This document shows positions 1 to 64,000 of a stretch of 64,000 nucleotides of DNA, piece after piece. The position numbers and the translations under genes were made by a program. The notes under the pieces were generated by a model. The model made no database searches. It was not told where the DNA came from and saw nothing but the letters and a program-made list of their open reading frames with translations. The stretch comes from an uncultured Poribacteria bacterium. Lineage in GTDB: Bacteria; Poribacteria; WGA-4E; WGA-3G. The stretch spans positions 4,352,001-4,416,000 of the forward strand of contig OX638351.1 of the NCBI GenBank assembly GCA_951813565.1. Reading direction: 5' to 3'. Each line of letters opens with the position of its first letter. Within the stretch, counting starts at the first letter, position 1.

Positions 1-2
1 CG

Positions 3-482
3 TATCTCAACGTTGACGGACTTCACCCAATATATTTTAGAAATCAACTTCAAGATAGAAAATATAGAGCTAAGGTGGAGATCAATTTTCGAGATAAGGA
101 AGCAGAATATGAGAAAATTTCACAAATTAACTCAAAAACCCCAGAGAAGCATGAGAAGAAAACATTAACGATACCAATCGGCACACAAGATGAACTTTCT
201 ATGCTCTACTTTCTCCGCCGTAAGCGGTTGGCACCAGGCAACACCTACTTTTTTCCATTAATTAGCAAAGGCAAAGTTATGAAAGTTCGCTTGAAAGTTG
301 AACGCGGAGATGTGTTAAAAACAAAGAGTTTAGGTGCTGTAAGAACACTTGTGGTGCAAACTTCTGAAGGTTCTCGGCTTTGGCTAACTGATGATTCGCG
401 CCATATCCCCGTGAGAATTGAAGCAGAGATGAAAGTTGGCAAAATGAAAGCAAACCTTGAGAAAATTGAATCTATAAGATAA
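3..482 (+). CDS. DUF3108-like protein, 5'-partial
   Basis: Frame is open from nt 3. It has TQDELSMLYFLR and a C-terminal LWLTDDSRHIPVRI pattern typical of DUF3108. Confidence 0.6.
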   Translation, partial: YLNVDGLHPIYFRNQLQDRKYRAKVEINFRDKEAEYEKISQINSKTPEKHEKKTLTIPIGTQDELSMLYFLRRKRLAPGNTYFFPLISKGKVMKVRLKVERGDVLKTKSLGAVRTLVVQTSEGSRLWLTDDSRHIPVRIEAEMKVGKMKANLEKIESIR

Positions 483-541
483 ACAGTTCGGTTATTAGGT
501 GCAATAAACACACGTAAAATTCAGTAACGCTTTTATCCTAT

Positions 542-1050
542 TATAACCCAAGTTGCTACCTATATCGCGAATGCTCTTGTAGGAGGGGTTTCTAACCCCG
601 ATTTAAAAAAGAAAGCATAAGAATTAGCTGGAAATCCTTGTTTTTCAGTAAAAAGCAATGTCTACAAGCTTGAAATCTTGTCCGTAGCAACTTAGGTTAT
701 TATAGTGGATTTTACAATTAACTGGACATTGCCACTCGGACGGACAAGTGTTCTACAGTTTTAAAGTCGCGACCTGCGAATCAACGCCAAATGCGCTTTT
801 GGCATTTGGCGGGTCGCTACTACAGGAAGAGGCGCAATGAATTGCGCTTGGTGTTCTCCGCGTTTTCCGCGATTCAGACAGAAAAAAGATCAAAAGTACC
901 GAATTAAAAAATTAATCTTCATTTAGTTTGTGCACTATTAGACGCAAACTAAAAGTTTACGCTACGATATTTCGCGTATAATGCAAATTTCTTGATCAAA
1001 AATGGTGTCTACAGATCTAAAATCTTGTCCGTAGCAACTTAGGTTATTAT
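542..1050. repeat. MITE/REP mosaic
   Basis: Inverted ends TAACCCAAGTTGCTAC and GTAGCAACTTAGGTTA; the right end occurs twice (~660-703 and ~1006-1050). Contains GTAG hairpins and an AATCAAC module at 779-810. Confidence 0.7.
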
Positions 1051-1089
1051 GTAGGTGTAATCCCGCTACCGAGCAACAAGGAACAGTTT

Positions 1090-4000
1090 GTGCAAGAGTT
1101 TTTACGAAGAACGAAAGATTATCAGAAACTGATTGAATGCCTTAAGAATGGAGAAAACCCTCCGTGGCTCAGAGGGTTACGCAACGCTTCAACTTCCTAT
1201 TTCTTGGCGAGTCTAATAGAAGATTTCCCAAACAAATCTTTCCTTATCGTTTTTCCTTCACACCGCGAAGCAGAACAGGTACTGGAAGAGGTGCGCGCGT
1301 TCCAAAACTGCAATTTAGAACATAGGAATGCTGCACCGACTGATCCACATACCGACCTATTTCTTTTTCAGGCGTGGCAGAATACGCTATTTGAAGGTGC
1401 CTCACCAACCAAAAATATTTGTGTTGATCGAATGCGGTGTCTTTATAGTCTTATTACAAAAAATAGTAGTGCAGACGCGTTTGATGCTTCACTAGCTACA
1501 CCACAAAGTGTTGTGTTCACAACGATTCGTGGATTATCTTATAAACTTCCATTACGTAAAACATTAGCCGCAGCGTGTCAAACCTTTAAAATCGGTGATG
1601 AGATAGAATTGCATGAACTAATTGCCTTTCTTATTCGCAGCGGATACCGACAAGTGGAACTGGTTGAAGTAAAGGGAGAATTCGCACACAGAGGCGATAT
1701 TTTAGATATATATCCGCTCACTTCCGATGCTCCTATCAGGCTCGATTTTTTTGGGGATGAACTTGATGAGATTCGTCTGTTTGACCCGACTTCGCAAGTT
1801 TCAATAGAGCAGCAGCCTTCAGTTGTTATCACACCGATGTCAGAAGTATGTCTCGCTGACATCTCCATGCCACATTGGAAATCACAAACTGAACGACTGA
1901 TGAAGCAAACTGCCAATTCTCCCGATTTTATCAATTCCATTCGGGAAATGACACACCTGTTAGAGGACAGTCTCAAACGGGTAAAATCAGATAGCATAAA
2001 TGTAATTGACGAACCTCCAGTGGAAATTGACGGAGTTGAAGCATTCTTACCGATGCTATTCCCGCAAACAGAGATGTTGACGGATTATCTACCAGATGAA
2101 ACGATTGTTTTCATGGTTGAGCCTCGATGGCAAACACGAGAAGCGGAACAGATGCGTGAGCAACTACAGGAAATATATGATAGAAAATTGGCAGAAGGAA
2201 AATTAATGCCTACACTTGATAGTTTGCTGGTGCCTACTGATACACTTCAATCCGAATTAGAAAACTATCCGAACATCTCTATCTCTTTAGCGTCTCCCAC
2301 GACCGATCAAGAAAATAAAAAGATACCCGTTGACGCCAATCAGTCCACGGACACCTTGGAACTCCATTTTGATATGCAGTCGCTCGGACACGGTAGAGGC
2401 AACTACCAGATGGTTATTGACTATATCAAAAGGTGGACAACTAAAGGATATTTCGTTAACGTATTCTGCGAAACACCACAGCAGGCAAAACGGGTCTTAG
2501 AGATGTTAATTGAGCGCGATTTACCACCTGAGCAAATTTCTGTATCTGTAGGCTTTATCTCTGAAGGCTTTTTGAGTGAATTCCTCAAGCTTGTTGTCAT
2601 TTCAGAAAATGAAATTTTTGGTAATCGTCAGCGGCGAGCCGTCTCATCAAAACGATACAAAAACGGGGCACCACTTCTAAGTCTCGTAGATATGAAAGTG
2701 GGCGACTACGTCGTTCATGTTTCTCACGGTATAGGGATTTATGAAGGTATTCGCCGCATGGATATTGATGGGCAATCTCAGGATTTTCTTATCCTTAGAT
2801 ACAGGGAAGCGGACAAACTCTATGTACCAACTTACCAAGTTGATCTGGTGCAAAAGTATATTGGAAACAAAGACGAGTCATACCAACCGAGCATAGACTA
2901 TCTCGGTGGTAAATCTTGGGAAAAGAAAAAAGGACGTGCAAAAGCTGCCGTTGAAGAAATGGCAGGTGAACTCCTTAAACTATACGCTGCTCGTCAAGCT
3001 AACAGAGGTTATAGTTTTCCGACAGAAGTGCCGTGGGAAGGCGAATTTGAAGCACTTTTTCCTTTCCAAGAAACAGATGACCAACTTCAAGCCATTGAAG
3101 ATGTTAAAGCCGACATGGAGACTGAAAGACCAATGGATCGGCTTATCTGTGGGGATGTTGGATACGGTAAGACAGAAGTAGCATTACGCGCCGCTTTCAA
3201 AGCAGTAATGGCAGAAAAACAGGTTGCACTGCTTGTCCCGACAACTATTCTTGCTTTGCAACACTACGACACCTTTGAAAAACGTTTCAAACCGTTTCCT
3301 ATTCATGTTGAAATGTTAAACCGTTTTCGCAGCCAAAAGGAGATAAAATCGGTTAAAGAAAAACTTGAAAAAGGGACCGTCGATATCGTCATCGGCACTC
3401 ATTCCTTACTTTCCGATACTGTCTCTTTTGACAACCTTGGACTACTCATCGTTGACGAAGAACATCGCTTCGGCGTGAAACACAAAGAAAAAATCAAGCA
3501 GTATAAAGAGACTGTAGATGTTCTCACACTTACGGCTACACCGATTCCACGTACTTTGCACATGTCTCTTGTCGGCATAAGAGATTTCAGTATCATCAAC
3601 ACGCCACCAGCCAATAGATTGCCAATTCAAACGCATGTCCTGCCTTACAATTCTAAGGTTATCCGAGACGCAATAACGAATGAATTAACAAGAAACGGAC
3701 AGGTATTTTTTGTCCACAACCGTGTCCAGAATATCGCTATTATTGCCAAAACCATTCAAGAACTCGTTCCACATGCACGTGTCGCTATTGCTCACGGGCA
3801 AATGCCGGAACGTGAGTTAGAAAGTGTTATGTTAGAGTTTGTCCGCCACAAACATGATATCCTCGTTTGTACTATGATTATTGAGTCCGGATTAGACATT
3901 CCTAATGTTAATACCATCATGATAAATCGGGCGGACGCTTTCGGATTAGCACAGTTATATCAACTCCGCGGTCGAGTTGGACGTGCCGATGAACAAGCTT

Positions 4001-4695
4001 ATGGCTATCTTTTCTATCCACAGGATAAACCGATTACTGAAGGTGCACAGAAACGGCTCCGTGTCATAGAAGAGTTTACGGACCTCGGCTCCGGTTTTAA
4101 AATCGCTTTGAGAGATTTAGAGATAAGAGGGGCAGGGAACATCCTCGGTGCACAACAACATGGACATATCACAAATGTTGGTTATGAACTCTACTGTAAG
4201 CTGCTTGATGAGGCTGTCCGAAAATTAAAAGGTGAAAAAGTTGAAGAAGAAATTGAAATCAGTATCAATTTACCTATTGAAGCATTTCTTCCTGACGACT
4301 ATATTCCTGACAGTCGACAAAAAATTTCTATCTACAAGAAAATTTCTGCTCTAAAAACTGATACAGATAAACATGAACTCACCAACGAACTTAAAGACAG
4401 ATATGGAGATATACCAGAACCTGTTGAGATGTTGCTTGAAATCTCAAGTATCAAACAACTCTGTCAAAAACTCGGTATTACAGCCATTGTCGCGGGAGGT
4501 AATCGGATTAAAGTGACCTTTGATGAACACAACCCCCGAATAGATGTGACCCAGTTCGTTGAGGCAGTTCATAAAAACCCACAACTTGAATTACGCCCAC
4601 CAGCACAACTGATGGTTGGTATAGAAAATTTAACTGGAAAGAAGTTATTAACCGAATTGCAACGAATTTTAAATATATTTGTTGTATCTGATTGA
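1090..4695 (+). CDS. mfd: Transcription-repair coupling factor
   Basis: UvrB-like N-terminus, CarD/RID ([12 protein letters not shown]), [23 protein letters not shown] and TRCF C-terminus. Confidence 0.97.
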
Positions 4696-4755
4696 ACTAT
4701 TTTATATGCGTGAGGTATAATAACACCTCAGCAAAATTGAAAGGAGAATTCCAAA

Positions 4756-5733
4756 GTGAAAAAATCTATTATTGTTGTGGCAGCAGTTGTTGCAACCTGT
4801 CTGCTCACTTGGTCTCTTGTCCGCTCCGACAACCACAAATCTGCTGAAGAACAGGTTGACAATAGCCAAATCATTATAGCAGAGTACAAGTGGGGTGGTG
4901 AACTTCACCAAATTTCTCTTGCTGAATTGGAAGCAGCTATTGCTGAATTGCCAACCTACCGCCAGCGAAATTATGCTACTAAAGCGGGGAAAGCAGAATA
5001 CTTAGAGGATTATATCGATGAAAGACTCAAACTGCTTCAAGCTACAGATGCTGGCTTTGATAAACTCCTCGAACATCTCCAAAAATTAGATGATTATACC
5101 CATCAACTCATGGTAGAAAAGCTCACTGAAGCGGAAGTTGATGCTAAGGCGACTTATACTGATGATGACCTCATGGCATTCTATGATGAACACAAAAGTG
5201 AATACATTGAAGAAGCAAAAGTGCGCGCCACCTGCATTACTCTTGATGATGAAGACTTAGCTAATGAAACTTTGGATCAGATTAAAGCTGGAACAGACAT
5301 CGTTGAGATGGCAAAGAAACTTTTTGAGGAAAAGAAATTGGCGAATGGCCCTGGCAGTGCAAGTGAAGAGGATCCTGGTAATACATTCTTCTTTGGCAAA
5401 AGTGCACCGCAGAGTTGGTCTGAATTTATTGAGGAAGTTTTTGAAATGGAAATCGGAGATATGACCGATTCCGTTTTTGAAACGGATGTCAATGATACAA
5501 CATATTACCTCATTTTCCGTAAAGAGGAACATCAACCAGAACGCCAAAAGGAATTTGAGGAAGTCAAATCCGACATTGAACGGAAAGTTCAACGAGAGAA
5601 GAAACGCGCCCGCATTCTTGAATGGGTTGAAGAAATCTCTCTGGTAGCGAAACTAAAAACTTACCCTGAGAACATTCCTGCTCTGGTCCAGCCAGAAACA
5701 GCGGAAGAGAAATCCGATACGTCTGAGGAGTAG
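4756..5733 (+). CDS. Exported PrsA/PpiC-like parvulin-fold chaperone (degenerate active site)
   Basis: Signal peptide, helical chaperone domain, FYDEHKSEY...VRATCI, FEEVKSDIE. Confidence 0.75.
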   Translation: MKKSIIVVAAVVATCLLTWSLVRSDNHKSAEEQVDNSQIIIAEYKWGGELHQISLAELEAAIAELPTYRQRNYATKAGKAEYLEDYIDERLKLLQATDAGFDKLLEHLQKLDDYTHQLMVEKLTEAEVDAKATYTDDDLMAFYDEHKSEYIEEAKVRATCITLDDEDLANETLDQIKAGTDIVEMAKKLFEEKKLANGPGSASEEDPGNTFFFGKSAPQSWSEFIEEVFEMEIGDMTDSVFETDVNDTTYYLIFRKEEHQPERQKEFEEVKSDIERKVQREKKRARILEWVEEISLVAKLKTYPENIPALVQPETAEEKSDTSEE

Positions 5734-5766
5734 TTCCGTAGCATTACCTTAAAGGAGGTAGCATTA

Positions 5767-6741
5767 ATGAAAAAATATACTTATATCCGCTTCATCTTAT
5801 TACTCCCTATTCTTGCCGCACTTCCGTTCTTATATAGTTGTGGCGACAAAGCAATTGGTGCAGATGGAACTGTCATCGCTGAATTTGAGTGGGACGGGAA
5901 ACAGCGAATCACACTTGAAGAAATGATGCAGGAAATCAGCGAACTTCCTGAATACAAACAACGTCAATATCAAGACAAAGAGGGGCTTGAAGAATACATG
6001 ACCCTCATGGCTGAAAGCCGTTTAATCCTTTGTCTTGCCAAAGACCGGAAACTCAACGAAGATCAGGAAATTCTCAAAAAGGTCAAGGATTATCTTCACG
6101 ATTTAATGATTGATAGGATCACGGAACGCGAAGTTGACAGCAAACTTATCTTGTCAGAAGATGATTATCAGGCATATTATGATACGCATAAAGAGGATTA
6201 CGTCCGTCCGGAACAAGTCCGATTATTGTGCCTCACGCTTCTGGATAAAGAACGCGCCGATGAAGTTTTTGCTGAAATCAAAGCAGGTAAAGACATTGCA
6301 GTTGTCGCGCAAGAGCTGTCTGATAGAGGTGAATTGGTGGGACCTGGTGCTAATCCTGCATCCCCTGGTGACACTGACTATATTAGCAAAAACTCTTATC
6401 CGCCGGGAACAGAACCGTTTATGGATGCTGCCTTCAGTGCAGAAGTTGGTTCACTCCATCCATCAGTCATTGAAGTTGAAGTGCAAGGTGAAAAATACTA
6501 TATGATGTTCCGTAAAGAAGATGGGAGGGATGCACATCAGAGACCCTTTAGTGAAGAGGATGTGCGTAAAAACGTAATAAGAAAAGTTGAACGAGAACGT
6601 CGGGATGCCCTGATGAATGCGTGGATCTCGCAACTCCGGGAACGTGCCGAAGTAAAAACCTTTATTGACCGCATTCCGGAGGATAAACCTCCTGAAGAGG
6701 AATCTGAGAATCCATCCGAACAGACATCACCTGAGGAATAG
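5767..6741 (+). CDS. PrsA/PpiC-like lipoprotein, paralog of the upstream gene
   Basis: Lipobox LYSC, YYDTHKEDYVRPEQVR, FMDAAFS; collinear with 4756-5733. Confidence 0.75.
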   Translation: MKKYTYIRFILLLPILAALPFLYSCGDKAIGADGTVIAEFEWDGKQRITLEEMMQEISELPEYKQRQYQDKEGLEEYMTLMAESRLILCLAKDRKLNEDQEILKKVKDYLHDLMIDRITEREVDSKLILSEDDYQAYYDTHKEDYVRPEQVRLLCLTLLDKERADEVFAEIKAGKDIAVVAQELSDRGELVGPGANPASPGDTDYISKNSYPPGTEPFMDAAFSAEVGSLHPSVIEVEVQGEKYYMMFRKEDGRDAHQRPFSEEDVRKNVIRKVERERRDALMNAWISQLRERAEVKTFIDRIPEDKPPEEESENPSEQTSPEE

Positions 6742-6831
6742 ATTCTCAACGAAGTGATGTCAGATAGTACGGGCGGCACCACACTAACCGCCCGTCTTAC
6801 TTTTATAGACTCTCAAAATTGGAGGCACTTT

Positions 6832-8163
6832 ATGAAACCCAAAACAGTTGTTATTGTGCTGCTAATTGTGCTTCTCATCTACAGCGGCGTTACACCTACT
6901 ATCGCGAAGATATTTGATGAAATAATCGCCTATGTTAACGATGATGTTATCACCAAACGACAACTTGACACCTTGGTTAAGCAATATGCATTTGAACTCC
7001 AGCAAATTCACCGATACACCGAAACTGAAGCACTTAAAGAAGCTGAAAAGGAGCGTGCTCAAACACTCGACAGACTTATTCGGCAAAAGTTATTGGTGGA
7101 AGCTGCCCTAACGCTGAAAATCCAAGTTCCTGATGCTGAGATTGAGGAATATATCCAAAATTTTAAAACGAAGTACCAGATTGCAACAGACGATGAGTTT
7201 AAACGACTGCTTAACCAAGACGGACTCACCGTTATAGCATTTCGTGAACAAATTCAACGGAATCTGATGACAGAAAAACTGGTTATGGGGAGAATCTTAC
7301 CAAGGCTCCAAGTGCGCGATAGTGATATTCAAAAATTTTTTGAAGAAAACCGAGACCAACTTCCAACTAAAGCTGATAGAGTTAGTTTGCGACATATATT
7401 CATTGCTTTTAAACCAACAGAAGTTGACCGAAAAATTGCATCTGACGAAGTGACTCAAGCACTTGAAGAAATACAATCAGATAAAACACAATTTGAAGGT
7501 ATAGCGCGCCGCATCGCCTCAAAACATAATTTAAATGCTGAAGCAGGGTCTCTTGTTGAGACTACTCCATCTGAAATACTTTCACTTCCCGATGCGTTCT
7601 TGACTGTCCTCGCCAAACTCAAAGCAGGGGAAGTCAGCGAAGCAACTGAAACGTCTGATGGCATCCATGTTTTCATAGTTGAAACTCGAACTGATGAGAA
7701 AATTTCGTTTCGACATTTGACTGTTCCATTCCTATTCAGCGAGGAGACTTTACAGGCTGCGCGTGAACGAGCGACGGAAATTACACAAAAATTGGAAGCA
7801 GGGGAAAATTTCATTGCCATTGCTAAAGAACATTCTGATGATATGGAAACTCGCGAAAAAGGTGGCGACTTTGGGGTTCATACCCTAACTGAGTTAAATC
7901 CAAAAATTCGGGAAGCCGTCCAATCTCTTGAGGTTGGAAAATATAGCAAGCCGCTTGAAACCGAAGTTGGTCTTTATATTTACAAAGTTGATGATCGCAA
8001 AACGCCTGAGTTGACTCAGCAAGAGAAGCAGCAAATTATCGGTATTCTACGTCAGCAACTTTTTGAAAAAGAATATGCTGCTTATACGGACTCGCTCCTT
8101 GAAAACGCCTATATCAAAATCAAACAGGACGCGGTGCCAACACCTGATGCTAAAGACAAATAA
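6832..8163 (+). CDS. surA: SurA-like chaperone with two parvulin domains
   Basis: GGAGG RBS before ATG 6832; DEIIAYVNDDVIT SurA N-terminus; LRHIFI, AKEHSDD...GGDFG. Confidence 0.8.
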   Translation: MKPKTVVIVLLIVLLIYSGVTPTIAKIFDEIIAYVNDDVITKRQLDTLVKQYAFELQQIHRYTETEALKEAEKERAQTLDRLIRQKLLVEAALTLKIQVPDAEIEEYIQNFKTKYQIATDDEFKRLLNQDGLTVIAFREQIQRNLMTEKLVMGRILPRLQVRDSDIQKFFEENRDQLPTKADRVSLRHIFIAFKPTEVDRKIASDEVTQALEEIQSDKTQFEGIARRIASKHNLNAEAGSLVETTPSEILSLPDAFLTVLAKLKAGEVSEATETSDGIHVFIVETRTDEKISFRHLTVPFLFSEETLQAARERATEITQKLEAGENFIAIAKEHSDDMETREKGGDFGVHTLTELNPKIREAVQSLEVGKYSKPLETEVGLYIYKVDDRKTPELTQQEKQQIIGILRQQLFEKEYAAYTDSLLENAYIKIKQDAVPTPDAKDK

Positions 8164-8253
8164 CATGTGATTCGTTTGAACAAAGACTTGTGAAGAAGAA
8201 CGAAGATATTTTACCTATCATAGCCAAATCCAAAAATATGTGGACATCTTCTC

Positions 8254-8280
8254 GTAGGCGCGGTTTGAAACCGCGCCTAC
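8254..8280. repeat. GTAG-type REP palindrome
   Basis: GTAGGCGCGGTTTGAAACCGCGCCTAC is a perfect inverted repeat around a single central base. Confidence 0.8.
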
Positions 8281-8336
8281 CGCAGCATATAGACAATTAC
8301 AAGCTTTCCTATAATAAAATTACTCAACCCATAGTA

Positions 8337-11300
8337 ATGTTGCTGCAGAAACTTTCAATGGCCCACACAATAATCGAGAAAAAACACCCCATTAACGGAT
8401 TTCTACGTGTCATACAGTTGGCAATCGTTCTTTTTACTTGTCTATTTTCCCCGCTACAGTGGAGCAGTGCGCAAGTTCCAGAGACCTCAGCACCGGAAGT
8501 TTTGGAAGAAACTAATACCCAGGATGCGAATAAAACTTCCAATTCCATAAAAGAAGTCCTAAATCCTGAAACGATGACTCCTGCGCCAGACACAGTCATC
8601 GGAGATGGAAAGAAAGTCATTTTACAAGATAACTTTGTTCAAATTCATGGAGATGCCCTCATCAAATATGAAGATGTCGTGTTGCGAGCAGACCACGTGT
8701 GGGCAGATTTCAATGATAATTTAATGCGTGCTTCGGGGAACGTGTATCTTAAAGTAGGTAATGAGGAGACTTATTCTGATGAACTTGTTTTTAACCTTGA
8801 AACCAAAAAAGGAATTGCTCGAAACGGCTATACGTTTAGCGATCCGTGGTACTTCGGTGGAAGTGAAATTTTCAAAATAGAGGACAAAAGATCTTATATC
8901 CGCGGTGGGACACTAACGACCTGCTCCCTGAAATATCCCCACTACCATTTTAGCGTCTCTGAAGTGATTGTCCGAATGAATGAAGAAATGATTGCAAAAA
9001 ACATTGTTTTGCATATCGGTGGTGTTCCTCTTTTCTATTTTCCCGCCATTCGGCGCGATTTACGTAAAGGCAAGGTAGCAAAAATTATTGTCAGGGTTGG
9101 CACAGATAGCTACCAAGGCCCTAACATTGGTATCATCTTACCTATAGCACGTAAAAGACGGTACGACGGGGCGTTAATATATGACAGGAGCGCACGAAGG
9201 GGTCAAGGATTCGGATTTGAGGGAAAATACCGCTTTAGTGATACGCAGTTTCGCGAAATTCATATTCCACTGCCACCTAATGCTACGCCTGCCCAACGTA
9301 CAAAACTGCAAGAAAAAGCGAAAGAGATATATGATCGGCTTGAAGGGGATTACGATAGATATTGGCTAAAACAACTCTTTCTGGAATATAAAATCAATGA
9401 CGAAGATACTAACCGGGCAAAAGAAAAAGCCGAAAGTATCCTCAAGCAACTCAATGATGAAAATGCCGACTTTTCACAACTCGCTCAAAATGAATCTAAC
9501 CACTCAGAGACGCGTTACGATGGTGGCGATATGGGATACCTTGCACGAGGCGAGACAGATAAAGAAGGGAAACCGATACTTGATCCGATCATGGAAGAAG
9601 CAGCGTTTGCTCTTAAGGAAGGTGAAATTAGCAGCGTTTTAAAAACTGAATCTGCTTTCCATGTTCTCAAAGCTGAGCGTGTGCTTGACATCTATGGTGA
9701 ACGTGAGATCAAACTCCGCCGTATTGATATTGCCATAACTGCAAGCACACAAACACAAGATGAAGTTCGTGAAACCGCTGAAAAAATTCACGAACGCGCA
9801 CTCGCTGGCGAAACATTTGAACAACTTGCCGCTGAATTTACTGAGGCAAAATTGTCTGAAATTAATGAAGGTAATGGACTACCCCTTAACGAGATGGATT
9901 CTGGGTGGCGATATTCTGTCCGACGTTTGGAAAAACCTGGGGATATTACCGAACGCCGCCCTGTTTTTTCACCGGAAGGTCTTTACATCTTCCAATTAGT
10001 CAAAAAAGAGAAAACACCTACATTTGAGGAACTCGCCGAACAGTTTGAATCGGAATGGAAAACTTTTGAAGCAGAGGTATTAGCAACACCCAGCAAAGAC
10101 GAAAAAACAACCACTTCCGATAAAACTAAAGATACCAGTGATGCAGAAAGTATGCCGCCACCTATAGAAAACGAAAATGATGGAAGTAAAACCTCTACTC
10201 AAGTAGAAACAGTTGAAGATGAAACCACTGAACAGGAAAATACTACGGATGAAGAAGAGGAAGAGTTTGAAGTCTACAAAAAACACGGATATCGCGGACG
10301 GTGGGAAGATCCGCGGCAGGTCGCATCAGAAGCACAAAATCTATATGCTGGAGAATATAGCCGCGTAATTAACACAAAAAAATCATTTCGTCTTATTAAG
10401 GTTGATAAGAAACGCACCTATCGCGGTGATTTTTATTTTTACGGTGCAGATGAATACTCCTTTAGCAGACAGGACGCATCTCGAATCGGTAGACGTTGGA
10501 ATATGCGGTGGGGACACAGGCAATCCTTCTATACACCTTGGGATAGTCGACAGGCAGGACGACGCCCACTGAGTTTTGTTGGACGAACTGAGTGGCGCGC
10601 TCATACCTACAAAAAGGATTTAAAGCTCCAAAATGAATCCACACTTAATTCTTTTGGAATAATTACCTATGGCTCTGCCCTGTCTGCAGCGAGTGAAAAA
10701 GACGTTGACGAAGATGGAAATCTAACATATTCACGAGAAACCATCGGCGATATTACCAGTAGGCTTGAAGTACGACACGTTCAAGATTTTTCAGGTCAAG
10801 GGACGACTGCGCTCCAAAAACTGCCGCAATTTACGCTTAACTTTTCACGAATGCGGTTTAGCAGACTCCCAGTCTTTGAAACAATCAACGATGGCATGGT
10901 ATTCGTAGCCGAAAAAGTAAAATCCGATAAGCCTTTCCTCTCACTTCTCGCTTTTCCAACACTTGAAGATACCAGCTTCGATATGGATATTGAGTTCGGA
11001 AACTTCTATAGACAAACCTATCGAAGTAAACACGGTGAAGAAAATAACGTTTTTCTTCAGACTCTTGACTTAGGGTTTGACCTACGCAAGCAAGCAAACG
11101 TATTTATTACCCCTTTACGCGAGTTGAAATTAAATGCAAGTTTAAACACAAACGCTATCTGGCACGCCAAAGACCAAGACAAAAATAGAAACATTATACG
11201 TGGAGTTTACAGTGTGAGAGCGCAAGCTACCAATACGCTCTTCCGAATCTACAATACCAGATTCATACCAGGTGTCCGAAAATTACGTCATGAACTGCAA

Positions 11301-12095
11301 TCCTCGCTTACTTTTGATTATCAACCCCCTATTGATGAAAATAACAATCTCTATCCATTTGGTCCCAGCACCTATTTCTATGAGCGAAAAAGAATAACTT
11401 ATAACTTTAATACGAACATTGAAATTAAAACCCGGCGCAGCCAGTCTGCTCATCGCATCTTCTACTTTGATACCCGCCTTACTGCTGATTTTACAGAATT
11501 TGAATCGCTATATAGACGTAAATATGAACCGATTGAAAGTGATTTTACGATTGTTCCGTTACCAAGTCGAAATCTAAATATGACTGTTCGTTTTACGCAT
11601 GACCCAAATCCGCATCCTGATGATGGTAAACAATTCAAGATGGTCGGAGTACGCACCAATGTCAGATACACACGACAACAATGGTATGTAAGTGTCGGAA
11701 ATTCTTTCAGTAAACGACATACCTCTATACGTGCATCCCGTTCAATTACTGCTAATGGTAGATATCGTTTCAATAAAGACCTTGAGTTTGACTTTAGCCT
11801 CATCTATTATCCGATTGAAGGGCAATTTTACTCACAACGGGTTAGTATTAACCGCAATTTACACGATTGGAACTTGCGAATTTCATGGAGTCGGGTCGGT
11901 ATTAAACGCGATCCTCCGTTTGATAACGTCCGACAAGATTTCACATTTCAGGTTAACTTGATAGGTGAACCAGCAGTTTCAATGGGCGTCGGTTACGACG
12001 CGACTACCGACACATGGGGACTCCATACCTTACCTGCTGGTGTGCCATATAATGCATTTGGTAGCGGAAATTCGCTTGGTCGTTCATTCTTCTAA
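8337..12095 (+). CDS. lptD: LptD-like LPS-assembly outer-membrane protein with inserted parvulin-like domains (start 8337 or 8358)
   Basis: OstA-like jellyroll (LRADHV, ASGNV), TTC...PHY, GGVPLFYFP, C-terminal beta strands (NRNLHDW). Internal GGDMGY...EAAFALKEGEISSVLKT...FHVLK. Confidence 0.8.
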   Translation: MLLQKLSMAHTIIEKKHPINGFLRVIQLAIVLFTCLFSPLQWSSAQVPETSAPEVLEETNTQDANKTSNSIKEVLNPETMTPAPDTVIGDGKKVILQDNFVQIHGDALIKYEDVVLRADHVWADFNDNLMRASGNVYLKVGNEETYSDELVFNLETKKGIARNGYTFSDPWYFGGSEIFKIEDKRSYIRGGTLTTCSLKYPHYHFSVSEVIVRMNEEMIAKNIVLHIGGVPLFYFPAIRRDLRKGKVAKIIVRVGTDSYQGPNIGIILPIARKRRYDGALIYDRSARRGQGFGFEGKYRFSDTQFREIHIPLPPNATPAQRTKLQEKAKEIYDRLEGDYDRYWLKQLFLEYKINDEDTNRAKEKAESILKQLNDENADFSQLAQNESNHSETRYDGGDMGYLARGETDKEGKPILDPIMEEAAFALKEGEISSVLKTESAFHVLKAERVLDIYGEREIKLRRIDIAITASTQTQDEVRETAEKIHERALAGETFEQLAAEFTEAKLSEINEGNGLPLNEMDSGWRYSVRRLEKPGDITERRPVFSPEGLYIFQLVKKEKTPTFEELAEQFESEWKTFEAEVLATPSKDEKTTTSDKTKDTSDAESMPPPIENENDGSKTSTQVETVEDETTEQENTTDEEEEEFEVYKKHGYRGRWEDPRQVASEAQNLYAGEYSRVINTKKSFRLIKVDKKRTYRGDFYFYGADEYSFSRQDASRIGRRWNMRWGHRQSFYTPWDSRQAGRRPLSFVGRTEWRAHTYKKDLKLQNESTLNSFGIITYGSALSAASEKDVDEDGNLTYSRETIGDITSRLEVRHVQDFSGQGTTALQKLPQFTLNFSRMRFSRLPVFETINDGMVFVAEKVKSDKPFLSLLAFPTLEDTSFDMDIEFGNFYRQTYRSKHGEENNVFLQTLDLGFDLRKQANVFITPLRELKLNASLNTNAIWHAKDQDKNRNIIRGVYSVRAQATNTLFRIYNTRFIPGVRKLRHELQSSLTFDYQPPIDENNNLYPFGPSTYFYERKRITYNFNTNIEIKTRRSQSAHRIFYFDTRLTADFTEFESLYRRKYEPIESDFTIVPLPSRNLNMTVRFTHDPNPHPDDGKQFKMVGVRTNVRYTRQQWYVSVGNSFSKRHTSIRASRSITANGRYRFNKDLEFDFSLIYYPIEGQFYSQRVSINRNLHDWNLRISWSRVGIKRDPPFDNVRQDFTFQVNLIGEPAVSMGVGYDATTDTWGLHTLPAGVPYNAFGSGNSLGRSFF

Positions 12096-12925
12096 TGATG
12101 CTGTAAATGCAAAGGAATAATAAACTATGAATACTAACTTGACTCAAATCGAAAACAAACTATGGAGTGCTGCGGATGAATTAAGAGCCAATTCAAGTCT
12201 CAAAGGTTCTGAATACTCTACGCCAGTCTTAGGACTTATCTTTTTAAAATACGCCGACTATAAATTCAAACAAGTACAAAAAGAACTTAACTTTGAAACA
12301 TCATCTGGAACGCGGATACGAATTGATGAAAGAACACAATTCCAAGCAAGAGGTGCTTTTTATTTACCAGAAACTGCACGTTTCGACCATTTGCTGAATT
12401 TACCGGAAAGTGACAACATTGGACAAGCTATCTCCAATGCGATGAAAGCTATTGAAGATGAGAACAAACAGGTCGAAGGCGTTTTGCCCAAAAACTACAA
12501 TCGCCTTGAAAAGAGTACCCTCATAGAACTCCTACGCATCATGGAACAAATTTCGATGGACATTGAAGGCGATGCCTTCGGTAAAGTCTACGAATACTTT
12601 CTCGGTAATTTTGCTATGAGTGAGGGGCAAAAAGGCGGTGAGTTCTTCACGCCCACATCACTTGTAAAACTGATCGTTGAAATACTCCAACCATTTCACG
12701 GACGTATCCTTGACCCCGCGTGTGGATCCGGTGGCATGTTCGTTCAAAGTGAGGAGTTCATTCGGAATCACACACAAAACGGTAATCAGGGACATATTAG
12801 CATTCATGGTGTTGAACGGGTGAATGAGACTATCAGACTCTGCAAGATGAACCTTGCCGTGCATGGACATGAAGGGGACATCAGGCAAGCGAACAGTTAT
12901 TATGAAGACCCGCATAAGTCCTTAG

Positions 12926-14289
12926 CACTCCCCGTCAAACCCCCTGCCTTTAGGTAGGGGATGTAGACGGCGAAAGTTTTGATTTAAAATATACTTTCAA
13001 TCTAATCACAATGTGGTATAATATATCATACTATATTGTAGCTCTTGAAGTGATAAAAGACTATATTGAAGGTCAAAGTGGACAATGAGAAAATCTCACA
13101 AGTTCAAACTTCAACACCAATCTAACACAATCAAACTTGGTAATATGCTTGATGATATGTGGGAAATCCATGTGCATATCATGCGTTTGGCACGTAGGTA
13201 TTATCGCATGTTCGGCAAAAATTTGTCTGCGTATCGTCTGAAGGCACACGTCACAAAACTTAAAAAGACAACTAAACCGCATTGGGCAGCCTTGCCGAGT
13301 CAAGTTGTGCAAGACGTTGTCCTACGTTATGGTAAATCACAAGACGCATTTTTCCAAAATATAGCAAGCCGCAAATCAGGTAAAACAACGCGTAAAGTGG
13401 GTAGACCGAAAATCAAACCGAGACACAAATACAACTCCATGACCTTCACACAAGCGGGCTACAAACTTGAAGATAATCGTATCAAAATCAACTGTATAGA
13501 TACATGGTTTTCGTTTCACAAACACCGTGAAATCAAAGGTGTCATCAAGACGATCACCATCAAACGTGACAGGTGCGGTGACTATTGGATATGCTTTTCG
13601 TGCGAGAATGTTGACGATCCCGAACCCAAACCCAAGACAGGTAAGAGCGCAGGATTTGATTACGGAAACAAAACATTCCTCACAAGCGACGAAGGCAACA
13701 AGATAGAATCCCCGCAGTTTTTCAAACAATCACTCAAGACGCTGCGATCTCTCAACAAAGCACTCAGTCGTAAAGTCAAAGGTTCTAACAACTATTATCG
13801 TGCGTGTCGTGCTTTGGCAAGGCAACACAGAAAAGTTGCCCGACAAAGAGAAGATTGGCAGTGGAAACTTGCTCACGAACTTTGTGTAGAGTTTGACACA
13901 CTCATTTTTGAAACGCTGAACCTTGACGGTATGAAACGATTATGGGGACGTAAAGTTTCTGACCATTCTTTCTACCAGTTTCTTCAGATATTGGAACAGA
14001 AGTGTGCGAAGCACGGCAAAAAACTTGTGCGAATCTCTCAATGGATAGCAACAACAAAACCTTGTAGTGATTGTGGATACCATAACAAAGAACTCTCTCT
14101 TTCTGATAGGCAGTGGACATGTCCCGAATGTGGGTCACACCACGACAGAGACACCAACGCTGCTATCAATATCAAACGGGCAGGCTTGGCTGCCTAAAGT
14201 GGAGCGACAATAAGACGGTCAACTCTCTGAGAAAACCGCAGTCGCAAGGAAGCACAAGCCCCTACCTTTAGGTAGTGGGTACCTATGAC
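12926..14289 (+). mobile_element. IS200/IS605-family TnpB-only (IS1341-like) element
   Basis: Inserted 3' of TTAG, ends in TGAC, no TSD. Subterminal hairpins at 12941-12960 and 14259-14279 are preceded by AAAC and CAAG. Confidence 0.93.
13085..14197 (+). CDS. tnpB: RNA-guided endonuclease TnpB
   Basis: RuvC-I GFDYG, RuvC-II FETLNL, Zn ribbon CSDC...CPEC, RuvC-III DRDTNAAINI. Confidence 0.95.
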   Translation: MRKSHKFKLQHQSNTIKLGNMLDDMWEIHVHIMRLARRYYRMFGKNLSAYRLKAHVTKLKKTTKPHWAALPSQVVQDVVLRYGKSQDAFFQNIASRKSGKTTRKVGRPKIKPRHKYNSMTFTQAGYKLEDNRIKINCIDTWFSFHKHREIKGVIKTITIKRDRCGDYWICFSCENVDDPEPKPKTGKSAGFDYGNKTFLTSDEGNKIESPQFFKQSLKTLRSLNKALSRKVKGSNNYYRACRALARQHRKVARQREDWQWKLAHELCVEFDTLIFETLNLDGMKRLWGRKVSDHSFYQFLQILEQKCAKHGKKLVRISQWIATTKPCSDCGYHNKELSLSDRQWTCPECGSHHDRDTNAAINIKRAGLAA

Positions 14290-14309
14290 GTAAATTTGAT
14301 TTTGTGATG
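14130..14309 (+). ncRNA. Predicted TnpB omegaRNA/reRNA (5' boundary approximate; guide from 14290)
   Basis: Inferred from established TnpB biology: the scaffold overlaps the tnpB 3' end and right end, and the guide comes from the 3' flank. Confidence 0.5.
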
Positions 14310-15092
14310 GCGAATCCACCTTTTAATGTGGACAGAGTAGACATGGAACGGATAAAAGATGATCCACGATTTCCGTTCGGCATGCCGCGCGTAGATAATG
14401 CTAATTATATTTGGATACAGTTGTTTCTAAGCTCATTAAATGATACAGGTAAAGCGGGTTTTGTAATGGCAAACTCCGCTGCAGACGCGCGCGCTTCGGA
14501 ATTAGAAATACGCAAACAGATTATTGAATCTCGTGTTGTTGATGTGATGATAAGCATTGCCTCAAATTTCTTCTACACTGTAACGCTGCCGTGTACCCTC
14601 TGGTTCTTTGACAAATCCAAACAGGACACCGACAGACACGATAAAGTCCTCTTCATTGATGCGCGCCATCTTTATCAACAAGTCAGTCGGGCACATCGTG
14701 AATTTACACCCATGCAACTGGAATTCTTGGCAAACATAGCGCGCCTTTACCGATACGAAACCCCTGAAAATAGACACGATAGCGAGGAATACCTCAAAAA
14801 CAAATTCCCCGATGAGAAATACGTTGATGTCCCCGGTCTGTGTAAGGTTGCTACAGTAGAAGAAATTGAAGCACAAGGATGGAGCTTAAACCCCGGACGT
14901 TATGTCGGTGTAGCAACACAAGAAAAAGAGGATTTTGACTTTTCGCAACGGTTCGTTGAACTCAATGAGGAATTAGAAATTCTAAACGCGGAGGCACACC
15001 AGATGGAAGAACGCATCGCAGAGAATGTTGCGAAGATTTTAGAGAATACGGTATAATATTATTGAGGTAGAATACGGAAATGAAGGCTGAAA

Positions 15093-15425
15093 ATGAGTGA
15101 AGAAATTAAGATTGAAGAAAGTTCAGGCAATGTGTTTTTAGACATCGGTTTCTCTGAGGAAGAAGCGGAACGTGAGTTGTTAAGGGTAAATCTCGCCTAT
15201 GCAATCCACTGCATTCTTAAAGAACTGAAACTGACACCAGCAAAAGCGTCGACACGCTTCGGACTTGATCCGAATGATGTGAAACGTCTGAAGAAGATGA
15301 ATTTTGAAGATTTTACTGTAGAACGTCTGCTTACGATTCTGAAAAGACTAAACCGAGACGTTGAAATTCATATTAAGCCTTCAAACGAAGAAGGCGGACA
15401 CCTACGAGTCGTTACGACTTCGTGA
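15093..15425 (+). CDS. XRE-family HTH protein (HigA-like, orphan)
   Basis: SSGNVFLDIGF N-terminus and FTVERLLTIL...DVEI. Confidence 0.8.
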   Translation: MSEEIKIEESSGNVFLDIGFSEEEAERELLRVNLAYAIHCILKELKLTPAKASTRFGLDPNDVKRLKKMNFEDFTVERLLTILKRLNRDVEIHIKPSNEEGGHLRVVTTS

Positions 15426-15482
15426 TCTATCCTCTCATAATCCAAATCTGTGATTGAAAATGAATAGAAAACACATAACAGT

Positions 15483-16684
15483 ATGAATAACACAATTCGT
15501 TTTGGTGATTTTGTTGAAGTTAATCCACGTGTCCAATTAGAAAAGGGAAAAGAGCATCCATACATTGAAATGGCTGACATCAATCCAGGTAACGCGTTTG
15601 TTTTTCCTCAAGAAGAACGCGTTTACAAAGGAGGCGGTTCTCGATTTCAATCTGGTGACATCCTGTTTGCTCGCATTACGCCTTGTTTAGAAAACGGAAA
15701 GATCGTTCAATTCAAACACACGGGTAATCAACCCTGTTTTGGATCAACTGAGTTTTCATTTTTCGTGGTAAACCCAATATATCAGACTCAACTTATATTT
15801 TATATTTGGCTCTCAGTCCAATAATTCGAGACCCTGCTGTGAAGAGCATGAGCGGTGCTTCAGGCCGTCAACGTGCTGCTTTGTCATCGGTTGAAGATAT
15901 TTCCATTCCATTTCTTCCCCTCCCAACACAACGCAAAATCGCCGCTATCCTCAGCACCTACGACGACCTCATAGAAAACAACACCCACCGCATCAAAATC
16001 CTTGAAGACATGGCACAAACCCTCTACAGAGAATGGTTCGTCCACTACCGATTTCCGGGACAGGAGAACGTGCCGATGGTCCAATCAGAGTTGGGACCGA
16101 TACCGTAGGGATGGGAGGTTAAGAAATTTGGCGAGGTCTCTCTAAACTTTGATCGTATGCGTAAACCACTATCAGGACAGGTTAGATCAACTATGCAGGG
16201 CGAATATCCATATTATGGTGCTGCTAAAGTTTTGGATCATATCAACGATTATTTATTTGATGGACGGTATTTATTAATTGGTGAAGATGGTAGCGTTGTT
16301 ACTGAGGATGGAAAACCTGTGCTGCAGTTAGTAACTGGAAAGTTCTGGGTAAATAATCATACACATGTTGTCCAAGGAAAGGCACCAATTTCGACAAATT
16401 TCCTTTATTTGTTTATGTCCAATGTAGCCATTTTAGGCTATGTTACCGGTGCCGCACAGCCAAAGATTAACCAACAAAACTTGAATAGAATTCCAGCCAT
16501 TTTGCCTCCACAAAAATTGTTAGAAAAATTTGACCAAATGATTGAACCTAATTTTGAAAACATTACAGCGTTAAAACTGAAAAACGCCAACCTCCGACAA
16601 ACCCGCGACCTCCTCCTCCCTAAACTCATCTCTGGCGAAATAGACGTATCCGACCTTGATATTGACCAAGTCATCCCAATTTAG
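15483..16684 (+). pseudogene. hsdS: Type I R-M specificity subunit with frameshift and nonsense codon
   Basis: ARITPCLENGK, PLPTQRKIA, RDLLLPKL. One T is missing at ~15753-15756, and TAG at 16106-16108 interrupts GPIP*GWEV. Confidence 0.9.
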
Positions 16685-16696
16685 TTCGCCACTCTG

Positions 16697-16747
16697 AAAG
16701 CAATTGACAAGTACAAACGTGAAAATGTATAATATCAACAAGGCAAT
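16697..16747 (+). promoter_or_regulatory. Sigma70 promoter module, copy 1
   Basis: TTGACA 16704-16709, 18 nt spacer, TATAAT 16728-16733. Confidence 0.85.
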
Positions 16748-16782
16748 TAAATTGAGATATAATCTGAAAGGAGTACAATTGG

Positions 16783-17106
16783 ATGATCCAAATTTCTGAA
16801 CCGATAACTCTTGAAAAACTGCTGCCATTAATTCAAAAATTGCCTAAAGTGGAACGCGATCAACTACGGAAATCTCTTGAAGCTGAGTCACAACTTGATG
16901 CCGCAATCCTGCTATATCAAGAAGGTAAAGTGACACTCGGAAGAGCCGCTGAATTAGCGGGAATCCACCGTTTCGAGTTGGAAGCGGTTTTAAAGGAGAA
17001 AGGTATATCTAAAATTGCCGAAGTTGATTCAGATGAAAATTTGGAAGCGGGAATTGCGGTCATCAGGGAATTGCACAAATCAAACATCAGCACAGAGGAA
17101 CAATAA
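16783..17106 (+). CDS. UPF0175-family antitoxin
   Basis: AILLYQEGKVTLGRAAELAGI. Confidence 0.85.
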   Translation: MIQISEPITLEKLLPLIQKLPKVERDQLRKSLEAESQLDAAILLYQEGKVTLGRAAELAGIHRFELEAVLKEKGISKIAEVDSDENLEAGIAVIRELHKSNISTEEQ

Positions 17107-17108
17107 CT

Positions 17109-17599
17109 TTGGTCTTTGTTGATACTGATGTTCTTTCAATTTTCGCCAAGATTCAGAGGTTATCTCTCTTGTTTGCGGTTTTTCATCAAGACCAGCTTAA
17201 CATTGCTACTGCTGTCGAAAATGAAATCAAAATCGCGAGCTCAAAAGGGTTCACTTCGCGCATGAAATTATAGAACTAAATACACAAGGTCAAATTCGCA
17301 CACATCGCACGACGAGTGCATATCAAAAGTTTATGCGTTCCTTACCACAAACACTTGATGCAGGGGAACGCGAATCTATGGCACTTTGTAAACGCCTAAA
17401 AGCTATTTTGGTTAGCAACGAACGGCGCGTAATGCACCATTGCGGTGCAAACCGTATTGATTGTATTAACTTAGCTCAGATTTTACGCACACTCTGGAAA
17501 TTAAACATCTTGACCCAAACTGATGTTCGGCAAGTTATAACCGAGATTGAAACAAAAGATAATCTAAAATTTCGAACAACTGAACCAATTTTCAAATGA
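17109..17599 (+). pseudogene. PIN-domain (DUF3368-like) toxin, frameshifted
   Basis: TTG start, VFVDTDVLS...AVENE; frameshift near 17254; then LDAGERESMAL...SNE. Confidence 0.75.
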
Positions 17600-17640
17600 A
17601 TCCTTACAGTGAAGACTAACTCATCGAACGACCTGCCATT
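17596..17640 (+). pseudogene. Remnant of a second hsdR 5' end
   Basis: MNPYSED*LIERPAI compared with MRNPYSENQLVEQPAI at 18682. Confidence 0.7.
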
Positions 17641-17791
17641 GCGCAAGACGCTGACAACACCAAAATTTCAGAGTCGCAATTTTGCTCAAAACCAGATAAT
17701 CCCGCTCCCAGACTAATCGGATAGGCATTTTTCGCTACCTGCTATTTCGCGTTTTACTCTGAAAACTCTGAAATTTGGCAGTATAAAACCA

Positions 17792-17842
17792 AAAGCAATT
17801 GACAAGTACAACCGTGAAAATGTATAATATCAACAAGGCAAT
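17792..17842 (+). promoter_or_regulatory. Sigma70 promoter module, copy 2
   Basis: TTGACA 17799-17804 and TATAAT 17823-17828; nearly identical to copy 1. Confidence 0.85.
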
Positions 17843-17855
17843 GAGGAGGACACCA

Positions 17856-18146
17856 ATGCTCAAAATCAACCCGCAATATCTTGTTGATGACAAAGGTGAG
17901 AAAACCGCTGCGCTCCTGACAATCAAAGAATTCCAACTGCTCATGCAGCGTCTTGAAGACTTAGAAGATACTTTAGAGATGGACGCTGCGGTCGAAACCG
18001 ATCAAGCAGAACTTATGGAATACGCTGAGGCACAACTTCGCAAGTTGTGTGACTCACGCAAGTTGAATTGGGATAAGATGAGCGAGGCGGATCGTGAAAA
18101 TTTTGTTAATGACCTCATCCATGAGGATCGCGAATGCAGCCGGTAG
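17856..18146 (+). CDS. Putative antitoxin, apparently chimeric
   Basis: GAGGAGG RBS; QYLVDDKGEKTAALL...LEDLED N-terminus; overlaps the PIN gene. Confidence 0.65.
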   Translation: MLKINPQYLVDDKGEKTAALLTIKEFQLLMQRLEDLEDTLEMDAAVETDQAELMEYAEAQLRKLCDSRKLNWDKMSEADRENFVNDLIHEDRECSR

Positions 18147-18541
18147 TTGTTTATGATACAAATATTCTATTTTCCGCTACTGGTTGGAAAGGAACTCCTT
18201 TTCATTGTCTTGAATTAGCACGACATGGCAGCATTAAAGGCATAACCTGCATAGAAATTTTAGATGAATTAGCAGAAAAGCTCTCTACCAAGCTCAATTT
18301 CTCGTCAACCCAAACAAGAAAAAGGATTGAATACCTCAGCAGTTTTCTGCGGCTGGTTACGATTAACAACACCCTCAAGATTGTTGATGCGGATCCGGAC
18401 GATGACAAAGTTATTGAATGCGCGGTTGTAGGTTCGGCAACCCACATTGTGACTGGCGATTCGCATTTGTTAAAACTTGGAAACTATCAGAATATACAGA
18501 TCGTAACAGCTGCAGATTTCTACGCTCAGTTTTCACGATAA
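18134..18541 (+). CDS. PIN-family toxin (PIN_3-like)
   Basis: VVYDTNILFS, DPDDDKVIECA, IVTGDSHLL. Confidence 0.9.
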   Translation: MQPVVVYDTNILFSATGWKGTPFHCLELARHGSIKGITCIEILDELAEKLSTKLNFSSTQTRKRIEYLSSFLRLVTINNTLKIVDADPDDDKVIECAVVGSATHIVTGDSHLLKLGNYQNIQIVTAADFYAQFSR

Positions 18542-18664
18542 CATATCAATATAACCGATTGGCGAATACGCGTTGGGATATACCGAATTCTATATCAAAT
18601 AGACGACCAACATCGGCGTGTCAACATTTACCGAATCAAACACCGTCGAGATGCCTATCGTTAG
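18542..18664 (+). pseudogene. C-terminal half of a RelE/StbE-like toxin
   Basis: DWRIRVGIYRILYQIDDQHRRVNIYRIKHRRDAYR*, with no start codon. Confidence 0.8.
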
Positions 18665-21600
18665 ATATAAGACTATTCATCATGCGAAACCCCTACAGTG
18701 AAAACCAACTCGTAGAACAACCCGCAATTGAACTGCTCAAAGAAATAGGATGGCAAACGCAGGACTGTGCTAACGAATTTGAGAACGACAGCAAAATTCG
18801 GACTGGCAGAGCAGCAAAATCTGAAGTTGTGCTAACTGATCGGCTCCGCGCGGCGTTAGTACGGCTCAACCATGATGCACCTGAAGATGTTATTGATTCC
18901 GCTATTGAAGAATTAACGCAATCTCGCAAAGTAATGACCCCTGTTGAAGCGAATCGGGAAATCTACAATCTCCTGAAAGACGGTGTTAAAATAACTGACC
19001 CCGACCCGAACACGCAAGAAGAAACCGTTTCAGTAATTAAAGTAATTGACTGGGAGAATCCAGAAAATAACGACTTCTTCGCAGCGTCACAATTCTGGAT
19101 CACTGGCGAAATGTATACCAGACGTCCAGACCTGATAGGATTCGTCAACGGGATCCCCTTACTCTTAATGGAGTTCAAGGGGATTGGCGAAAACCTATAC
19201 GCAGCCTACATTGACAACCTCCGAGACTACAAAGACACCATCCCCCACCTTTTTTGGTACAACGCCTTAATTATTGTATCCAACGGTTCAAAGAGCCGCG
19301 TCGGGAGTTTTACTGCCGAATGGGAACACTTCACCGAATGGAAACGGATTGAAAGTGAAGATGAACAGCAGAGAGTCTCACTGGAAACACTTCTACGAGG
19401 TGTCTGTGAACCAAAACGATTATTAGATATCGTTGAAAATTTCACGCTGTTTATGGAGATCCAAGGCGGGACAATTAAACTGATCTCAAAAAATCATCAA
19501 TACTTGGGCGTAAACAACGCAATTAAGGCATTGCAGGAAAACAAATCCAATCTTGGAAAACTTGGTGTATTCTGGCATACACAAGGAAGTGGTAAAAGTA
19601 TCTCAATGATCTTCTTTGCACAGAAAGTCCTCAGAAAAATGCGGGGACACTGGACATTCGTTGTCGTAACAGACCGTAAAGAATTGGACAACCAAATTTA
19701 CAAAACCTTCGCGAGTGCCAGCGGTGTCTTAACACAGCAGGAGGTGCATGCAGAAAACATCAAAGACCTCCGTCAACTGCTCAGTGAAGATCACCGTTAT
19801 GTTTTCACGCTTATCCATAAATTTCAGACAGCAGATAATGAACCACATCCAGTCCTCTCTGATCGTGCAGACATTATTGTGATTACCGATGAAGCGCACC
19901 GTAGTCAATACGACACATTGGCGTTAAACATGCGTACCGCGCTCCCGAATGCTGCATATATTGCGTTTACAGGTACGCCTCTAATGGTAGGCGAAGAAAA
20001 GACACGTGAAGTGTTTGGAGACGAAGTGTCAGTATACAATTTTAAGCAATCCGTAGAGGATAAAGCAACCGTCCCGCTCTACTATGAAAATCGCGTTCCC
20101 AGATTGCAATTGACAAATGAGGATTTAAATACCGACCTTGAACAGATTCTTGAGCAGGCGGAATTGGATGAGGCACAAGAAGCAAGACTGGAACGTGAGT
20201 TTGCACGCGAATATCATCTCATCACGCGGGATGAACGTTTAGAAAAAGTTGCAGAAGACATCGTTTCACATTTTATCGGCAGGGGCTATCGGGGGAAGGC
20301 GATGGTCATCTCTATTGATAAACCCACAGCAGTTAAGGTGTACGGTAAAGCACAGAAGTACTGGAGACATAAACTTGAAACTCTGAGATCAGAATTAAAC
20401 AGTGGTGTTGCAAGAGACAGAGAGGAACCACTTGAGGCGTTAATTCAGTTTATGGAAGAAACCGATATGGCCGTGGTGGTGTCACAATCACAAAACGAAA
20501 TTGACGATCTGAGAAGGAGAGGCGTTGACATCAGCCCACACCGACAACGCATGCAAAGTGAGGATTTGGACACCAAATTCAAAAACCCAGATGATCCTTT
20601 CCGTATTGTTTTCCTCTGTGCAATGTGGACCACAGGTTTTGATGTCCCTTCATGTTCAACAATTTATCTTGACAAACCGCAACGCAACCATACCTTAATG
20701 CAGACAATTGCAAGAGCTAATCGTGTGTTTAAAGATAAAGTCAACGGGTTAATCGTTGACTACATAGGCGTTTTTCGTAACCTTGAAAAAGCACTTGCTA
20801 TTTATGCTACAGGATCTAACGGGAACGGAAGTAATCCAATTGCGGATAAGTCAGAACTTATTGAGGAACTCAGAGAAGCAATTACAGAAATTTCTGATTT
20901 TTGTAGTAACCTTGGAATTGACTTTTCCAGAATCCAGGTGACTGATAGCCTGCAGCAAATCCAATTAATTGACGAAGCAGTAAATCTTATTCTGGTCAAC
21001 GATCAAACCAAAAATGACTACCTCGAACAAGCAAACAAAATCTATAAATTATTCAAAGCAATTCTCCCTGACACTGCAGCGAATGAGTTCATCGGGATAT
21101 GTTCATTGCTAAACATTATCGCTCGGAAAATAAAGAATCTCCGTGAACCCGTTGACATCTCCGAAGTCGAAAATGCAGTAGAAGAATTACTGGACCGCTC
21201 AATCGCCCCTGAAGGTTACATCATCAGTGCTGGTCAAAATGCCTATGGCTCAGAACAAATTGACTTAAGCCAAATTGACTTCGAACAACTGGCTGAACAA
21301 TTCAACACTGAACACAAACGCACTCAAGCTGAAAAACTCAAGGGAGCGATAAATAGAAAACTATCAGAGATGATTCAACTCAACAAAAGTCGCATGGATC
21401 TTCAAGAGAAATTTGAACAGATGATTGCGGAGTATAACGAAGGTCATATTAGCGAAGACCAACATCTTGAGGAAATTTTTGATTTTCTGAATGAACTTAA
21501 TCAAGAGGAAGAACGTGCTGAATCAGAAGAACTCTCGGAGGAGGAATTAGCGGTATTTGATCTTCTAACTAAAGCTGAACCACGCTTGACTGTGCCGCAG

Positions 21601-21801
21601 CGAGAAGAAGTGAAAACTGCTGTGAAGGGATTACTTGAAACTCTCAAACAAGAGAATTTGGTTTTAGATTGGCGTAAACAGCAACAATTGTGTGCCCAAA
21701 CTGAAATGGCTGTTCAAACAATTGTACTGCCACCGGAAATTCGGGCCACTCTCTAAGACAAGATTATGGTATAATATCCATCTACTTGAAAGGAGTATCC
21801 G

Positions 21802-22092
21802 ATGGCGAAACGAAAACGAAGAAACTTCACTCCCGAGTTTAAAGCCGAAGTTGTTCTTGAGGCACTGAGCGGTCAAAGTTCCCAAGCAGAAGTGTGTCGG
21901 CGACATAGCCTCAGCGATGAACAACTTTCAAAGTGGAAGCGACAGCTTCTTGAAAATGCGGCGACCCTCTTTGAACCCGCTGATAAACAGTCTGATGCCT
22001 CTGCGGATCGGATCGCCCAACTTGAGCAACTCGTTGGGCGGTTGACCCTGGCACTTGACATCCAAAAAAAAGCCTCAACTTACTTGAGTTGA
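21802..22092 (+). CDS. IS3 OrfA (HTH)
   Basis: RRNFTPEFKAEVV; A8G slippery site at 22064-22072. Confidence 0.92.
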   Translation: MAKRKRRNFTPEFKAEVVLEALSGQSSQAEVCRRHSLSDEQLSKWKRQLLENAATLFEPADKQSDASADRIAQLEQLVGRLTLALDIQKKASTYLS

Positions 22093-22928
22093 CCCCGATG
22101 GAGCAGCGAGAAATGGTTGAAGCATTACGGATAGACTTTTCGGTTCGGCAGATATGTGAGACGCTCGGTTTCAACCGAAGCAATCTCTATTATCACCCCA
22201 AGCAGGACCCGTGTGAAGCGGGCCTCCGGGATGAAATAGAGAAGTTATCTTTGCTATATCCAACATACGGATATAGACGTATCACACAGTTGTTAGTGCG
22301 TGGCGGATACACCATCGGGTATAAGCGTGTTGCCCGATTGATGAAATCCGCCAACCTCTCGGTTTCTGTCAAACGTGTCTGTCAAACCACGACATCCGTT
22401 GCGGGTGTGCGTCCCTGGGGTAATCGCCTTGAAAACCTTGATGTCTCCCGATGTGATCAGGTCTGGGTAGGCGATATTACCTACGTCCGTCTCAAAGGAC
22501 ACTTCATCTATGTTTGTCTGCTCATGGATGTCTTCACTCGCATGATCAGGGGGTGGCATATCAGTCGACACTTGACGCAATCTCTGGCGTTGAAACCCTT
22601 AGAGACAGCATTATGTCAAAGTGTTCCAGAGATCCATCATTCTGATCAAGGCGTTCAGTATCTTTCAGATGCGTATATCTCACTGCTTAGGTATCATGGG
22701 ATAGAGATTTCAGTCGCCCGAAGAGGGTGTCCTTGGGAGAACGGATATGCTGAAAGACTTATCCGCACGCTCAAGGAAGAAGAAGTTCATCTCAACGCCT
22801 ATGAGAACATCCACGAAGCGAGAGCCCGCATTGGGCATTTTATTACGCAAGTGTATAATCACAAACGCCCTCATTCAGCGTTAGGGTATTTGACACCTGT
22901 GGAATTTGAGCAAAAAAACTTGTCTTAA
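22089..22928 (+). CDS. IS3 OrfB DDE transposase
   Basis: YGYRRI, WVGDITY, HHSDQG, ENGYAER, YNHKRPHSALG. Confidence 0.95.
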   Translation: MTPMEQREMVEALRIDFSVRQICETLGFNRSNLYYHPKQDPCEAGLRDEIEKLSLLYPTYGYRRITQLLVRGGYTIGYKRVARLMKSANLSVSVKRVCQTTTSVAGVRPWGNRLENLDVSRCDQVWVGDITYVRLKGHFIYVCLLMDVFTRMIRGWHISRHLTQSLALKPLETALCQSVPEIHHSDQGVQYLSDAYISLLRYHGIEISVARRGCPWENGYAERLIRTLKEEEVHLNAYENIHEARARIGHFITQVYNHKRPHSALGYLTPVEFEQKNLS

Positions 22929-23160
22929 CTTTGCTAAATTTTGGTCTGAATAAACGGTAGCACTTCAAATTCTTGATCAAGGACTGCCAGAAACCTATAC
23001 GCAAGACATGTTTGAGAAAAAATGGAAGGCAGTATATCAACATGTTTTTGAATCCTATTATGGAGAGGGGAAGAGTGCCTATACTGAAATCACTAATATT
23101 CAAGAACCAGACAATATTACGACTGGCAGATCTGCAGTTACATTATAAAGGTAAGTTTTT

Positions 23161-23934
23161 ATGCTTCTCAAAGACCGTATTAGCATTGTAACAGGTGGTA
23201 GTTCCGGTATCGGACGCGGAATCGCCCTTGAATTCGCTCGCGAAGGCGCGAGTGTTGTAATCGCTGACAAACAGGAATCTCCACTGCAAGGTAAGTATCA
23301 CGAGAAGGATGCCACAACACCAACAGTCCAAGAAATAGAGAAATTAGGCGGGCGGGGAATATTTATCAAAACCGATGTTTCCGATGAATCACAGGTCACC
23401 CGGATGATCCAGCAAACTGTTGAACATTTTGGTGGACTTGATATTCTTGTCAATAACGCTGGTATTCATATTCCCGGTGGATCACAAGATATTTCTATTG
23501 CCGACTGGGACAAAGTTGTTGGTGTAAACTTGCGCGGCGTTTTTATGACAACGAAACTTGCTATTCCGCACCTGAAAAAGTCGAAATTCGGACGGATTAT
23601 CCAAATCGCTTCTGTCCATGCCTACGGTGGCGGTGCGGGACCAGCCTACGCCTCCGCGAAAGCTGCTGTTGTCAACATGGTTCGGGATACCGCTTTAGAG
23701 GTTGGTAAATTCGGAATAACTGTAAACGCTATCTGTCCCGGCTATATTGAGACTGCAATTCAGGATTACCTAACGCCAGAACAAATTGAGGAATCGTTAG
23801 AAAAGACACCCTTGCAACGTTTAGGTCTACCTAAAGACATCGGACGCGCAGCAATTTTCTTCGCGTCGGACGATGCTGCATGGGTCACTGGCACATCTCT
23901 CCTTGTTGATGGCGGTGCCAGTGCCAAGGCATAG
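23161..23934 (+). CDS. SDR-family oxidoreductase
   Basis: TGGSSGIG, NNAG, YASAK. Confidence 0.93.
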   Translation: MLLKDRISIVTGGSSGIGRGIALEFAREGASVVIADKQESPLQGKYHEKDATTPTVQEIEKLGGRGIFIKTDVSDESQVTRMIQQTVEHFGGLDILVNNAGIHIPGGSQDISIADWDKVVGVNLRGVFMTTKLAIPHLKKSKFGRIIQIASVHAYGGGAGPAYASAKAAVVNMVRDTALEVGKFGITVNAICPGYIETAIQDYLTPEQIEESLEKTPLQRLGLPKDIGRAAIFFASDDAAWVTGTSLLVDGGASAKA

Positions 23935-23986
23935 TAAATACTATGATGGATTTTCTTGTGGGAGGAGTTTCCAACCCGATTTTCCA

Positions 23987-24535
23987 ATGCCAACCAAAAC
24001 ACACACCACAGCAGTTGTCCTCATTCCGCCAGAGGCGATACAGCCGCCTATCCAAGCAATCCGTAGTATCCATGACCGCAATTTCGAGCGATGGATGCCG
24101 CACATAACACTGCTTTACCCATTTGCACCGCAACAAGATTTTCAAGATATTATCCCAGCACTTGCAAAAGTTGCACAACAGACAACACCGTTTTCTGTAA
24201 TACTTGCATCTTTCAATGCTTTTCGCCACAAGAAATCATGCACACTTTTCCTCGTGCCCGAACCCAAAAACGAAATCGTACAACTACATAGCACACTTAC
24301 TGAATATCTTCCAGACTACGACGACACGGCACGATTTACTGGTGGATTCAACCCACATCTCTCAGTCGGACAATTCCAGCACCAATCTCTCAATGACGCA
24401 CAACAGCAATTACAAAATGAGTGGAAACCAATTCAGTTTGAGGTCGAATCTCTATCACTTATCTATAGATCAAAAGAAACAAACGATAAATTTGTTGTTT
24501 CTGAAAGCTTTCTCTTTCAGAAAAGGAGTGAATAA
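23987..24535 (+). CDS. 2H phosphoesterase / 2'-5' RNA ligase family
   Basis: PHITL and PHLSV motifs. Confidence 0.88.
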   Translation: MPTKTHTTAVVLIPPEAIQPPIQAIRSIHDRNFERWMPHITLLYPFAPQQDFQDIIPALAKVAQQTTPFSVILASFNAFRHKKSCTLFLVPEPKNEIVQLHSTLTEYLPDYDDTARFTGGFNPHLSVGQFQHQSLNDAQQQLQNEWKPIQFEVESLSLIYRSKETNDKFVVSESFLFQKRSE

Positions 24536-25071
24536 TGAACACAAAATCTATCATATCGTCCATCTTAACCTTAGTTTTATAGTAAAAACCATAATTATTT
24601 ACACACTACAAATCAACGCTAAATGCGCCTATGGCATTCGTCCAAATCAACGCTGAATACACCTATGGTATTCAGCGGGTTCGGTTTCCCGCCAAATACG
24701 CCAAACCAACGCCAAATGCGCGTATGGCATTTGGCGTATTTGGCGTTGATTCACCGAACCGGTGTTTATTCAGTCTCATAGTTCGGCAGAATGCGCTTGG
24801 TAGAATGCGCGCATGGCATTCTGCATGATTCTTCTGCATTGGTTAGGAAACCGCATCTACCAGGGAGTGTGCACATATTTTCGGATTTTACTATAAAAAC
24901 GCAGAAACGCTTGATCCCACTGCTATTCGGGATGCCTTGATAAAAGTCACTGACTACCAAGGTGCATCCACCATTTCACGTTTTGATGAAAATCGACACC
25001 CGGTCAAAAGTCTATTGCTCCACACTATTCGCGATGAACAGATAGTCCTCTACAAAGCCGTTGATCCATAG
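24535..25071 (+). pseudogene. Branched-chain-type ABC substrate-binding protein; middle replaced by a MITE
   Basis: AAGGAG RBS plus MNTKSIISSILTLVL before the MITE; NAETLDPTAIRDAL...RFDENRHPVKS...VDP* after it. Confidence 0.7.
24578..24895. mobile_element. MITE containing REPs and AATCAAC modules
   Basis: Imperfect TIRs TATAGTAAAAACCATAATTATTTACAC and TATAGTAAAATCCGAAAATATGTGCAC (reverse complement). Confidence 0.7.
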
Positions 25072-25154
25072 CGGAAAACGATTCAAGTGTGGTAAATTTC
25101 TCCCAAAATGAAGATGATGTGGTTTATGACAATGCATGTATATCCATCACTATG

Positions 25155-25204
25155 AAAGCAATTGACAAGTACAGCTTGAAGATGTATAATTTTAACAAAG
25201 CAAT
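25155..25204 (+). promoter_or_regulatory. Sigma70 promoter module, copy 3
   Basis: TTGACA 25162-25167, 17 nt spacer, TATAAT 25185-25190; flanks shared with copies 1 and 2. Confidence 0.85.
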
Positions 25205-25219
25205 AGGAGGTGAACGCCC

Positions 25220-26410
25220 ATGTCGGAACAAAAAGTGTTTTTAGAGCAAATTAATATTAAAAACTTCTTGAGTTTGCGTAATGTTACACTTTCGCTCAAG
25301 CCACTTACTGTTCTCGTTGGACCTAATGCAAGTGGAAAATCAAATATCTTGAGTGCTTTGAATCTTCTAAACACGATGACGATTGCTGAAAATCCCCCAC
25401 CGCCTAAATTCATTCAAGATCGTCTGTGGGCAGGAAAAGAAAACAACGTTTTTTTTCAACTGCATACCAAGGTGGAAACAACTTCAGCAGAATATAGACT
25501 AGAAATTTCATCCAAATCTGATAATCCTATTGTTGCTGAAGAATTATTAGTAAAGGATCAAAAAAATGTTCAAGCCATCTTTATTGAAAATGGAGAAGGT
25601 ACGGTTCAGGATGAAGATGGCAGCAACAAAACTAATTACAAGTCCAACAAGCTTGCTTTGAAATCTGCTGGCGATTATGGAAACAAACCTATTACCCGGA
25701 CCTTAACTGAGTTTATCAAAGGTTGGGAGTTTTATGATTTTCAACCAGGATACATGCGAGGTGGTGTTACTAGATTGACTGAAATTTTATCCGGAGAATC
25801 TGAAGCGTTGCCCGAATCACCAAAATTAGATGATGATGGCTCTACATTACCTATACTACTTTCGTACTGGTACGAGAATGATCGGCAACGTTTCAACAAG
25901 GTGAGTGAATCTCTCCAAAGATGCACGAATATCAGAATTGACTTCTGTGTACTTGATGGAGATCGTCAACTGTGCCTTTCAGAAGGATATGAGAGACCGA
26001 TTCTTTTAAAGAGAGCATCTGATGGCACATTGCGTTTGGTTGCCTATTATATCTTGCTAAACGAACCTGAATTGCCCTCGCTCATTGCCATTGAAGAACC
26101 TGAACGAAACCTTCACCCTGGCGCGCTGACTGATATTGCTAACATCCTTGAGCAACTTTCCGAACGAACACAAGTGATAATCACAACACATAGTTCCCAA
26201 CTTCTTGATGCCTTTAATCCTGACAACTTGTCCGATTCCCTTGGTGTCTTACTATTACGCAACCGTCCTGGCCTCGGTACAGAAGTGCTCAATCTTGAGG
26301 AAATCCGTGGAAAAAGGGAAGCACTCAACGGTTGGATTGCTGATTTTGGAATCGGCAGCGCGATTTTTGATAGTGAACTGCTGCAAGACCTGATGGAGGA
26401 ACCGGTATGA
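25220..26410 (+). CDS. ABC-type (AAA_15/AAA_21-like) ATPase, defence-associated type
   Basis: GPNASGKS, SDGT, IEEPE, TTHS. Confidence 0.9.
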   Translation: MSEQKVFLEQINIKNFLSLRNVTLSLKPLTVLVGPNASGKSNILSALNLLNTMTIAENPPPPKFIQDRLWAGKENNVFFQLHTKVETTSAEYRLEISSKSDNPIVAEELLVKDQKNVQAIFIENGEGTVQDEDGSNKTNYKSNKLALKSAGDYGNKPITRTLTEFIKGWEFYDFQPGYMRGGVTRLTEILSGESEALPESPKLDDDGSTLPILLSYWYENDRQRFNKVSESLQRCTNIRIDFCVLDGDRQLCLSEGYERPILLKRASDGTLRLVAYYILLNEPELPSLIAIEEPERNLHPGALTDIANILEQLSERTQVIITTHSSQLLDAFNPDNLSDSLGVLLLRNRPGLGTEVLNLEEIRGKREALNGWIADFGIGSAIFDSELLQDLMEEPV

Positions 26411-26946
26411 TAAGCGTAAGAGTCTGGAACGTCGGATCGGACAGTAGCACTAAGGCAGTCGAATTTTTGGAGGATGAGTTTTTGAGATCACGGCAGCTTG
26501 GACACTTGGCAATCCGATCAGTAGGAAGAAGTGCATTTCGTAAGTGCCATAGAATGGGTGCTCCTGTGAATGACAGTCTGAGGAAGGCAATCCAACACTA
26601 CCTTAACCAAGATGATTATATAGTTTTCGTTACTGACGTTGCCAATTCAAAGTTAAAAAATCAAAAACTTGTTGAACATATTAGACATGTCGTCAAAGGT
26701 AGCGATTTTGCTGACAAGATATATTTTGCACCAGATATTCAGAATAGTGAATCATCAGTAAATGCAGCGTGGCAAAGCCTTACTTCGGACTTCCGTGCTA
26801 AAGTTGAAAGTGAGCGTAAACAGTTTCAGAAGGAATGGGATAAAGTTACAACTCGCTTCCACGATGTTTTTGCCGACACGCCAGAGGAAGAAGTGATACG
26901 CGATTTTGAGGAAGCACTCGCTGAGGTGAGGCGTGAACGAAAATGA
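26407..26946 (+). CDS. Hypothetical protein: possible degenerate DUF4276/TOPRIM-like N-terminus plus antitoxin-like tail
   Basis: Translationally coupled to the ATPase and the PIN gene; tail EEEVIRDFEEALAEVRRERK. Confidence 0.5.
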   Translation: MISVRVWNVGSDSSTKAVEFLEDEFLRSRQLGHLAIRSVGRSAFRKCHRMGAPVNDSLRKAIQHYLNQDDYIVFVTDVANSKLKNQKLVEHIRHVVKGSDFADKIYFAPDIQNSESSVNAAWQSLTSDFRAKVESERKQFQKEWDKVTTRFHDVFADTPEEEVIRDFEEALAEVRRERK

Positions 26947-27391
26947 GAACCGATGGCGCGTTTACCGGGCGACATTTGACACCAACATTTTCGTCCGTTC
27001 ACTTATTCGTAAAGGTAATCTTGCTAACCGTCTTTTATCACTTTGGCAAGCAGGACGATTCGTTCTCGTCTTATCGCACGCTATTATTGATGAAGTTCAG
27101 ACGGTCTTATCAAGTTGTAAAATGCTCCGACAATATCGCTATACATTGGACGAAGTCGCAAACCTGATTGATCTTCTGTACCGAGCAAGTATTGTGGAGA
27201 TCACTTCTTCATTTGAACTCTGTCGGGATGCTACCGATAACATGTTCCTTGATTGTGCAGTCTCAGGACGAGTCCAATTCTTGGTATCAACTGACAAAGA
27301 TCTTATAGATGATGCCGAACTTAAGCAGGCTATGTTTGAATTTGAGATTGTTGAACCACCTATTTTCTTAATGAAATTAGAAGTGGTGTAA
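26933..27391 (+). CDS. PIN-family toxin (PIN_3-like)
   Basis: FDTNIFV, CRDATDNMFLDCA, VSTDKDL. Confidence 0.88.
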   Translation: MNENENRWRVYRATFDTNIFVRSLIRKGNLANRLLSLWQAGRFVLVLSHAIIDEVQTVLSSCKMLRQYRYTLDEVANLIDLLYRASIVEITSSFELCRDATDNMFLDCAVSGRVQFLVSTDKDLIDDAELKQAMFEFEIVEPPIFLMKLEVV

Positions 27392-27461
27392 ACTAATTGT
27401 CTAACCCTTCACAAAATGCTATAATGCAAGCATATCCTATCTCAATCAAGAATAACTTCGC

Positions 27462-28376
27462 ATGAAACATTTCTACCTACTATTTCCAATCCTCATTTTC
27501 TTCCTCAGCTGTTCTTCCCCCCAACCGGTAGAAATATCCGATCAAAACTTAGCTGGAGCGGTCCGAGAAGCGTTGGGTTTAGCACCAAGCGAACCGATCC
27601 TACAAAAGAATTTGGATGAATTACAGACACTGGCTGCATCAAACGCAGGTATAACAGATTTAACAGGTCTTGAAGAAGCAACAAATTTATCAAGTTTAGA
27701 ACTTGATAGGAATCAAATTACAGACATCACACCGTTAACAGATTTAGTGCAGCTAACAGATTTAAATCTCCGCATGAACCAAATCACCGACCTAACACCA
27801 CTTGCGGGGATGACAAAACTTACGAAATTGGAAATCAGTGGGGATAAAATCAACGACATCACACCGATCAAAAACTTGACACAACTTACAGAACTTTCAA
27901 TCTCAAATTGTCAAATCAGCGATATATCACCGCTAAAGAACCTGAAACAACTGACTAACCTATCAATTTCAAAGAGTCAGATCAGCGATATTACACCACT
28001 TACAGAGTTGACACAACTGAAAGAATTAACGCTTTCGTACGGGAAAATTAGCGACATCATACCACTTGCAAACTTGACAGAGCTTACCGATTTGTGGCTT
28101 GTTTCTAACCAAATTAGCGATATTACACCACTCAAAAACTTGACACAACTCACAGAACTCTGGCTTGTTTCCAATCAAATTAGCGATATTACACCACTCA
28201 AAAACCTAACGCAGCTTAGCAGCCTATTGATTTCTTTTAATCAAATTAAAAATATAAACGCTGTTGAAAATCTCACAAGTTTAAGGGACTTAGGGATTAA
28301 GGGAAATCCTATTCAGAACTTGACACCGGTTTATCGCCTCCGTAAAAAGGTGCCGAATTTAAAACTGAATATGTAA
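27462..28376 (+). CDS. Internalin-like leucine-rich-repeat lipoprotein
   Basis: Lipobox FLSC; 22-aa repeats of the type NQISDITPLKNLTQLTEL. Confidence 0.92.
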   Translation: MKHFYLLFPILIFFLSCSSPQPVEISDQNLAGAVREALGLAPSEPILQKNLDELQTLAASNAGITDLTGLEEATNLSSLELDRNQITDITPLTDLVQLTDLNLRMNQITDLTPLAGMTKLTKLEISGDKINDITPIKNLTQLTELSISNCQISDISPLKNLKQLTNLSISKSQISDITPLTELTQLKELTLSYGKISDIIPLANLTELTDLWLVSNQISDITPLKNLTQLTELWLVSNQISDITPLKNLTQLSSLLISFNQIKNINAVENLTSLRDLGIKGNPIQNLTPVYRLRKKVPNLKLNM

Positions 28377-28384
28377 GTATCCTC

Positions 28385-31051
28385 TTACATTGAAACCCCC
28401 AACAACCCCCGCGTTAACTGAAAATCTATATTGCCCTTGCTATGCAATTTAGGGGTATACCGCCGCGAAGCCACCTCCATAATCAGCGCCAACATTTCAT
28501 CAACTTCAATAGATGCTAAATCCAAATCTGTACCATAAGCTGATTGCGTCTCAGAATCTGTAGATACCTGAATTAGAGGCACCATCACATGCGATTGCAA
28601 GGGCGCGCCAACAATGTGTGCAAGCGCGAGTTCTAAACCAGTCGCACCTAAGCCTGTTAACGTCTCTGTCGGTTGATCGGTAGGTGATTCCATGATATGA
28701 AAACCGTTCTTTTCAACACGTTGTCCATAAGCCAAAGTTGGTGAGGAAAAGGATTCCGTTAAGAATGTAGCATTTGCAGGAACAACAACCGTCCCTCCCT
28801 CTTTGGCAATTGACTCTGTTAATTGCATCAGTGATTGCGAAACAATCTCTGTCACTTTACCGACTGAAGTGACCGCTATGCAAAGGTGTTCTAAACCAGC
28901 ATCAACAATCGGAACAGAAGGTTTATCAGCAAGTTCATGTGCAAACCAATTTTGCACCTTATCAATCACAGCATCAATTCCGCCATCCAATTGCACGCTC
29001 GCCCAACCGTAGTTTTCAGGCGAAATACCCAATTGCTGAATTTCATGGCGAACATGGTCATTGTGTGTCTTTTCACAACCGTGTTCCAGAAGCAAACCGA
29101 GTGCTACTGATGGATGCGTCAGGTGTCCGATCATGGTGCGGGTGTAAATCTCTTCGGAACGTCCACTTGAAACACCGCATCCCTCTGTATGTGCAAGTGC
29201 CACAAAACGGGATATTCCTTGTTCTTTTCCAATCTTGTGTTCGTTGCATCGGTGCGCAATCATCTGTGCAATTTGTCCTGAACAGAGACTTGTCGGCAAA
29301 ATTAGTGCAAGTTGATCGCTTCGACGCCCATCTGCTGTTTGGAAAGCACGAAATGTGTATGCATCGGTAGGAATACTTGCTGCTTCTTTTGAGGGAATCG
29401 GTAATGGTTGACCAGACTTAACCTCAGATGCTTCAAGCATAGGTGTTAAATCCGTAGGGCCTGTCTGTTTCCAGTCACGCCACAGCGAAACTTGTGAATG
29501 TCCAGCCTTTTCTCCAACTGAACGTTCACCTGATGCAACATCTACCGTGAGATCAAGCATATCTTGACCAAGCTGCTCCATCGGTGTACCATCAAGATAA
29601 GCCCCTGCGTTCACATCCATATCCTTCTCAAGCATTTCGTAACGACCAGTTGTTGTTACAATCTTAATCGTTGGCACAAAAGGAAAATTGGTAATTGATC
29701 CGTTGCCAGTAACAAAGAAAATCATATTTGATCCAGAAGCCACTTGTCCTGCAATGCTCTCCAAATCGTTGCCGGGGCTATCCATGAAATAGTAGCCGGG
29801 TTTCTTCATCAACTCACTATAATTGATGACGTAGTCAAGGCGAACATCAGGATTCCGCTTCATTGCTGCACCAATTGATTTTATGGCGATGTTGTAGAGA
29901 CCTCTAAAATTGTTTCCACCAGATGGATTCCCTTCAGCAGAATGTCCATGCCACCCTACACGTTCCTTAAATACTTCAACAGTATTGAGAAATTTCTGTG
30001 CTGTTGGCAAATCACGAACGTTTTGCAAAAGATATGCCTCCGCGCCGATAAGTTCATCAGTTTCTGCCAGATTAGCGCATCCACCATAACGGATGACCTC
30101 CTTGGCGACATAAGCAGCGAGCGGATTACCGGACACCCCCGAAAAAGCGTCAGAACCCCCGCACTGCAACGCAATTTTGAGATTTTCTAAAGACTGCTCT
30201 GTCCGTGAAACACTATTAACTGTATCTAACCACCCATTTAGTATCTTGGTGCCTTTAACTAAGTTAGCATCAAAATTTCCTTCAATCCGAAAGAAATTAT
30301 GTGTGATATCATCCAGTTCATAGTTCTCGCGCAGCATATATTCCTTCAACATGTCGTTGGTTACTGCTTCTGTGCCATAATCCACAAGCAGGATCGCGCC
30401 GATATTAGGATGTGCCGTAAAACCCGCGAGCGTCCGCAACAATATATCTATGTTATTTGGTGTTTTTTCTTCACCACCTTCAGTATGTGTTACCGAAACG
30501 ATTCCGTCTATGTGAGAATAGCCTTGCACGCTGTCCGAACATCTGTCCGCAAGTCTTTTGGCAAAGGCAGAGGTCCGTGAAGTTGTTCCCATCACAACGA
30601 TATAGTTCCGTGTTCCAACGCCACGATTTCCCGCCCGTCGATAACCGAGAAAATTACGTTTTTCTGAATAGCGTTCCACCTGTTTTCCCGGTCTAAACGC
30701 TGCTTCATCTAATGCATAAGGCACTATCACATCAGAGAAGTTGGGACTCGATGGCAGTTCAAAATTTAGATTTCTAATCGACAGTGAATCAATCATTTTC
30801 TGATTGCACACATAATTGCCAGGAACAATAGAACGTGAAGCGTAACCGAAAGGTAAACCCCAAGACAATAGTGCATCACCCTCTATTATCGGTTGGATGG
30901 CAAAACGGTGTCCTTCTAACACGGTATGAGATAAGGAAAACTTTTCACCATTATGCTGAATCTGTGTTCCCGCATCTAATCTCTGTGTAGCAATCGCAAC
31001 GTTATCATCTGGAGCAGGTAACCGTGCAACGTTTGTAAAATAATATGTCAT
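28385..31051 (-). CDS. UxaA/GarD-family sugar-acid dehydratase with duplicated catalytic domain
   Basis: SAF domain (DNVAIA), GTRNY, QCGGSDAFSG; the second module has HTEGC and HGCE. Confidence 0.85.
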   Translation of the reverse strand: MTYYFTNVARLPAPDDNVAIATQRLDAGTQIQHNGEKFSLSHTVLEGHRFAIQPIIEGDALLSWGLPFGYASRSIVPGNYVCNQKMIDSLSIRNLNFELPSSPNFSDVIVPYALDEAAFRPGKQVERYSEKRNFLGYRRAGNRGVGTRNYIVVMGTTSRTSAFAKRLADRCSDSVQGYSHIDGIVSVTHTEGGEEKTPNNIDILLRTLAGFTAHPNIGAILLVDYGTEAVTNDMLKEYMLRENYELDDITHNFFRIEGNFDANLVKGTKILNGWLDTVNSVSRTEQSLENLKIALQCGGSDAFSGVSGNPLAAYVAKEVIRYGGCANLAETDELIGAEAYLLQNVRDLPTAQKFLNTVEVFKERVGWHGHSAEGNPSGGNNFRGLYNIAIKSIGAAMKRNPDVRLDYVINYSELMKKPGYYFMDSPGNDLESIAGQVASGSNMIFFVTGNGSITNFPFVPTIKIVTTTGRYEMLEKDMDVNAGAYLDGTPMEQLGQDMLDLTVDVASGERSVGEKAGHSQVSLWRDWKQTGPTDLTPMLEASEVKSGQPLPIPSKEAASIPTDAYTFRAFQTADGRRSDQLALILPTSLCSGQIAQMIAHRCNEHKIGKEQGISRFVALAHTEGCGVSSGRSEEIYTRTMIGHLTHPSVALGLLLEHGCEKTHNDHVRHEIQQLGISPENYGWASVQLDGGIDAVIDKVQNWFAHELADKPSVPIVDAGLEHLCIAVTSVGKVTEIVSQSLMQLTESIAKEGGTVVVPANATFLTESFSSPTLAYGQRVEKNGFHIMESPTDQPTETLTGLGATGLELALAHIVGAPLQSHVMVPLIQVSTDSETQSAYGTDLDLASIEVDEMLALIMEVASRRYTPKLHSKGNIDFQLTRGLLGVSM

Positions 31052-31069
31052 TAGGCCTCCTTACACAGA

Positions 31070-31639
31070 TTAACGGCGATAGATGCTTACTTCAATAGCA
31101 TCCTTTTTTACCCACGGCAGATTAATGTCAAACCAATGTGTTTCAGATTCATAGTGTTCACGAACGTGTTCGAGGTAATCCGCCATAGAGTCTGCACCGA
31201 TTCCAACGTTGTCCGCCAATACAGTCGCAGGATTAGTCAACTGCGATTCAATCGCCTGAAAACATGGGAAATAATTATCAAAATTGTTATCAAGGAGCAA
31301 AAAATCCACAGGTTCTTGGATGCTTTTGAGCACCGCCTGTGCATCACCGATGCGTGAATCAACGAGATCAGCCAAACCTGCACTTTCAAAATTTGCGCGC
31401 GCTTGATTTGCTCGGTTAGTATCTATCTCAATTGTTATTAAACGTCCAGCACCTGCAGCTTTCAACACACGTAACATCCATAGACCGGAATAGCCGATAG
31501 CAGTACCGCATTCGACAATTAGTGATGGCTTAGTCTTCTCAACGCAGTCAGCGAGAAATTTTGCCTTTTCCGGTCCTAACATAGGAATTCTCTCTTCTCT
31601 ACACTGTGCCTCAACCTCTTTTAAAACCTGATCAAACAT
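31070..31639 (-). CDS. O-methyltransferase
   Basis: VECGTAIGYSG, ADNV; RBS precedes ATG 31639. Confidence 0.88.
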   Translation of the reverse strand: MFDQVLKEVEAQCREERIPMLGPEKAKFLADCVEKTKPSLIVECGTAIGYSGLWMLRVLKAAGAGRLITIEIDTNRANQARANFESAGLADLVDSRIGDAQAVLKSIQEPVDFLLLDNNFDNYFPCFQAIESQLTNPATVLADNVGIGADSMADYLEHVREHYESETHWFDINLPWVKKDAIEVSIYRR

Positions 31640-31924
31640 ATAACCCTCCATTAAAATAAAGCCGCTATCACTTGAATTTGACACACTTAAAGCGATATGG
31701 TAAAATTCTATACCGTTTAGTACAGTAGGTTGTGCGACTTTGCTTAATTCTGCAATTGTTTCAATATTTCATTTGTGGAAAAAGATAAGATAATCATACA
31801 CGAAAACCTTATAAGGGTCAAGTCGTAGGGCTTAAACTTAATTCTGACATTTTTAGAGACAAAAATTGCAACCGAATCTATTGTTAGGTGTGTATTAGTA
31901 TGTAGGCACTTCCGGAGGCACCTG

Positions 31925-32533
31925 ATGCTTGAATTAGATGATGAATTGATGCAGCGTTTTCAAAAAGGCGATGAGGATGCGTTTAACCTTTTAGCACGCC
32001 GACATCAGCAGTCGTTAATCAATTTTATCGCCAGATTTACCGGCGATAAAGATAATGCTGAAGACTTGGCACAGGAGACGTTTATCCGCATGTATAAAGC
32101 GGCAGATCGTTACAAACCGGGTCGTGCTCAATTTAAAACATGGATGTATTTAATTGCAAAAAGGTTATGTATAAATGAAATTCGGAATAGAGGACGGCGA
32201 AATCGTTTTCGGGTTGATAATATGGCTACAAACGATAATACTTATAGGGAAAACGATGAACAAATTGACATCATCGCAACTGCGCCTGCAGATGCCGCTT
32301 TTCAACCTGAAGTTGCCCTGGAACGTAAGGAACTTCGCAACGCTATCCAAAAAGCGATCGCAGAATTACCGGAACAATATCGATTTCCACTTATCCTGCG
32401 GGACATCCAAGGATTAAGTTATGACGAAATCGGCAAAATACTTGAACTACGAAGTGGAACCACAAAATCGCGTATCAACAGAGCGCGATTAATGCTTAAA
32501 GACAAACTAAAACCATTTATGGAGTTATTATGA
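31925..32533 (+). CDS. ECF sigma factor (RpoE/SigW-like)
   Basis: AEDLAQETF, FKTW, GLSYDEI...GTTKSRINRAR. Confidence 0.93.
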   Translation: MLELDDELMQRFQKGDEDAFNLLARRHQQSLINFIARFTGDKDNAEDLAQETFIRMYKAADRYKPGRAQFKTWMYLIAKRLCINEIRNRGRRNRFRVDNMATNDNTYRENDEQIDIIATAPADAAFQPEVALERKELRNAIQKAIAELPEQYRFPLILRDIQGLSYDEIGKILELRSGTTKSRINRARLMLKDKLKPFMELL

Positions 32534-33087
32534 ACTGCTTACAAGCTGAAGAAAACTTTTCTGCACATCTTGAAGATGCGCTTGATTATCAAATGATACA
32601 ACGTTTTGAGTCTCACATTGCAGAGTGCACAACGTGCCAGCGTGAGTACGCTCGATTCAGCGAATCTGTCAAAGCATCACAACAATTGCCGCAGATTGAA
32701 CCGTCCCCCTATTTTATACCAACATTAAAACAACGCCTTGCCGAAGAACAACGAGGGACGCTTTCCTATTGGCAGCGGTTGCTGCATATTTTCAACATGC
32801 CCAAATGGGCTTTCAGTGGTATTATGGTATTACTTCTGATTACTGCTACTGTCACATTTCTGTACCATGATGATTTTTTCAATAGTGAAATCCCGCCATC
32901 AAATAAGCAGATAAGTACACAACGTCCTGGACTTTCTTCTGGATCGCCATCGATCAACAACCAATTTCTACCACGTGCTTCAGGAACATCTGATTTCCCA
33001 AGTGCGATTTCAACACAACCGACGCAAAAACACTATACCTTAAAGCGCGTCAGTTACACCACTGCATCAACCGGTGGAGGATTATAG
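32530..33087 (+). CDS. Zinc-binding transmembrane anti-sigma factor
   Basis: HIAECTTC (HxxxCxxC) plus a TM helix. Confidence 0.88.
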   Translation: MNCLQAEENFSAHLEDALDYQMIQRFESHIAECTTCQREYARFSESVKASQQLPQIEPSPYFIPTLKQRLAEEQRGTLSYWQRLLHIFNMPKWAFSGIMVLLLITATVTFLYHDDFFNSEIPPSNKQISTQRPGLSSGSPSINNQFLPRASGTSDFPSAISTQPTQKHYTLKRVSYTTASTGGGL

Positions 33088-33141
33088 TTCTCTGGTATGA
33101 ATATCTACAAGGCAGACAACTACTTTGGTGAGGATAAATAA

Positions 33142-34206
33142 ATGGTTCCCGAAAAATTAAAACAGAATCAAAAAATAAACGCGAAATTTTCTATTCTTTA
33201 CAAACTACTTGGTATAAGTACGTTTATTTTTCTCATCTGTGTCATAACACCAAGTTTTGGGCAGGAAAATGTGTTACAGCTGCTTGAAAAAGAATTCAAA
33301 AAAATTGTCACCACTGCCCGTCCTGTTGTTGTCAAAGTTATTGCATCACAGAATACACCGGCACAATTACCTCCCGACATAAGGAAAATATTTCCCAGCG
33401 AAAACATCAGTTCTGGCATTATTCTTGATAAGGAAGGACACATTGCTACAACTACTTTTGATATGGTGCCCAGCAAGATTGAAGTTGTCTTCAATAATAA
33501 CAAAAAAGTTCCAGCAAAAATCATCGGGATGGACGATCTGACCGATCTTGTTGTGCTTAAGACGGATAACAAATTACCTATGCAAGTAAAAAAAGGAGAT
33601 TCCGATAAAATTGGCATGGGTTCATGGGTTTTTACAATTGGGAGTTCGCAGGGCGAACATCCAATCATCTCGTTCGGTATTGTAAGCGGACGGGAAACCT
33701 TGCCCGCGCACCCTTGTGCCGAACTTATCAAAATTAATGTACCTGTTTCACCCGGTAACAGCGGTGGCGCAATTGTAAACACTTCGGGCGAAATCGTTGG
33801 CATGATTCTCGCTGTACTTACTGAACCGAACGAGTTTAACCCACTTCAATTACCGATGCAGATGTGGAATAGTCAGAACATTACTTTTGCCGTGCCGATT
33901 GAAACAGTTAAATCTGTCGCCACTAAAATCATAAAACATGGCAAGGTACCACGGGGTTGGCTTGGTGTTGATATTGAAATAAGTAATTTTGGTGTTTTTG
34001 TTACGCGTGTCGTAAAAAACAGTCCTGCCCACAAAAGTGGGCTTTTACCAAGAGATATAATTCTCGAATTCAATAACGCGCCTGTAAAAAACTATACTGA
34101 ACTTCGTAGACGTGTCGGAACCGCATCACCAAATACAGAAGTTATCCTAAAAATTCATAGAAATGGGAGCGAGCAAAACTATACTATCAAACTGGGGGAA
34201 CGGTAG
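33142..34206 (+). CDS. HtrA/DegS-like trypsin-PDZ protein
   Basis: TDLVVLK, PGNSGG, RGWLGV PDZ; the TNxHV His is not seen. Confidence 0.88.
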   Translation: MVPEKLKQNQKINAKFSILYKLLGISTFIFLICVITPSFGQENVLQLLEKEFKKIVTTARPVVVKVIASQNTPAQLPPDIRKIFPSENISSGIILDKEGHIATTTFDMVPSKIEVVFNNNKKVPAKIIGMDDLTDLVVLKTDNKLPMQVKKGDSDKIGMGSWVFTIGSSQGEHPIISFGIVSGRETLPAHPCAELIKINVPVSPGNSGGAIVNTSGEIVGMILAVLTEPNEFNPLQLPMQMWNSQNITFAVPIETVKSVATKIIKHGKVPRGWLGVDIEISNFGVFVTRVVKNSPAHKSGLLPRDIILEFNNAPVKNYTELRRRVGTASPNTEVILKIHRNGSEQNYTIKLGER

Positions 34207-34216
34207 TGTTTATGTG

Positions 34217-35278
34217 CTACTTTAATCGGTTAAACTCCTTTAGGTATGCTTGTGCAATGTCTTTGTTTCTCTTGATTATCAGTAAGTTTTCACTGTTTTG
34301 CTCCTCAGCTCTTTTAGAAAAGTTATACGAACCGGTAATAACAGTCTCCTCATCAATTAGTATCACTTTGTGATGCATAGTTCCAGGACCGTCATCCGAA
34401 ATTACCGGAATTCCTGCATTCTTCATTGACTCGTATTCCGAATGCTCATCAATTTGCCTTTCTTCAAACACGCCTTCCACCGGAATACCTTTTTTATATC
34501 GATCCCGCATTGCATTCCCAAGTTTATCATGTGTAAACGAAAACGCCATAAAATAAATTGACTTTTTTGCTGATTTAATCTCTTTTAGTAGGGGAGAAAT
34601 CGTGTCGTTTTCTGGCGCAAAATAGGTTGAAATTTGTGTGCCATCGTTAAGGGTAATATGTGGAAATGGAATATGCGGATCCGATGACCTATCCATTTCT
34701 GCTAAGATATACATCTCCCGAAATTCCTGTGTGAAGTTATACGCAAGCGGCTCCGAATCAATCCAAATGACGTTATTATTGTTCTTATAAGCGCCGTTAT
34801 AGGTGGCATTATACGAGCCTGTCCAGACATATCGTTCGTCAATCACGATAAATTTGTGATGCATATAACCTTCATTACCCTCATCGTCACGCACAGGAAT
34901 TCCTGCCTTTTCTAATCGCCCAATTTCCCCCCGATCTACATTATCGAACTCAGTGAAAACCCGTACATTTATGCCTCGGCCATGCGCGCCAATTAAAGCA
35001 TCCGCTATTGTTTTAGAATCCAAATCATACAGCGCTGCGTCAACCCGTTCTTTTGCAGAACCGAGTTTTGCAACAAGACGTTTCTCCAACGAAAAAGGAC
35101 TGTTGACAGCACCGACTTCGCTGAAATATACCTCCCACGCTCGTTCCTCAGTTGTGTGGGGTTTACCTTTGAAATGTCGGATTGCGAAGCCGATCGCAAC
35201 AGCAACCATTAAAATGAGAAAAAACGGGATAAACCGTGAATTCCTGCTCTTTGGCGGCGCTGGTGAAGCATTATTCAT
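34217..35278 (-). CDS. Phospholipase D-family protein
   Basis: Two HKD motifs (HHKFIVID, HHKVILID), each followed by TGSYN. Confidence 0.92.
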   Translation of the reverse strand: MNNASPAPPKSRNSRFIPFFLILMVAVAIGFAIRHFKGKPHTTEERAWEVYFSEVGAVNSPFSLEKRLVAKLGSAKERVDAALYDLDSKTIADALIGAHGRGINVRVFTEFDNVDRGEIGRLEKAGIPVRDDEGNEGYMHHKFIVIDERYVWTGSYNATYNGAYKNNNNVIWIDSEPLAYNFTQEFREMYILAEMDRSSDPHIPFPHITLNDGTQISTYFAPENDTISPLLKEIKSAKKSIYFMAFSFTHDKLGNAMRDRYKKGIPVEGVFEERQIDEHSEYESMKNAGIPVISDDGPGTMHHKVILIDEETVITGSYNFSKRAEEQNSENLLIIKRNKDIAQAYLKEFNRLK

Positions 35279-35296
35279 ATCTGTATGACTCCATCA

Positions 35297-36187
35297 TTAA
35301 ACGCCCCATCTACGCCGTGATTCTGCTAACGACTCGATTTTGGCATCTTTCTGCTTCCAAGCGTAATGTCCTTTCGGATTTTTCCCAATCCACCGTTCAT
35401 CAATCGCTTCAGCAGCAAGTTGATAACGGGTATCTGCTGTAATTCGAATTTTGTCAGATGTATTGACGAGCGAAGCATGCATCAGAAACATGCTGAAAAT
35501 GATAACGTCTCCAACCGAAAACGATGTCGTTGCCCAGTGTCCACCAAATTTCTCGATAATCTCAAGCGGGTTATCACTAAAATGTCCCTCAATTAGATCG
35601 TGATCAACATCTGCCTGCCCGTATGTTTCCCGAACCTTTTCAAATCGGTTGGAGCCGAGACAGAATACAATCGGCCCCATATCCAAAGAAACATCGCCAA
35701 AAGGGGTCCAGCAGGAATAGAGGTTTTGTGTCCCTCTACCCATAAAGACAATATCGTAATGAATAGGCGAACCTGATCCAGGACCAGCGGTACGGAGCCA
35801 TTTGAAGTCAAATGTTCGCGCATCACCACCGAGAAAATGCTTGAAAAAATCCATTATCGGTTGTCCTTCAACAACTGCTTTAAATGCTGGCAGCTGGGTC
35901 AACGCTTTATTTCCCATTGACCCAGTTGATGTCGGTTCTGGATAATCTGGGTTGAAGATACCCTCCATCAACGGTGTTTCGGGTGCAAGCATCCTTTTTG
36001 TTGCCAATTTTTCCAAAATTGCTTGACGTGCAGCAAGCACTGTCTTTTTGTCGTGTAGTCCACGGATCAATAGATATCCATCTTCTGCAATACGTTCATG
36101 TAACGCATCTGGATTGTCAAGGATGTCATTACTCTCTCGCAAATCGGTGCTAACCTCTACCTCTTGGTGCAAAAAGGGTAGTTTCAT
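35297..36187 (-). CDS. Phytanoyl-CoA dioxygenase (PhyH) family
   Basis: DGYLLIRG, HYD, GDVIIF...HAS, R..DTRY. Confidence 0.88.
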   Translation of the reverse strand: MKLPFLHQEVEVSTDLRESNDILDNPDALHERIAEDGYLLIRGLHDKKTVLAARQAILEKLATKRMLAPETPLMEGIFNPDYPEPTSTGSMGNKALTQLPAFKAVVEGQPIMDFFKHFLGGDARTFDFKWLRTAGPGSGSPIHYDIVFMGRGTQNLYSCWTPFGDVSLDMGPIVFCLGSNRFEKVRETYGQADVDHDLIEGHFSDNPLEIIEKFGGHWATTSFSVGDVIIFSMFLMHASLVNTSDKIRITADTRYQLAAEAIDERWIGKNPKGHYAWKQKDAKIESLAESRRRWGV

Positions 36188-36188
36188 C

Positions 36189-38219
36189 TTATTTCCTCAC
36201 TTCCGATGGCGGTGGTTCCTTCAACCACGCGTAGTTAAACCGATAATGTTGTTTACTGCTAATCAGATGGACGATGCCATTCTGACCTTGGCATACAGCG
36301 AGATATCCACCAGGTTCAGCACTATTTAATCCCATTATAAAGGGTCTTCCATCCATTGTTTCAATTTCTCGGTCAGGTCCATCATCTGAAATCAGACGTA
36401 TTTGGGACCAGGTTTCCCCATCATTATAAGAGAGTGCACCGAAAAGTCCCGTTACCAGTCGTTCGCTTCCAGATGCGTCGACAATTGGCATTGTTTCAGG
36501 TGTTTTACGGCTGCCTGTAAAAGATGCAAGAAAAATCGGTCCCTCCTGAAGTCGCAAAAATACGCACCTTTGCCCACCCGAAACAACAGGAAAAGGACTC
36601 GCGCTGTAATGCCAAGTTTTACCGCCATCTTCAGAAACACTTTTTGGCATACAACCATTAATCGTATCACCTCGACCATACGCCATGAGTCTACCATCAG
36701 ACAACTCCACTACAGCAGCATGTATCCCAGCAATCCACCCTCCGCTTTTTCCTGCTGCAAATTCCGGAATAGGTTGTCCTGCCCCTGGATCGTACCACGT
36801 TTCTCCATCATCGCCGCTTAACCATATCGCAGTACCGCCGTTTCCACCGGTCACTGCATCACATGCAAGGAGGATTGAGCCATTCTGTCTTCGGAAAACA
36901 GAGGCGATCGGCATGTGTCGGAGACGATGTTCAGGTGAGATAAAGCGTGGCTTTGACCATGTTGTGCAGTTATCGTCAGAGTAGCGCATTATCAATGCTA
37001 AAGGTCCCCACGTCGCTGCTGCGGAAAGACCGTTGAAATGATAAATTCGTCCGTTCTCATTACACCACAGAGAGGTCGCGTGATTATTCCGATCAGGCGG
37101 TCCCCAAAACGGTTCGGCAACTTCCCATTTCGATTCACCAAAACGCAACCGGCTTGCTGCCAGCGTTAACTCACGTCCTCGTTCTGTTACACACGAATAC
37201 CATGCTGCAAACATATCTCCGTTTGGGCATTCCACAATCGCAGGCACGTGGTTATGTCTTGAAAAAAGCGGTCCGTTAGAATCTTCTGGAATTCGGACAA
37301 ACGGTATTGGATCAGCAAAATACGGCACAGTAGTAGGCACACTCCGCTGTTCCGTAACCTGTTTGACATCACGCCCCCATAACGCTGCCTTCGGAGCTGG
37401 TAAATGCGTAGAGGTCTCTGGCATCTCCCCACAAACAACGCGAAATCCGATGTACCAGTGTTTATCTTCAGGTACGGCCCCCATCCGATTTGCTGAACGC
37501 AAATAGCACAGCAGCGTTGAATGGCTTCCCCCTCGTGTCACACGGTAAAGTCCTTCTGTCCTTCCAATCGGATCAACTTGTGGGTCTGATTCATAAGGTC
37601 CATACCAATCTTGGCACCACTCCTCGACGTTCCCATGCATGTCGTATACGCCCCATGCATTCGGTGATGTTTTGCCAACGTGCAAAGGTACGATTTCCTC
37701 TGCACCTTCGCTCCGCCCTATATCCGGATACCAACTCTCCCCAACGTTTTTATGAAATTCATCGGGTAAGGTATCACCTGTATGGAAATGTGTTGTTGTG
37801 CCTGCGCGGCAGGTATATTCCCATTCTGCTTCGGTTGGCAACCGATAAGGTAACCCTTCTTTCTCAGATAGCCATTCACAAAAACGGGTCGCATCGTGCC
37901 AATCCACAAAAACAACGGCTTCATCATCGTCCTGTGAGAAGCCTAATTTTCCGCGTAACTTACTATGAGCAGATTGAAATTCTTCATATTGCGCGTTCGT
38001 TACCTGAAAAATGCCGATGTAAAACGGTGTGCTGAGTGTGACTTGATGCACCGGTTGTTCATCCCAATCACCATCTCGCAGATAGTCTTTACCAGCTATT
38101 AATTCATCTGCAAGATTTGCAGTTGCCGAACCCATCGTAAAAGTACCAGGTTCAATTCTAACAAACTGCATGCCGATTGAATTGGTATAAGTCTTTCCCT
38201 GAATTGCCTGTTGTTGCAT
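36189..38219 (-). CDS. FGE/SUMF1-domain plus BNR/sialidase-like propeller fusion
   Basis: RLPTEAEWEY, YDMHGNVEEW, IGFRVV; Asp-boxes SDDNCTTW, SEDGGKTW, SYNDGETW. Confidence 0.88.
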   Translation of the reverse strand: MQQQAIQGKTYTNSIGMQFVRIEPGTFTMGSATANLADELIAGKDYLRDGDWDEQPVHQVTLSTPFYIGIFQVTNAQYEEFQSAHSKLRGKLGFSQDDDEAVVFVDWHDATRFCEWLSEKEGLPYRLPTEAEWEYTCRAGTTTHFHTGDTLPDEFHKNVGESWYPDIGRSEGAEEIVPLHVGKTSPNAWGVYDMHGNVEEWCQDWYGPYESDPQVDPIGRTEGLYRVTRGGSHSTLLCYLRSANRMGAVPEDKHWYIGFRVVCGEMPETSTHLPAPKAALWGRDVKQVTEQRSVPTTVPYFADPIPFVRIPEDSNGPLFSRHNHVPAIVECPNGDMFAAWYSCVTERGRELTLAASRLRFGESKWEVAEPFWGPPDRNNHATSLWCNENGRIYHFNGLSAAATWGPLALIMRYSDDNCTTWSKPRFISPEHRLRHMPIASVFRRQNGSILLACDAVTGGNGGTAIWLSGDDGETWYDPGAGQPIPEFAAGKSGGWIAGIHAAVVELSDGRLMAYGRGDTINGCMPKSVSEDGGKTWHYSASPFPVVSGGQRCVFLRLQEGPIFLASFTGSRKTPETMPIVDASGSERLVTGLFGALSYNDGETWSQIRLISDDGPDREIETMDGRPFIMGLNSAEPGGYLAVCQGQNGIVHLISSKQHYRFNYAWLKEPPPSEVRK

Positions 38220-38252
38220 AATATTCTCGTTTCGTATTTGTTTCTGTCAGGA

Positions 38253-38281
38253 TTATAGCACACTTTAGGGAAATAGGCAAG
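38253..38281 (-). promoter_or_regulatory. Putative sigma70 promoter of the FGE-PhyH-PLD operon
   Basis: Minus strand reads TTGCCT-N17-TATAAT with extended TG. Confidence 0.6.
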
Positions 38282-38388
38282 TTTAGGTGTGGAAGGGGGT
38301 GTGTAAAGTTTTTGTAGAAATCCGCACAACTCCTATTGTAGGGGCGGGTCTCCGGGGAATGCCTTTTGGCATTCCCCGGGACCCCGCC

Positions 38389-38590
38389 CATAGGCGTCAA
38401 TTTAAGCACACAATTACCAGATTGCCTCTTGTGGGAGGGCTTTATAAGCCCGATTTATATGTATTTATCGGGGTTGAAAACCCGACAAATGCCAAAAAGC
38501 GCATTTGGCGTTGATTTGGCAGCATGCCAAACGCGCATGCTGCGTTGATTCACTCCCACAAGAGGGTATATCCTTAAATTGACGGCTATG
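38389..38590. mobile_element. IS231-like (IS4 family) MITE
   Basis: TIRs CATAGGCGTCAATTTAAG and CTTAAATTGACGGCTATG. Confidence 0.7.
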
Positions 38591-38650
38591 GTGCAGTTAG
38601 GAAACCGCACCTACCTGTGATGTGCACATGTTTTTTGATTTTACTATAAA

Positions 38651-38811
38651 AACGTGAGTTTGATAAATAGTTAGGATTTCTACATTTCCTCTTAAAGTCC
38701 TCTGATAAGGGGGATTTAGGGGTTAAAAACACCAAAATAACGATTTTTTCAGCAAATATGCCCGTTCTCTGTTCAATTTTTGCCTGTCCAGTTAATTATC
38801 AAACTCACGTT
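38651..38811. mobile_element. MITE
   Basis: TIRs AACGTGAGTTTGATAA and TTATCAAACTCACGTT; the same ends bound 43275-43773. Confidence 0.7.
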
Positions 38812-39100
38812 ATAAAACCACTTTAATGTGGTATATTATACCCTTAATTATAAAGATGTAATCTTTTGAGCAAAAAGTTGCATAATTTGGACATGGAAAT
38901 CGAGGAATAGGTTGTCAAGAAGCAGCAAAATTTCACTTAAGAAATTCCTTGACATTTTCTAATTCTTTTGGTATTCTTAATAACGGGAGTCGCACTTTGG
39001 AATGTTTGATTTTTCTTGATGTCCGAACCGTGCTCCCTTAGAATTTGGAAAAACACAATAATAATAATGAACATTATCAAAATTTCAATGAGGTATATAC

Positions 39101-39892
39101 ATGAGATTCTGGGCAAAAAATTATAGAATACTAACCAACATTACAATGTGTGTTATATTGTTCACTGTTTTTTTCACAATCGAGATTTGTTCTGCAAATG
39201 ATCTTGTTTTGCACCTCTCTTTTGATGAGATGAAAGGAGACGTTGCAGAAGACCTCTCTGAATTTGGTAATGATGCAACCTTCAAAGGTAAAACCCAATT
39301 GGTTGATGGGAAGTTTGGAAAAGCACTTGAATTTGATGGCGCATCTTGGGGAGAAGTAGCTGACCACGACAGTCTGCATGTTGTGGATGGTATAACTGTT
39401 GAATTTTGGGCAAATTTACGGCCAAGTGCTGGTGGACCAGGTAGTGATGTACAAACCGGTGTTGAAAAAGGCTCTACGTGGAAAGCAGGACTGTTTACGC
39501 TCGCTGCATGGTACCGTGGCGGTTCGCTCCTTCAATTTTTCGACTTACCTGATAATTGTCGCGAACATAATATTGGTGACAATATACAAGATGAAACTTG
39601 GCACTTTCTTGCAGGCACGTGGGATGGTACCACAATCAAGTTGTATATTGATGGTGAACTCAATAAAGAATTGGAATGTAAGGGAAAACTTACTGCTAAC
39701 AATGATCCTCTTTTTATTGGTGCACGCGGGGGAAATCAACGTTTTGTCAACGGTGCCCTTGACGAAATAAAAATATATGACTATGCGTTAACCGAGGATG
39801 AACTCAGAATAGATATGGAAAATCCTAATGCGGCAGATGTTCTTCCTCAAGATAAATTAACAACAACATGGGCGCGTATCAAAACAAGATAA
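39101..39892 (+). CDS. Secreted LamG/concanavalin A-like protein
   Basis: GKFGKALEFDG, WHFLAGTWDG...LYIDG, GALDEIKIY, C-terminal DKLTTTWARIK. Confidence 0.88.
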   Translation: MRFWAKNYRILTNITMCVILFTVFFTIEICSANDLVLHLSFDEMKGDVAEDLSEFGNDATFKGKTQLVDGKFGKALEFDGASWGEVADHDSLHVVDGITVEFWANLRPSAGGPGSDVQTGVEKGSTWKAGLFTLAAWYRGGSLLQFFDLPDNCREHNIGDNIQDETWHFLAGTWDGTTIKLYIDGELNKELECKGKLTANNDPLFIGARGGNQRFVNGALDEIKIYDYALTEDELRIDMENPNAADVLPQDKLTTTWARIKTR

Positions 39893-39914
39893 TTGATACA
39901 GTAAAGGAAAATTG

Positions 39915-40475
39915 ATGAAAACATTGGCGTATCTATTACCAGCATTAATTATTTCACAAACCTTAACGGGTTGCGCACTCCCTTTTGGCAAAGAGCCTAA
40001 GGAGCCAGTTGCAGTCGTTACAACTGAAAATGGTACATTCGTGATTGAGTTCTATACAGAGTCTGCCCCTATGGCAGTAGAAAACTTCAAAAAATTGATT
40101 AAACAGAAGTTCTACGATGGATTAACATTTCATCGAATAGTTAACGCACCCGGTTTGAATATTGTTCAAGGAGGATGTCCAAAAGGGGATGGGACAGGTG
40201 GTCCCGGTTGGACTATTCAGGACGAGTACACGAATCCGAATCAGCGGAAACACATGAGGGGCACGGTGGCGATGGCACGAGCAAATATGCCAAATTCTGC
40301 CGGAAGCCAGTTCTATATCTGTCTCAAACCACAGCCTCATCTTGATGGACAATATACCACTTTCGGTGGCGTCATTCAAGGGATGGAGGTCGTCGATTTC
40401 TTGCAGATGGGCGATGTCATAACTAAAATCCGATTGGAGGCGAAGTCAAAATATGTTAAGGCAGCAGAAAATTAA
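39915..40475 (+). CDS. Cyclophilin-type PPIase lipoprotein
   Basis: FYDGLTFHRI, QGG, VAMA, GSQFYI, HLDGQYTTFG. Confidence 0.93.
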   Translation: MKTLAYLLPALIISQTLTGCALPFGKEPKEPVAVVTTENGTFVIEFYTESAPMAVENFKKLIKQKFYDGLTFHRIVNAPGLNIVQGGCPKGDGTGGPGWTIQDEYTNPNQRKHMRGTVAMARANMPNSAGSQFYICLKPQPHLDGQYTTFGGVIQGMEVVDFLQMGDVITKIRLEAKSKYVKAAEN

Positions 40476-41091
40476 TCAATTCCCCGTCTTAATTTTGGTA
40501 TTAGCGTGTCTATTTGTAATATTTGTGTCCGGTTGTGCTCAGCAAGATCAGAAATCATCTGAGTCGACGACACAGCAGACAGAAACCGAAACAACTACTC
40601 CACAAGAGGTTATTAAACCCGCAGTAGATAGTGAAAAAACTGAGTCTGAAACCACGCCAATGATTGACGCTGCGAATGCAATCGCGGTAATTGAAACGGC
40701 AAAAGGTAATATCGAATTTGAATTTTACGCGACCGATGCACCACAAACCTCAAAGAGTTTCGTCAAAAACGCAAATCTTGGATATTACCGAGGCGAGGAT
40801 TTTCATACTGTTGAGGAACTTTTTATACAAGCCGGTTCCACTTTTGTTGATGAGACACTCCCAATTGAAAAAAGTGGCCATAGACTCGAAAAGGGCGTTG
40901 TGCTAATGGCAAAGGAACCGGGCGCAAGTGTCTCTGATGCAGGTGAATTCTTTATCTGCAAGGATGCTATCGCATTAGATGAAGACTATACTACACTCGG
41001 AAAAGTTATCAAAGGTTTAGAGGTTTTAGACAGTATTGAAAAGAATGATAAAATTGTGAATATCACAATTCGCGAACGCGATAAAGAGTAA
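40453..41091 (+). CDS. Degenerate cyclophilin-like lipoprotein
   Basis: Lipobox VSGC; ETAKGNIEFE, FHTV, EFFIC, YTTLGKV. Confidence 0.8.
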   Translation: MLRQQKINQFPVLILVLACLFVIFVSGCAQQDQKSSESTTQQTETETTTPQEVIKPAVDSEKTESETTPMIDAANAIAVIETAKGNIEFEFYATDAPQTSKSFVKNANLGYYRGEDFHTVEELFIQAGSTFVDETLPIEKSGHRLEKGVVLMAKEPGASVSDAGEFFICKDAIALDEDYTTLGKVIKGLEVLDSIEKNDKIVNITIRERDKE

Positions 41092-41095
41092 GAAT

Positions 41096-41130
41096 TTGGG
41101 CGATTGAGCAATAATGCTGAGATCGCCCAA
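41096..41130 (+). terminator. Intergenic stem-loop (possible terminator or stabiliser)
   Basis: TTGGGCGAT...ATCGCCCAA; no strong U-tract. Confidence 0.35.
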
Positions 41131-41154
41131 TCTCAAAGCTGCAAGGAGAATTGA

Positions 41155-41523
41155 ATGGCGTTAACAGTTATTCGGACAGCACGTCCGAGTCCAGTATGGC
41201 AAGAAAGTTATGTACGCGTGAAAAAAGGACAACGGCTTGTAATTGATGCTGATGGCGCATGGTCGCCGGACCTGCAAAATCGTACGGGATGGTGCGGTGC
41301 CGACGGTGTTGCTAAAACTCCTGGTGGTGATAATTATCTTCTTCCGGGGACCAATATTGGAGCCCTTATCGCCAAAATAGGGAGTGCCGTTTTTGCTATT
41401 GGTTCACGCTACGATAATCCTGCCCCCGCAGACGGTGTTATTTTTTTGGCTATGAACGAGAATCCTAACAATAACAACCAAGCGGGAAGCCTACTCGCAC
41501 AAATTATTGTTTTTGACGAATAA
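41155..41523 (+). CDS. LecA/PA-IL-like small beta-sandwich protein
   Basis: G-x-W...GADG...GALIAKIG...G.IFLAMNE...GS pattern. Confidence 0.55.
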   Translation: MALTVIRTARPSPVWQESYVRVKKGQRLVIDADGAWSPDLQNRTGWCGADGVAKTPGGDNYLLPGTNIGALIAKIGSAVFAIGSRYDNPAPADGVIFLAMNENPNNNNQAGSLLAQIIVFDE

Positions 41524-41605
41524 TTTTGTTAAATCCACAAAAAGAATTTCATAAGATTTCCGATAAAATATATCGGAATCATTGCGTCGAATCAGGAGAA
41601 GTTAA

Positions 41606-42016
41606 ATGGAAGAAACCGCCACCCAGGAAGATGTACAACTTCCCCCTGTTGATTTTGTATCTTTTATCTCTGATCTGATTACAACCGCACATCTTTACCT
41701 TCAAGGATTCCGCGATCCAGAAACAGAAAAAGTCATTGTCAATCTTGGTTTAGCAAAACGAATGATCGATACCTTAGAGATGTTAGAAAAAAAAACAAAA
41801 GGAAACTTAACCGCCCCTGAATCCAATTTTTTAGCAAATTCTCTCTATGATTTGCGAATGGGGTATGTTCGAGTTGCCAATAGTCAACAGGATACACCTG
41901 AACAGGGCGAATCAGAGGATGCACCTGAACAGGATACACCAAACGAGAACAACACTTCAACAGAAACGGAACAAAGACAGCAAGCAACAAACGGAGAAGA
42001 AAACACTGATTCCTGA
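41606..42016 (+). CDS. DUF1844 protein
   Basis: AKRMIDTLEMLEKKTKGNL...LRMGYV. Confidence 0.85.
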   Translation: MEETATQEDVQLPPVDFVSFISDLITTAHLYLQGFRDPETEKVIVNLGLAKRMIDTLEMLEKKTKGNLTAPESNFLANSLYDLRMGYVRVANSQQDTPEQGESEDAPEQDTPNENNTSTETEQRQQATNGEENTDS

Positions 42017-42091
42017 CCATGTTAGGTCATCAGATCTTATACACCGAAGCCTTACGGAACTTTCCCATAGGCTGCATCACAACGGAGGATA

Positions 42092-43111
42092 ATGAGTTAT
42101 CAACGCAGGATCATTATTGCCTTCAGTCTGTTGTTTGGTCTCCTTATCGTAGGAACCATCGGTTATTCAGTGCTTGAAAAGAATAATCCACTGGGTGAGT
42201 GGGATATTCTTGATGCTGTTTGGATGACCTTAATTACGGTAACAACAGCGGGTTATGGTGATATGGAGATGGGTAATGCCGGACGCATTTTCACCATGTT
42301 TCTACTTGTCGGCGGTGTTGGATTGTTCGTCTATTGTATTACCATCACAAATGCCATCCTGATTGAAGGACAATTGTTAAGTTTTTTCAAGCAGAGAAAG
42401 ATGATACGAACAGTGGAAAAATTATCAAACCATTATATTATCTGTGGAATTGGAGACACTGGCTTGCATGTCCTTGAGGAGATGCTCAAGGCAGAAGCCA
42501 GTTTTGTCGGGATTGAATTGGATGAGGAGCGTTTGGAACACCTCGCTGAAACCCACGATTTCTTATATCTGCACGGTGATGCAACCGATGATGATATGCT
42601 TATCCGTGCTGGTATTGATCGGGCAAAAGGGCTTGTTGCATGTCTGAGTCGCGATCAAGACAATCTGTTTGTCGTGATTTCTGCGAAAAAACTCAACCCA
42701 AATTTGCGGGTTGCTTCCAAAGCAGTAGAACATAATTCTCCTGATAAACTTGTGACCGCAGGCGCTGATGAAGTCGTTTTACCGGACCATATCGGTGGAA
42801 TTAGACTCGCCTCTGGCATACTTGAGCCGCATCTAATTGATTTTTTTGCTAAAATGCAGGTAAGTCGACAAACAACAAGGTTCGCAGAATCTATTATCCA
42901 ACCTGACTCTAAACTTAATGGAATTACAATAGAAGAAGCCAGTATAAAAGAAGAAACAGGGTTAGTTGTGATAGCAATTCGTAGTAAGGACGGAACGTAT
43001 ATCTATAATCCTTCAGGAGACTTGAAAATTGAAGCTGGGGATGCACTATTTGTAATTTCTGACCAAAGACAGCTGCAAACACTTCATAGACTTACCGAAG
43101 ATGCACGTTAA
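42092..43111 (+). CDS. Potassium channel with TrkA-N/C (RCK) domains
   Basis: TVTTAGYGD filter, HYIICG, GDATD. Confidence 0.92.
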   Translation: MSYQRRIIIAFSLLFGLLIVGTIGYSVLEKNNPLGEWDILDAVWMTLITVTTAGYGDMEMGNAGRIFTMFLLVGGVGLFVYCITITNAILIEGQLLSFFKQRKMIRTVEKLSNHYIICGIGDTGLHVLEEMLKAEASFVGIELDEERLEHLAETHDFLYLHGDATDDDMLIRAGIDRAKGLVACLSRDQDNLFVVISAKKLNPNLRVASKAVEHNSPDKLVTAGADEVVLPDHIGGIRLASGILEPHLIDFFAKMQVSRQTTRFAESIIQPDSKLNGITIEEASIKEETGLVVIAIRSKDGTYIYNPSGDLKIEAGDALFVISDQRQLQTLHRLTEDAR

Positions 43112-43152
43112 GGAAAATCAATTGTCTTAACATGAATTGAGATTGGACCTAT

Positions 43153-43785
43153 ATTATAGCGGATTCTACAATTAACTGGACATCTGAGCTGTCCGAGGGA
43201 ACTCCGATTCCCGACTATTAGTGGTTTGGTCGCGATTCGGAGATCGCTCCTACAGAATATATGTGAACTTATTTAACGTGAGCTTGATAATTAGAATGAG
43301 TATAGATGTCCGTTGGGTAGAGCGAAGCGAAACCCATAGGTGTAAACTTAAAGAAATTTACGCGTGCTAAATACCCAACTTATGAGATGACGATAGGTGC
43401 GCGTTGTAAGTGCGCTGTTTTATCTTCCTGTAGGAGCGACCTCCTGGTCGCGACATATTACGAACGGTCGCGAGCTGGAGCTCGCTCCTACAAGAAGAAA
43501 ATCGAGCGGACAAGGTTTCCCTCCTACAAGAGAAAATCCAGCATTTTTTCTTAAGTTGACACCTATGGGTAGAGCGAAGCGAAACCCAACAATTCAACCG
43601 TCTTGACAGTCCTAAAGAGTTGGGTTTCACTTATCTTTTCGAAAATATCGACCTCAAATAGGTCAACAACCTCTCTTTACGGTCTGTTTTTATTCTCCAT
43701 TTCCGTTCTACCCCACCGAATGCCGTAGGCGCATTCGGTGTTGATTCCCTACGGGATTTATCAAACTCACGTTAATTTACTATAA
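43153..43785. repeat. Nested MITE/REP mosaic
   Basis: MITE 43275-43773 contains IS231-like MITE 43335-43567, several GTAG REPs and an AATCAAC module at ~43716-43746. Confidence 0.75.
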
Positions 43786-43956
43786 AAGATGTGCCCACAT
43801 AGAAACCGAGTGATACCATTCGTAAGGGACACACTTAAAGTTAATACGGAAGTAACGCTTATCAGAGAAACACGGAAGGGTGGTGGTTTATTGTGTTCCA
43901 TTTCCCATCTAATACCCCAATAGTCCGTTGCAATTGGAAACCAATCAAAAGGATTG

Positions 43957-45350
43957 ATGATGAAAACTTTAGTTGTGAATCGAAATACAATTGTGTCAAT
44001 TTTCTTAGTCATTTTGTTGATATATGGGACACAAGGTATCAGTTACGGACAGGATGAAGCCCTGATTGAATTTGCTGATGCTAATTTAGCAAGGGCAGTC
44101 CGCGAAGCATTAGGTCTTGGTACTGGAGATGGCGTTGACCTTCTTAAAATTCCAAAAGTGGAATTGGAAAAATTAACAACGTTAGATGCCTCAGACAAAA
44201 ATATAATTGATCTCACTGGCTTAGAACACGCGTCACAACTGACAGAGTTATATCTTGATGAGAATCAAATCAGCGACATCACCCCTCTTGCACAACTTAC
44301 ACAACTGACGAGGTTAAGCCTTCGGGAGAATCAAATCAGCGATGTCACGCCTCTGGCAGGATTGATATCTCTTAAATTGCTCCGCCTTTTGAATAATCCT
44401 ATTAAGAGTAAGTCCCCACTTCACGCGCTCCGGGATGCGAATCCAGATGTGGATTTAGATATTACAATCTATGATTATATAGAAGGTCCGTGGCTCTGGA
44501 TGATTGCACCTGGTGGACTCTTAAACGCTGATAATCTCGCCGCATCAAGTGAAGGCATGATTACGGAGACGCAGATCGCTCAAAACGGTGTTAGTGAGGG
44601 AGATCACTTTAACTCGTTGCAATGGACAAGCGGACGTTTACTGCCAACCAGAGTTTGCGGTATTTTCTTATGTTCGTCAGATAATGTCATCAATGTGGTT
44701 AGACAGATTGGGTTGACCGATAGTAAGCAACTAACTCAATATTCTGCTTATGCCTTGATTAACCTTTTCTCTCCACGCGAACAAAAAAATGTTTTGATGG
44801 GGGTAGGAAGCGATGATTCTATTAAAGTTTGGCTCAATGGCGAGGTTGTTTACATAAACGATACTACAAGAAGGATACAAAACCGGTTTCGTGTAGATCT
44901 GAATGCTGGTAATAATCTGCTGTTAATTAAAGTTTGCAACCATGGTAGTTGGAAGCATTCTCTTTGGACTACTAATGATGATTGGGGTATGTTTTTAAAA
45001 TCTACCTTGATCCTGCGGATTATACCATATCTCTTCCAATGCGGGATTCCAATAGTCAACAACCCGTGACATCTGAAGTGCCTGAAGTAACTGAAACTCC
45101 TGAAACGTGGATACCCTACCACTTAGCAAAAGACGCGGAGGTTACACTGCATATCTATGCGGTGAACGGCACATTTGTGCGGACGTTGACGCTTGGACAT
45201 CAACCTGCCGGGTTATATCAAAACCGTTCTCGTGCGGCATATTGGGATGGCAAAAACGAATTCGGTGAAGCTGTGGCGAGTGGTGTCTATTTCTATACGC
45301 TTACTGCAAGTGATTTCTCTACTACGCGGAAGATGCTGATACGGAAGTAA
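43957..45350 (+). pseudogene. Secreted LRR protein with FlgD-like C-terminal domain, frameshifted
   Basis: LRR repeats; GSDDSIKVWLNG; frame change in the T-run at ~44992 (WGMF/FKIY); C-terminus PETWIPY...YWDGKN...ASGVYFY...RKMLIRK. Confidence 0.75.
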
Positions 45351-45358
45351 ACCCAACC

Positions 45359-46237
45359 ATGTTAAGCCCTGAATTTCTCACCAAACTTGAGCCACTCCGC
45401 ATCCATTGCCAACAACCGTTTCGTGGGAAATTCAGAGGTGATCGTCGCAGTCTTAATCGTGGAACTGGGGTGGAATTTGCTGATTACCGTCTCTATGAAC
45501 ATGGGGATGATCTCCGTTATCTTGACTGGAATGTTTATGCTCGTTTGGAAAAGTTGTTTATCAAATTATTCCAAGCAGACGAAGAATTGGCGATCTCTAT
45601 TTTGATAGATACAAGCCGTTCAATGGAGTTTGGCGATCCTTCGAAGTTAACCTATGCAAAACAGATTGCTGCTGCGTTAGGTTATATCACTTTGGCAAAT
45701 TCGGATCGCGTGTCGTTATATACTTTGGCGGAGCGTCTGTTTTCGGCATTACCATCCACTTATGGAAAATCACAATATCCACGTTTTCAGAAAGCACTTG
45801 CGACGATTGAAGCAGATGGGACAACGCATTTGACAGAATGTCTAAAACATTTGGCAGCGTCCCAACCGAAAGCGGGTGTTACGATCATTCTGAGCGATTT
45901 CTTGGATTCTGCAGGTTATTCAGAGGGTATCAATTCGTTGTTAGGACGTGGATTCGTGCTAACATTAATCCACGTTCAATGCCCTGAAGAAATTGATCCA
46001 CCACCTCCCGGTGAGTGGCGGCTGGAAGACGCTGAAACCAACGAGACAAAAGAAATTACGATCAACGAAGAGACTATCGCGCACTACCTAAACCGTCAAA
46101 AAGAATTCTGTAATAACTTACACCGATTTTGTATAGAGCGGGGTATCGGCTATATCCGAATAAATACGGATGTCTCGTTTGAGGCTGTTATTTTACAGGA
46201 TATGCAACGTGCAGGGTTTATTCAGCGAAAACGTTGA
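45359..46237 (+). CDS. DUF58 (vWA-like) protein
   Basis: EFADYRLY..GDDLRYLDW, DTSRSM, SDF. Confidence 0.9.
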   Translation: MLSPEFLTKLEPLRIHCQQPFRGKFRGDRRSLNRGTGVEFADYRLYEHGDDLRYLDWNVYARLEKLFIKLFQADEELAISILIDTSRSMEFGDPSKLTYAKQIAAALGYITLANSDRVSLYTLAERLFSALPSTYGKSQYPRFQKALATIEADGTTHLTECLKHLAASQPKAGVTIILSDFLDSAGYSEGINSLLGRGFVLTLIHVQCPEEIDPPPPGEWRLEDAETNETKEITINEETIAHYLNRQKEFCNNLHRFCIERGIGYIRINTDVSFEAVILQDMQRAGFIQRKR

Positions 46238-46269
46238 AAACCATTGTGGTATTTAGCGAGGATAATGAT

Positions 46270-46812
46270 ATGCAAAAACAGTTTACACAAGCAAAATTAG
46301 AACTTGTCCAAGGTGATATAACGAAAGCAGAAATTGATGCGATTGTAAACGCAGCAAACGAAAAACTGATCGGTGGCGGCGGTGTAGACGGAGCGATTCG
46401 TAGGGCTGGTGGGGATGCGGTTGTAAAGGCGTGCGACGTAATTCGTGCGCAGCAAGGAGGTTGTCCGACAGGCAAAGCAGTTATTACCACAGGCGGCAAC
46501 TTACCAGCACAATATATCATCCACACTGTTGGTCCGATTTGGCAGGGAGGCAATGCGGGTGAGGCTGCGCTTCTCGCAAGTTGTTATAAAGAGAGTCTTC
46601 AGTTAGCTGCAGAAAACGAAGTGAAATCAATCGCTTTTCCATCAATTAGCACAGGGGTTTATGGATACCCAACAAAAAATGCGGCGAGTGTTGCACTTGA
46701 GACCATTCGTGACTTGGCAGAAAGTAATGCTATGATACCAGAACTAATCCAATTTGTTTTATTCGATGATGCAACCTATAGTTGTTACGCAGATGCGCTT
46801 TCGGATATTTGA
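46270..46812 (+). CDS. Macrodomain O-acetyl-ADP-ribose deacetylase (YmdB-like)
   Basis: GDIT, IVNAAN, GGGGVDGAI, HTVGP, ISTGVYGYP. Confidence 0.92.
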   Translation: MQKQFTQAKLELVQGDITKAEIDAIVNAANEKLIGGGGVDGAIRRAGGDAVVKACDVIRAQQGGCPTGKAVITTGGNLPAQYIIHTVGPIWQGGNAGEAALLASCYKESLQLAAENEVKSIAFPSISTGVYGYPTKNAASVALETIRDLAESNAMIPELIQFVLFDDATYSCYADALSDI

Positions 46813-46886
46813 ACAGTGGGATACATTGTGTTATATGAGATAGAATCCACCTACCGTCAAGCATGTTTCTGCTACGATTATACTTA

Positions 46887-47087
46887 TACCATTTCTAAAA
46901 AATGAGACTTCATTGTGAAATTATCGGTTCAAGCTGAGTTGAAGAATGTCCGAGGCGCCAAATGCCAAACGCAGAATCAACGCCGAGCGCGCGTATGGCA
47001 CTCGTCGCATTTGGCGTTGATTTGGCAATGAATTGCGCGACTACAAACGTGTTTTTTGTTAATGAAGGCGATCAATTAGAAATGGTA
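46887..47087. mobile_element. MITE containing a REP and nested AATCAAC modules
   Basis: TIRs TACCATTTCTAA and TTAGAAATGGTA; a shorter copy lies at 50160-50226. Confidence 0.7.
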
Positions 47088-47144
47088 TTACAAGACGTGA
47101 CTATTACGCAAAACCTCCGACGTACCTAAGGGAGTCGCTCAAGT

Positions 47145-48326
47145 TTGGCATCCAGCAATTTTAGCCGGGCATCATTAATTCTGCCCATCTACCTCCCTGC
47201 CTTACTTCTCTCAACAGGCGCGGGGATCATCTCTCCAACACTCCCTATCTATATCAAATCGTTTGAGTTATCCTATACGTTGACGACTTTCGTAATTGCA
47301 GTTGGCGTTGTAGGGAATATCCCTGCTGGTGTGTTAGTAGCGCGAATTGGCAGAAAACCTGCGATGCTGCTTGGCTTGGTAATGATAGGTTTTTCAGCAA
47401 TTGGTATGGGAACAGCCCGAAACATTTGGCATCTTTTCGGGGCGCAGTTAGTTGGGGGTGTCGGTAATGCGTTGTGGATGCTCTCTCGACATGCCTATAT
47501 GGCAGATGTAATTCCGTTGGCAAAACGTGGAAGATCAATCGCGTTGTTTGGCGGTGTCAATCGGATGGGAACTTTCGCTGGAAAGTTTGGCGCAATCTTC
47601 CTTGGGGTGAACCTACGTCTCCCATTCTTTGTATATACAGCATTTGCTGTGATAACATTAATCATCTGCTTCTTCTCTATACCCGGAACAAAACAGGAGT
47701 CAAAGACTCATCCGCAAAAAGCCCAACAACCCTATCTAAAACAACTTCTTCATGTGTCAAAACAGCATTTTGAACTCTTGGCAACAGCTGGCATAGGACA
47801 GGTCTGTGTTCAGACACTACGGCGCGGATGTCATATCATCATTCCGCTTTATGCAAATGATGTCGCAGGTTTAACGACACGAGACGTGCGTTTAGTAGAA
47901 ATGATTTCTTCGTCCGTTGATATGTCAATGTTCCCTGTGGCTGGGTTTATGATGGATCGTTTCGGTAGGCGATACGCAACGGTGCCGGGTATCTATATCT
48001 TTGCTACGGGTATGGTGTTGATGCCATTTACGCATACGTTTACATGGCTTCTATTGGCGGCAATTGTGATGCGATTTGGTAACGGAATCGCATCAGGAAC
48101 AATGATGACACTCGGTGCGGATTTAGCACCGAAGGAAGGTACTGGAGAATTCCTTGGGTTGTGGCGACTTACTGGGGATTTTGGTGGTTCCGCGGGACCT
48201 GTCGTTGTTGGAAATATCGCGGATCTATTTGGATTGGGTTTTTCGGGTTTTGCTTTAGGCGGAATTGGTTACCTTGCGGTCGGTATCTTCCTCTGGTTAG
48301 TTCCAGAGACGCTGCAAAGGGAATAA
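47145..48326 (+). CDS. MFS transporter
   Basis: Many TM helices; GVLVARIGRK and GFMMDRFGRR. Confidence 0.9.
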   Translation: MASSNFSRASLILPIYLPALLLSTGAGIISPTLPIYIKSFELSYTLTTFVIAVGVVGNIPAGVLVARIGRKPAMLLGLVMIGFSAIGMGTARNIWHLFGAQLVGGVGNALWMLSRHAYMADVIPLAKRGRSIALFGGVNRMGTFAGKFGAIFLGVNLRLPFFVYTAFAVITLIICFFSIPGTKQESKTHPQKAQQPYLKQLLHVSKQHFELLATAGIGQVCVQTLRRGCHIIIPLYANDVAGLTTRDVRLVEMISSSVDMSMFPVAGFMMDRFGRRYATVPGIYIFATGMVLMPFTHTFTWLLLAAIVMRFGNGIASGTMMTLGADLAPKEGTGEFLGLWRLTGDFGGSAGPVVVGNIADLFGLGFSGFALGGIGYLAVGIFLWLVPETLQRE

Positions 48327-48328
48327 CA

Positions 48329-48414
48329 TGCCGGGAAAGGGACTCGAACCCTTACGCGCGAAATGCACACTAGAACCTGAATCTAGCCTGTCTACCAAAT
48401 TCCAGCATCCCGGC
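48329..48414 (-). tRNA. tRNA-Leu(CAG)
   Basis: GCCGGGA acceptor stem, anticodon arm CTAGA-TTCAGGT-TCTAG, long variable arm, GGTTCGAGTCC; CCA is not encoded. Confidence 0.95.
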
Positions 48415-48567
48415 TTAATAGATAATACAAGTATACACAGATTGCTGAGAAAAGTCAAATTAAAAGCGTAAATATGGTATAATCTTAATATGATATTGGG
48501 TTGATGCAAAATGGTTTTGGAGTAGCATAATTACAAAGAAGTCCGCAAATGTAACGGAGAAAAAACG

Positions 48568-49095
48568 ATGAAACGTTACCTATATATCCTCTTACTGATA
48601 TGTGCTTGCGTAATAGTTTTGGGATGCCAATCAAAAGCATTCCAAATGCTAATTGAACCGCAGGAATAGGAGAATCTTTCGGTTGCAGATGGTGTAACCT
48701 GTACTGCGCCAGAAATGATAGATGGTAATCTAAAAACAGTTGGGTATGCGAAGGGCAGATGGATTCATTTGACACTCCCCACCCGAAAAACTATCCATCG
48801 TATTATCATCCGTGGCACAAACATTACAGATGCAATTTTGTATAAGCAGTTAGAAGGTGACGGACGTTGGCAAGCGATTCTGGAGGTTCATAACAACCGA
48901 GGTAATGCGATTGAGATGCTTAGGAGTATTGTGGCACAATCATTACGTATTTTTGTCGGTGGCACATCCGAAGATAAACGCAGAGCCCCCCAATATTCTC
49001 ATCTGCCTGGCGGCATCGTGCAGCGAAAGGCATTAGGTAAACCGTTCGCTCAGGAAATTGAGGTATACGGACTTATATCAAAGGACAAAAAATGA
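48568..49095 (+). pseudogene. Disrupted lipoprotein (possibly discoidin-like fold)
   Basis: RBS plus MKRYLYI; frameshift to LLICACVIVLGC; in-frame TAG at 48667; continues into ORF 48715-49095. Confidence 0.6.
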
Positions 49096-50156
49096 AACGT
49101 TTGATTTTTGAAGATACTTATAGTTGGTCAGTATTTAGTGAGGCACGGCAGATAGATTTTAACGGACATTTATGGGTTAGAGACGAGGGAAATATCGCAA
49201 TTGATCCAGTTGCAACGTGCGATGCCGACCGTGTCCAATTTGAAGGACTTGGTGGTGCGAAATGGATTGTTATTACAAATCGTGACCATGAACGAGAAGC
49301 TGCTGCCTTACAGGAATGGACAGGGGCTGAAGTGATTGTGCATGAAGCGGATGCTGATTTGCTTGAGATTAAACCGTCTCGAACAATCCGTGATGGCGAA
49401 ACTATTGTTCCCGGATTACAAGCTGTGCATCTCCCGTTTGGCAAAAGCCCTGGAGAAATAGCGCTCTATTTTTCTCAGAAAAATGCAATCCTTTTTGGAG
49501 ATATAGTTGCTGGTGAACCGATGGGACGCTTGACACTACTTGCAGATGATAAATTAGAAGATGCCCCAAAAGCTGCGATGCAACTGCGCAAGGTGTTAGC
49601 ACTGAATTTCAACGCAGTCCTTGTTGGAGACGGACACTCCCTCTTTAGAGAAGGACGGCAAGAATTGGTGGAGTGCCTGCAGGCACGGAGCGATATCTAT
49701 ATCAATCGTATCAACATTGATGAAATTGAGTGGGCGCATAGAGATGCACCAAACCCTTACGGTTTTGAATATAAAGACATTGACCCGCTTATCGGTGCTA
49801 AAAATATAGGATACTGCGTTTACCGTCTACAACCGGGCAAGGCGAGTTTCCCGATGCACCTGCACCATTTTGGCGAGGAGATGTGTTACGTCATGGAAGG
49901 CACTTGTACACTCAAAACGCCGCGGGACGATCTTGAAGTGCGACAAGGCGATTTCATTGCGTTTCCACCTGGTCCGGTCGGCACACATAAGTTCGTAAAT
50001 GAAGGTGATGCGCCAGTTATACTGTTTATACTTGGTACTACTACCCCACACGATGTGAGTGAATATCCGGATTCTAACAAGGTGTTACCTTATGTGATTA
50101 GGGAAATTTATCGGAAAGGTGAGAGTCTAAATTATTTTGATGGCGAGGTGGAATAG
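49092..50156 (+). CDS. MBL-fold plus cupin fusion protein
   Basis: TNRDH, VHEAD, GKSPG, GD, GDG; cupin HLHHFGEE...GD...H. Confidence 0.8.
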   Translation: MKRLIFEDTYSWSVFSEARQIDFNGHLWVRDEGNIAIDPVATCDADRVQFEGLGGAKWIVITNRDHEREAAALQEWTGAEVIVHEADADLLEIKPSRTIRDGETIVPGLQAVHLPFGKSPGEIALYFSQKNAILFGDIVAGEPMGRLTLLADDKLEDAPKAAMQLRKVLALNFNAVLVGDGHSLFREGRQELVECLQARSDIYINRINIDEIEWAHRDAPNPYGFEYKDIDPLIGAKNIGYCVYRLQPGKASFPMHLHHFGEEMCYVMEGTCTLKTPRDDLEVRQGDFIAFPPGPVGTHKFVNEGDAPVILFILGTTTPHDVSEYPDSNKVLPYVIREIYRKGESLNYFDGEVE

Positions 50157-50226
50157 TTATACCATTTCTAATTGACGAATTGTCCCGACCTACGAAATAA
50201 TGTCCTATTATCATATAGAAATGGTA

Positions 50227-51594
50227 TTAGGTATGCCTAACTTTCGACCTACGTACCTCTTGGTTTTCTTTTGCTCGCGCATCTTCAAGATCAGGGTCAA
50301 CAATAGCATGCAGAGCATCTTCTAATTCACTACGTATTGCAGCATATTCAGGCATTAACGCCAAATCTTCGTTTTCAAGTGGATCAACCTCCACATTGAA
50401 CAGCTGCGGTTGGCTTCCGACGTAGTGACATAGTTTGTAATCCCCACGTTTGAGCATAAATCCAGCGTTTAGCATGCCCATGTGGTGGTATTCTGAGAAG
50501 ACGGAACGCGTTGTTTTGCCTGATTGTTTATTGGCAATTTCCAGTAGACTGTCACCCGGTAAATCGGACGGTTTTTCTAAACCGGCAATTTCTAATAAAG
50601 TTGGTAAAACATCTACCAAAGAGACATTTTGCTTTACACGACCAATTTTACCCGAAGGCAAGCGCAACATTAAAGGCACTTTTACTGCCGGTTCGTAGAA
50701 ACACTGCTTTTGCCAAATGCCGTGGTACCCTCCCATTTCACCATGATCGCTGGTGTAGATAACGACTGTGTTTTCACGTAACGGCGACGTATCAATGGCT
50801 TCTAATACCCGTCCAATCTGCGCATCAAGAGACGAAACAAGCGCATAATAGGAGGCTAACGCACAGCGGACAGTTTCTTCTGGTGGCGGAATGTCGTTAC
50901 GCCACGCCCAACGGTGGTGCTGGATTACGGGGTGCTGTGATTCAAGTGGTTCGTTCCACGTTTCTGGCAGCGCAAGTGTGTCCGGATCGTACCATGAGAA
51001 AAACTCAGGTGGTGCAATCAGTGGAAAGTGCGGGTGCATGAATCCACAATAAAGCAGGAAAGGTTTATCGTCTGGTGCATCAACTTTTCTGCGGAGAAAA
51101 TCTACTGCCAAGTCCGCAACCTTTCGGTCATACCTTGTGTGTTCGTGATCTCCTGGACCACATTCAGTAACGTGTGAATTGGAACCCCGACGTGCATCCG
51201 CAGTGCGTCGTGGCGGATTCCCTTTTATGTTGCACCACCGTGGCAGATCATCCAATAAGCGATCAGAAAAACCGAGAAGCCGATCCGTCCCATTGAAATG
51301 TGTGCGTCCACACAACACGGTCTCATAACCCGCCTCTGTCAAATAATCTCCCCACGTTTTGTATTTCCGATCAAGTATTGCCCCTAAATCCCATGCTTCA
51401 ATCTGATGCAGATAACGTCCTGTAAGCATAGACAAACGTGATGGCGTACAGATTGGGCTATTGCAATACGCGTTATCATAAGTGTAGCACTGTTCGGAAA
51501 GACGGTCAAGGTGCGGTGTACGGACAACTGGATGTCCGCTATGCCCCATCATCGTTCCTGTGTGTTCATCTGAGAATAGAAAAACGATATTCAT
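50227..51594 (-). CDS. Sulfatase (choline-sulfatase-like)
   Basis: SDEH, CTPSR, PHFP, SDHG. Confidence 0.92.
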   Translation of the reverse strand: MNIVFLFSDEHTGTMMGHSGHPVVRTPHLDRLSEQCYTYDNAYCNSPICTPSRLSMLTGRYLHQIEAWDLGAILDRKYKTWGDYLTEAGYETVLCGRTHFNGTDRLLGFSDRLLDDLPRWCNIKGNPPRRTADARRGSNSHVTECGPGDHEHTRYDRKVADLAVDFLRRKVDAPDDKPFLLYCGFMHPHFPLIAPPEFFSWYDPDTLALPETWNEPLESQHPVIQHHRWAWRNDIPPPEETVRCALASYYALVSSLDAQIGRVLEAIDTSPLRENTVVIYTSDHGEMGGYHGIWQKQCFYEPAVKVPLMLRLPSGKIGRVKQNVSLVDVLPTLLEIAGLEKPSDLPGDSLLEIANKQSGKTTRSVFSEYHHMGMLNAGFMLKRGDYKLCHYVGSQPQLFNVEVDPLENEDLALMPEYAAIRSELEDALHAIVDPDLEDARAKENQEVRRSKVRHT

Positions 51595-51599
51595 TAAAT

Positions 51600-52565
51600 C
51601 TAATCATCATCGTCATCATCGTCGTGGTCGTCGTCATCATCATCGTCGTCATCATCGTGGTCGTCGTCATCATCATCGTCATCATCATCGTGGTCGTCGT
51701 CATCATCATCATCATCGTCGTAATCGTCATCATCGTCGTAATCGTCATCATCATCATCGTCATAACGAAAGTTAGGAAAATCTGCCGGGTCTTGCTGATT
51801 TATCCAATCAATAAAGAGTTGAATTTCCGCATTGGGCAACCGGGGTCCGTCAGGAGGCATTCTCCCTGAAACAATTTCTTCTATAATATCGCTGCTTCGG
51901 GCATTACCTGGGACAAATACATCCTCATCCTCTGCGCTTCTTATGAAAGTTTGGTATGTTCTGAAATCGAGATTGTCGGGTCCATTGGCATCATGACAAC
52001 CAGAATAAGCACACTTTGCTGTGAGGATAGGTAACAGGTGTTGTTCAAAGGAAACTGTCTGGCCAGTCGGTACCGGGGTTTGTGGTTGAGGTGATTCATC
52101 AACGGGAGTATCAACGGTTGCCGCTTGATTATTAATCCAATCAGTAAAAGCTTGGATTTCTGCCTCGCTCAACTTGGGACCACCAAGCGGCATTCTACCT
52201 GAAACAATTTCTGCAATAATAGAACTCCCTTGAGCATCACCTGGAATGAATACAGGTCCTCCATCTCCGCCTTTTATGAAAGCTTGATATGTGCTGAAGT
52301 CAAGGTTTTTTGGTCCTCCAGCGACGTGACAACCCGCATACGCGCATTTTGCGGTGAGAATAGGTGAAAGGTTCTGTTCAAAAGAGACTTCAGCGTTAGC
52401 AGTTTCACCACTTCCCACATGGGGAGACTGTGTGTTAGGAGGCTGTACATCTTCGGATAAAATATTATCGGGCAGTAAAATATTACCTTGCGGAGAATCG
52501 CATCCAAAGAAACAAAATAACAATCCGACGGTTAGCAGGAAAAATCTCTGTATATCTTTAAACAT
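51600..52565 (-). CDS. Lipoprotein with two planctomycete-type cytochrome c domains and an Asp-rich tail
   Basis: Lipobox FFGC; CAYAGCH and CAYSGCH, GRMP, WI; ~55-aa poly-Asp C-terminus. Confidence 0.78.
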   Translation of the reverse strand: MFKDIQRFFLLTVGLLFCFFGCDSPQGNILLPDNILSEDVQPPNTQSPHVGSGETANAEVSFEQNLSPILTAKCAYAGCHVAGGPKNLDFSTYQAFIKGGDGGPVFIPGDAQGSSIIAEIVSGRMPLGGPKLSEAEIQAFTDWINNQAATVDTPVDESPQPQTPVPTGQTVSFEQHLLPILTAKCAYSGCHDANGPDNLDFRTYQTFIRSAEDEDVFVPGNARSSDIIEEIVSGRMPPDGPRLPNAEIQLFIDWINQQDPADFPNFRYDDDDDDDYDDDDDYDDDDDDDDDHDDDDDDDDDDHDDDDDDDDDDHDDDDDDD

Positions 52566-52627
52566 AATAACCAACCTTTCTAATACTGTTTATGGTGAAA
52601 TATGGAAATAATTGGACACCTCACCTG

Positions 52628-53366
52628 TGAATCAACGCCGAATACGCCAAATCAAGAAATCAATGGTATGAATCATGACGAATGCCATACGGGGAATGCC
52701 AAAGGGCATTCATACCGTTGATTTGGCGCATTCGTCTTTATACCAAATTAACGGGATTTATCGCATTTTCCGGACGGTAGGTGCGGTTTCCTAACCGCTC
52801 CATAACTGTCAATTTAAGAAAAAAAGCGTTTGTAGTCGTGCAATTCATTGCCAAATCAACGCCAAGCGCACTTGGGCGAATACGCGTGGTATTCGCCATG
52901 ACTTGTCGCCTCGGACATTCTGTAGGAGCGAGCTCCAGCTCGCGACCGGGAGGTCGCTCCTACAGAAGAAAATCGGGGTTGAAAACCCGCAGCATGCCGG
53001 ACGCGCATGCTGCGTTGATTTGGACAAATGCCAAAAAGCGCATTTGGCGTTGATTTGGCAGCATGCCGGACGCGCATGCTGCGTTGATTTGGACAAATGC
53101 CAAAAAGCGCATTTGGCGTTGATTTGGCAGCATGCCGGACGCGCATGCTGCGTTGATTCACTCCCACAAGAGGGTATATCCTTAAATTGACGCATAAGGT
53201 ACGTTTTCCTAACTGCTCCATAAATATGAATCAAGTTAATGTGGTATTAGTCATTCACCGGGTATGAATGCCGTTTAGGCATTCCCCGTGTGGTATTCGG
53301 CGGGAGCGATCTCCGAATCGCGACTAATGCCACTCGTAGTCGGGAATCGGAGTTCCCTCCTACAGA
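52628..53366. repeat. Deeply nested REP/MITE/micro-module mosaic
   Basis: IS231-like MITE at 52801-53198, five-unit array at 52989-53160, nested modules at 52630-52736 and 52851-52906. Confidence 0.8.
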
Positions 53367-53648
53367 TAAATATATCTAATTAAATCAATAATCTACCATC
53401 AATAGGCATAATTTTTGTAGTGTTGTTTTCAAGTCCAATATTCTTTTATTTTCAACATCATAACTCATAGGAATTGAACAAAGGACACATAACGTTGTGC
53501 AAATATTGTGCCATCTCTTACAATAAGCAGATGCCCGTATCTTGATAAAATTATCTGATTTTTCTGTTCAAAAAATGGACATTTCTGTTCAAAAAATGGA
53601 CAGGGTAATCATCGCTACAAAAATAGGGGTGGAATAGAAATACGATAT

Positions 53649-54383
53649 TCATCCGATGGCTCTTTCATTTGTAGAATCGGTATGGACATTGCTATAGAGC
53701 TCCGTTCCCTTTTTATTACAAAATACCAATATGAACAGGTTTTCTTCTGCTTGTTCTACATCTTTACAAAAGAGATGTTTCTCAATGAGATACTTAGCAA
53801 ATGCGACTGTCCAAAAATAGGAGGGGTAGAAGAACGTCCCTTTGTCAGGAATTGTGCTGTGTCCTCCCTTTAAACCGGTCAGTGCATCGTAGCGATCCAG
53901 AAAAGCTGCCTGACCCGCTCTCTTGATAAATTCATCATGCATAAATACAACAAAAAGACCGTTATTCGATAAAATCTGTTTTAGTTGAACTGTCATGTTT
54001 TCCAGCGCCTGATATGATACCTCAACTATATTTGAAGGGAATAGTGCAAGATCGAAAGAATTCTCTTTGTAAGGTAGAGAACCTATATCTCCAATATTAA
54101 ATTGACATTGACTTTTTCTATTATGTGCTACCTTTTTTGCGTGGCGGATTGGAATTTCTGCACAGTCAATGCCGGTTGCTATCGCCCCCATATCTTCCAT
54201 AGCAAAGGTGCACCGTCCTGCATTGCAGCCTAAGTCTAATGCACGCATGCCGGGCTGTATCAACTTACACAAGTGTTTTGCATATCTATCAAAAACAAAT
54301 TGCGATTTCGGATTATCAGGGTCAGTTGTCGGGTGAACACCTGATGCGTTGTATAATTTCTGGATCGCATTAATTGTATCCAT
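53649..54383 (-). CDS. Class I SAM-dependent methyltransferase
   Basis: ALDLGCNAG, GD..SLPY..NSFD. Confidence 0.85.
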   Translation of the reverse strand: MDTINAIQKLYNASGVHPTTDPDNPKSQFVFDRYAKHLCKLIQPGMRALDLGCNAGRCTFAMEDMGAIATGIDCAEIPIRHAKKVAHNRKSQCQFNIGDIGSLPYKENSFDLALFPSNIVEVSYQALENMTVQLKQILSNNGLFVVFMHDEFIKRAGQAAFLDRYDALTGLKGGHSTIPDKGTFFYPSYFWTVAFAKYLIEKHLFCKDVEQAEENLFILVFCNKKGTELYSNVHTDSTNERAIG

Positions 54384-54820
54384 ATTTTGCTTTTCCTTTA
54401 TCTATGAGTTGTGTAGGATTATGTAGTTTGCTCGTTTCAGGCGTTACAATGTTTGTAGCGTATCACATAAATCAGATTTGTTAGACTTTGTTTTATTTAA
54501 CGCTCACTCATGTTGTAGGGCGGGTCCCGGGGAATGCCGAAGGCATTCATACCGTTGATTTTTTGATTTGGTGCCCGCCCGTTGTTCTATCCTCAAGACA
54601 TGGCGAGGCACAGAGACCTCGCCCTACAAATGATTTGGCTCATGTAAAGAATGAGTGCTAATCAAAAGGTTTAACCCGCGTGGTCATTGCCTTCATTAAA
54701 AACAACCGCACACACTTTTTACATGAGCGAATGATTTATGAGATAGTTTGTAGTAGCAATTTATTATCCGTTCTGTAGCGATTCAAACTTGTGTAAGTCC
54801 TATTGTATATTAGTTAATAA

Positions 54821-55390
54821 CTAAAAATGAAGTTGAAGGAGGGGTTTAACCTTTATCTGCTGATAGGTTTCCTCTGTGACAAACCCTGAGAAGAACGGCG
54901 TGAAAAACGCGTCAGCGATATCCAAAAATATAGGCAGATTTATTCCCATATAATCCCCGTTTGCGTCACCGCATTCAACGACAACTTGCCGTAATTTATC
55001 GCGTCCAGCAGTAGAAAGCGTCCGCAACGGTCGCAGCATTCGCATGTGGTATTTGATTAGCGAGGCAGACACCTGAATTAACCCTTGCAGAAAAAGCCGA
55101 TACGTATCTTCCGCTTGATGCCATAATCCTTCCCATGCTTCATGTGCTTCCCACCAGTATGCAAAGTTATAGAGATCAACACCGTATAAGTACGCTTCGT
55201 TCTGTTTCCACATTTCTGGTGGAAGCGGTGTGTCGTCAAGTTCTTCTTCCATGCCGTAACTGTGTCCGAGCGGATCACGAATCGGATGCGGTGTAACGCC
55301 TGGTATATGACGGTATGGTGGAAAAGGCATTTGTGGACAATACCGATGCCAATTGGTATCAAAAGGTTGGGGTTGTTTGTGGATGTCCAT
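54821..55390 (-). CDS. DUF309 protein
   Basis: YWWEAHEAWEGLW...QGLIQ. Confidence 0.88.
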   Translation of the reverse strand: MDIHKQPQPFDTNWHRYCPQMPFPPYRHIPGVTPHPIRDPLGHSYGMEEELDDTPLPPEMWKQNEAYLYGVDLYNFAYWWEAHEAWEGLWHQAEDTYRLFLQGLIQVSASLIKYHMRMLRPLRTLSTAGRDKLRQVVVECGDANGDYMGINLPIFLDIADAFFTPFFSGFVTEETYQQIKVKPLLQLHF

Positions 55391-55408
55391 ATTTTACTAT
55401 AATCTGGA

Positions 55409-56767
55409 TTATCTACCCACGCCTATGTAATGAAATCCTGCACTTCTTGCCTCTTGTGGTGAAAAAACGTTGCGTCCATCAATGAGAATCGGTGTTTTCA
55501 TCTGTTTGGCAAGTTTGCGGAGTTCAAGTCTATGGTAAAACTCCCATTCAGTAACAAGCACAAGCGCATCCGCATCGTGAGCAAGCAAGTACACGTCTTC
55601 AATGAAGTCAACACAGATTTCACTCATGGTCTGCTGTGTGTTTGGCATAGCGATAGGGTCGTGAGCGCGAACATTTGCACCTTCAGCAATGAGTTGACGG
55701 ATGATATCAAGTGAGGGAGCCTCTCGAATATCGTCTGTATTTGGCTTAAAGGCAAGTCCGAGAATTCCGATAGTTTTCCCGCTGAACGTTTTCAAAACGT
55801 CACGCAATTTTTTAACGATTCGTGTACGCTGTTGAAAGTTGACGGTTCGGGCAGCTTCTGTAATTGGCATCTCATATCCAGCTTGGGCAGCAACATTCAA
55901 TAAAGCAGCAGTATCCTTCGGATAGCAGCTACCACCCCAACCAAGACCGGCGCGGAGGAATCTATGTCCGATACGCGAGTCAAGCCCAATACCACGTGCC
56001 ACCTCCGTCACATCCGCATCAACTTCTTCACAGAGACCGGCAATTTCGTTAATGAAACTAATTTTTAGGGCGAGAAAAGTATTGGCAGCGTATTTTATCA
56101 TCTCTGCACTGTTCGGGTCTGTTGTCATCATCGGTGGAAGGTGGTAAGCAGCGGGCCGTGGTAACGAAGGCGGTGGGTCAAATGTCTGTTCCAATATCGG
56201 TTGATATAGGTGTCGTAAATCATCTAAAGCATCATTGCTGTTTGCACCTACGACAATCCGATCTGGATAGAATGCCCCTTGCAGTGCCAAGCCTTCTTGC
56301 AAAAACTCTGGATTGGAAGCCACCGAAATATTACCCCGCATCTTGCGCTCTGAAAAGACACTTTCGACTACCTCTGCAACACGTCTATTTGTGCCGATAG
56401 GCACAGTGGATTTGACAACAAGGGTATAGTGTCTCTCTGGATGGCATACTTCTGCGACTTCTCTTGCGGCTTCTTCCACGTGCCGTGTGTCTGCCTCTCC
56501 ATTCTTTTTCGGTGGTGTGCCAACAGCAATCATAATAAGTTCTGCGTCTGGGACCACTTCAGCAACGCTTGGTGTGAAACGGATAGTGTGGCATACTTCG
56601 TCAAGGAGAGACTGAATTCCGGGTTCATGGATAGGACTTTTTCCGTCTTGCAAAAGGCTAAGTTTGTTGTTGTCTTTGTCAACTGCGGCGACATCGTGGT
56701 TAAGATAGGCGAGTACCGCTGCTGTCGTCAATCCTACGTATCCTGTCCCTATAATTGTTACTTTCAT
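55409..56767 (-). CDS. ugd: UDP-glucose/GDP-mannose dehydrogenase
   Basis: GTGYVG, KSTVP, NPEFL, GGSCYPKD, FKPNTDDIRE. Confidence 0.93.
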   Translation of the reverse strand: MKVTIIGTGYVGLTTAAVLAYLNHDVAAVDKDNNKLSLLQDGKSPIHEPGIQSLLDEVCHTIRFTPSVAEVVPDAELIMIAVGTPPKKNGEADTRHVEEAAREVAEVCHPERHYTLVVKSTVPIGTNRRVAEVVESVFSERKMRGNISVASNPEFLQEGLALQGAFYPDRIVVGANSNDALDDLRHLYQPILEQTFDPPPSLPRPAAYHLPPMMTTDPNSAEMIKYAANTFLALKISFINEIAGLCEEVDADVTEVARGIGLDSRIGHRFLRAGLGWGGSCYPKDTAALLNVAAQAGYEMPITEAARTVNFQQRTRIVKKLRDVLKTFSGKTIGILGLAFKPNTDDIREAPSLDIIRQLIAEGANVRAHDPIAMPNTQQTMSEICVDFIEDVYLLAHDADALVLVTEWEFYHRLELRKLAKQMKTPILIDGRNVFSPQEARSAGFHYIGVGR

Positions 56768-57036
56768 ATACCTCCTCAAGCGAAACGGTTTCTTGCCAAA
56801 CGAGTTGGTGTCTTGGCAGGAATTAGCAATACGAGGTTTGAAATTGTCTTTTTTTTAGATAACATGTAGATTATAGCATATCTGCCGTCTTTGCGTCAGT
56901 TATAATGTATAGTATTGACATTTTTCAGAAGCAAATATAAAATATTCTATACCGATGAATTAATTTTAAAACACTTTAGCAGTGCCCAAAACGCAATTTT
57001 ACACAGATGCGATGAATGATTTAACTCCACCACTTC

Positions 57037-58371
57037 ATGTCGAATAATGATTCACAACCCCAAACGTCTCTCCTCAAAGACGTTCTACTGATTACACCCC
57101 TTAGTCTCATAGGACGTGTCGGTACACTTCTCATCTCCGTTGCACTTGCCAATTGGTTCGGCGATACTGCAGAGATGGATTTTATCTATTATTATTGGGT
57201 CATTGCTGCATTCCTGATTGAGTTACTCAGTGCTGCTTCTGCATATTCCGTCCTTGTTCCTTTGTTAGCTGAGGCGCGAGCGAAAGGTGAAATTGAGGCA
57301 CAACGTTGTGTTCAATCCATTCTCTCTCGTTATATAACGCTTATACCGTGGCTCTGCTGTCTATTAGTTGCGATTTCATGGGGAATCTCGCAACTCTTTT
57401 TTCCAAACGCGGGGCTTACGAATTCCGCTGCAATTGGTATTGTCTGTGGATTTCTCATCTTTACGGTAATTGCATCTGCCCGCTGGATGCTTAGGGCAAT
57501 TTTAGACACCTACCAGGTATTTCATCTCCCCGTGATTGTGCAAGGTCTACGCGCTGTCATTGTTATTGGAACAATTTTTCTATGTAAACCTTATATAAGT
57601 TGGTTTTGCATTCCGCTTGCCCTCATCATCGGCGAGTCGTTTCAAACGATAATTCTATTCCAACGGTGCTGTGTCGTTTTAAAATTACCCTTGCGCGACT
57701 TATTTAGAGTCACACAAAGCCACTCGGATGCAGATAGATTTCCATACGCTAAACAATTTCTGCAACAATGCCTTTTGATGATGGGAGCAGCAATATCAGA
57801 TGGATTGAATCCCGTTGTTGACAGAGGTATGGCAAGTTCACTCGGCACAAGTTCAGTTTCAAAACTTTACTATGCCCTCCGTTTATGTGCCATCCCTGAA
57901 TCGCTCACAGGGGGGACGCTTCCCGTGCTGCTTTCTCATTGGGCAAAAATATCTTCATCAGATAATGGAAAAAAAATGCAGCAAAGTGTCTGGAGGGGTG
58001 TAGTAGTAGTGATCTTTTTGATGGTGCCGTTTCTAATCGGATTCTATATTTTCCGATCAAATATTGTGGCACTATTATATGGGCATGGGAGATTGTCTGT
58101 AGAGGCACAAAGTCATATTGCTTCCCTGCTTGGTACTTACCTGATTGGAACACTTCCGAGAATAATTAGCAGGCTGCTTATACGCGCGCATTTGGCGCGT
58201 CAGAATCACCTGACGGTTGTTACGGCAACACTTATTAGGCTCGTCCTGAATCCGGTTCTCAATTGGATTTTTATGCAGTATTGGGGATTAGAAGGTATTG
58301 CTTGGTCAACCACTTTGCTTTCTTATCCGATTCTTGCGTATATTGCAATTGAATTCTGGCGCAAAAGCTAA
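57037..58371 (+). CDS. MurJ/MviN-like MOP flippase
   Basis: Many TM helices; NPVVDR.MAS.LG..SVS.LYYA.RL. Confidence 0.8.
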   Translation: MSNNDSQPQTSLLKDVLLITPLSLIGRVGTLLISVALANWFGDTAEMDFIYYYWVIAAFLIELLSAASAYSVLVPLLAEARAKGEIEAQRCVQSILSRYITLIPWLCCLLVAISWGISQLFFPNAGLTNSAAIGIVCGFLIFTVIASARWMLRAILDTYQVFHLPVIVQGLRAVIVIGTIFLCKPYISWFCIPLALIIGESFQTIILFQRCCVVLKLPLRDLFRVTQSHSDADRFPYAKQFLQQCLLMMGAAISDGLNPVVDRGMASSLGTSSVSKLYYALRLCAIPESLTGGTLPVLLSHWAKISSSDNGKKMQQSVWRGVVVVIFLMVPFLIGFYIFRSNIVALLYGHGRLSVEAQSHIASLLGTYLIGTLPRIISRLLIRAHLARQNHLTVVTATLIRLVLNPVLNWIFMQYWGLEGIAWSTTLLSYPILAYIAIEFWRKS

Positions 58372-59084
58372 ACTTCTGAAAAACGTTCTGGGTAGTTTGA
58401 TGTGATACCTTGGACTCCAAAAGCGATCACCTGACGCATACGATCAATATCGTCGACTGTCCAACTCCACAGTGCGATACCACGCCGACGGATTTCATAA
58501 GCGAATTCTTCAGTTACCAGTTGGTGATTGACATTAAGTAAGCTGCTGCCGAGTTCGCTGATTTGTTGACACAGTTGGATCGGATCTCTATGTCCGTTGT
58601 TACTTCCGATAAGCCATCCTGTTGGAATGCGTGGCTCTAAAGTGCGAACGGTTTGCAGAACAGAGGTGTGAAAAGATATAATGACGGTGAGTTCAAGTAG
58701 ATCCATCTCTTTGATTTTTTGGACAACAGCGGCGGCTATAGTTTCATCCTTAATTTCCAAAACTGCAATTGCATTGTCTGTAATACATGCTAATGCTTCT
58801 GCAAGCATCGGTACCGGTTCACCTTCAAACTCAGGATTGAACCATGCACCTGCATCGGCACGTTTGATAACCTCTAAGGTCGTTTGTTTAATTGGGCCGC
58901 TCAGGTTCGTTGTTCGATCCAAGGAAGCGTCGTGTATTACAACAATTTCACCGTCCGCTGTGCCGTGTAGGTCAAGTTCAACGGCATCCACGCCGATTTC
59001 AATTGCTTTCTTGAATGCTGCGAGTGTATTTTCCGGGGCGATTCCCGATGCACCACGGTGCGCTATCCGAATCCACGAGTTCAT
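58368..59084 (-). CDS. Glycerophosphodiester phosphodiesterase
   Basis: AHRGASG..PENT, ELD, HD..LDRTT. Confidence 0.93.
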   Translation of the reverse strand: MNSWIRIAHRGASGIAPENTLAAFKKAIEIGVDAVELDLHGTADGEIVVIHDASLDRTTNLSGPIKQTTLEVIKRADAGAWFNPEFEGEPVPMLAEALACITDNAIAVLEIKDETIAAAVVQKIKEMDLLELTVIISFHTSVLQTVRTLEPRIPTGWLIGSNNGHRDPIQLCQQISELGSSLLNVNHQLVTEEFAYEIRRRGIALWSWTVDDIDRMRQVIAFGVQGITSNYPERFSEV

Positions 59085-59090
59085 AACGTT

Positions 59091-60539
59091 CTATTTCCTG
59101 CTATTTTCATCACCTTGTTGTTTTATCTTTTTTATGAGAGTCGTCCGACTGATACCAAGCAATTCTGCGGTTTTGCTATGATTGTCCGAGCATTCATCTA
59201 ACGCTAATTCAATCAGTGCTTTATCCAACAGTGTGACAACATCATCGTAGAGTTGCTGGCTACCTTCAGCAATCGCAGCTTTAGTAATCCCGCGTAAAAC
59301 AGATTTGAGAGAGGTTTCTAAATGTGAGGAATCAGAGGTGAGGGTATGTCCTGTGTGTATTTCGGAGGGTAGGTCATCTGGCAAAATTACATCTGATCGC
59401 GAAAGTGTTGCAGCGCTTCTGAGGCAGTTTTCTAACTCGCGGACGTTACCGGGCCACGCATAATTTTGTATCAGTTTCATGCCCTCTTCTGATATGCCAC
59501 GGATCGGTTTGCCGAGTTCGTCTTGGATAAGTTGTAGGAAGTGGGTGACAAGCAACGGAATATCTTCTTGCCGTTCTCGTAGAGGCGGGAGATGGAGTGA
59601 GATGCGTTTGAAGCGGTAGTAGAGATCAGCACGGAATTCTCCGAGTTTGACCATTTCTCCGAGTTCCCGATTAGTAGCGGCAATGACGCGCACATCTACC
59701 TTAAGGGTTCGCGTGCCACCTAACCTCTCAATCTCTTGCGTTTGTAATGTGCGTAGCAACTTTACTTGCAAAGCAGGACTCATATTAGCAACTTCATCAA
59801 GGAAAAGCGTACCACTATCTGCTAATTCAAATCGTCCGGGTTTTCCCTGCGCTTTTGCACCTGTGAATGCGCCTGCTTCGTAGCCAAACAACTCGCTTTC
59901 CAAAAGTTCATCTGGAAGTGCCCCACAATCAATTGGGACGAATGGTTTATCTTTCCGTTCACTCCCCATGTGAATTGCACGGGCAACGAGGTCTTTTCCT
60001 GTTCCTGTTTCGCCTTCAATTAGCACTGTTGTAGCGTTGCTCGCCATCACCCCGATGAGTTTGTAAATTTCGCGCATCTGCTCGCTTTTTCCAACGAGTC
60101 GATGCTCTCGTTGCTCCGCTGGGGAATCGCTGTCTGTTTCCACAGGCAGAGTGCTTCGGACAGATTGCGTACGAAAAGCACGTTCAAGCACGCCTTTGAC
60201 GACATCTAAATCAATCGGTTTCGGGACAAAATCGAATGCATGTAGACGCATTGCTTCTATTGTCGTTTCTACATCATCATAAGCAGTAATTATAACTACA
60301 ATTACCCACGGATGGTGAGCCTTAATTTCCGCCAACGCCTCCAAGCCGCTCATTCCCGGGAGTCCAACATCAAGTAAAACAACATCCGGTTTGTCAGAAG
60401 TGATACGACGTAAGCCTTCCTCGGCACTGTTCGCGATGGTAGGATTATAACCTTCACCTTCAAGGAACTGCTTAAATGCCCAACAGATTTTCTCATCGTC
60501 GTCAATTACCAATACATTTTTCATGATGCTGTCCTTCAC
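59091..60539 (-). CDS. Sigma54-dependent NtrC-family response regulator
   Basis: REC domain, GETGTGK, GAFTGA, Fis HTH. Confidence 0.94.
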   Translation of the reverse strand: MKDSIMKNVLVIDDDEKICWAFKQFLEGEGYNPTIANSAEEGLRRITSDKPDVVLLDVGLPGMSGLEALAEIKAHHPWVIVVIITAYDDVETTIEAMRLHAFDFVPKPIDLDVVKGVLERAFRTQSVRSTLPVETDSDSPAEQREHRLVGKSEQMREIYKLIGVMASNATTVLIEGETGTGKDLVARAIHMGSERKDKPFVPIDCGALPDELLESELFGYEAGAFTGAKAQGKPGRFELADSGTLFLDEVANMSPALQVKLLRTLQTQEIERLGGTRTLKVDVRVIAATNRELGEMVKLGEFRADLYYRFKRISLHLPPLRERQEDIPLLVTHFLQLIQDELGKPIRGISEEGMKLIQNYAWPGNVRELENCLRSAATLSRSDVILPDDLPSEIHTGHTLTSDSSHLETSLKSVLRGITKAAIAEGSQQLYDDVVTLLDKALIELALDECSDNHSKTAELLGISRTTLIKKIKQQGDENSRK

Positions 60540-60561
60540 CTGTTTTACATTCCCACGTCTT

Positions 60562-61836
60562 TTACCGTTTCCCGCCCTCTATTGAAAGCAGAAACTTTTT
60601 TCCATCGTCGCTCATCTCAGGTTCACCTGCCTCCGTTGTCTGTTTTTCAAGTTTTTTCTTCAGAACAGGGTAAGAATCCACTACGGGAGTTTCGCTAAGA
60701 GATGTCAGAGCCGGTTTACGGGCTTCAGCTCCTGTGACTGCTCCAACAAGGCGTTCATTTTTTTCTGCTACATATCCAGCATCTCGTGCTTTGAAATCTG
60801 GTAAAACCCTATCGGCAAATAGTGCTAACGATTCACATATATCTTCATGTTGATTCATACCTGCTTGCTGAATGAAGACGACCTGATCTACGCCTGCGTC
60901 CTCCATTATTTCTAAATGTTCGCGGACTTGGTCGGGAGTGCCGATTCCTGCGCGTGCTTCAGCAGGGTCTTGCTTTGATTGTTTATACAATTTCCAGATA
61001 TCTGTTTCACCCGGAACTTGTGAACCGTTATAATAGTAATGTGCAAGCGCAAATCGGAAGAAACGTAAACCGTCTAAACCGCGCGCGAGCGCTACCTCCT
61101 CGTTTTCATGGCAGGAAAAACCGGACACCATAGCGATGTTCGGGTTCACCCTTTGTGTTAGCGGCGTGCATTCGTTTTCAAAGATTTCATAATACTCTTC
61201 CACCCAGAATTTTGCTTCGTTTGCATCAACAAAGGCGAAGGTAAGTGCGCCTAATCCGTATCTGGCGGCGTATCGGAGACTGTCTCGACTGGAGCAGGCT
61301 ACCCATGGTGGCGGGTGTGGTGTTTGTAACGGCTTCGGAATAACATTGCGAGGCGGCATTGAAAAATGTTTTCCATCATAACCTGCATAGGGGGACTGTG
61401 TCATCATTTTGGCAGTTTCGCGCGTGCATTCTTCCCACATCTCACGTTTGCACTTTGGGTCAACTTTGAATCCGCCGAGTTCCATGTGTGAGGCAGACTC
61501 ACCTGTTCCCCACTCTACGCGTCCGTTTGACACTAAGTCGAGTGTAGAGATGCGTTCGGCTACACGTGCTGGATGGTTGTATGCTGGCGGCATCAGAACG
61601 ATACCATGGCCTAACCGTATTTGCTTTGTTCGTTGGCTGCATGCTGCAAGGAATACCTCGGGTGCTGAAGAGTGCGAATACTCTTCAAGGAAGTGATGTT
61701 CTACTTCCCAAATATAGTCAAACCCAAGTTTGTCCGCCAGTTCGACTTGTGCTAACGCGTCTTGAAAAAGTTTGTGTTCAGCGCCTTCACGCCATGGACG
61801 GGGAATTTGGTGTTCATAAAACAACCCAAATTTCAT
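60562..61836 (-). CDS. LLM-class flavin-dependent oxidoreductase
   Basis: ADKLGFD..W.VEHH, HPARVAE...LDLVSNGR. Confidence 0.92.
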   Translation of the reverse strand: MKFGLFYEHQIPRPWREGAEHKLFQDALAQVELADKLGFDYIWEVEHHFLEEYSHSSAPEVFLAACSQRTKQIRLGHGIVLMPPAYNHPARVAERISTLDLVSNGRVEWGTGESASHMELGGFKVDPKCKREMWEECTRETAKMMTQSPYAGYDGKHFSMPPRNVIPKPLQTPHPPPWVACSSRDSLRYAARYGLGALTFAFVDANEAKFWVEEYYEIFENECTPLTQRVNPNIAMVSGFSCHENEEVALARGLDGLRFFRFALAHYYYNGSQVPGETDIWKLYKQSKQDPAEARAGIGTPDQVREHLEIMEDAGVDQVVFIQQAGMNQHEDICESLALFADRVLPDFKARDAGYVAEKNERLVGAVTGAEARKPALTSLSETPVVDSYPVLKKKLEKQTTEAGEPEMSDDGKKFLLSIEGGKR

Positions 61837-61964
61837 GCGTTTATGGTGTTTCCTTTCTCATACTAATTTTATGGTGTAGATGTCGCGAGCTGGAGCTCGC
61901 TCCTACAGGAAGAGTCTTGCTGTGCTATAAATAACTTACTCATAATTTGAAAGTAGGTATAGTA

Positions 61965-62753
61965 CTACTTTTCGAGTGCCTGCATTTCCGCTTCTGTTAA
62001 CTGCCATTCAAAGATGTCTAAGTTTTCACGCAGATGTGGTTCTGAACCGGATTTTGGGATAACAACAATTTCTTTCTGAATCAGCCATCGTAATGCGACT
62101 TGTGCAGCTGTTTTTCCGTGTCTGTTGCCGATTTCTGCTAATTCCGTGTCTCCTGCGAGGTTTCCTACAGCAAGTGGCCTGTGAGCAGTGATAGGGATGT
62201 TCCGTGTTTCGCAATGCTCTCGCAACGCTTCCTTGTTATTGCGGACATGATATTCAACTTGATTTGTGCAAATCGGCAGTTCAGATACCTTGCATGCTCT
62301 GTCAACTTGTTCAATACTAAAATTGCTGATACCGATGCTTTTCACCTTGCCCGCGTCGTAGATCTTTTGGAAGGCCCCAAATGTTTCTTCAAACGGGATC
62401 GTGTCACTTGGCCAGTGGATTAACAACAGATCAACATAATCCATCTGCAGATCGCTTATACATACCTCAAACTGGCTTAGTACATCGGCATGTTTCAGAT
62501 GGGTATGCCAAATTTTGGTTGTAATAAAGAGGTCTTCACGTTCAACGTTTATATTTCGAAGTGCTTTCCCTATTTGTCGTTGGTTTTCGTACATCCACGC
62601 CGTATCAATGTGGGTATATCCCATTTCAATTGCTATTTTGATAATCCGTTCACACTGTCTACCTTTTAGTTGCCAGGTTCCTAAGCCTAACATAGGCATT
62701 TCGTGTCCTGATGCAAGTTTGACGTTTTTCATAACTACAATGCGGGTCTCCAA
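61965..62753 (-). CDS. Aldo/keto reductase
   Basis: GLGTW, DTAWMY, LIHWP, IGISNF, IPKS. Confidence 0.94.
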   Translation of the reverse strand: METRIVVMKNVKLASGHEMPMLGLGTWQLKGRQCERIIKIAIEMGYTHIDTAWMYENQRQIGKALRNINVEREDLFITTKIWHTHLKHADVLSQFEVCISDLQMDYVDLLLIHWPSDTIPFEETFGAFQKIYDAGKVKSIGISNFSIEQVDRACKVSELPICTNQVEYHVRNNKEALREHCETRNIPITAHRPLAVGNLAGDTELAEIGNRHGKTAAQVALRWLIQKEIVVIPKSGSEPHLRENLDIFEWQLTEAEMQALEK

Positions 62754-62826
62754 ACAATACCCAACCTCTCCTTTTTAAATGCATGATAGTCAATTCTAAA
62801 AAAAAGTCAAGAGAAATGTGATGCCT

Positions 62827-63861
62827 GGGTGTGTAAAGTTTTTTGCATGAGCATCACGCAGCTTTTGTATCTGGGAACCAATACCTATCCCAAGCCTTAT
62901 TCTTGGACAAACATCGCCACTTCAGCACGGCATTGATACCCGGTTTCTCCCACCTCACAGATGCTTGTTTACATCTCTGCCCCACAACATGTGGACAAGC
63001 ACTTTCAATCACACCGCTTCCGATTTGATAGCCTTTTTCTCTAAACGCTTTATACTGCGGACGCTTCTTATGTTTTTCAAAATAGCCTGCCTCTCTTTCT
63101 AAACTATCCGATACTTCCGGATGCTGTGTGGCTAAAGCACGGATGCGCGCAACAACCTCTGTAATGTTGCCATCCTGAAGGAGAAGTTCCGTCTCTTTTA
63201 CCCAAGTTTCTACGACTTCTGTTTCTGTCTCACCGAAGGCAACTTTAGCAACATCGGACAGATGAGATTTCGCATGCATGTAATCCACAATCTCAACAGC
63301 ATTCGGGAAGTATTCATTCGCAATGTTCCAAATCCACGCAGCACCATCGCCTCTGCTACACGATGTGTGTATTGATCCAATAACTTCTGTTTAGCATCCC
63401 ACGGCGCATGACGATGTCCTTGTTCACAACAATACACCCAACGATTTACGCTTATTTTGCCACAAAGTGTTGTAAAATGACGCTCACGCATACGCAATGG
63501 ACGACAAGGTTCTTGACACGCTGGACAGACAACAGGTTCACTCTCTTTCTCACCTGCCTTTTGAGAGACACACATTTCTAAAAACTTTTGTTCAAAAGAA
63601 CGAAAGTTTTCGGAAACGCGGACTTCAACATCACCTAAAGATAAACTCTCGTCAGAACTGATGTTTTCATAAAGATCGTTTGCTTCTTTTACAAACTTGT
63701 TAAAACCTGCTTTAGAATCGTTGCTTTCACAACCACTTAATGATATACTTAGCATTGGTATCCTTCCTAAAAAAGTATCTTATTTATGAGGTCAGGATAC
63801 CATTTGTATACATTCTGTGCAAGAACTCCATTCAATGTCATGCCAAAAACTTTACACACCC
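62827..63861 (-). mobile_element. ISKra4-like element with internally deleted transposase
   Basis: 24-bp TIRs GGGTGTGTAAAGTTTTT(T/G)GCATGA; GDGAAWIW, D..H, IGSGVIESAC motifs. Confidence 0.85.
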
Positions 63862-64000
63862 TTTTCTGTCTGCATCGCGGATTTCGCAGATTGTAAGAAA
63901 ACTTGAATAATTATGAACAAACAACTATTCTTCAGATTGGGTTGCTTCCGCAAACGCGCCGACGCGGCAGACTCGTTTATAAGCACAGTAACTACAAGGT

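Follow-up and report, generated by a model that had tools for sequence, protein, structure and literature searches.

A gene-less family of AATCAAC-tagged hairpins inserted at C|G bonds in Ca. Poribacteria genomes

Tagged hairpins and their carriers in the window

The window, a 64,000-nucleotide stretch of a sponge-symbiont genome, contains a series of small units in which a fixed seven-base tag, AATCAAC, precedes a hairpin, generating an element of 33–36 nt that is present in about 900 copies in the genome. Each unit comprises a 1–2-nt tail, the AATCAAC leader, and a hairpin of 25–27 nt, with a target G (mostly GG) directly 3′. Type I units consist of a G tail, AATCAAC, a 9-bp stem, and a 7-nt loop; type II units (35–36 nt) have a bulged stem. 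The window holds 19 listed leader-plus-arm sites and a twentieth with a mutated leader (Table 1).

Table 1. Units, target repeats and carriers in the window
Feature	Position	Strand	Basis
Type I unit, single, in REP loop	778..810	+	sequence; covariance-model match, 61 bits
Empty REP; same bond filled at 46957 and 52852	829..847	+	one variant has 37 empty copies genome-wide
Larger repeat carrying the 24609–24835 units, with inverted TATAGTAAAA at its ends	24578..24895 (ends approximate)	.	sequence
Tandem pair of type I units (34+34 nt), first stem decayed	24609..24676	+	sequence, covariance model
Type I unit inside REP; loop holds opposite-strand unit 24702–24735 (mutated leader)	24691..24752	-	sequence
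Leaderless second form: same hairpin, TTG before, ATG after, inside another hairpin	24790..24835	+	sequence
Two tandem type I units in GTGG-tagged REP	38484..38552	-	sequence
Single type I unit, A-T closing pair; also filled in 99% strain	43715..43747	-	sequence
Type I unit at REP C|G bond; opposite-strand unit 46973–47006 in loop	46957..47024	-	sequence
Outer type I unit; 5′ arm 52637–52645, 3′ arm 53293–53301	52629..53302	+	sequence
Loop-nested type II unit of 35 nt with bulged stem	52691..52725	-	sequence
Unit at C|G bond, same REP as 829–847; interrupted by leaderless form	52852..52907	+	sequence
Tandem array of five type I units (34, 35, 34, 35, 34 nt) in GTGG-tagged REP	52989..53160	-	sequence
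Type II unit with 8-nt leader stutter, in REP loop	54528..54570	-	sequence

The ten places named in a preliminary description all hold units, and the four stem pairs quoted there exist and covary. Of its coordinates, 43716 is corrected to 43715. The unit reported to start at 52630 extends beyond the stated end at 52736; its 3′ arm lies at 53293–53301, so that it encloses the 52852 and 52989–53160 groups. Nested units and repeats amounting to about 640 nt interrupt this outer unit, which, compared with an empty paralogue of near-identical sequence, stands in place of one A of a GTAG REP. In the five-unit array, two stems alternate. The REP at 829–847 is empty and the same bond is filled elsewhere in the window, as originally noted, these being paralogous copies. 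The unit at 46957 is also filled in a 99% strain, and its whole carrier of about 200 nt is missing from one relative (G006). Carriers similar to that at 24578 are present or absent at syntenic gaps.

Genome-wide analysis reveals a perfect 9-bp stem directly behind AATCAAC at 259 of 2358 sites, against 0–3 such stems for each of nine control heptamers. Within the window, the heptamer occurs 29 times (15.8 ± 3.9 expected), a count reached in none of 100 shuffles. Of 326 hairpins selected by body alone, 245 have an exact leader. Over no fewer than 8 stem types and in 35 genomes the leader is retained and unit length stays at 33–36 nt; an 8-nt leader stutter occurs at 126 places. Nearly all leader-plus-arm sites (936/950) lie outside the interiors of long ORFs, which make up 75% of the genome. 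Arrays run head-to-tail, and in-gene insertions are single units. Stem covariation is significant, with 70 cells changed on both sides and no comparable result in 500 shuffles, and, with no selection on pairing, 83.5% is paired against 68.4 ± 1.1%; part of this covariation may reflect template-switch correction of the arms.

Within a single genus (Ca. Poribacteria), 35 of 36 genomes carry the family, and none of 24 genomes outside that genus does. Among low-copy genomes, 15 units from five genomes lie in REP-like contexts. On viral contigs, 79 loose-pattern matches include 22 with at least 7 pairs and none in the usual context, and these are treated as chance. Rfam 15 yields no match within the window at gathering score, and no match to a described REP family was found. 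The main text of PMC3733652 contains neither AATCAAC nor Poribacteria, and no description of such a family was found in literature on Poribacteria, SDR, and RAYT covered mostly through abstract openings. Origins from integron attC sites or CRISPR repeats were considered by motif and provisionally set aside.

Target bonds and filled or empty alleles

Insertion at C|G is exact, with no base lost and none duplicated. Among the site classes with a CA tail (n = 89), C stands 5′ of the unit in 81 and G stands 3′ in 79; across non-tandem simple units, the base 3′ of the unit is G in 330 of 350, in agreement with the junction first described. The 3′ junction recreates C|GG, so that units stack in tandem, and the C|G within the unit loop accepts nested copies. 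Both junctions display 1–3 nt common to donor and target flanks. REPs are entered in both orientations, and coding DNA is entered too.

At GTAG REPs, the closest empty copies carry an A where filled copies carry the unit and a G. The target's A is usually replaced by the unit, and one strain keeps the A at 52629. Alternatively, the A-to-G difference could arise from insertion into GTGG variants; both GTAG and GTGG REPs are abundant in the genome, the latter being rarer (26 versus 271 in one REP family and 0 versus 46 in another). Insertion without target duplication, as proposed previously, holds for orthologous alleles at C|G, with GTAG REPs usually losing the A. Likewise, the proposed targeting of hairpins is confirmed as enrichment among insertion sites but not as an exclusive rule: two clean insertions are found in coding DNA that folds weakly, and a hairpin is favoured, not required.

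Two genes provide orthologous filled and empty alleles, and these bear out the idea of an ultra-small non-coding insertion at new sites. A lipoate-ligase-family gene carries a 36-nt unit, in frame and exact at GTC|GGA without duplication, that is filled in 3 and empty in 11 of the 14 orthologous loci. In the symbiont's own genome, an ISAs1 transposase gene carries a 36-nt in-frame unit at C|G, again without duplication; the site is empty in all 13 relatives' loci spanning it, the other 6 of 19 loci being left out for lack of span, and no plasmid match was found for the ISAs1 stretch. Additionally, another transposase gene carries a 34-nt insertion, and further filled/empty pairs occur at loci L117, L014, and L313. 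In-gene insertions persist when in frame (36 nt), and units can thereby add 12 residues to proteins. Past mobility of the unit is shown by these alleles, and the unit is very probably an insertion element.

Sequencing-run contigs break at repeats. A joint from 52628 to 53303 recurs in every run; a paralogue accounts for it, and it is therefore not counted as a strain polymorphism.

It is most improbable that the unit is merely a REP-like tagged hairpin, or a decayed piece of larger repeats, devoid of mobility of its own. Such an account accommodates the 51 of 67 discordant syntenic gaps that differ by at least 100 nt, as well as the 99% strains, between which no unit movement is seen, all three sites being filled. 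It is already contradicted for past mobility by unit-length in-frame insertions in two genes with empty orthologues and by the 34-nt insertion in the additional transposase gene; for present-day activity it may hold. The earlier claim that the unit is mobile is upheld across orthologues; most dispersed copies are shown to have moved as passengers of larger 100–600-nt repeats, of REP and MITE-like kinds. The filled/empty polymorphism appears among orthologues and not between the 99% strains.

Candidate movers and routes of insertion

The unit is likely a gene-less 33–36-nt element that is pasted into new sites after a single-strand nick. The mover would most likely be a Y1 HUH enzyme of the RAYT type whose gene lies at another place in the genome, consistent with the HUH enzyme acting in trans that the preliminary description inferred. 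Such an enzyme would nick the bottom strand after a C, and the free end would then join, or be extended on, a donor copy through 1–3 nt of common G/C; loose resolution of the far end would give rise to the variable tail. For this mechanism as a whole, RAYT-type nicking with strand transfer or primed copying, we estimate a probability of about 0.4.

A RAYT-type HUH enzyme is favoured because one target class corresponds to the bond cut by E. coli TnpA-REP: the GTAG-class junction reads CC^TAC on the bottom strand, and in the excerpted text of PMC3333891 the E. coli cut overlaps CTAC and strand exchange occurs in vitro. A GTGG guide shifts cutting to CC, according to an excerpt of PMC8266576. 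Against the model, the targets C|GC and C|GT are compatible only with a CG cut, whereas the cuts reported in the RAYT excerpts are CT, CA, CC, GA, and GT, never CG, and the E. coli enzyme is stated there to require C^T. The model is further weakened by entry into REPs in both orientations, entry into coding DNA, and the lack of a unit-flanked RAYT gene. Plain HUH strand transfer, moreover, entails no loss of target bases, which also counts against it.

The anticipated RAYT/TnpA/Rep or RT gene flanked by units was not found, nor was any other gene so flanked; the leader lies within 1.5 kb of 7 of 27 RAYT loci (8 counting a variant), and RAYT genes are flanked by GTAG-type REPs. The genome encodes two intact RAYT genes above the NCBIfam cut-off, the matching clade was found in only 19 of 39 relatives, and a Y1 match is absent in three unit-bearing genomes (G010, G023, and G024). 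No candidate mover lies between closely spaced unit clusters, and an autonomous parent, with leader and arm around a gene, was seen neither there nor among the residual leaders listed. A motif scan of 4456 ORFs for a new HUH gene returned 81, none unexplained as judged by eye. IS110 was rejected, with PF02371 absent from the own genome (0/1) and PF01548 absent from all 40 genus genomes, and so was IS605 TnpA: the resident IS605 goes in behind TTAGC or TTAAC and terminates with TATGAC, and the unit junctions differ.

Reverse transcription of a small RNA copy of the unit at a nick, with the 3′ G pairing to a C run of the target, is quite improbable. One precise end with GG microhomology, one variable end, and the 126 leader stutters resemble target-primed reverse transcription. 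The available enzymes fit poorly: the group-II-like RT, which adjoins a CRISPR array and has a putative Cas1 gene as neighbour, is patchy (7 of 36 relatives), G006 bears 305 units without a candidate, and the other RT in the genome is an unrelated single gene.

Exact C|G insertion, fixed size and orientation, the conserved leader, and the strict genus range, together with the failure of the known candidates, would suit a dedicated genus-specific recombinase or nuclease, neither Y1 nor IS110, that releases the unit in small circular form and integrates it at Y|GG. This is rather unlikely. No candidate gene was seen beyond a single tyrosine recombinase and the explained HUH-motif ORFs, and variable tails and lost target bases speak against a conservative recombinase.

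Unlikely as well is a route with no dedicated enzyme, in which a host polymerase for replication or repair is halted or nicked at a hairpin or GG run, jumps to a unit at another place via 1–3-nt microhomology, copies that unit, and returns; compensated stems would then record template-switch correction instead of selection. The shared nucleotides at both junctions, the two-ended palindromes and flipped loops expected of template switching, and the lack of a mover gene agree with this route, and template switching can create and maintain hairpins (excerpt of PMC8794818). It is opposed by the constant unit length and the leader kept across stem types and genomes, which suggest protein recognition, and by exact entry into unrelated coding DNA sharing only C and G, which would be hard without an enzyme.

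Possible, if on the unlikely side, is the broader reading that an unrecognised pathway acts on the unit, relying either on a novel enzyme specific to the genus or on nicking and copying by the host, and pastes the unit at Y|GG. Such a pathway would be base-precise, regenerate its own target, and build ordered arrays, amounting to a minimal, programmable writer of DNA with no relation to known transposases.

Relation to known repeats

The spread of gene-less repeats of 20–40 bases, such as REPs and SDRs, is a long-standing question. The AATCAAC family supplies what most repeats lack, namely coding genes with exact alleles of both states, filled and empty, and a defined target rule, along with arrays that regenerate themselves and, in the same genome, candidate enzymes. 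Together, these turn the question into a direct oligonucleotide assay. Its nearest known counterparts are tagged REPs and Nostoc SDRs.

Like the REP, BIME, and REPIN elements in the excerpts of PMC3733652, PMC3333891, PMC8266576, and PMC3116915, the unit has a fixed, unpaired tag at the 5′ base of a hairpin that is short and often imperfect, occurs in hundreds of intergenic copies, and forms tandem and nested clusters. It resembles REPs in being a short palindrome of high copy number, nearly all intergenic, and CGTC REPs, as far as those excerpts extend, also lack a flanked transposase gene. The unit differs from REPs in its tag, AATCAAC in place of GTAG or CGTC, and in inserting into REPs, itself, and genes; unlike REPINs, it forms head-to-tail singles, with no inverted doublet as the replicating unit. 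No REPtron was found for it, that is, no cognate RAYT flanked by the repeat.

PATEs are non-autonomous IS200/IS605 derivatives. The unit shares with the IS200/IS605 group the absence of target duplication, a short target motif, and a hairpin near the end, but it has one hairpin instead of two ends with separate guides, and the ends and targets of the resident IS605 are unlike its own. IS110/IS1111 elements such as ISPpu9 also insert into REPs, and small modules can move (excerpt of PMC12288879). In contrast, no IS110 transposase was found in 40 genomes of the unit's genus.

The small dispersed repeats (SDR) of Nostocaceae were reportedly described by Elhai et al. in 2008. In the excerpted PMC5861425, PMC4390886, and PMC2884548, Nostoc SDRs are about 20 bp and possibly mobile, with no mover named, and SDR5 inserts precisely at one bond of the GC-rich palindrome HIP1 (PMC4390886). 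On these partial accounts, both families comprise very small repeats that insert precisely at a single bond of a palindrome. Compared by description, the unit belongs to a different phylum, measures 33–36 nt, carries a 7-nt leader and a covarying 9-bp stem, and targets Y|GG rather than HIP1.

Filled and empty alleles

A 36-nt type II unit lies in frame within a lipoate-ligase-family gene at GTC|GGA, the bar marking the bond taken by the inserted unit. Among 14 loci fetched from the 34 genomes matched, three contain an identical unit and the other 11 lack it. Two of the unfilled alleles are exactly the rebuilt site, so nothing was lost or duplicated here, in agreement with the preliminary description, which had seen no clear target duplication. 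A second 36-nt unit lies, in three copies, in an ISAs1 transposase; in relatives, the site is spanned in 13 of 19 loci and is empty in all 13, with C|GG in five. In addition, a 34-nt unit occupies a relative's transposase gene of which the copies in the source genome are empty, and the intergenic locus L117 provides an orthologous filled/empty pair. Of the 174 sites in this comparison, 36 gave alignments spanning the junction, and many of these were with paralogues. Because of these alleles in the lipoate-ligase-family gene, the transposase genes and L117, the unit has inserted on its own, and the comparison of filled and empty sites proposed earlier shows, at the level of aligned alleles, that it is a genuine insertion element of very small size which has moved in the past.

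Comparison with 1.2 Mb of G006, a relative's genome in the same genus, covers 244 syntenic gaps, with units in G006 only in 37, in the source genome only in 30, in both in 10 and in neither in 167. The length difference reaches at least 100 nt in 51 of the 67 discordant gaps, and most dispersal is therefore by carriage within larger repeats, whose flanks are often TA-rich and duplicated; several families of 150–330-nt carriers have inverted ends of TATAGT-, TACCAAATT- or TAAATTGAC-type. None of the 67 shows a net 25–45-nt difference, and two local 34-nt gaps occur in the alignments, one of them between different types of REP (repetitive extragenic palindrome). That the unit has no mobility of its own, a reading to be set between this cargo spread and the alleles in coding genes, is very improbable. 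The contig of a 99% strain reveals no unit change, three of three window sites being filled, and site 52630 is filled in the contigs of three sequencing runs. A 92-nt repeat that holds no units is polymorphic between that strain and the window, so that movement between strains is seen for a REPIN- or MITE-like family.

Anatomy, covariation and range

The type I unit comprises a 1–2-nt tail, the leader AATCAAC, a 9-bp stem and a 7–8-nt loop, 33–35 nt in all, while the type II stem is bulged and the unit is 35–36 nt long. The exact leader precedes 245 of 326 hairpins chosen by hairpin body alone; the others are mostly members of a leaderless second form, which has TTG before the hairpin and ATG after it and interrupts further units in their 3' arm. 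Within units, alignment A1 reveals no link between tail type and arm type. In the same alignment the leader's first five bases are a copy of stem-arm positions 3–7, with CAAAT, TGAAT and CGAAT each found in both.

In 58 distinct unit sequences, 97.1% of cells are paired against 85.9% in shuffles, and the 70 two-sided stem changes are equalled in 0 of 500 shuffles. This set was picked with a pattern that itself forces some pairs, and the test was therefore redone on a set anchored only around the loop. Its 121 distinct sequences are 83.5% paired against 68.4 ± 1.1% (shuffle maximum 73.1%, n = 2000), which bears out the compensated stems first described; in these statistics related sequences are counted, and kin are not independent. 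Since flipped loops and two-ended palindromes occur among the units, template-switch correction of the arms may contribute to the covariation (according to PMC8794818, template switching can generate hairpins and preserve them). Host template switching as the maker of the insertions themselves is unlikely. The leaderless type II hairpin listed in the table is the reciprocal of the two-ended palindromes. The 8-nt leader stutter marks a type II unit placed just behind another unit's leader and is common to several species, and it is therefore probably a single old event.

Features beside the canonical units (window coordinates unless a genome handle is given)
Feature	Position	Observation
tnpB	13085-14197	IS605 element, 27 genome copies, inside type I restriction-modification locus
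Cargo-carrying repeats	24578-24895; also G006 syntenic gaps	several families of 150–330 nt carrying REPs and units
Leaderless second form	24790-24835, 52868-52900	about 60–90 genome copies
Leaderless type II hairpin	38354-38378	C and G runs on either side
92-nt repeat (locus L142)	43909	inverted ends, short TA-rich duplication; in 99% strain, absent here
Extra block in 99% strain	near 45097	789 nt
Asp/His-coding low-complexity tract	51600-51770	length differs between strains
Leader stutter	52648-52664, 54554-54570	8 nt; 126 genome copies
Reverse transcriptase	G000:C1:3988991-3996500 (source genome)	465 aa, long insertion; adjoins 54-repeat CRISPR array

AATCAAC-hairpin units were recovered at all ten places of the preliminary description; the one at 52630 is present, but its end had been misplaced, as it closes at 53301 and encloses two other listed groups. 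The window holds 29 copies of AATCAAC against 15.8 ± 3.9 in shuffles (at least 29 in 0 of 100). Leader plus 5' arm match at 19 window sites, and the covariance model adds a twentieth unit with a mutated leader, among 13 window hits in total, split and type II units receiving low scores. Genome-wide, a perfect 9-bp stem directly follows 259 of 2358 AATCAAC sites, compared with 0–3 per control heptamer (nine heptamers, 564–1448 sites each).

The source genome contains 950 leader-plus-arm sites in 490 clusters. Long-ORF interiors, 75% of the genome, hold 14 of these; of the 13 inspected, two are genuine units within genuine genes, and the remainder are mis-called ORFs or chance matches. The strict pattern finds matches in 35 of the 36 genus genomes (0–305 copies each; 310 in the source genome) and in none of 24 genomes outside it. 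The proposed covariance-model scan gave the same genus-limited picture, with matches in 24 of 24 genus genomes and 0 of 16 outside, 150 candidates being scored per genome. Among the matches listed in a collection scan, 79 of 80 loci are titled Ca. Poribacteria and one 'uncultured bacterium'. An Rfam search of the window gave no match, and in main texts, most subscription papers not being searchable, no description of an AATCAAC family in Poribacteria was found.

Target choice and candidate enzymes

Junctions were tallied over 190 collapsed site classes. CA-tail classes (n = 89) have C 5' of the unit in 81, G 3' in 79 and GG in about 65, and TG-before-leader classes (n = 47) have G after the unit in 44; junctions of the leaderless second form do not obey the GG rule. 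Exact empty copies exist for most CA-class families. At GTAG REPs, the place of G, unit and G in the filled copies is taken by A in the nearest empty ones, and a paralogue of window site 52629 likewise has A in the empty copy; this A may have been replaced, or rarer GTGG variants may have served as target. The tandem and nested copies are explained by two features of every insertion: C|GG is re-created at the 3' end, and the loop of the unit brings in a C|G of its own. Hairpin targets, as first suggested, are favoured, the median folding energy being -4.2 for 26 target families and -2.5 for 411 C|GG sites between genes (p = 0.0006). They are not required, because the values for the empty target sites in coding DNA are no stronger than -0.9 to -3.6 kcal/mol.

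Of the ten Y1 matches in the source genome, five are IS605 TnpA and the other five are genes flanked by REPs; two of the latter are intact RAYTs (Y1 HUH enzymes, or TnpA-REP, linked to REPs) above the NCBIfam cut-off. Tentatively, with a probability of roughly 0.4, a RAYT-type nick followed by strand transfer or copying would insert the unit. The case for this reading draws on the GTAG-class junction, which read on the bottom strand is CC^TAC; on the parts of PMC3333891 that map the TnpA-REP cut overlapping CTAC, show strand exchange and propose primed amplification; and on the portion of PMC8266576 in which GTGG redirects cuts to CC. Against it, the matching RAYT clade is found in 19 of 39 relatives, three unit-bearing genomes have no Y1 match, the relevant literature passages report no cut at CG, and a simple HUH reaction would not remove target bases. 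Moreover, the expectation of a mover gene flanked by units failed, RAYT genes not being so flanked (a leader lies within 1.5 kb at 7 of 27 RAYT loci). An enzyme of another, unrecognised kind is a doubtful alternative. IS110, IS605 and a CRISPR-linked reverse transcriptase were rejected as movers for want of fit. The resident IS605 ends are TTAGC or TTAAC, and TATGAC. The 465-aa reverse transcriptase occurs in 7 of 36 relatives, and the gene on its other side is presumably Cas1-like; RNA-primed copying of the unit is improbable.

Compared with known systems, the AATCAAC unit works like a tagged REP and departs from REPs on three points: tag, doublet form and flanked gene. It also works like the Nostoc SDRs, compared by description rather than by sequence. 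Among these, the closest behaviour is that of SDR5, whose precise insertion into HIP1 is described in parts of PMC4390886 and PMC5861425.
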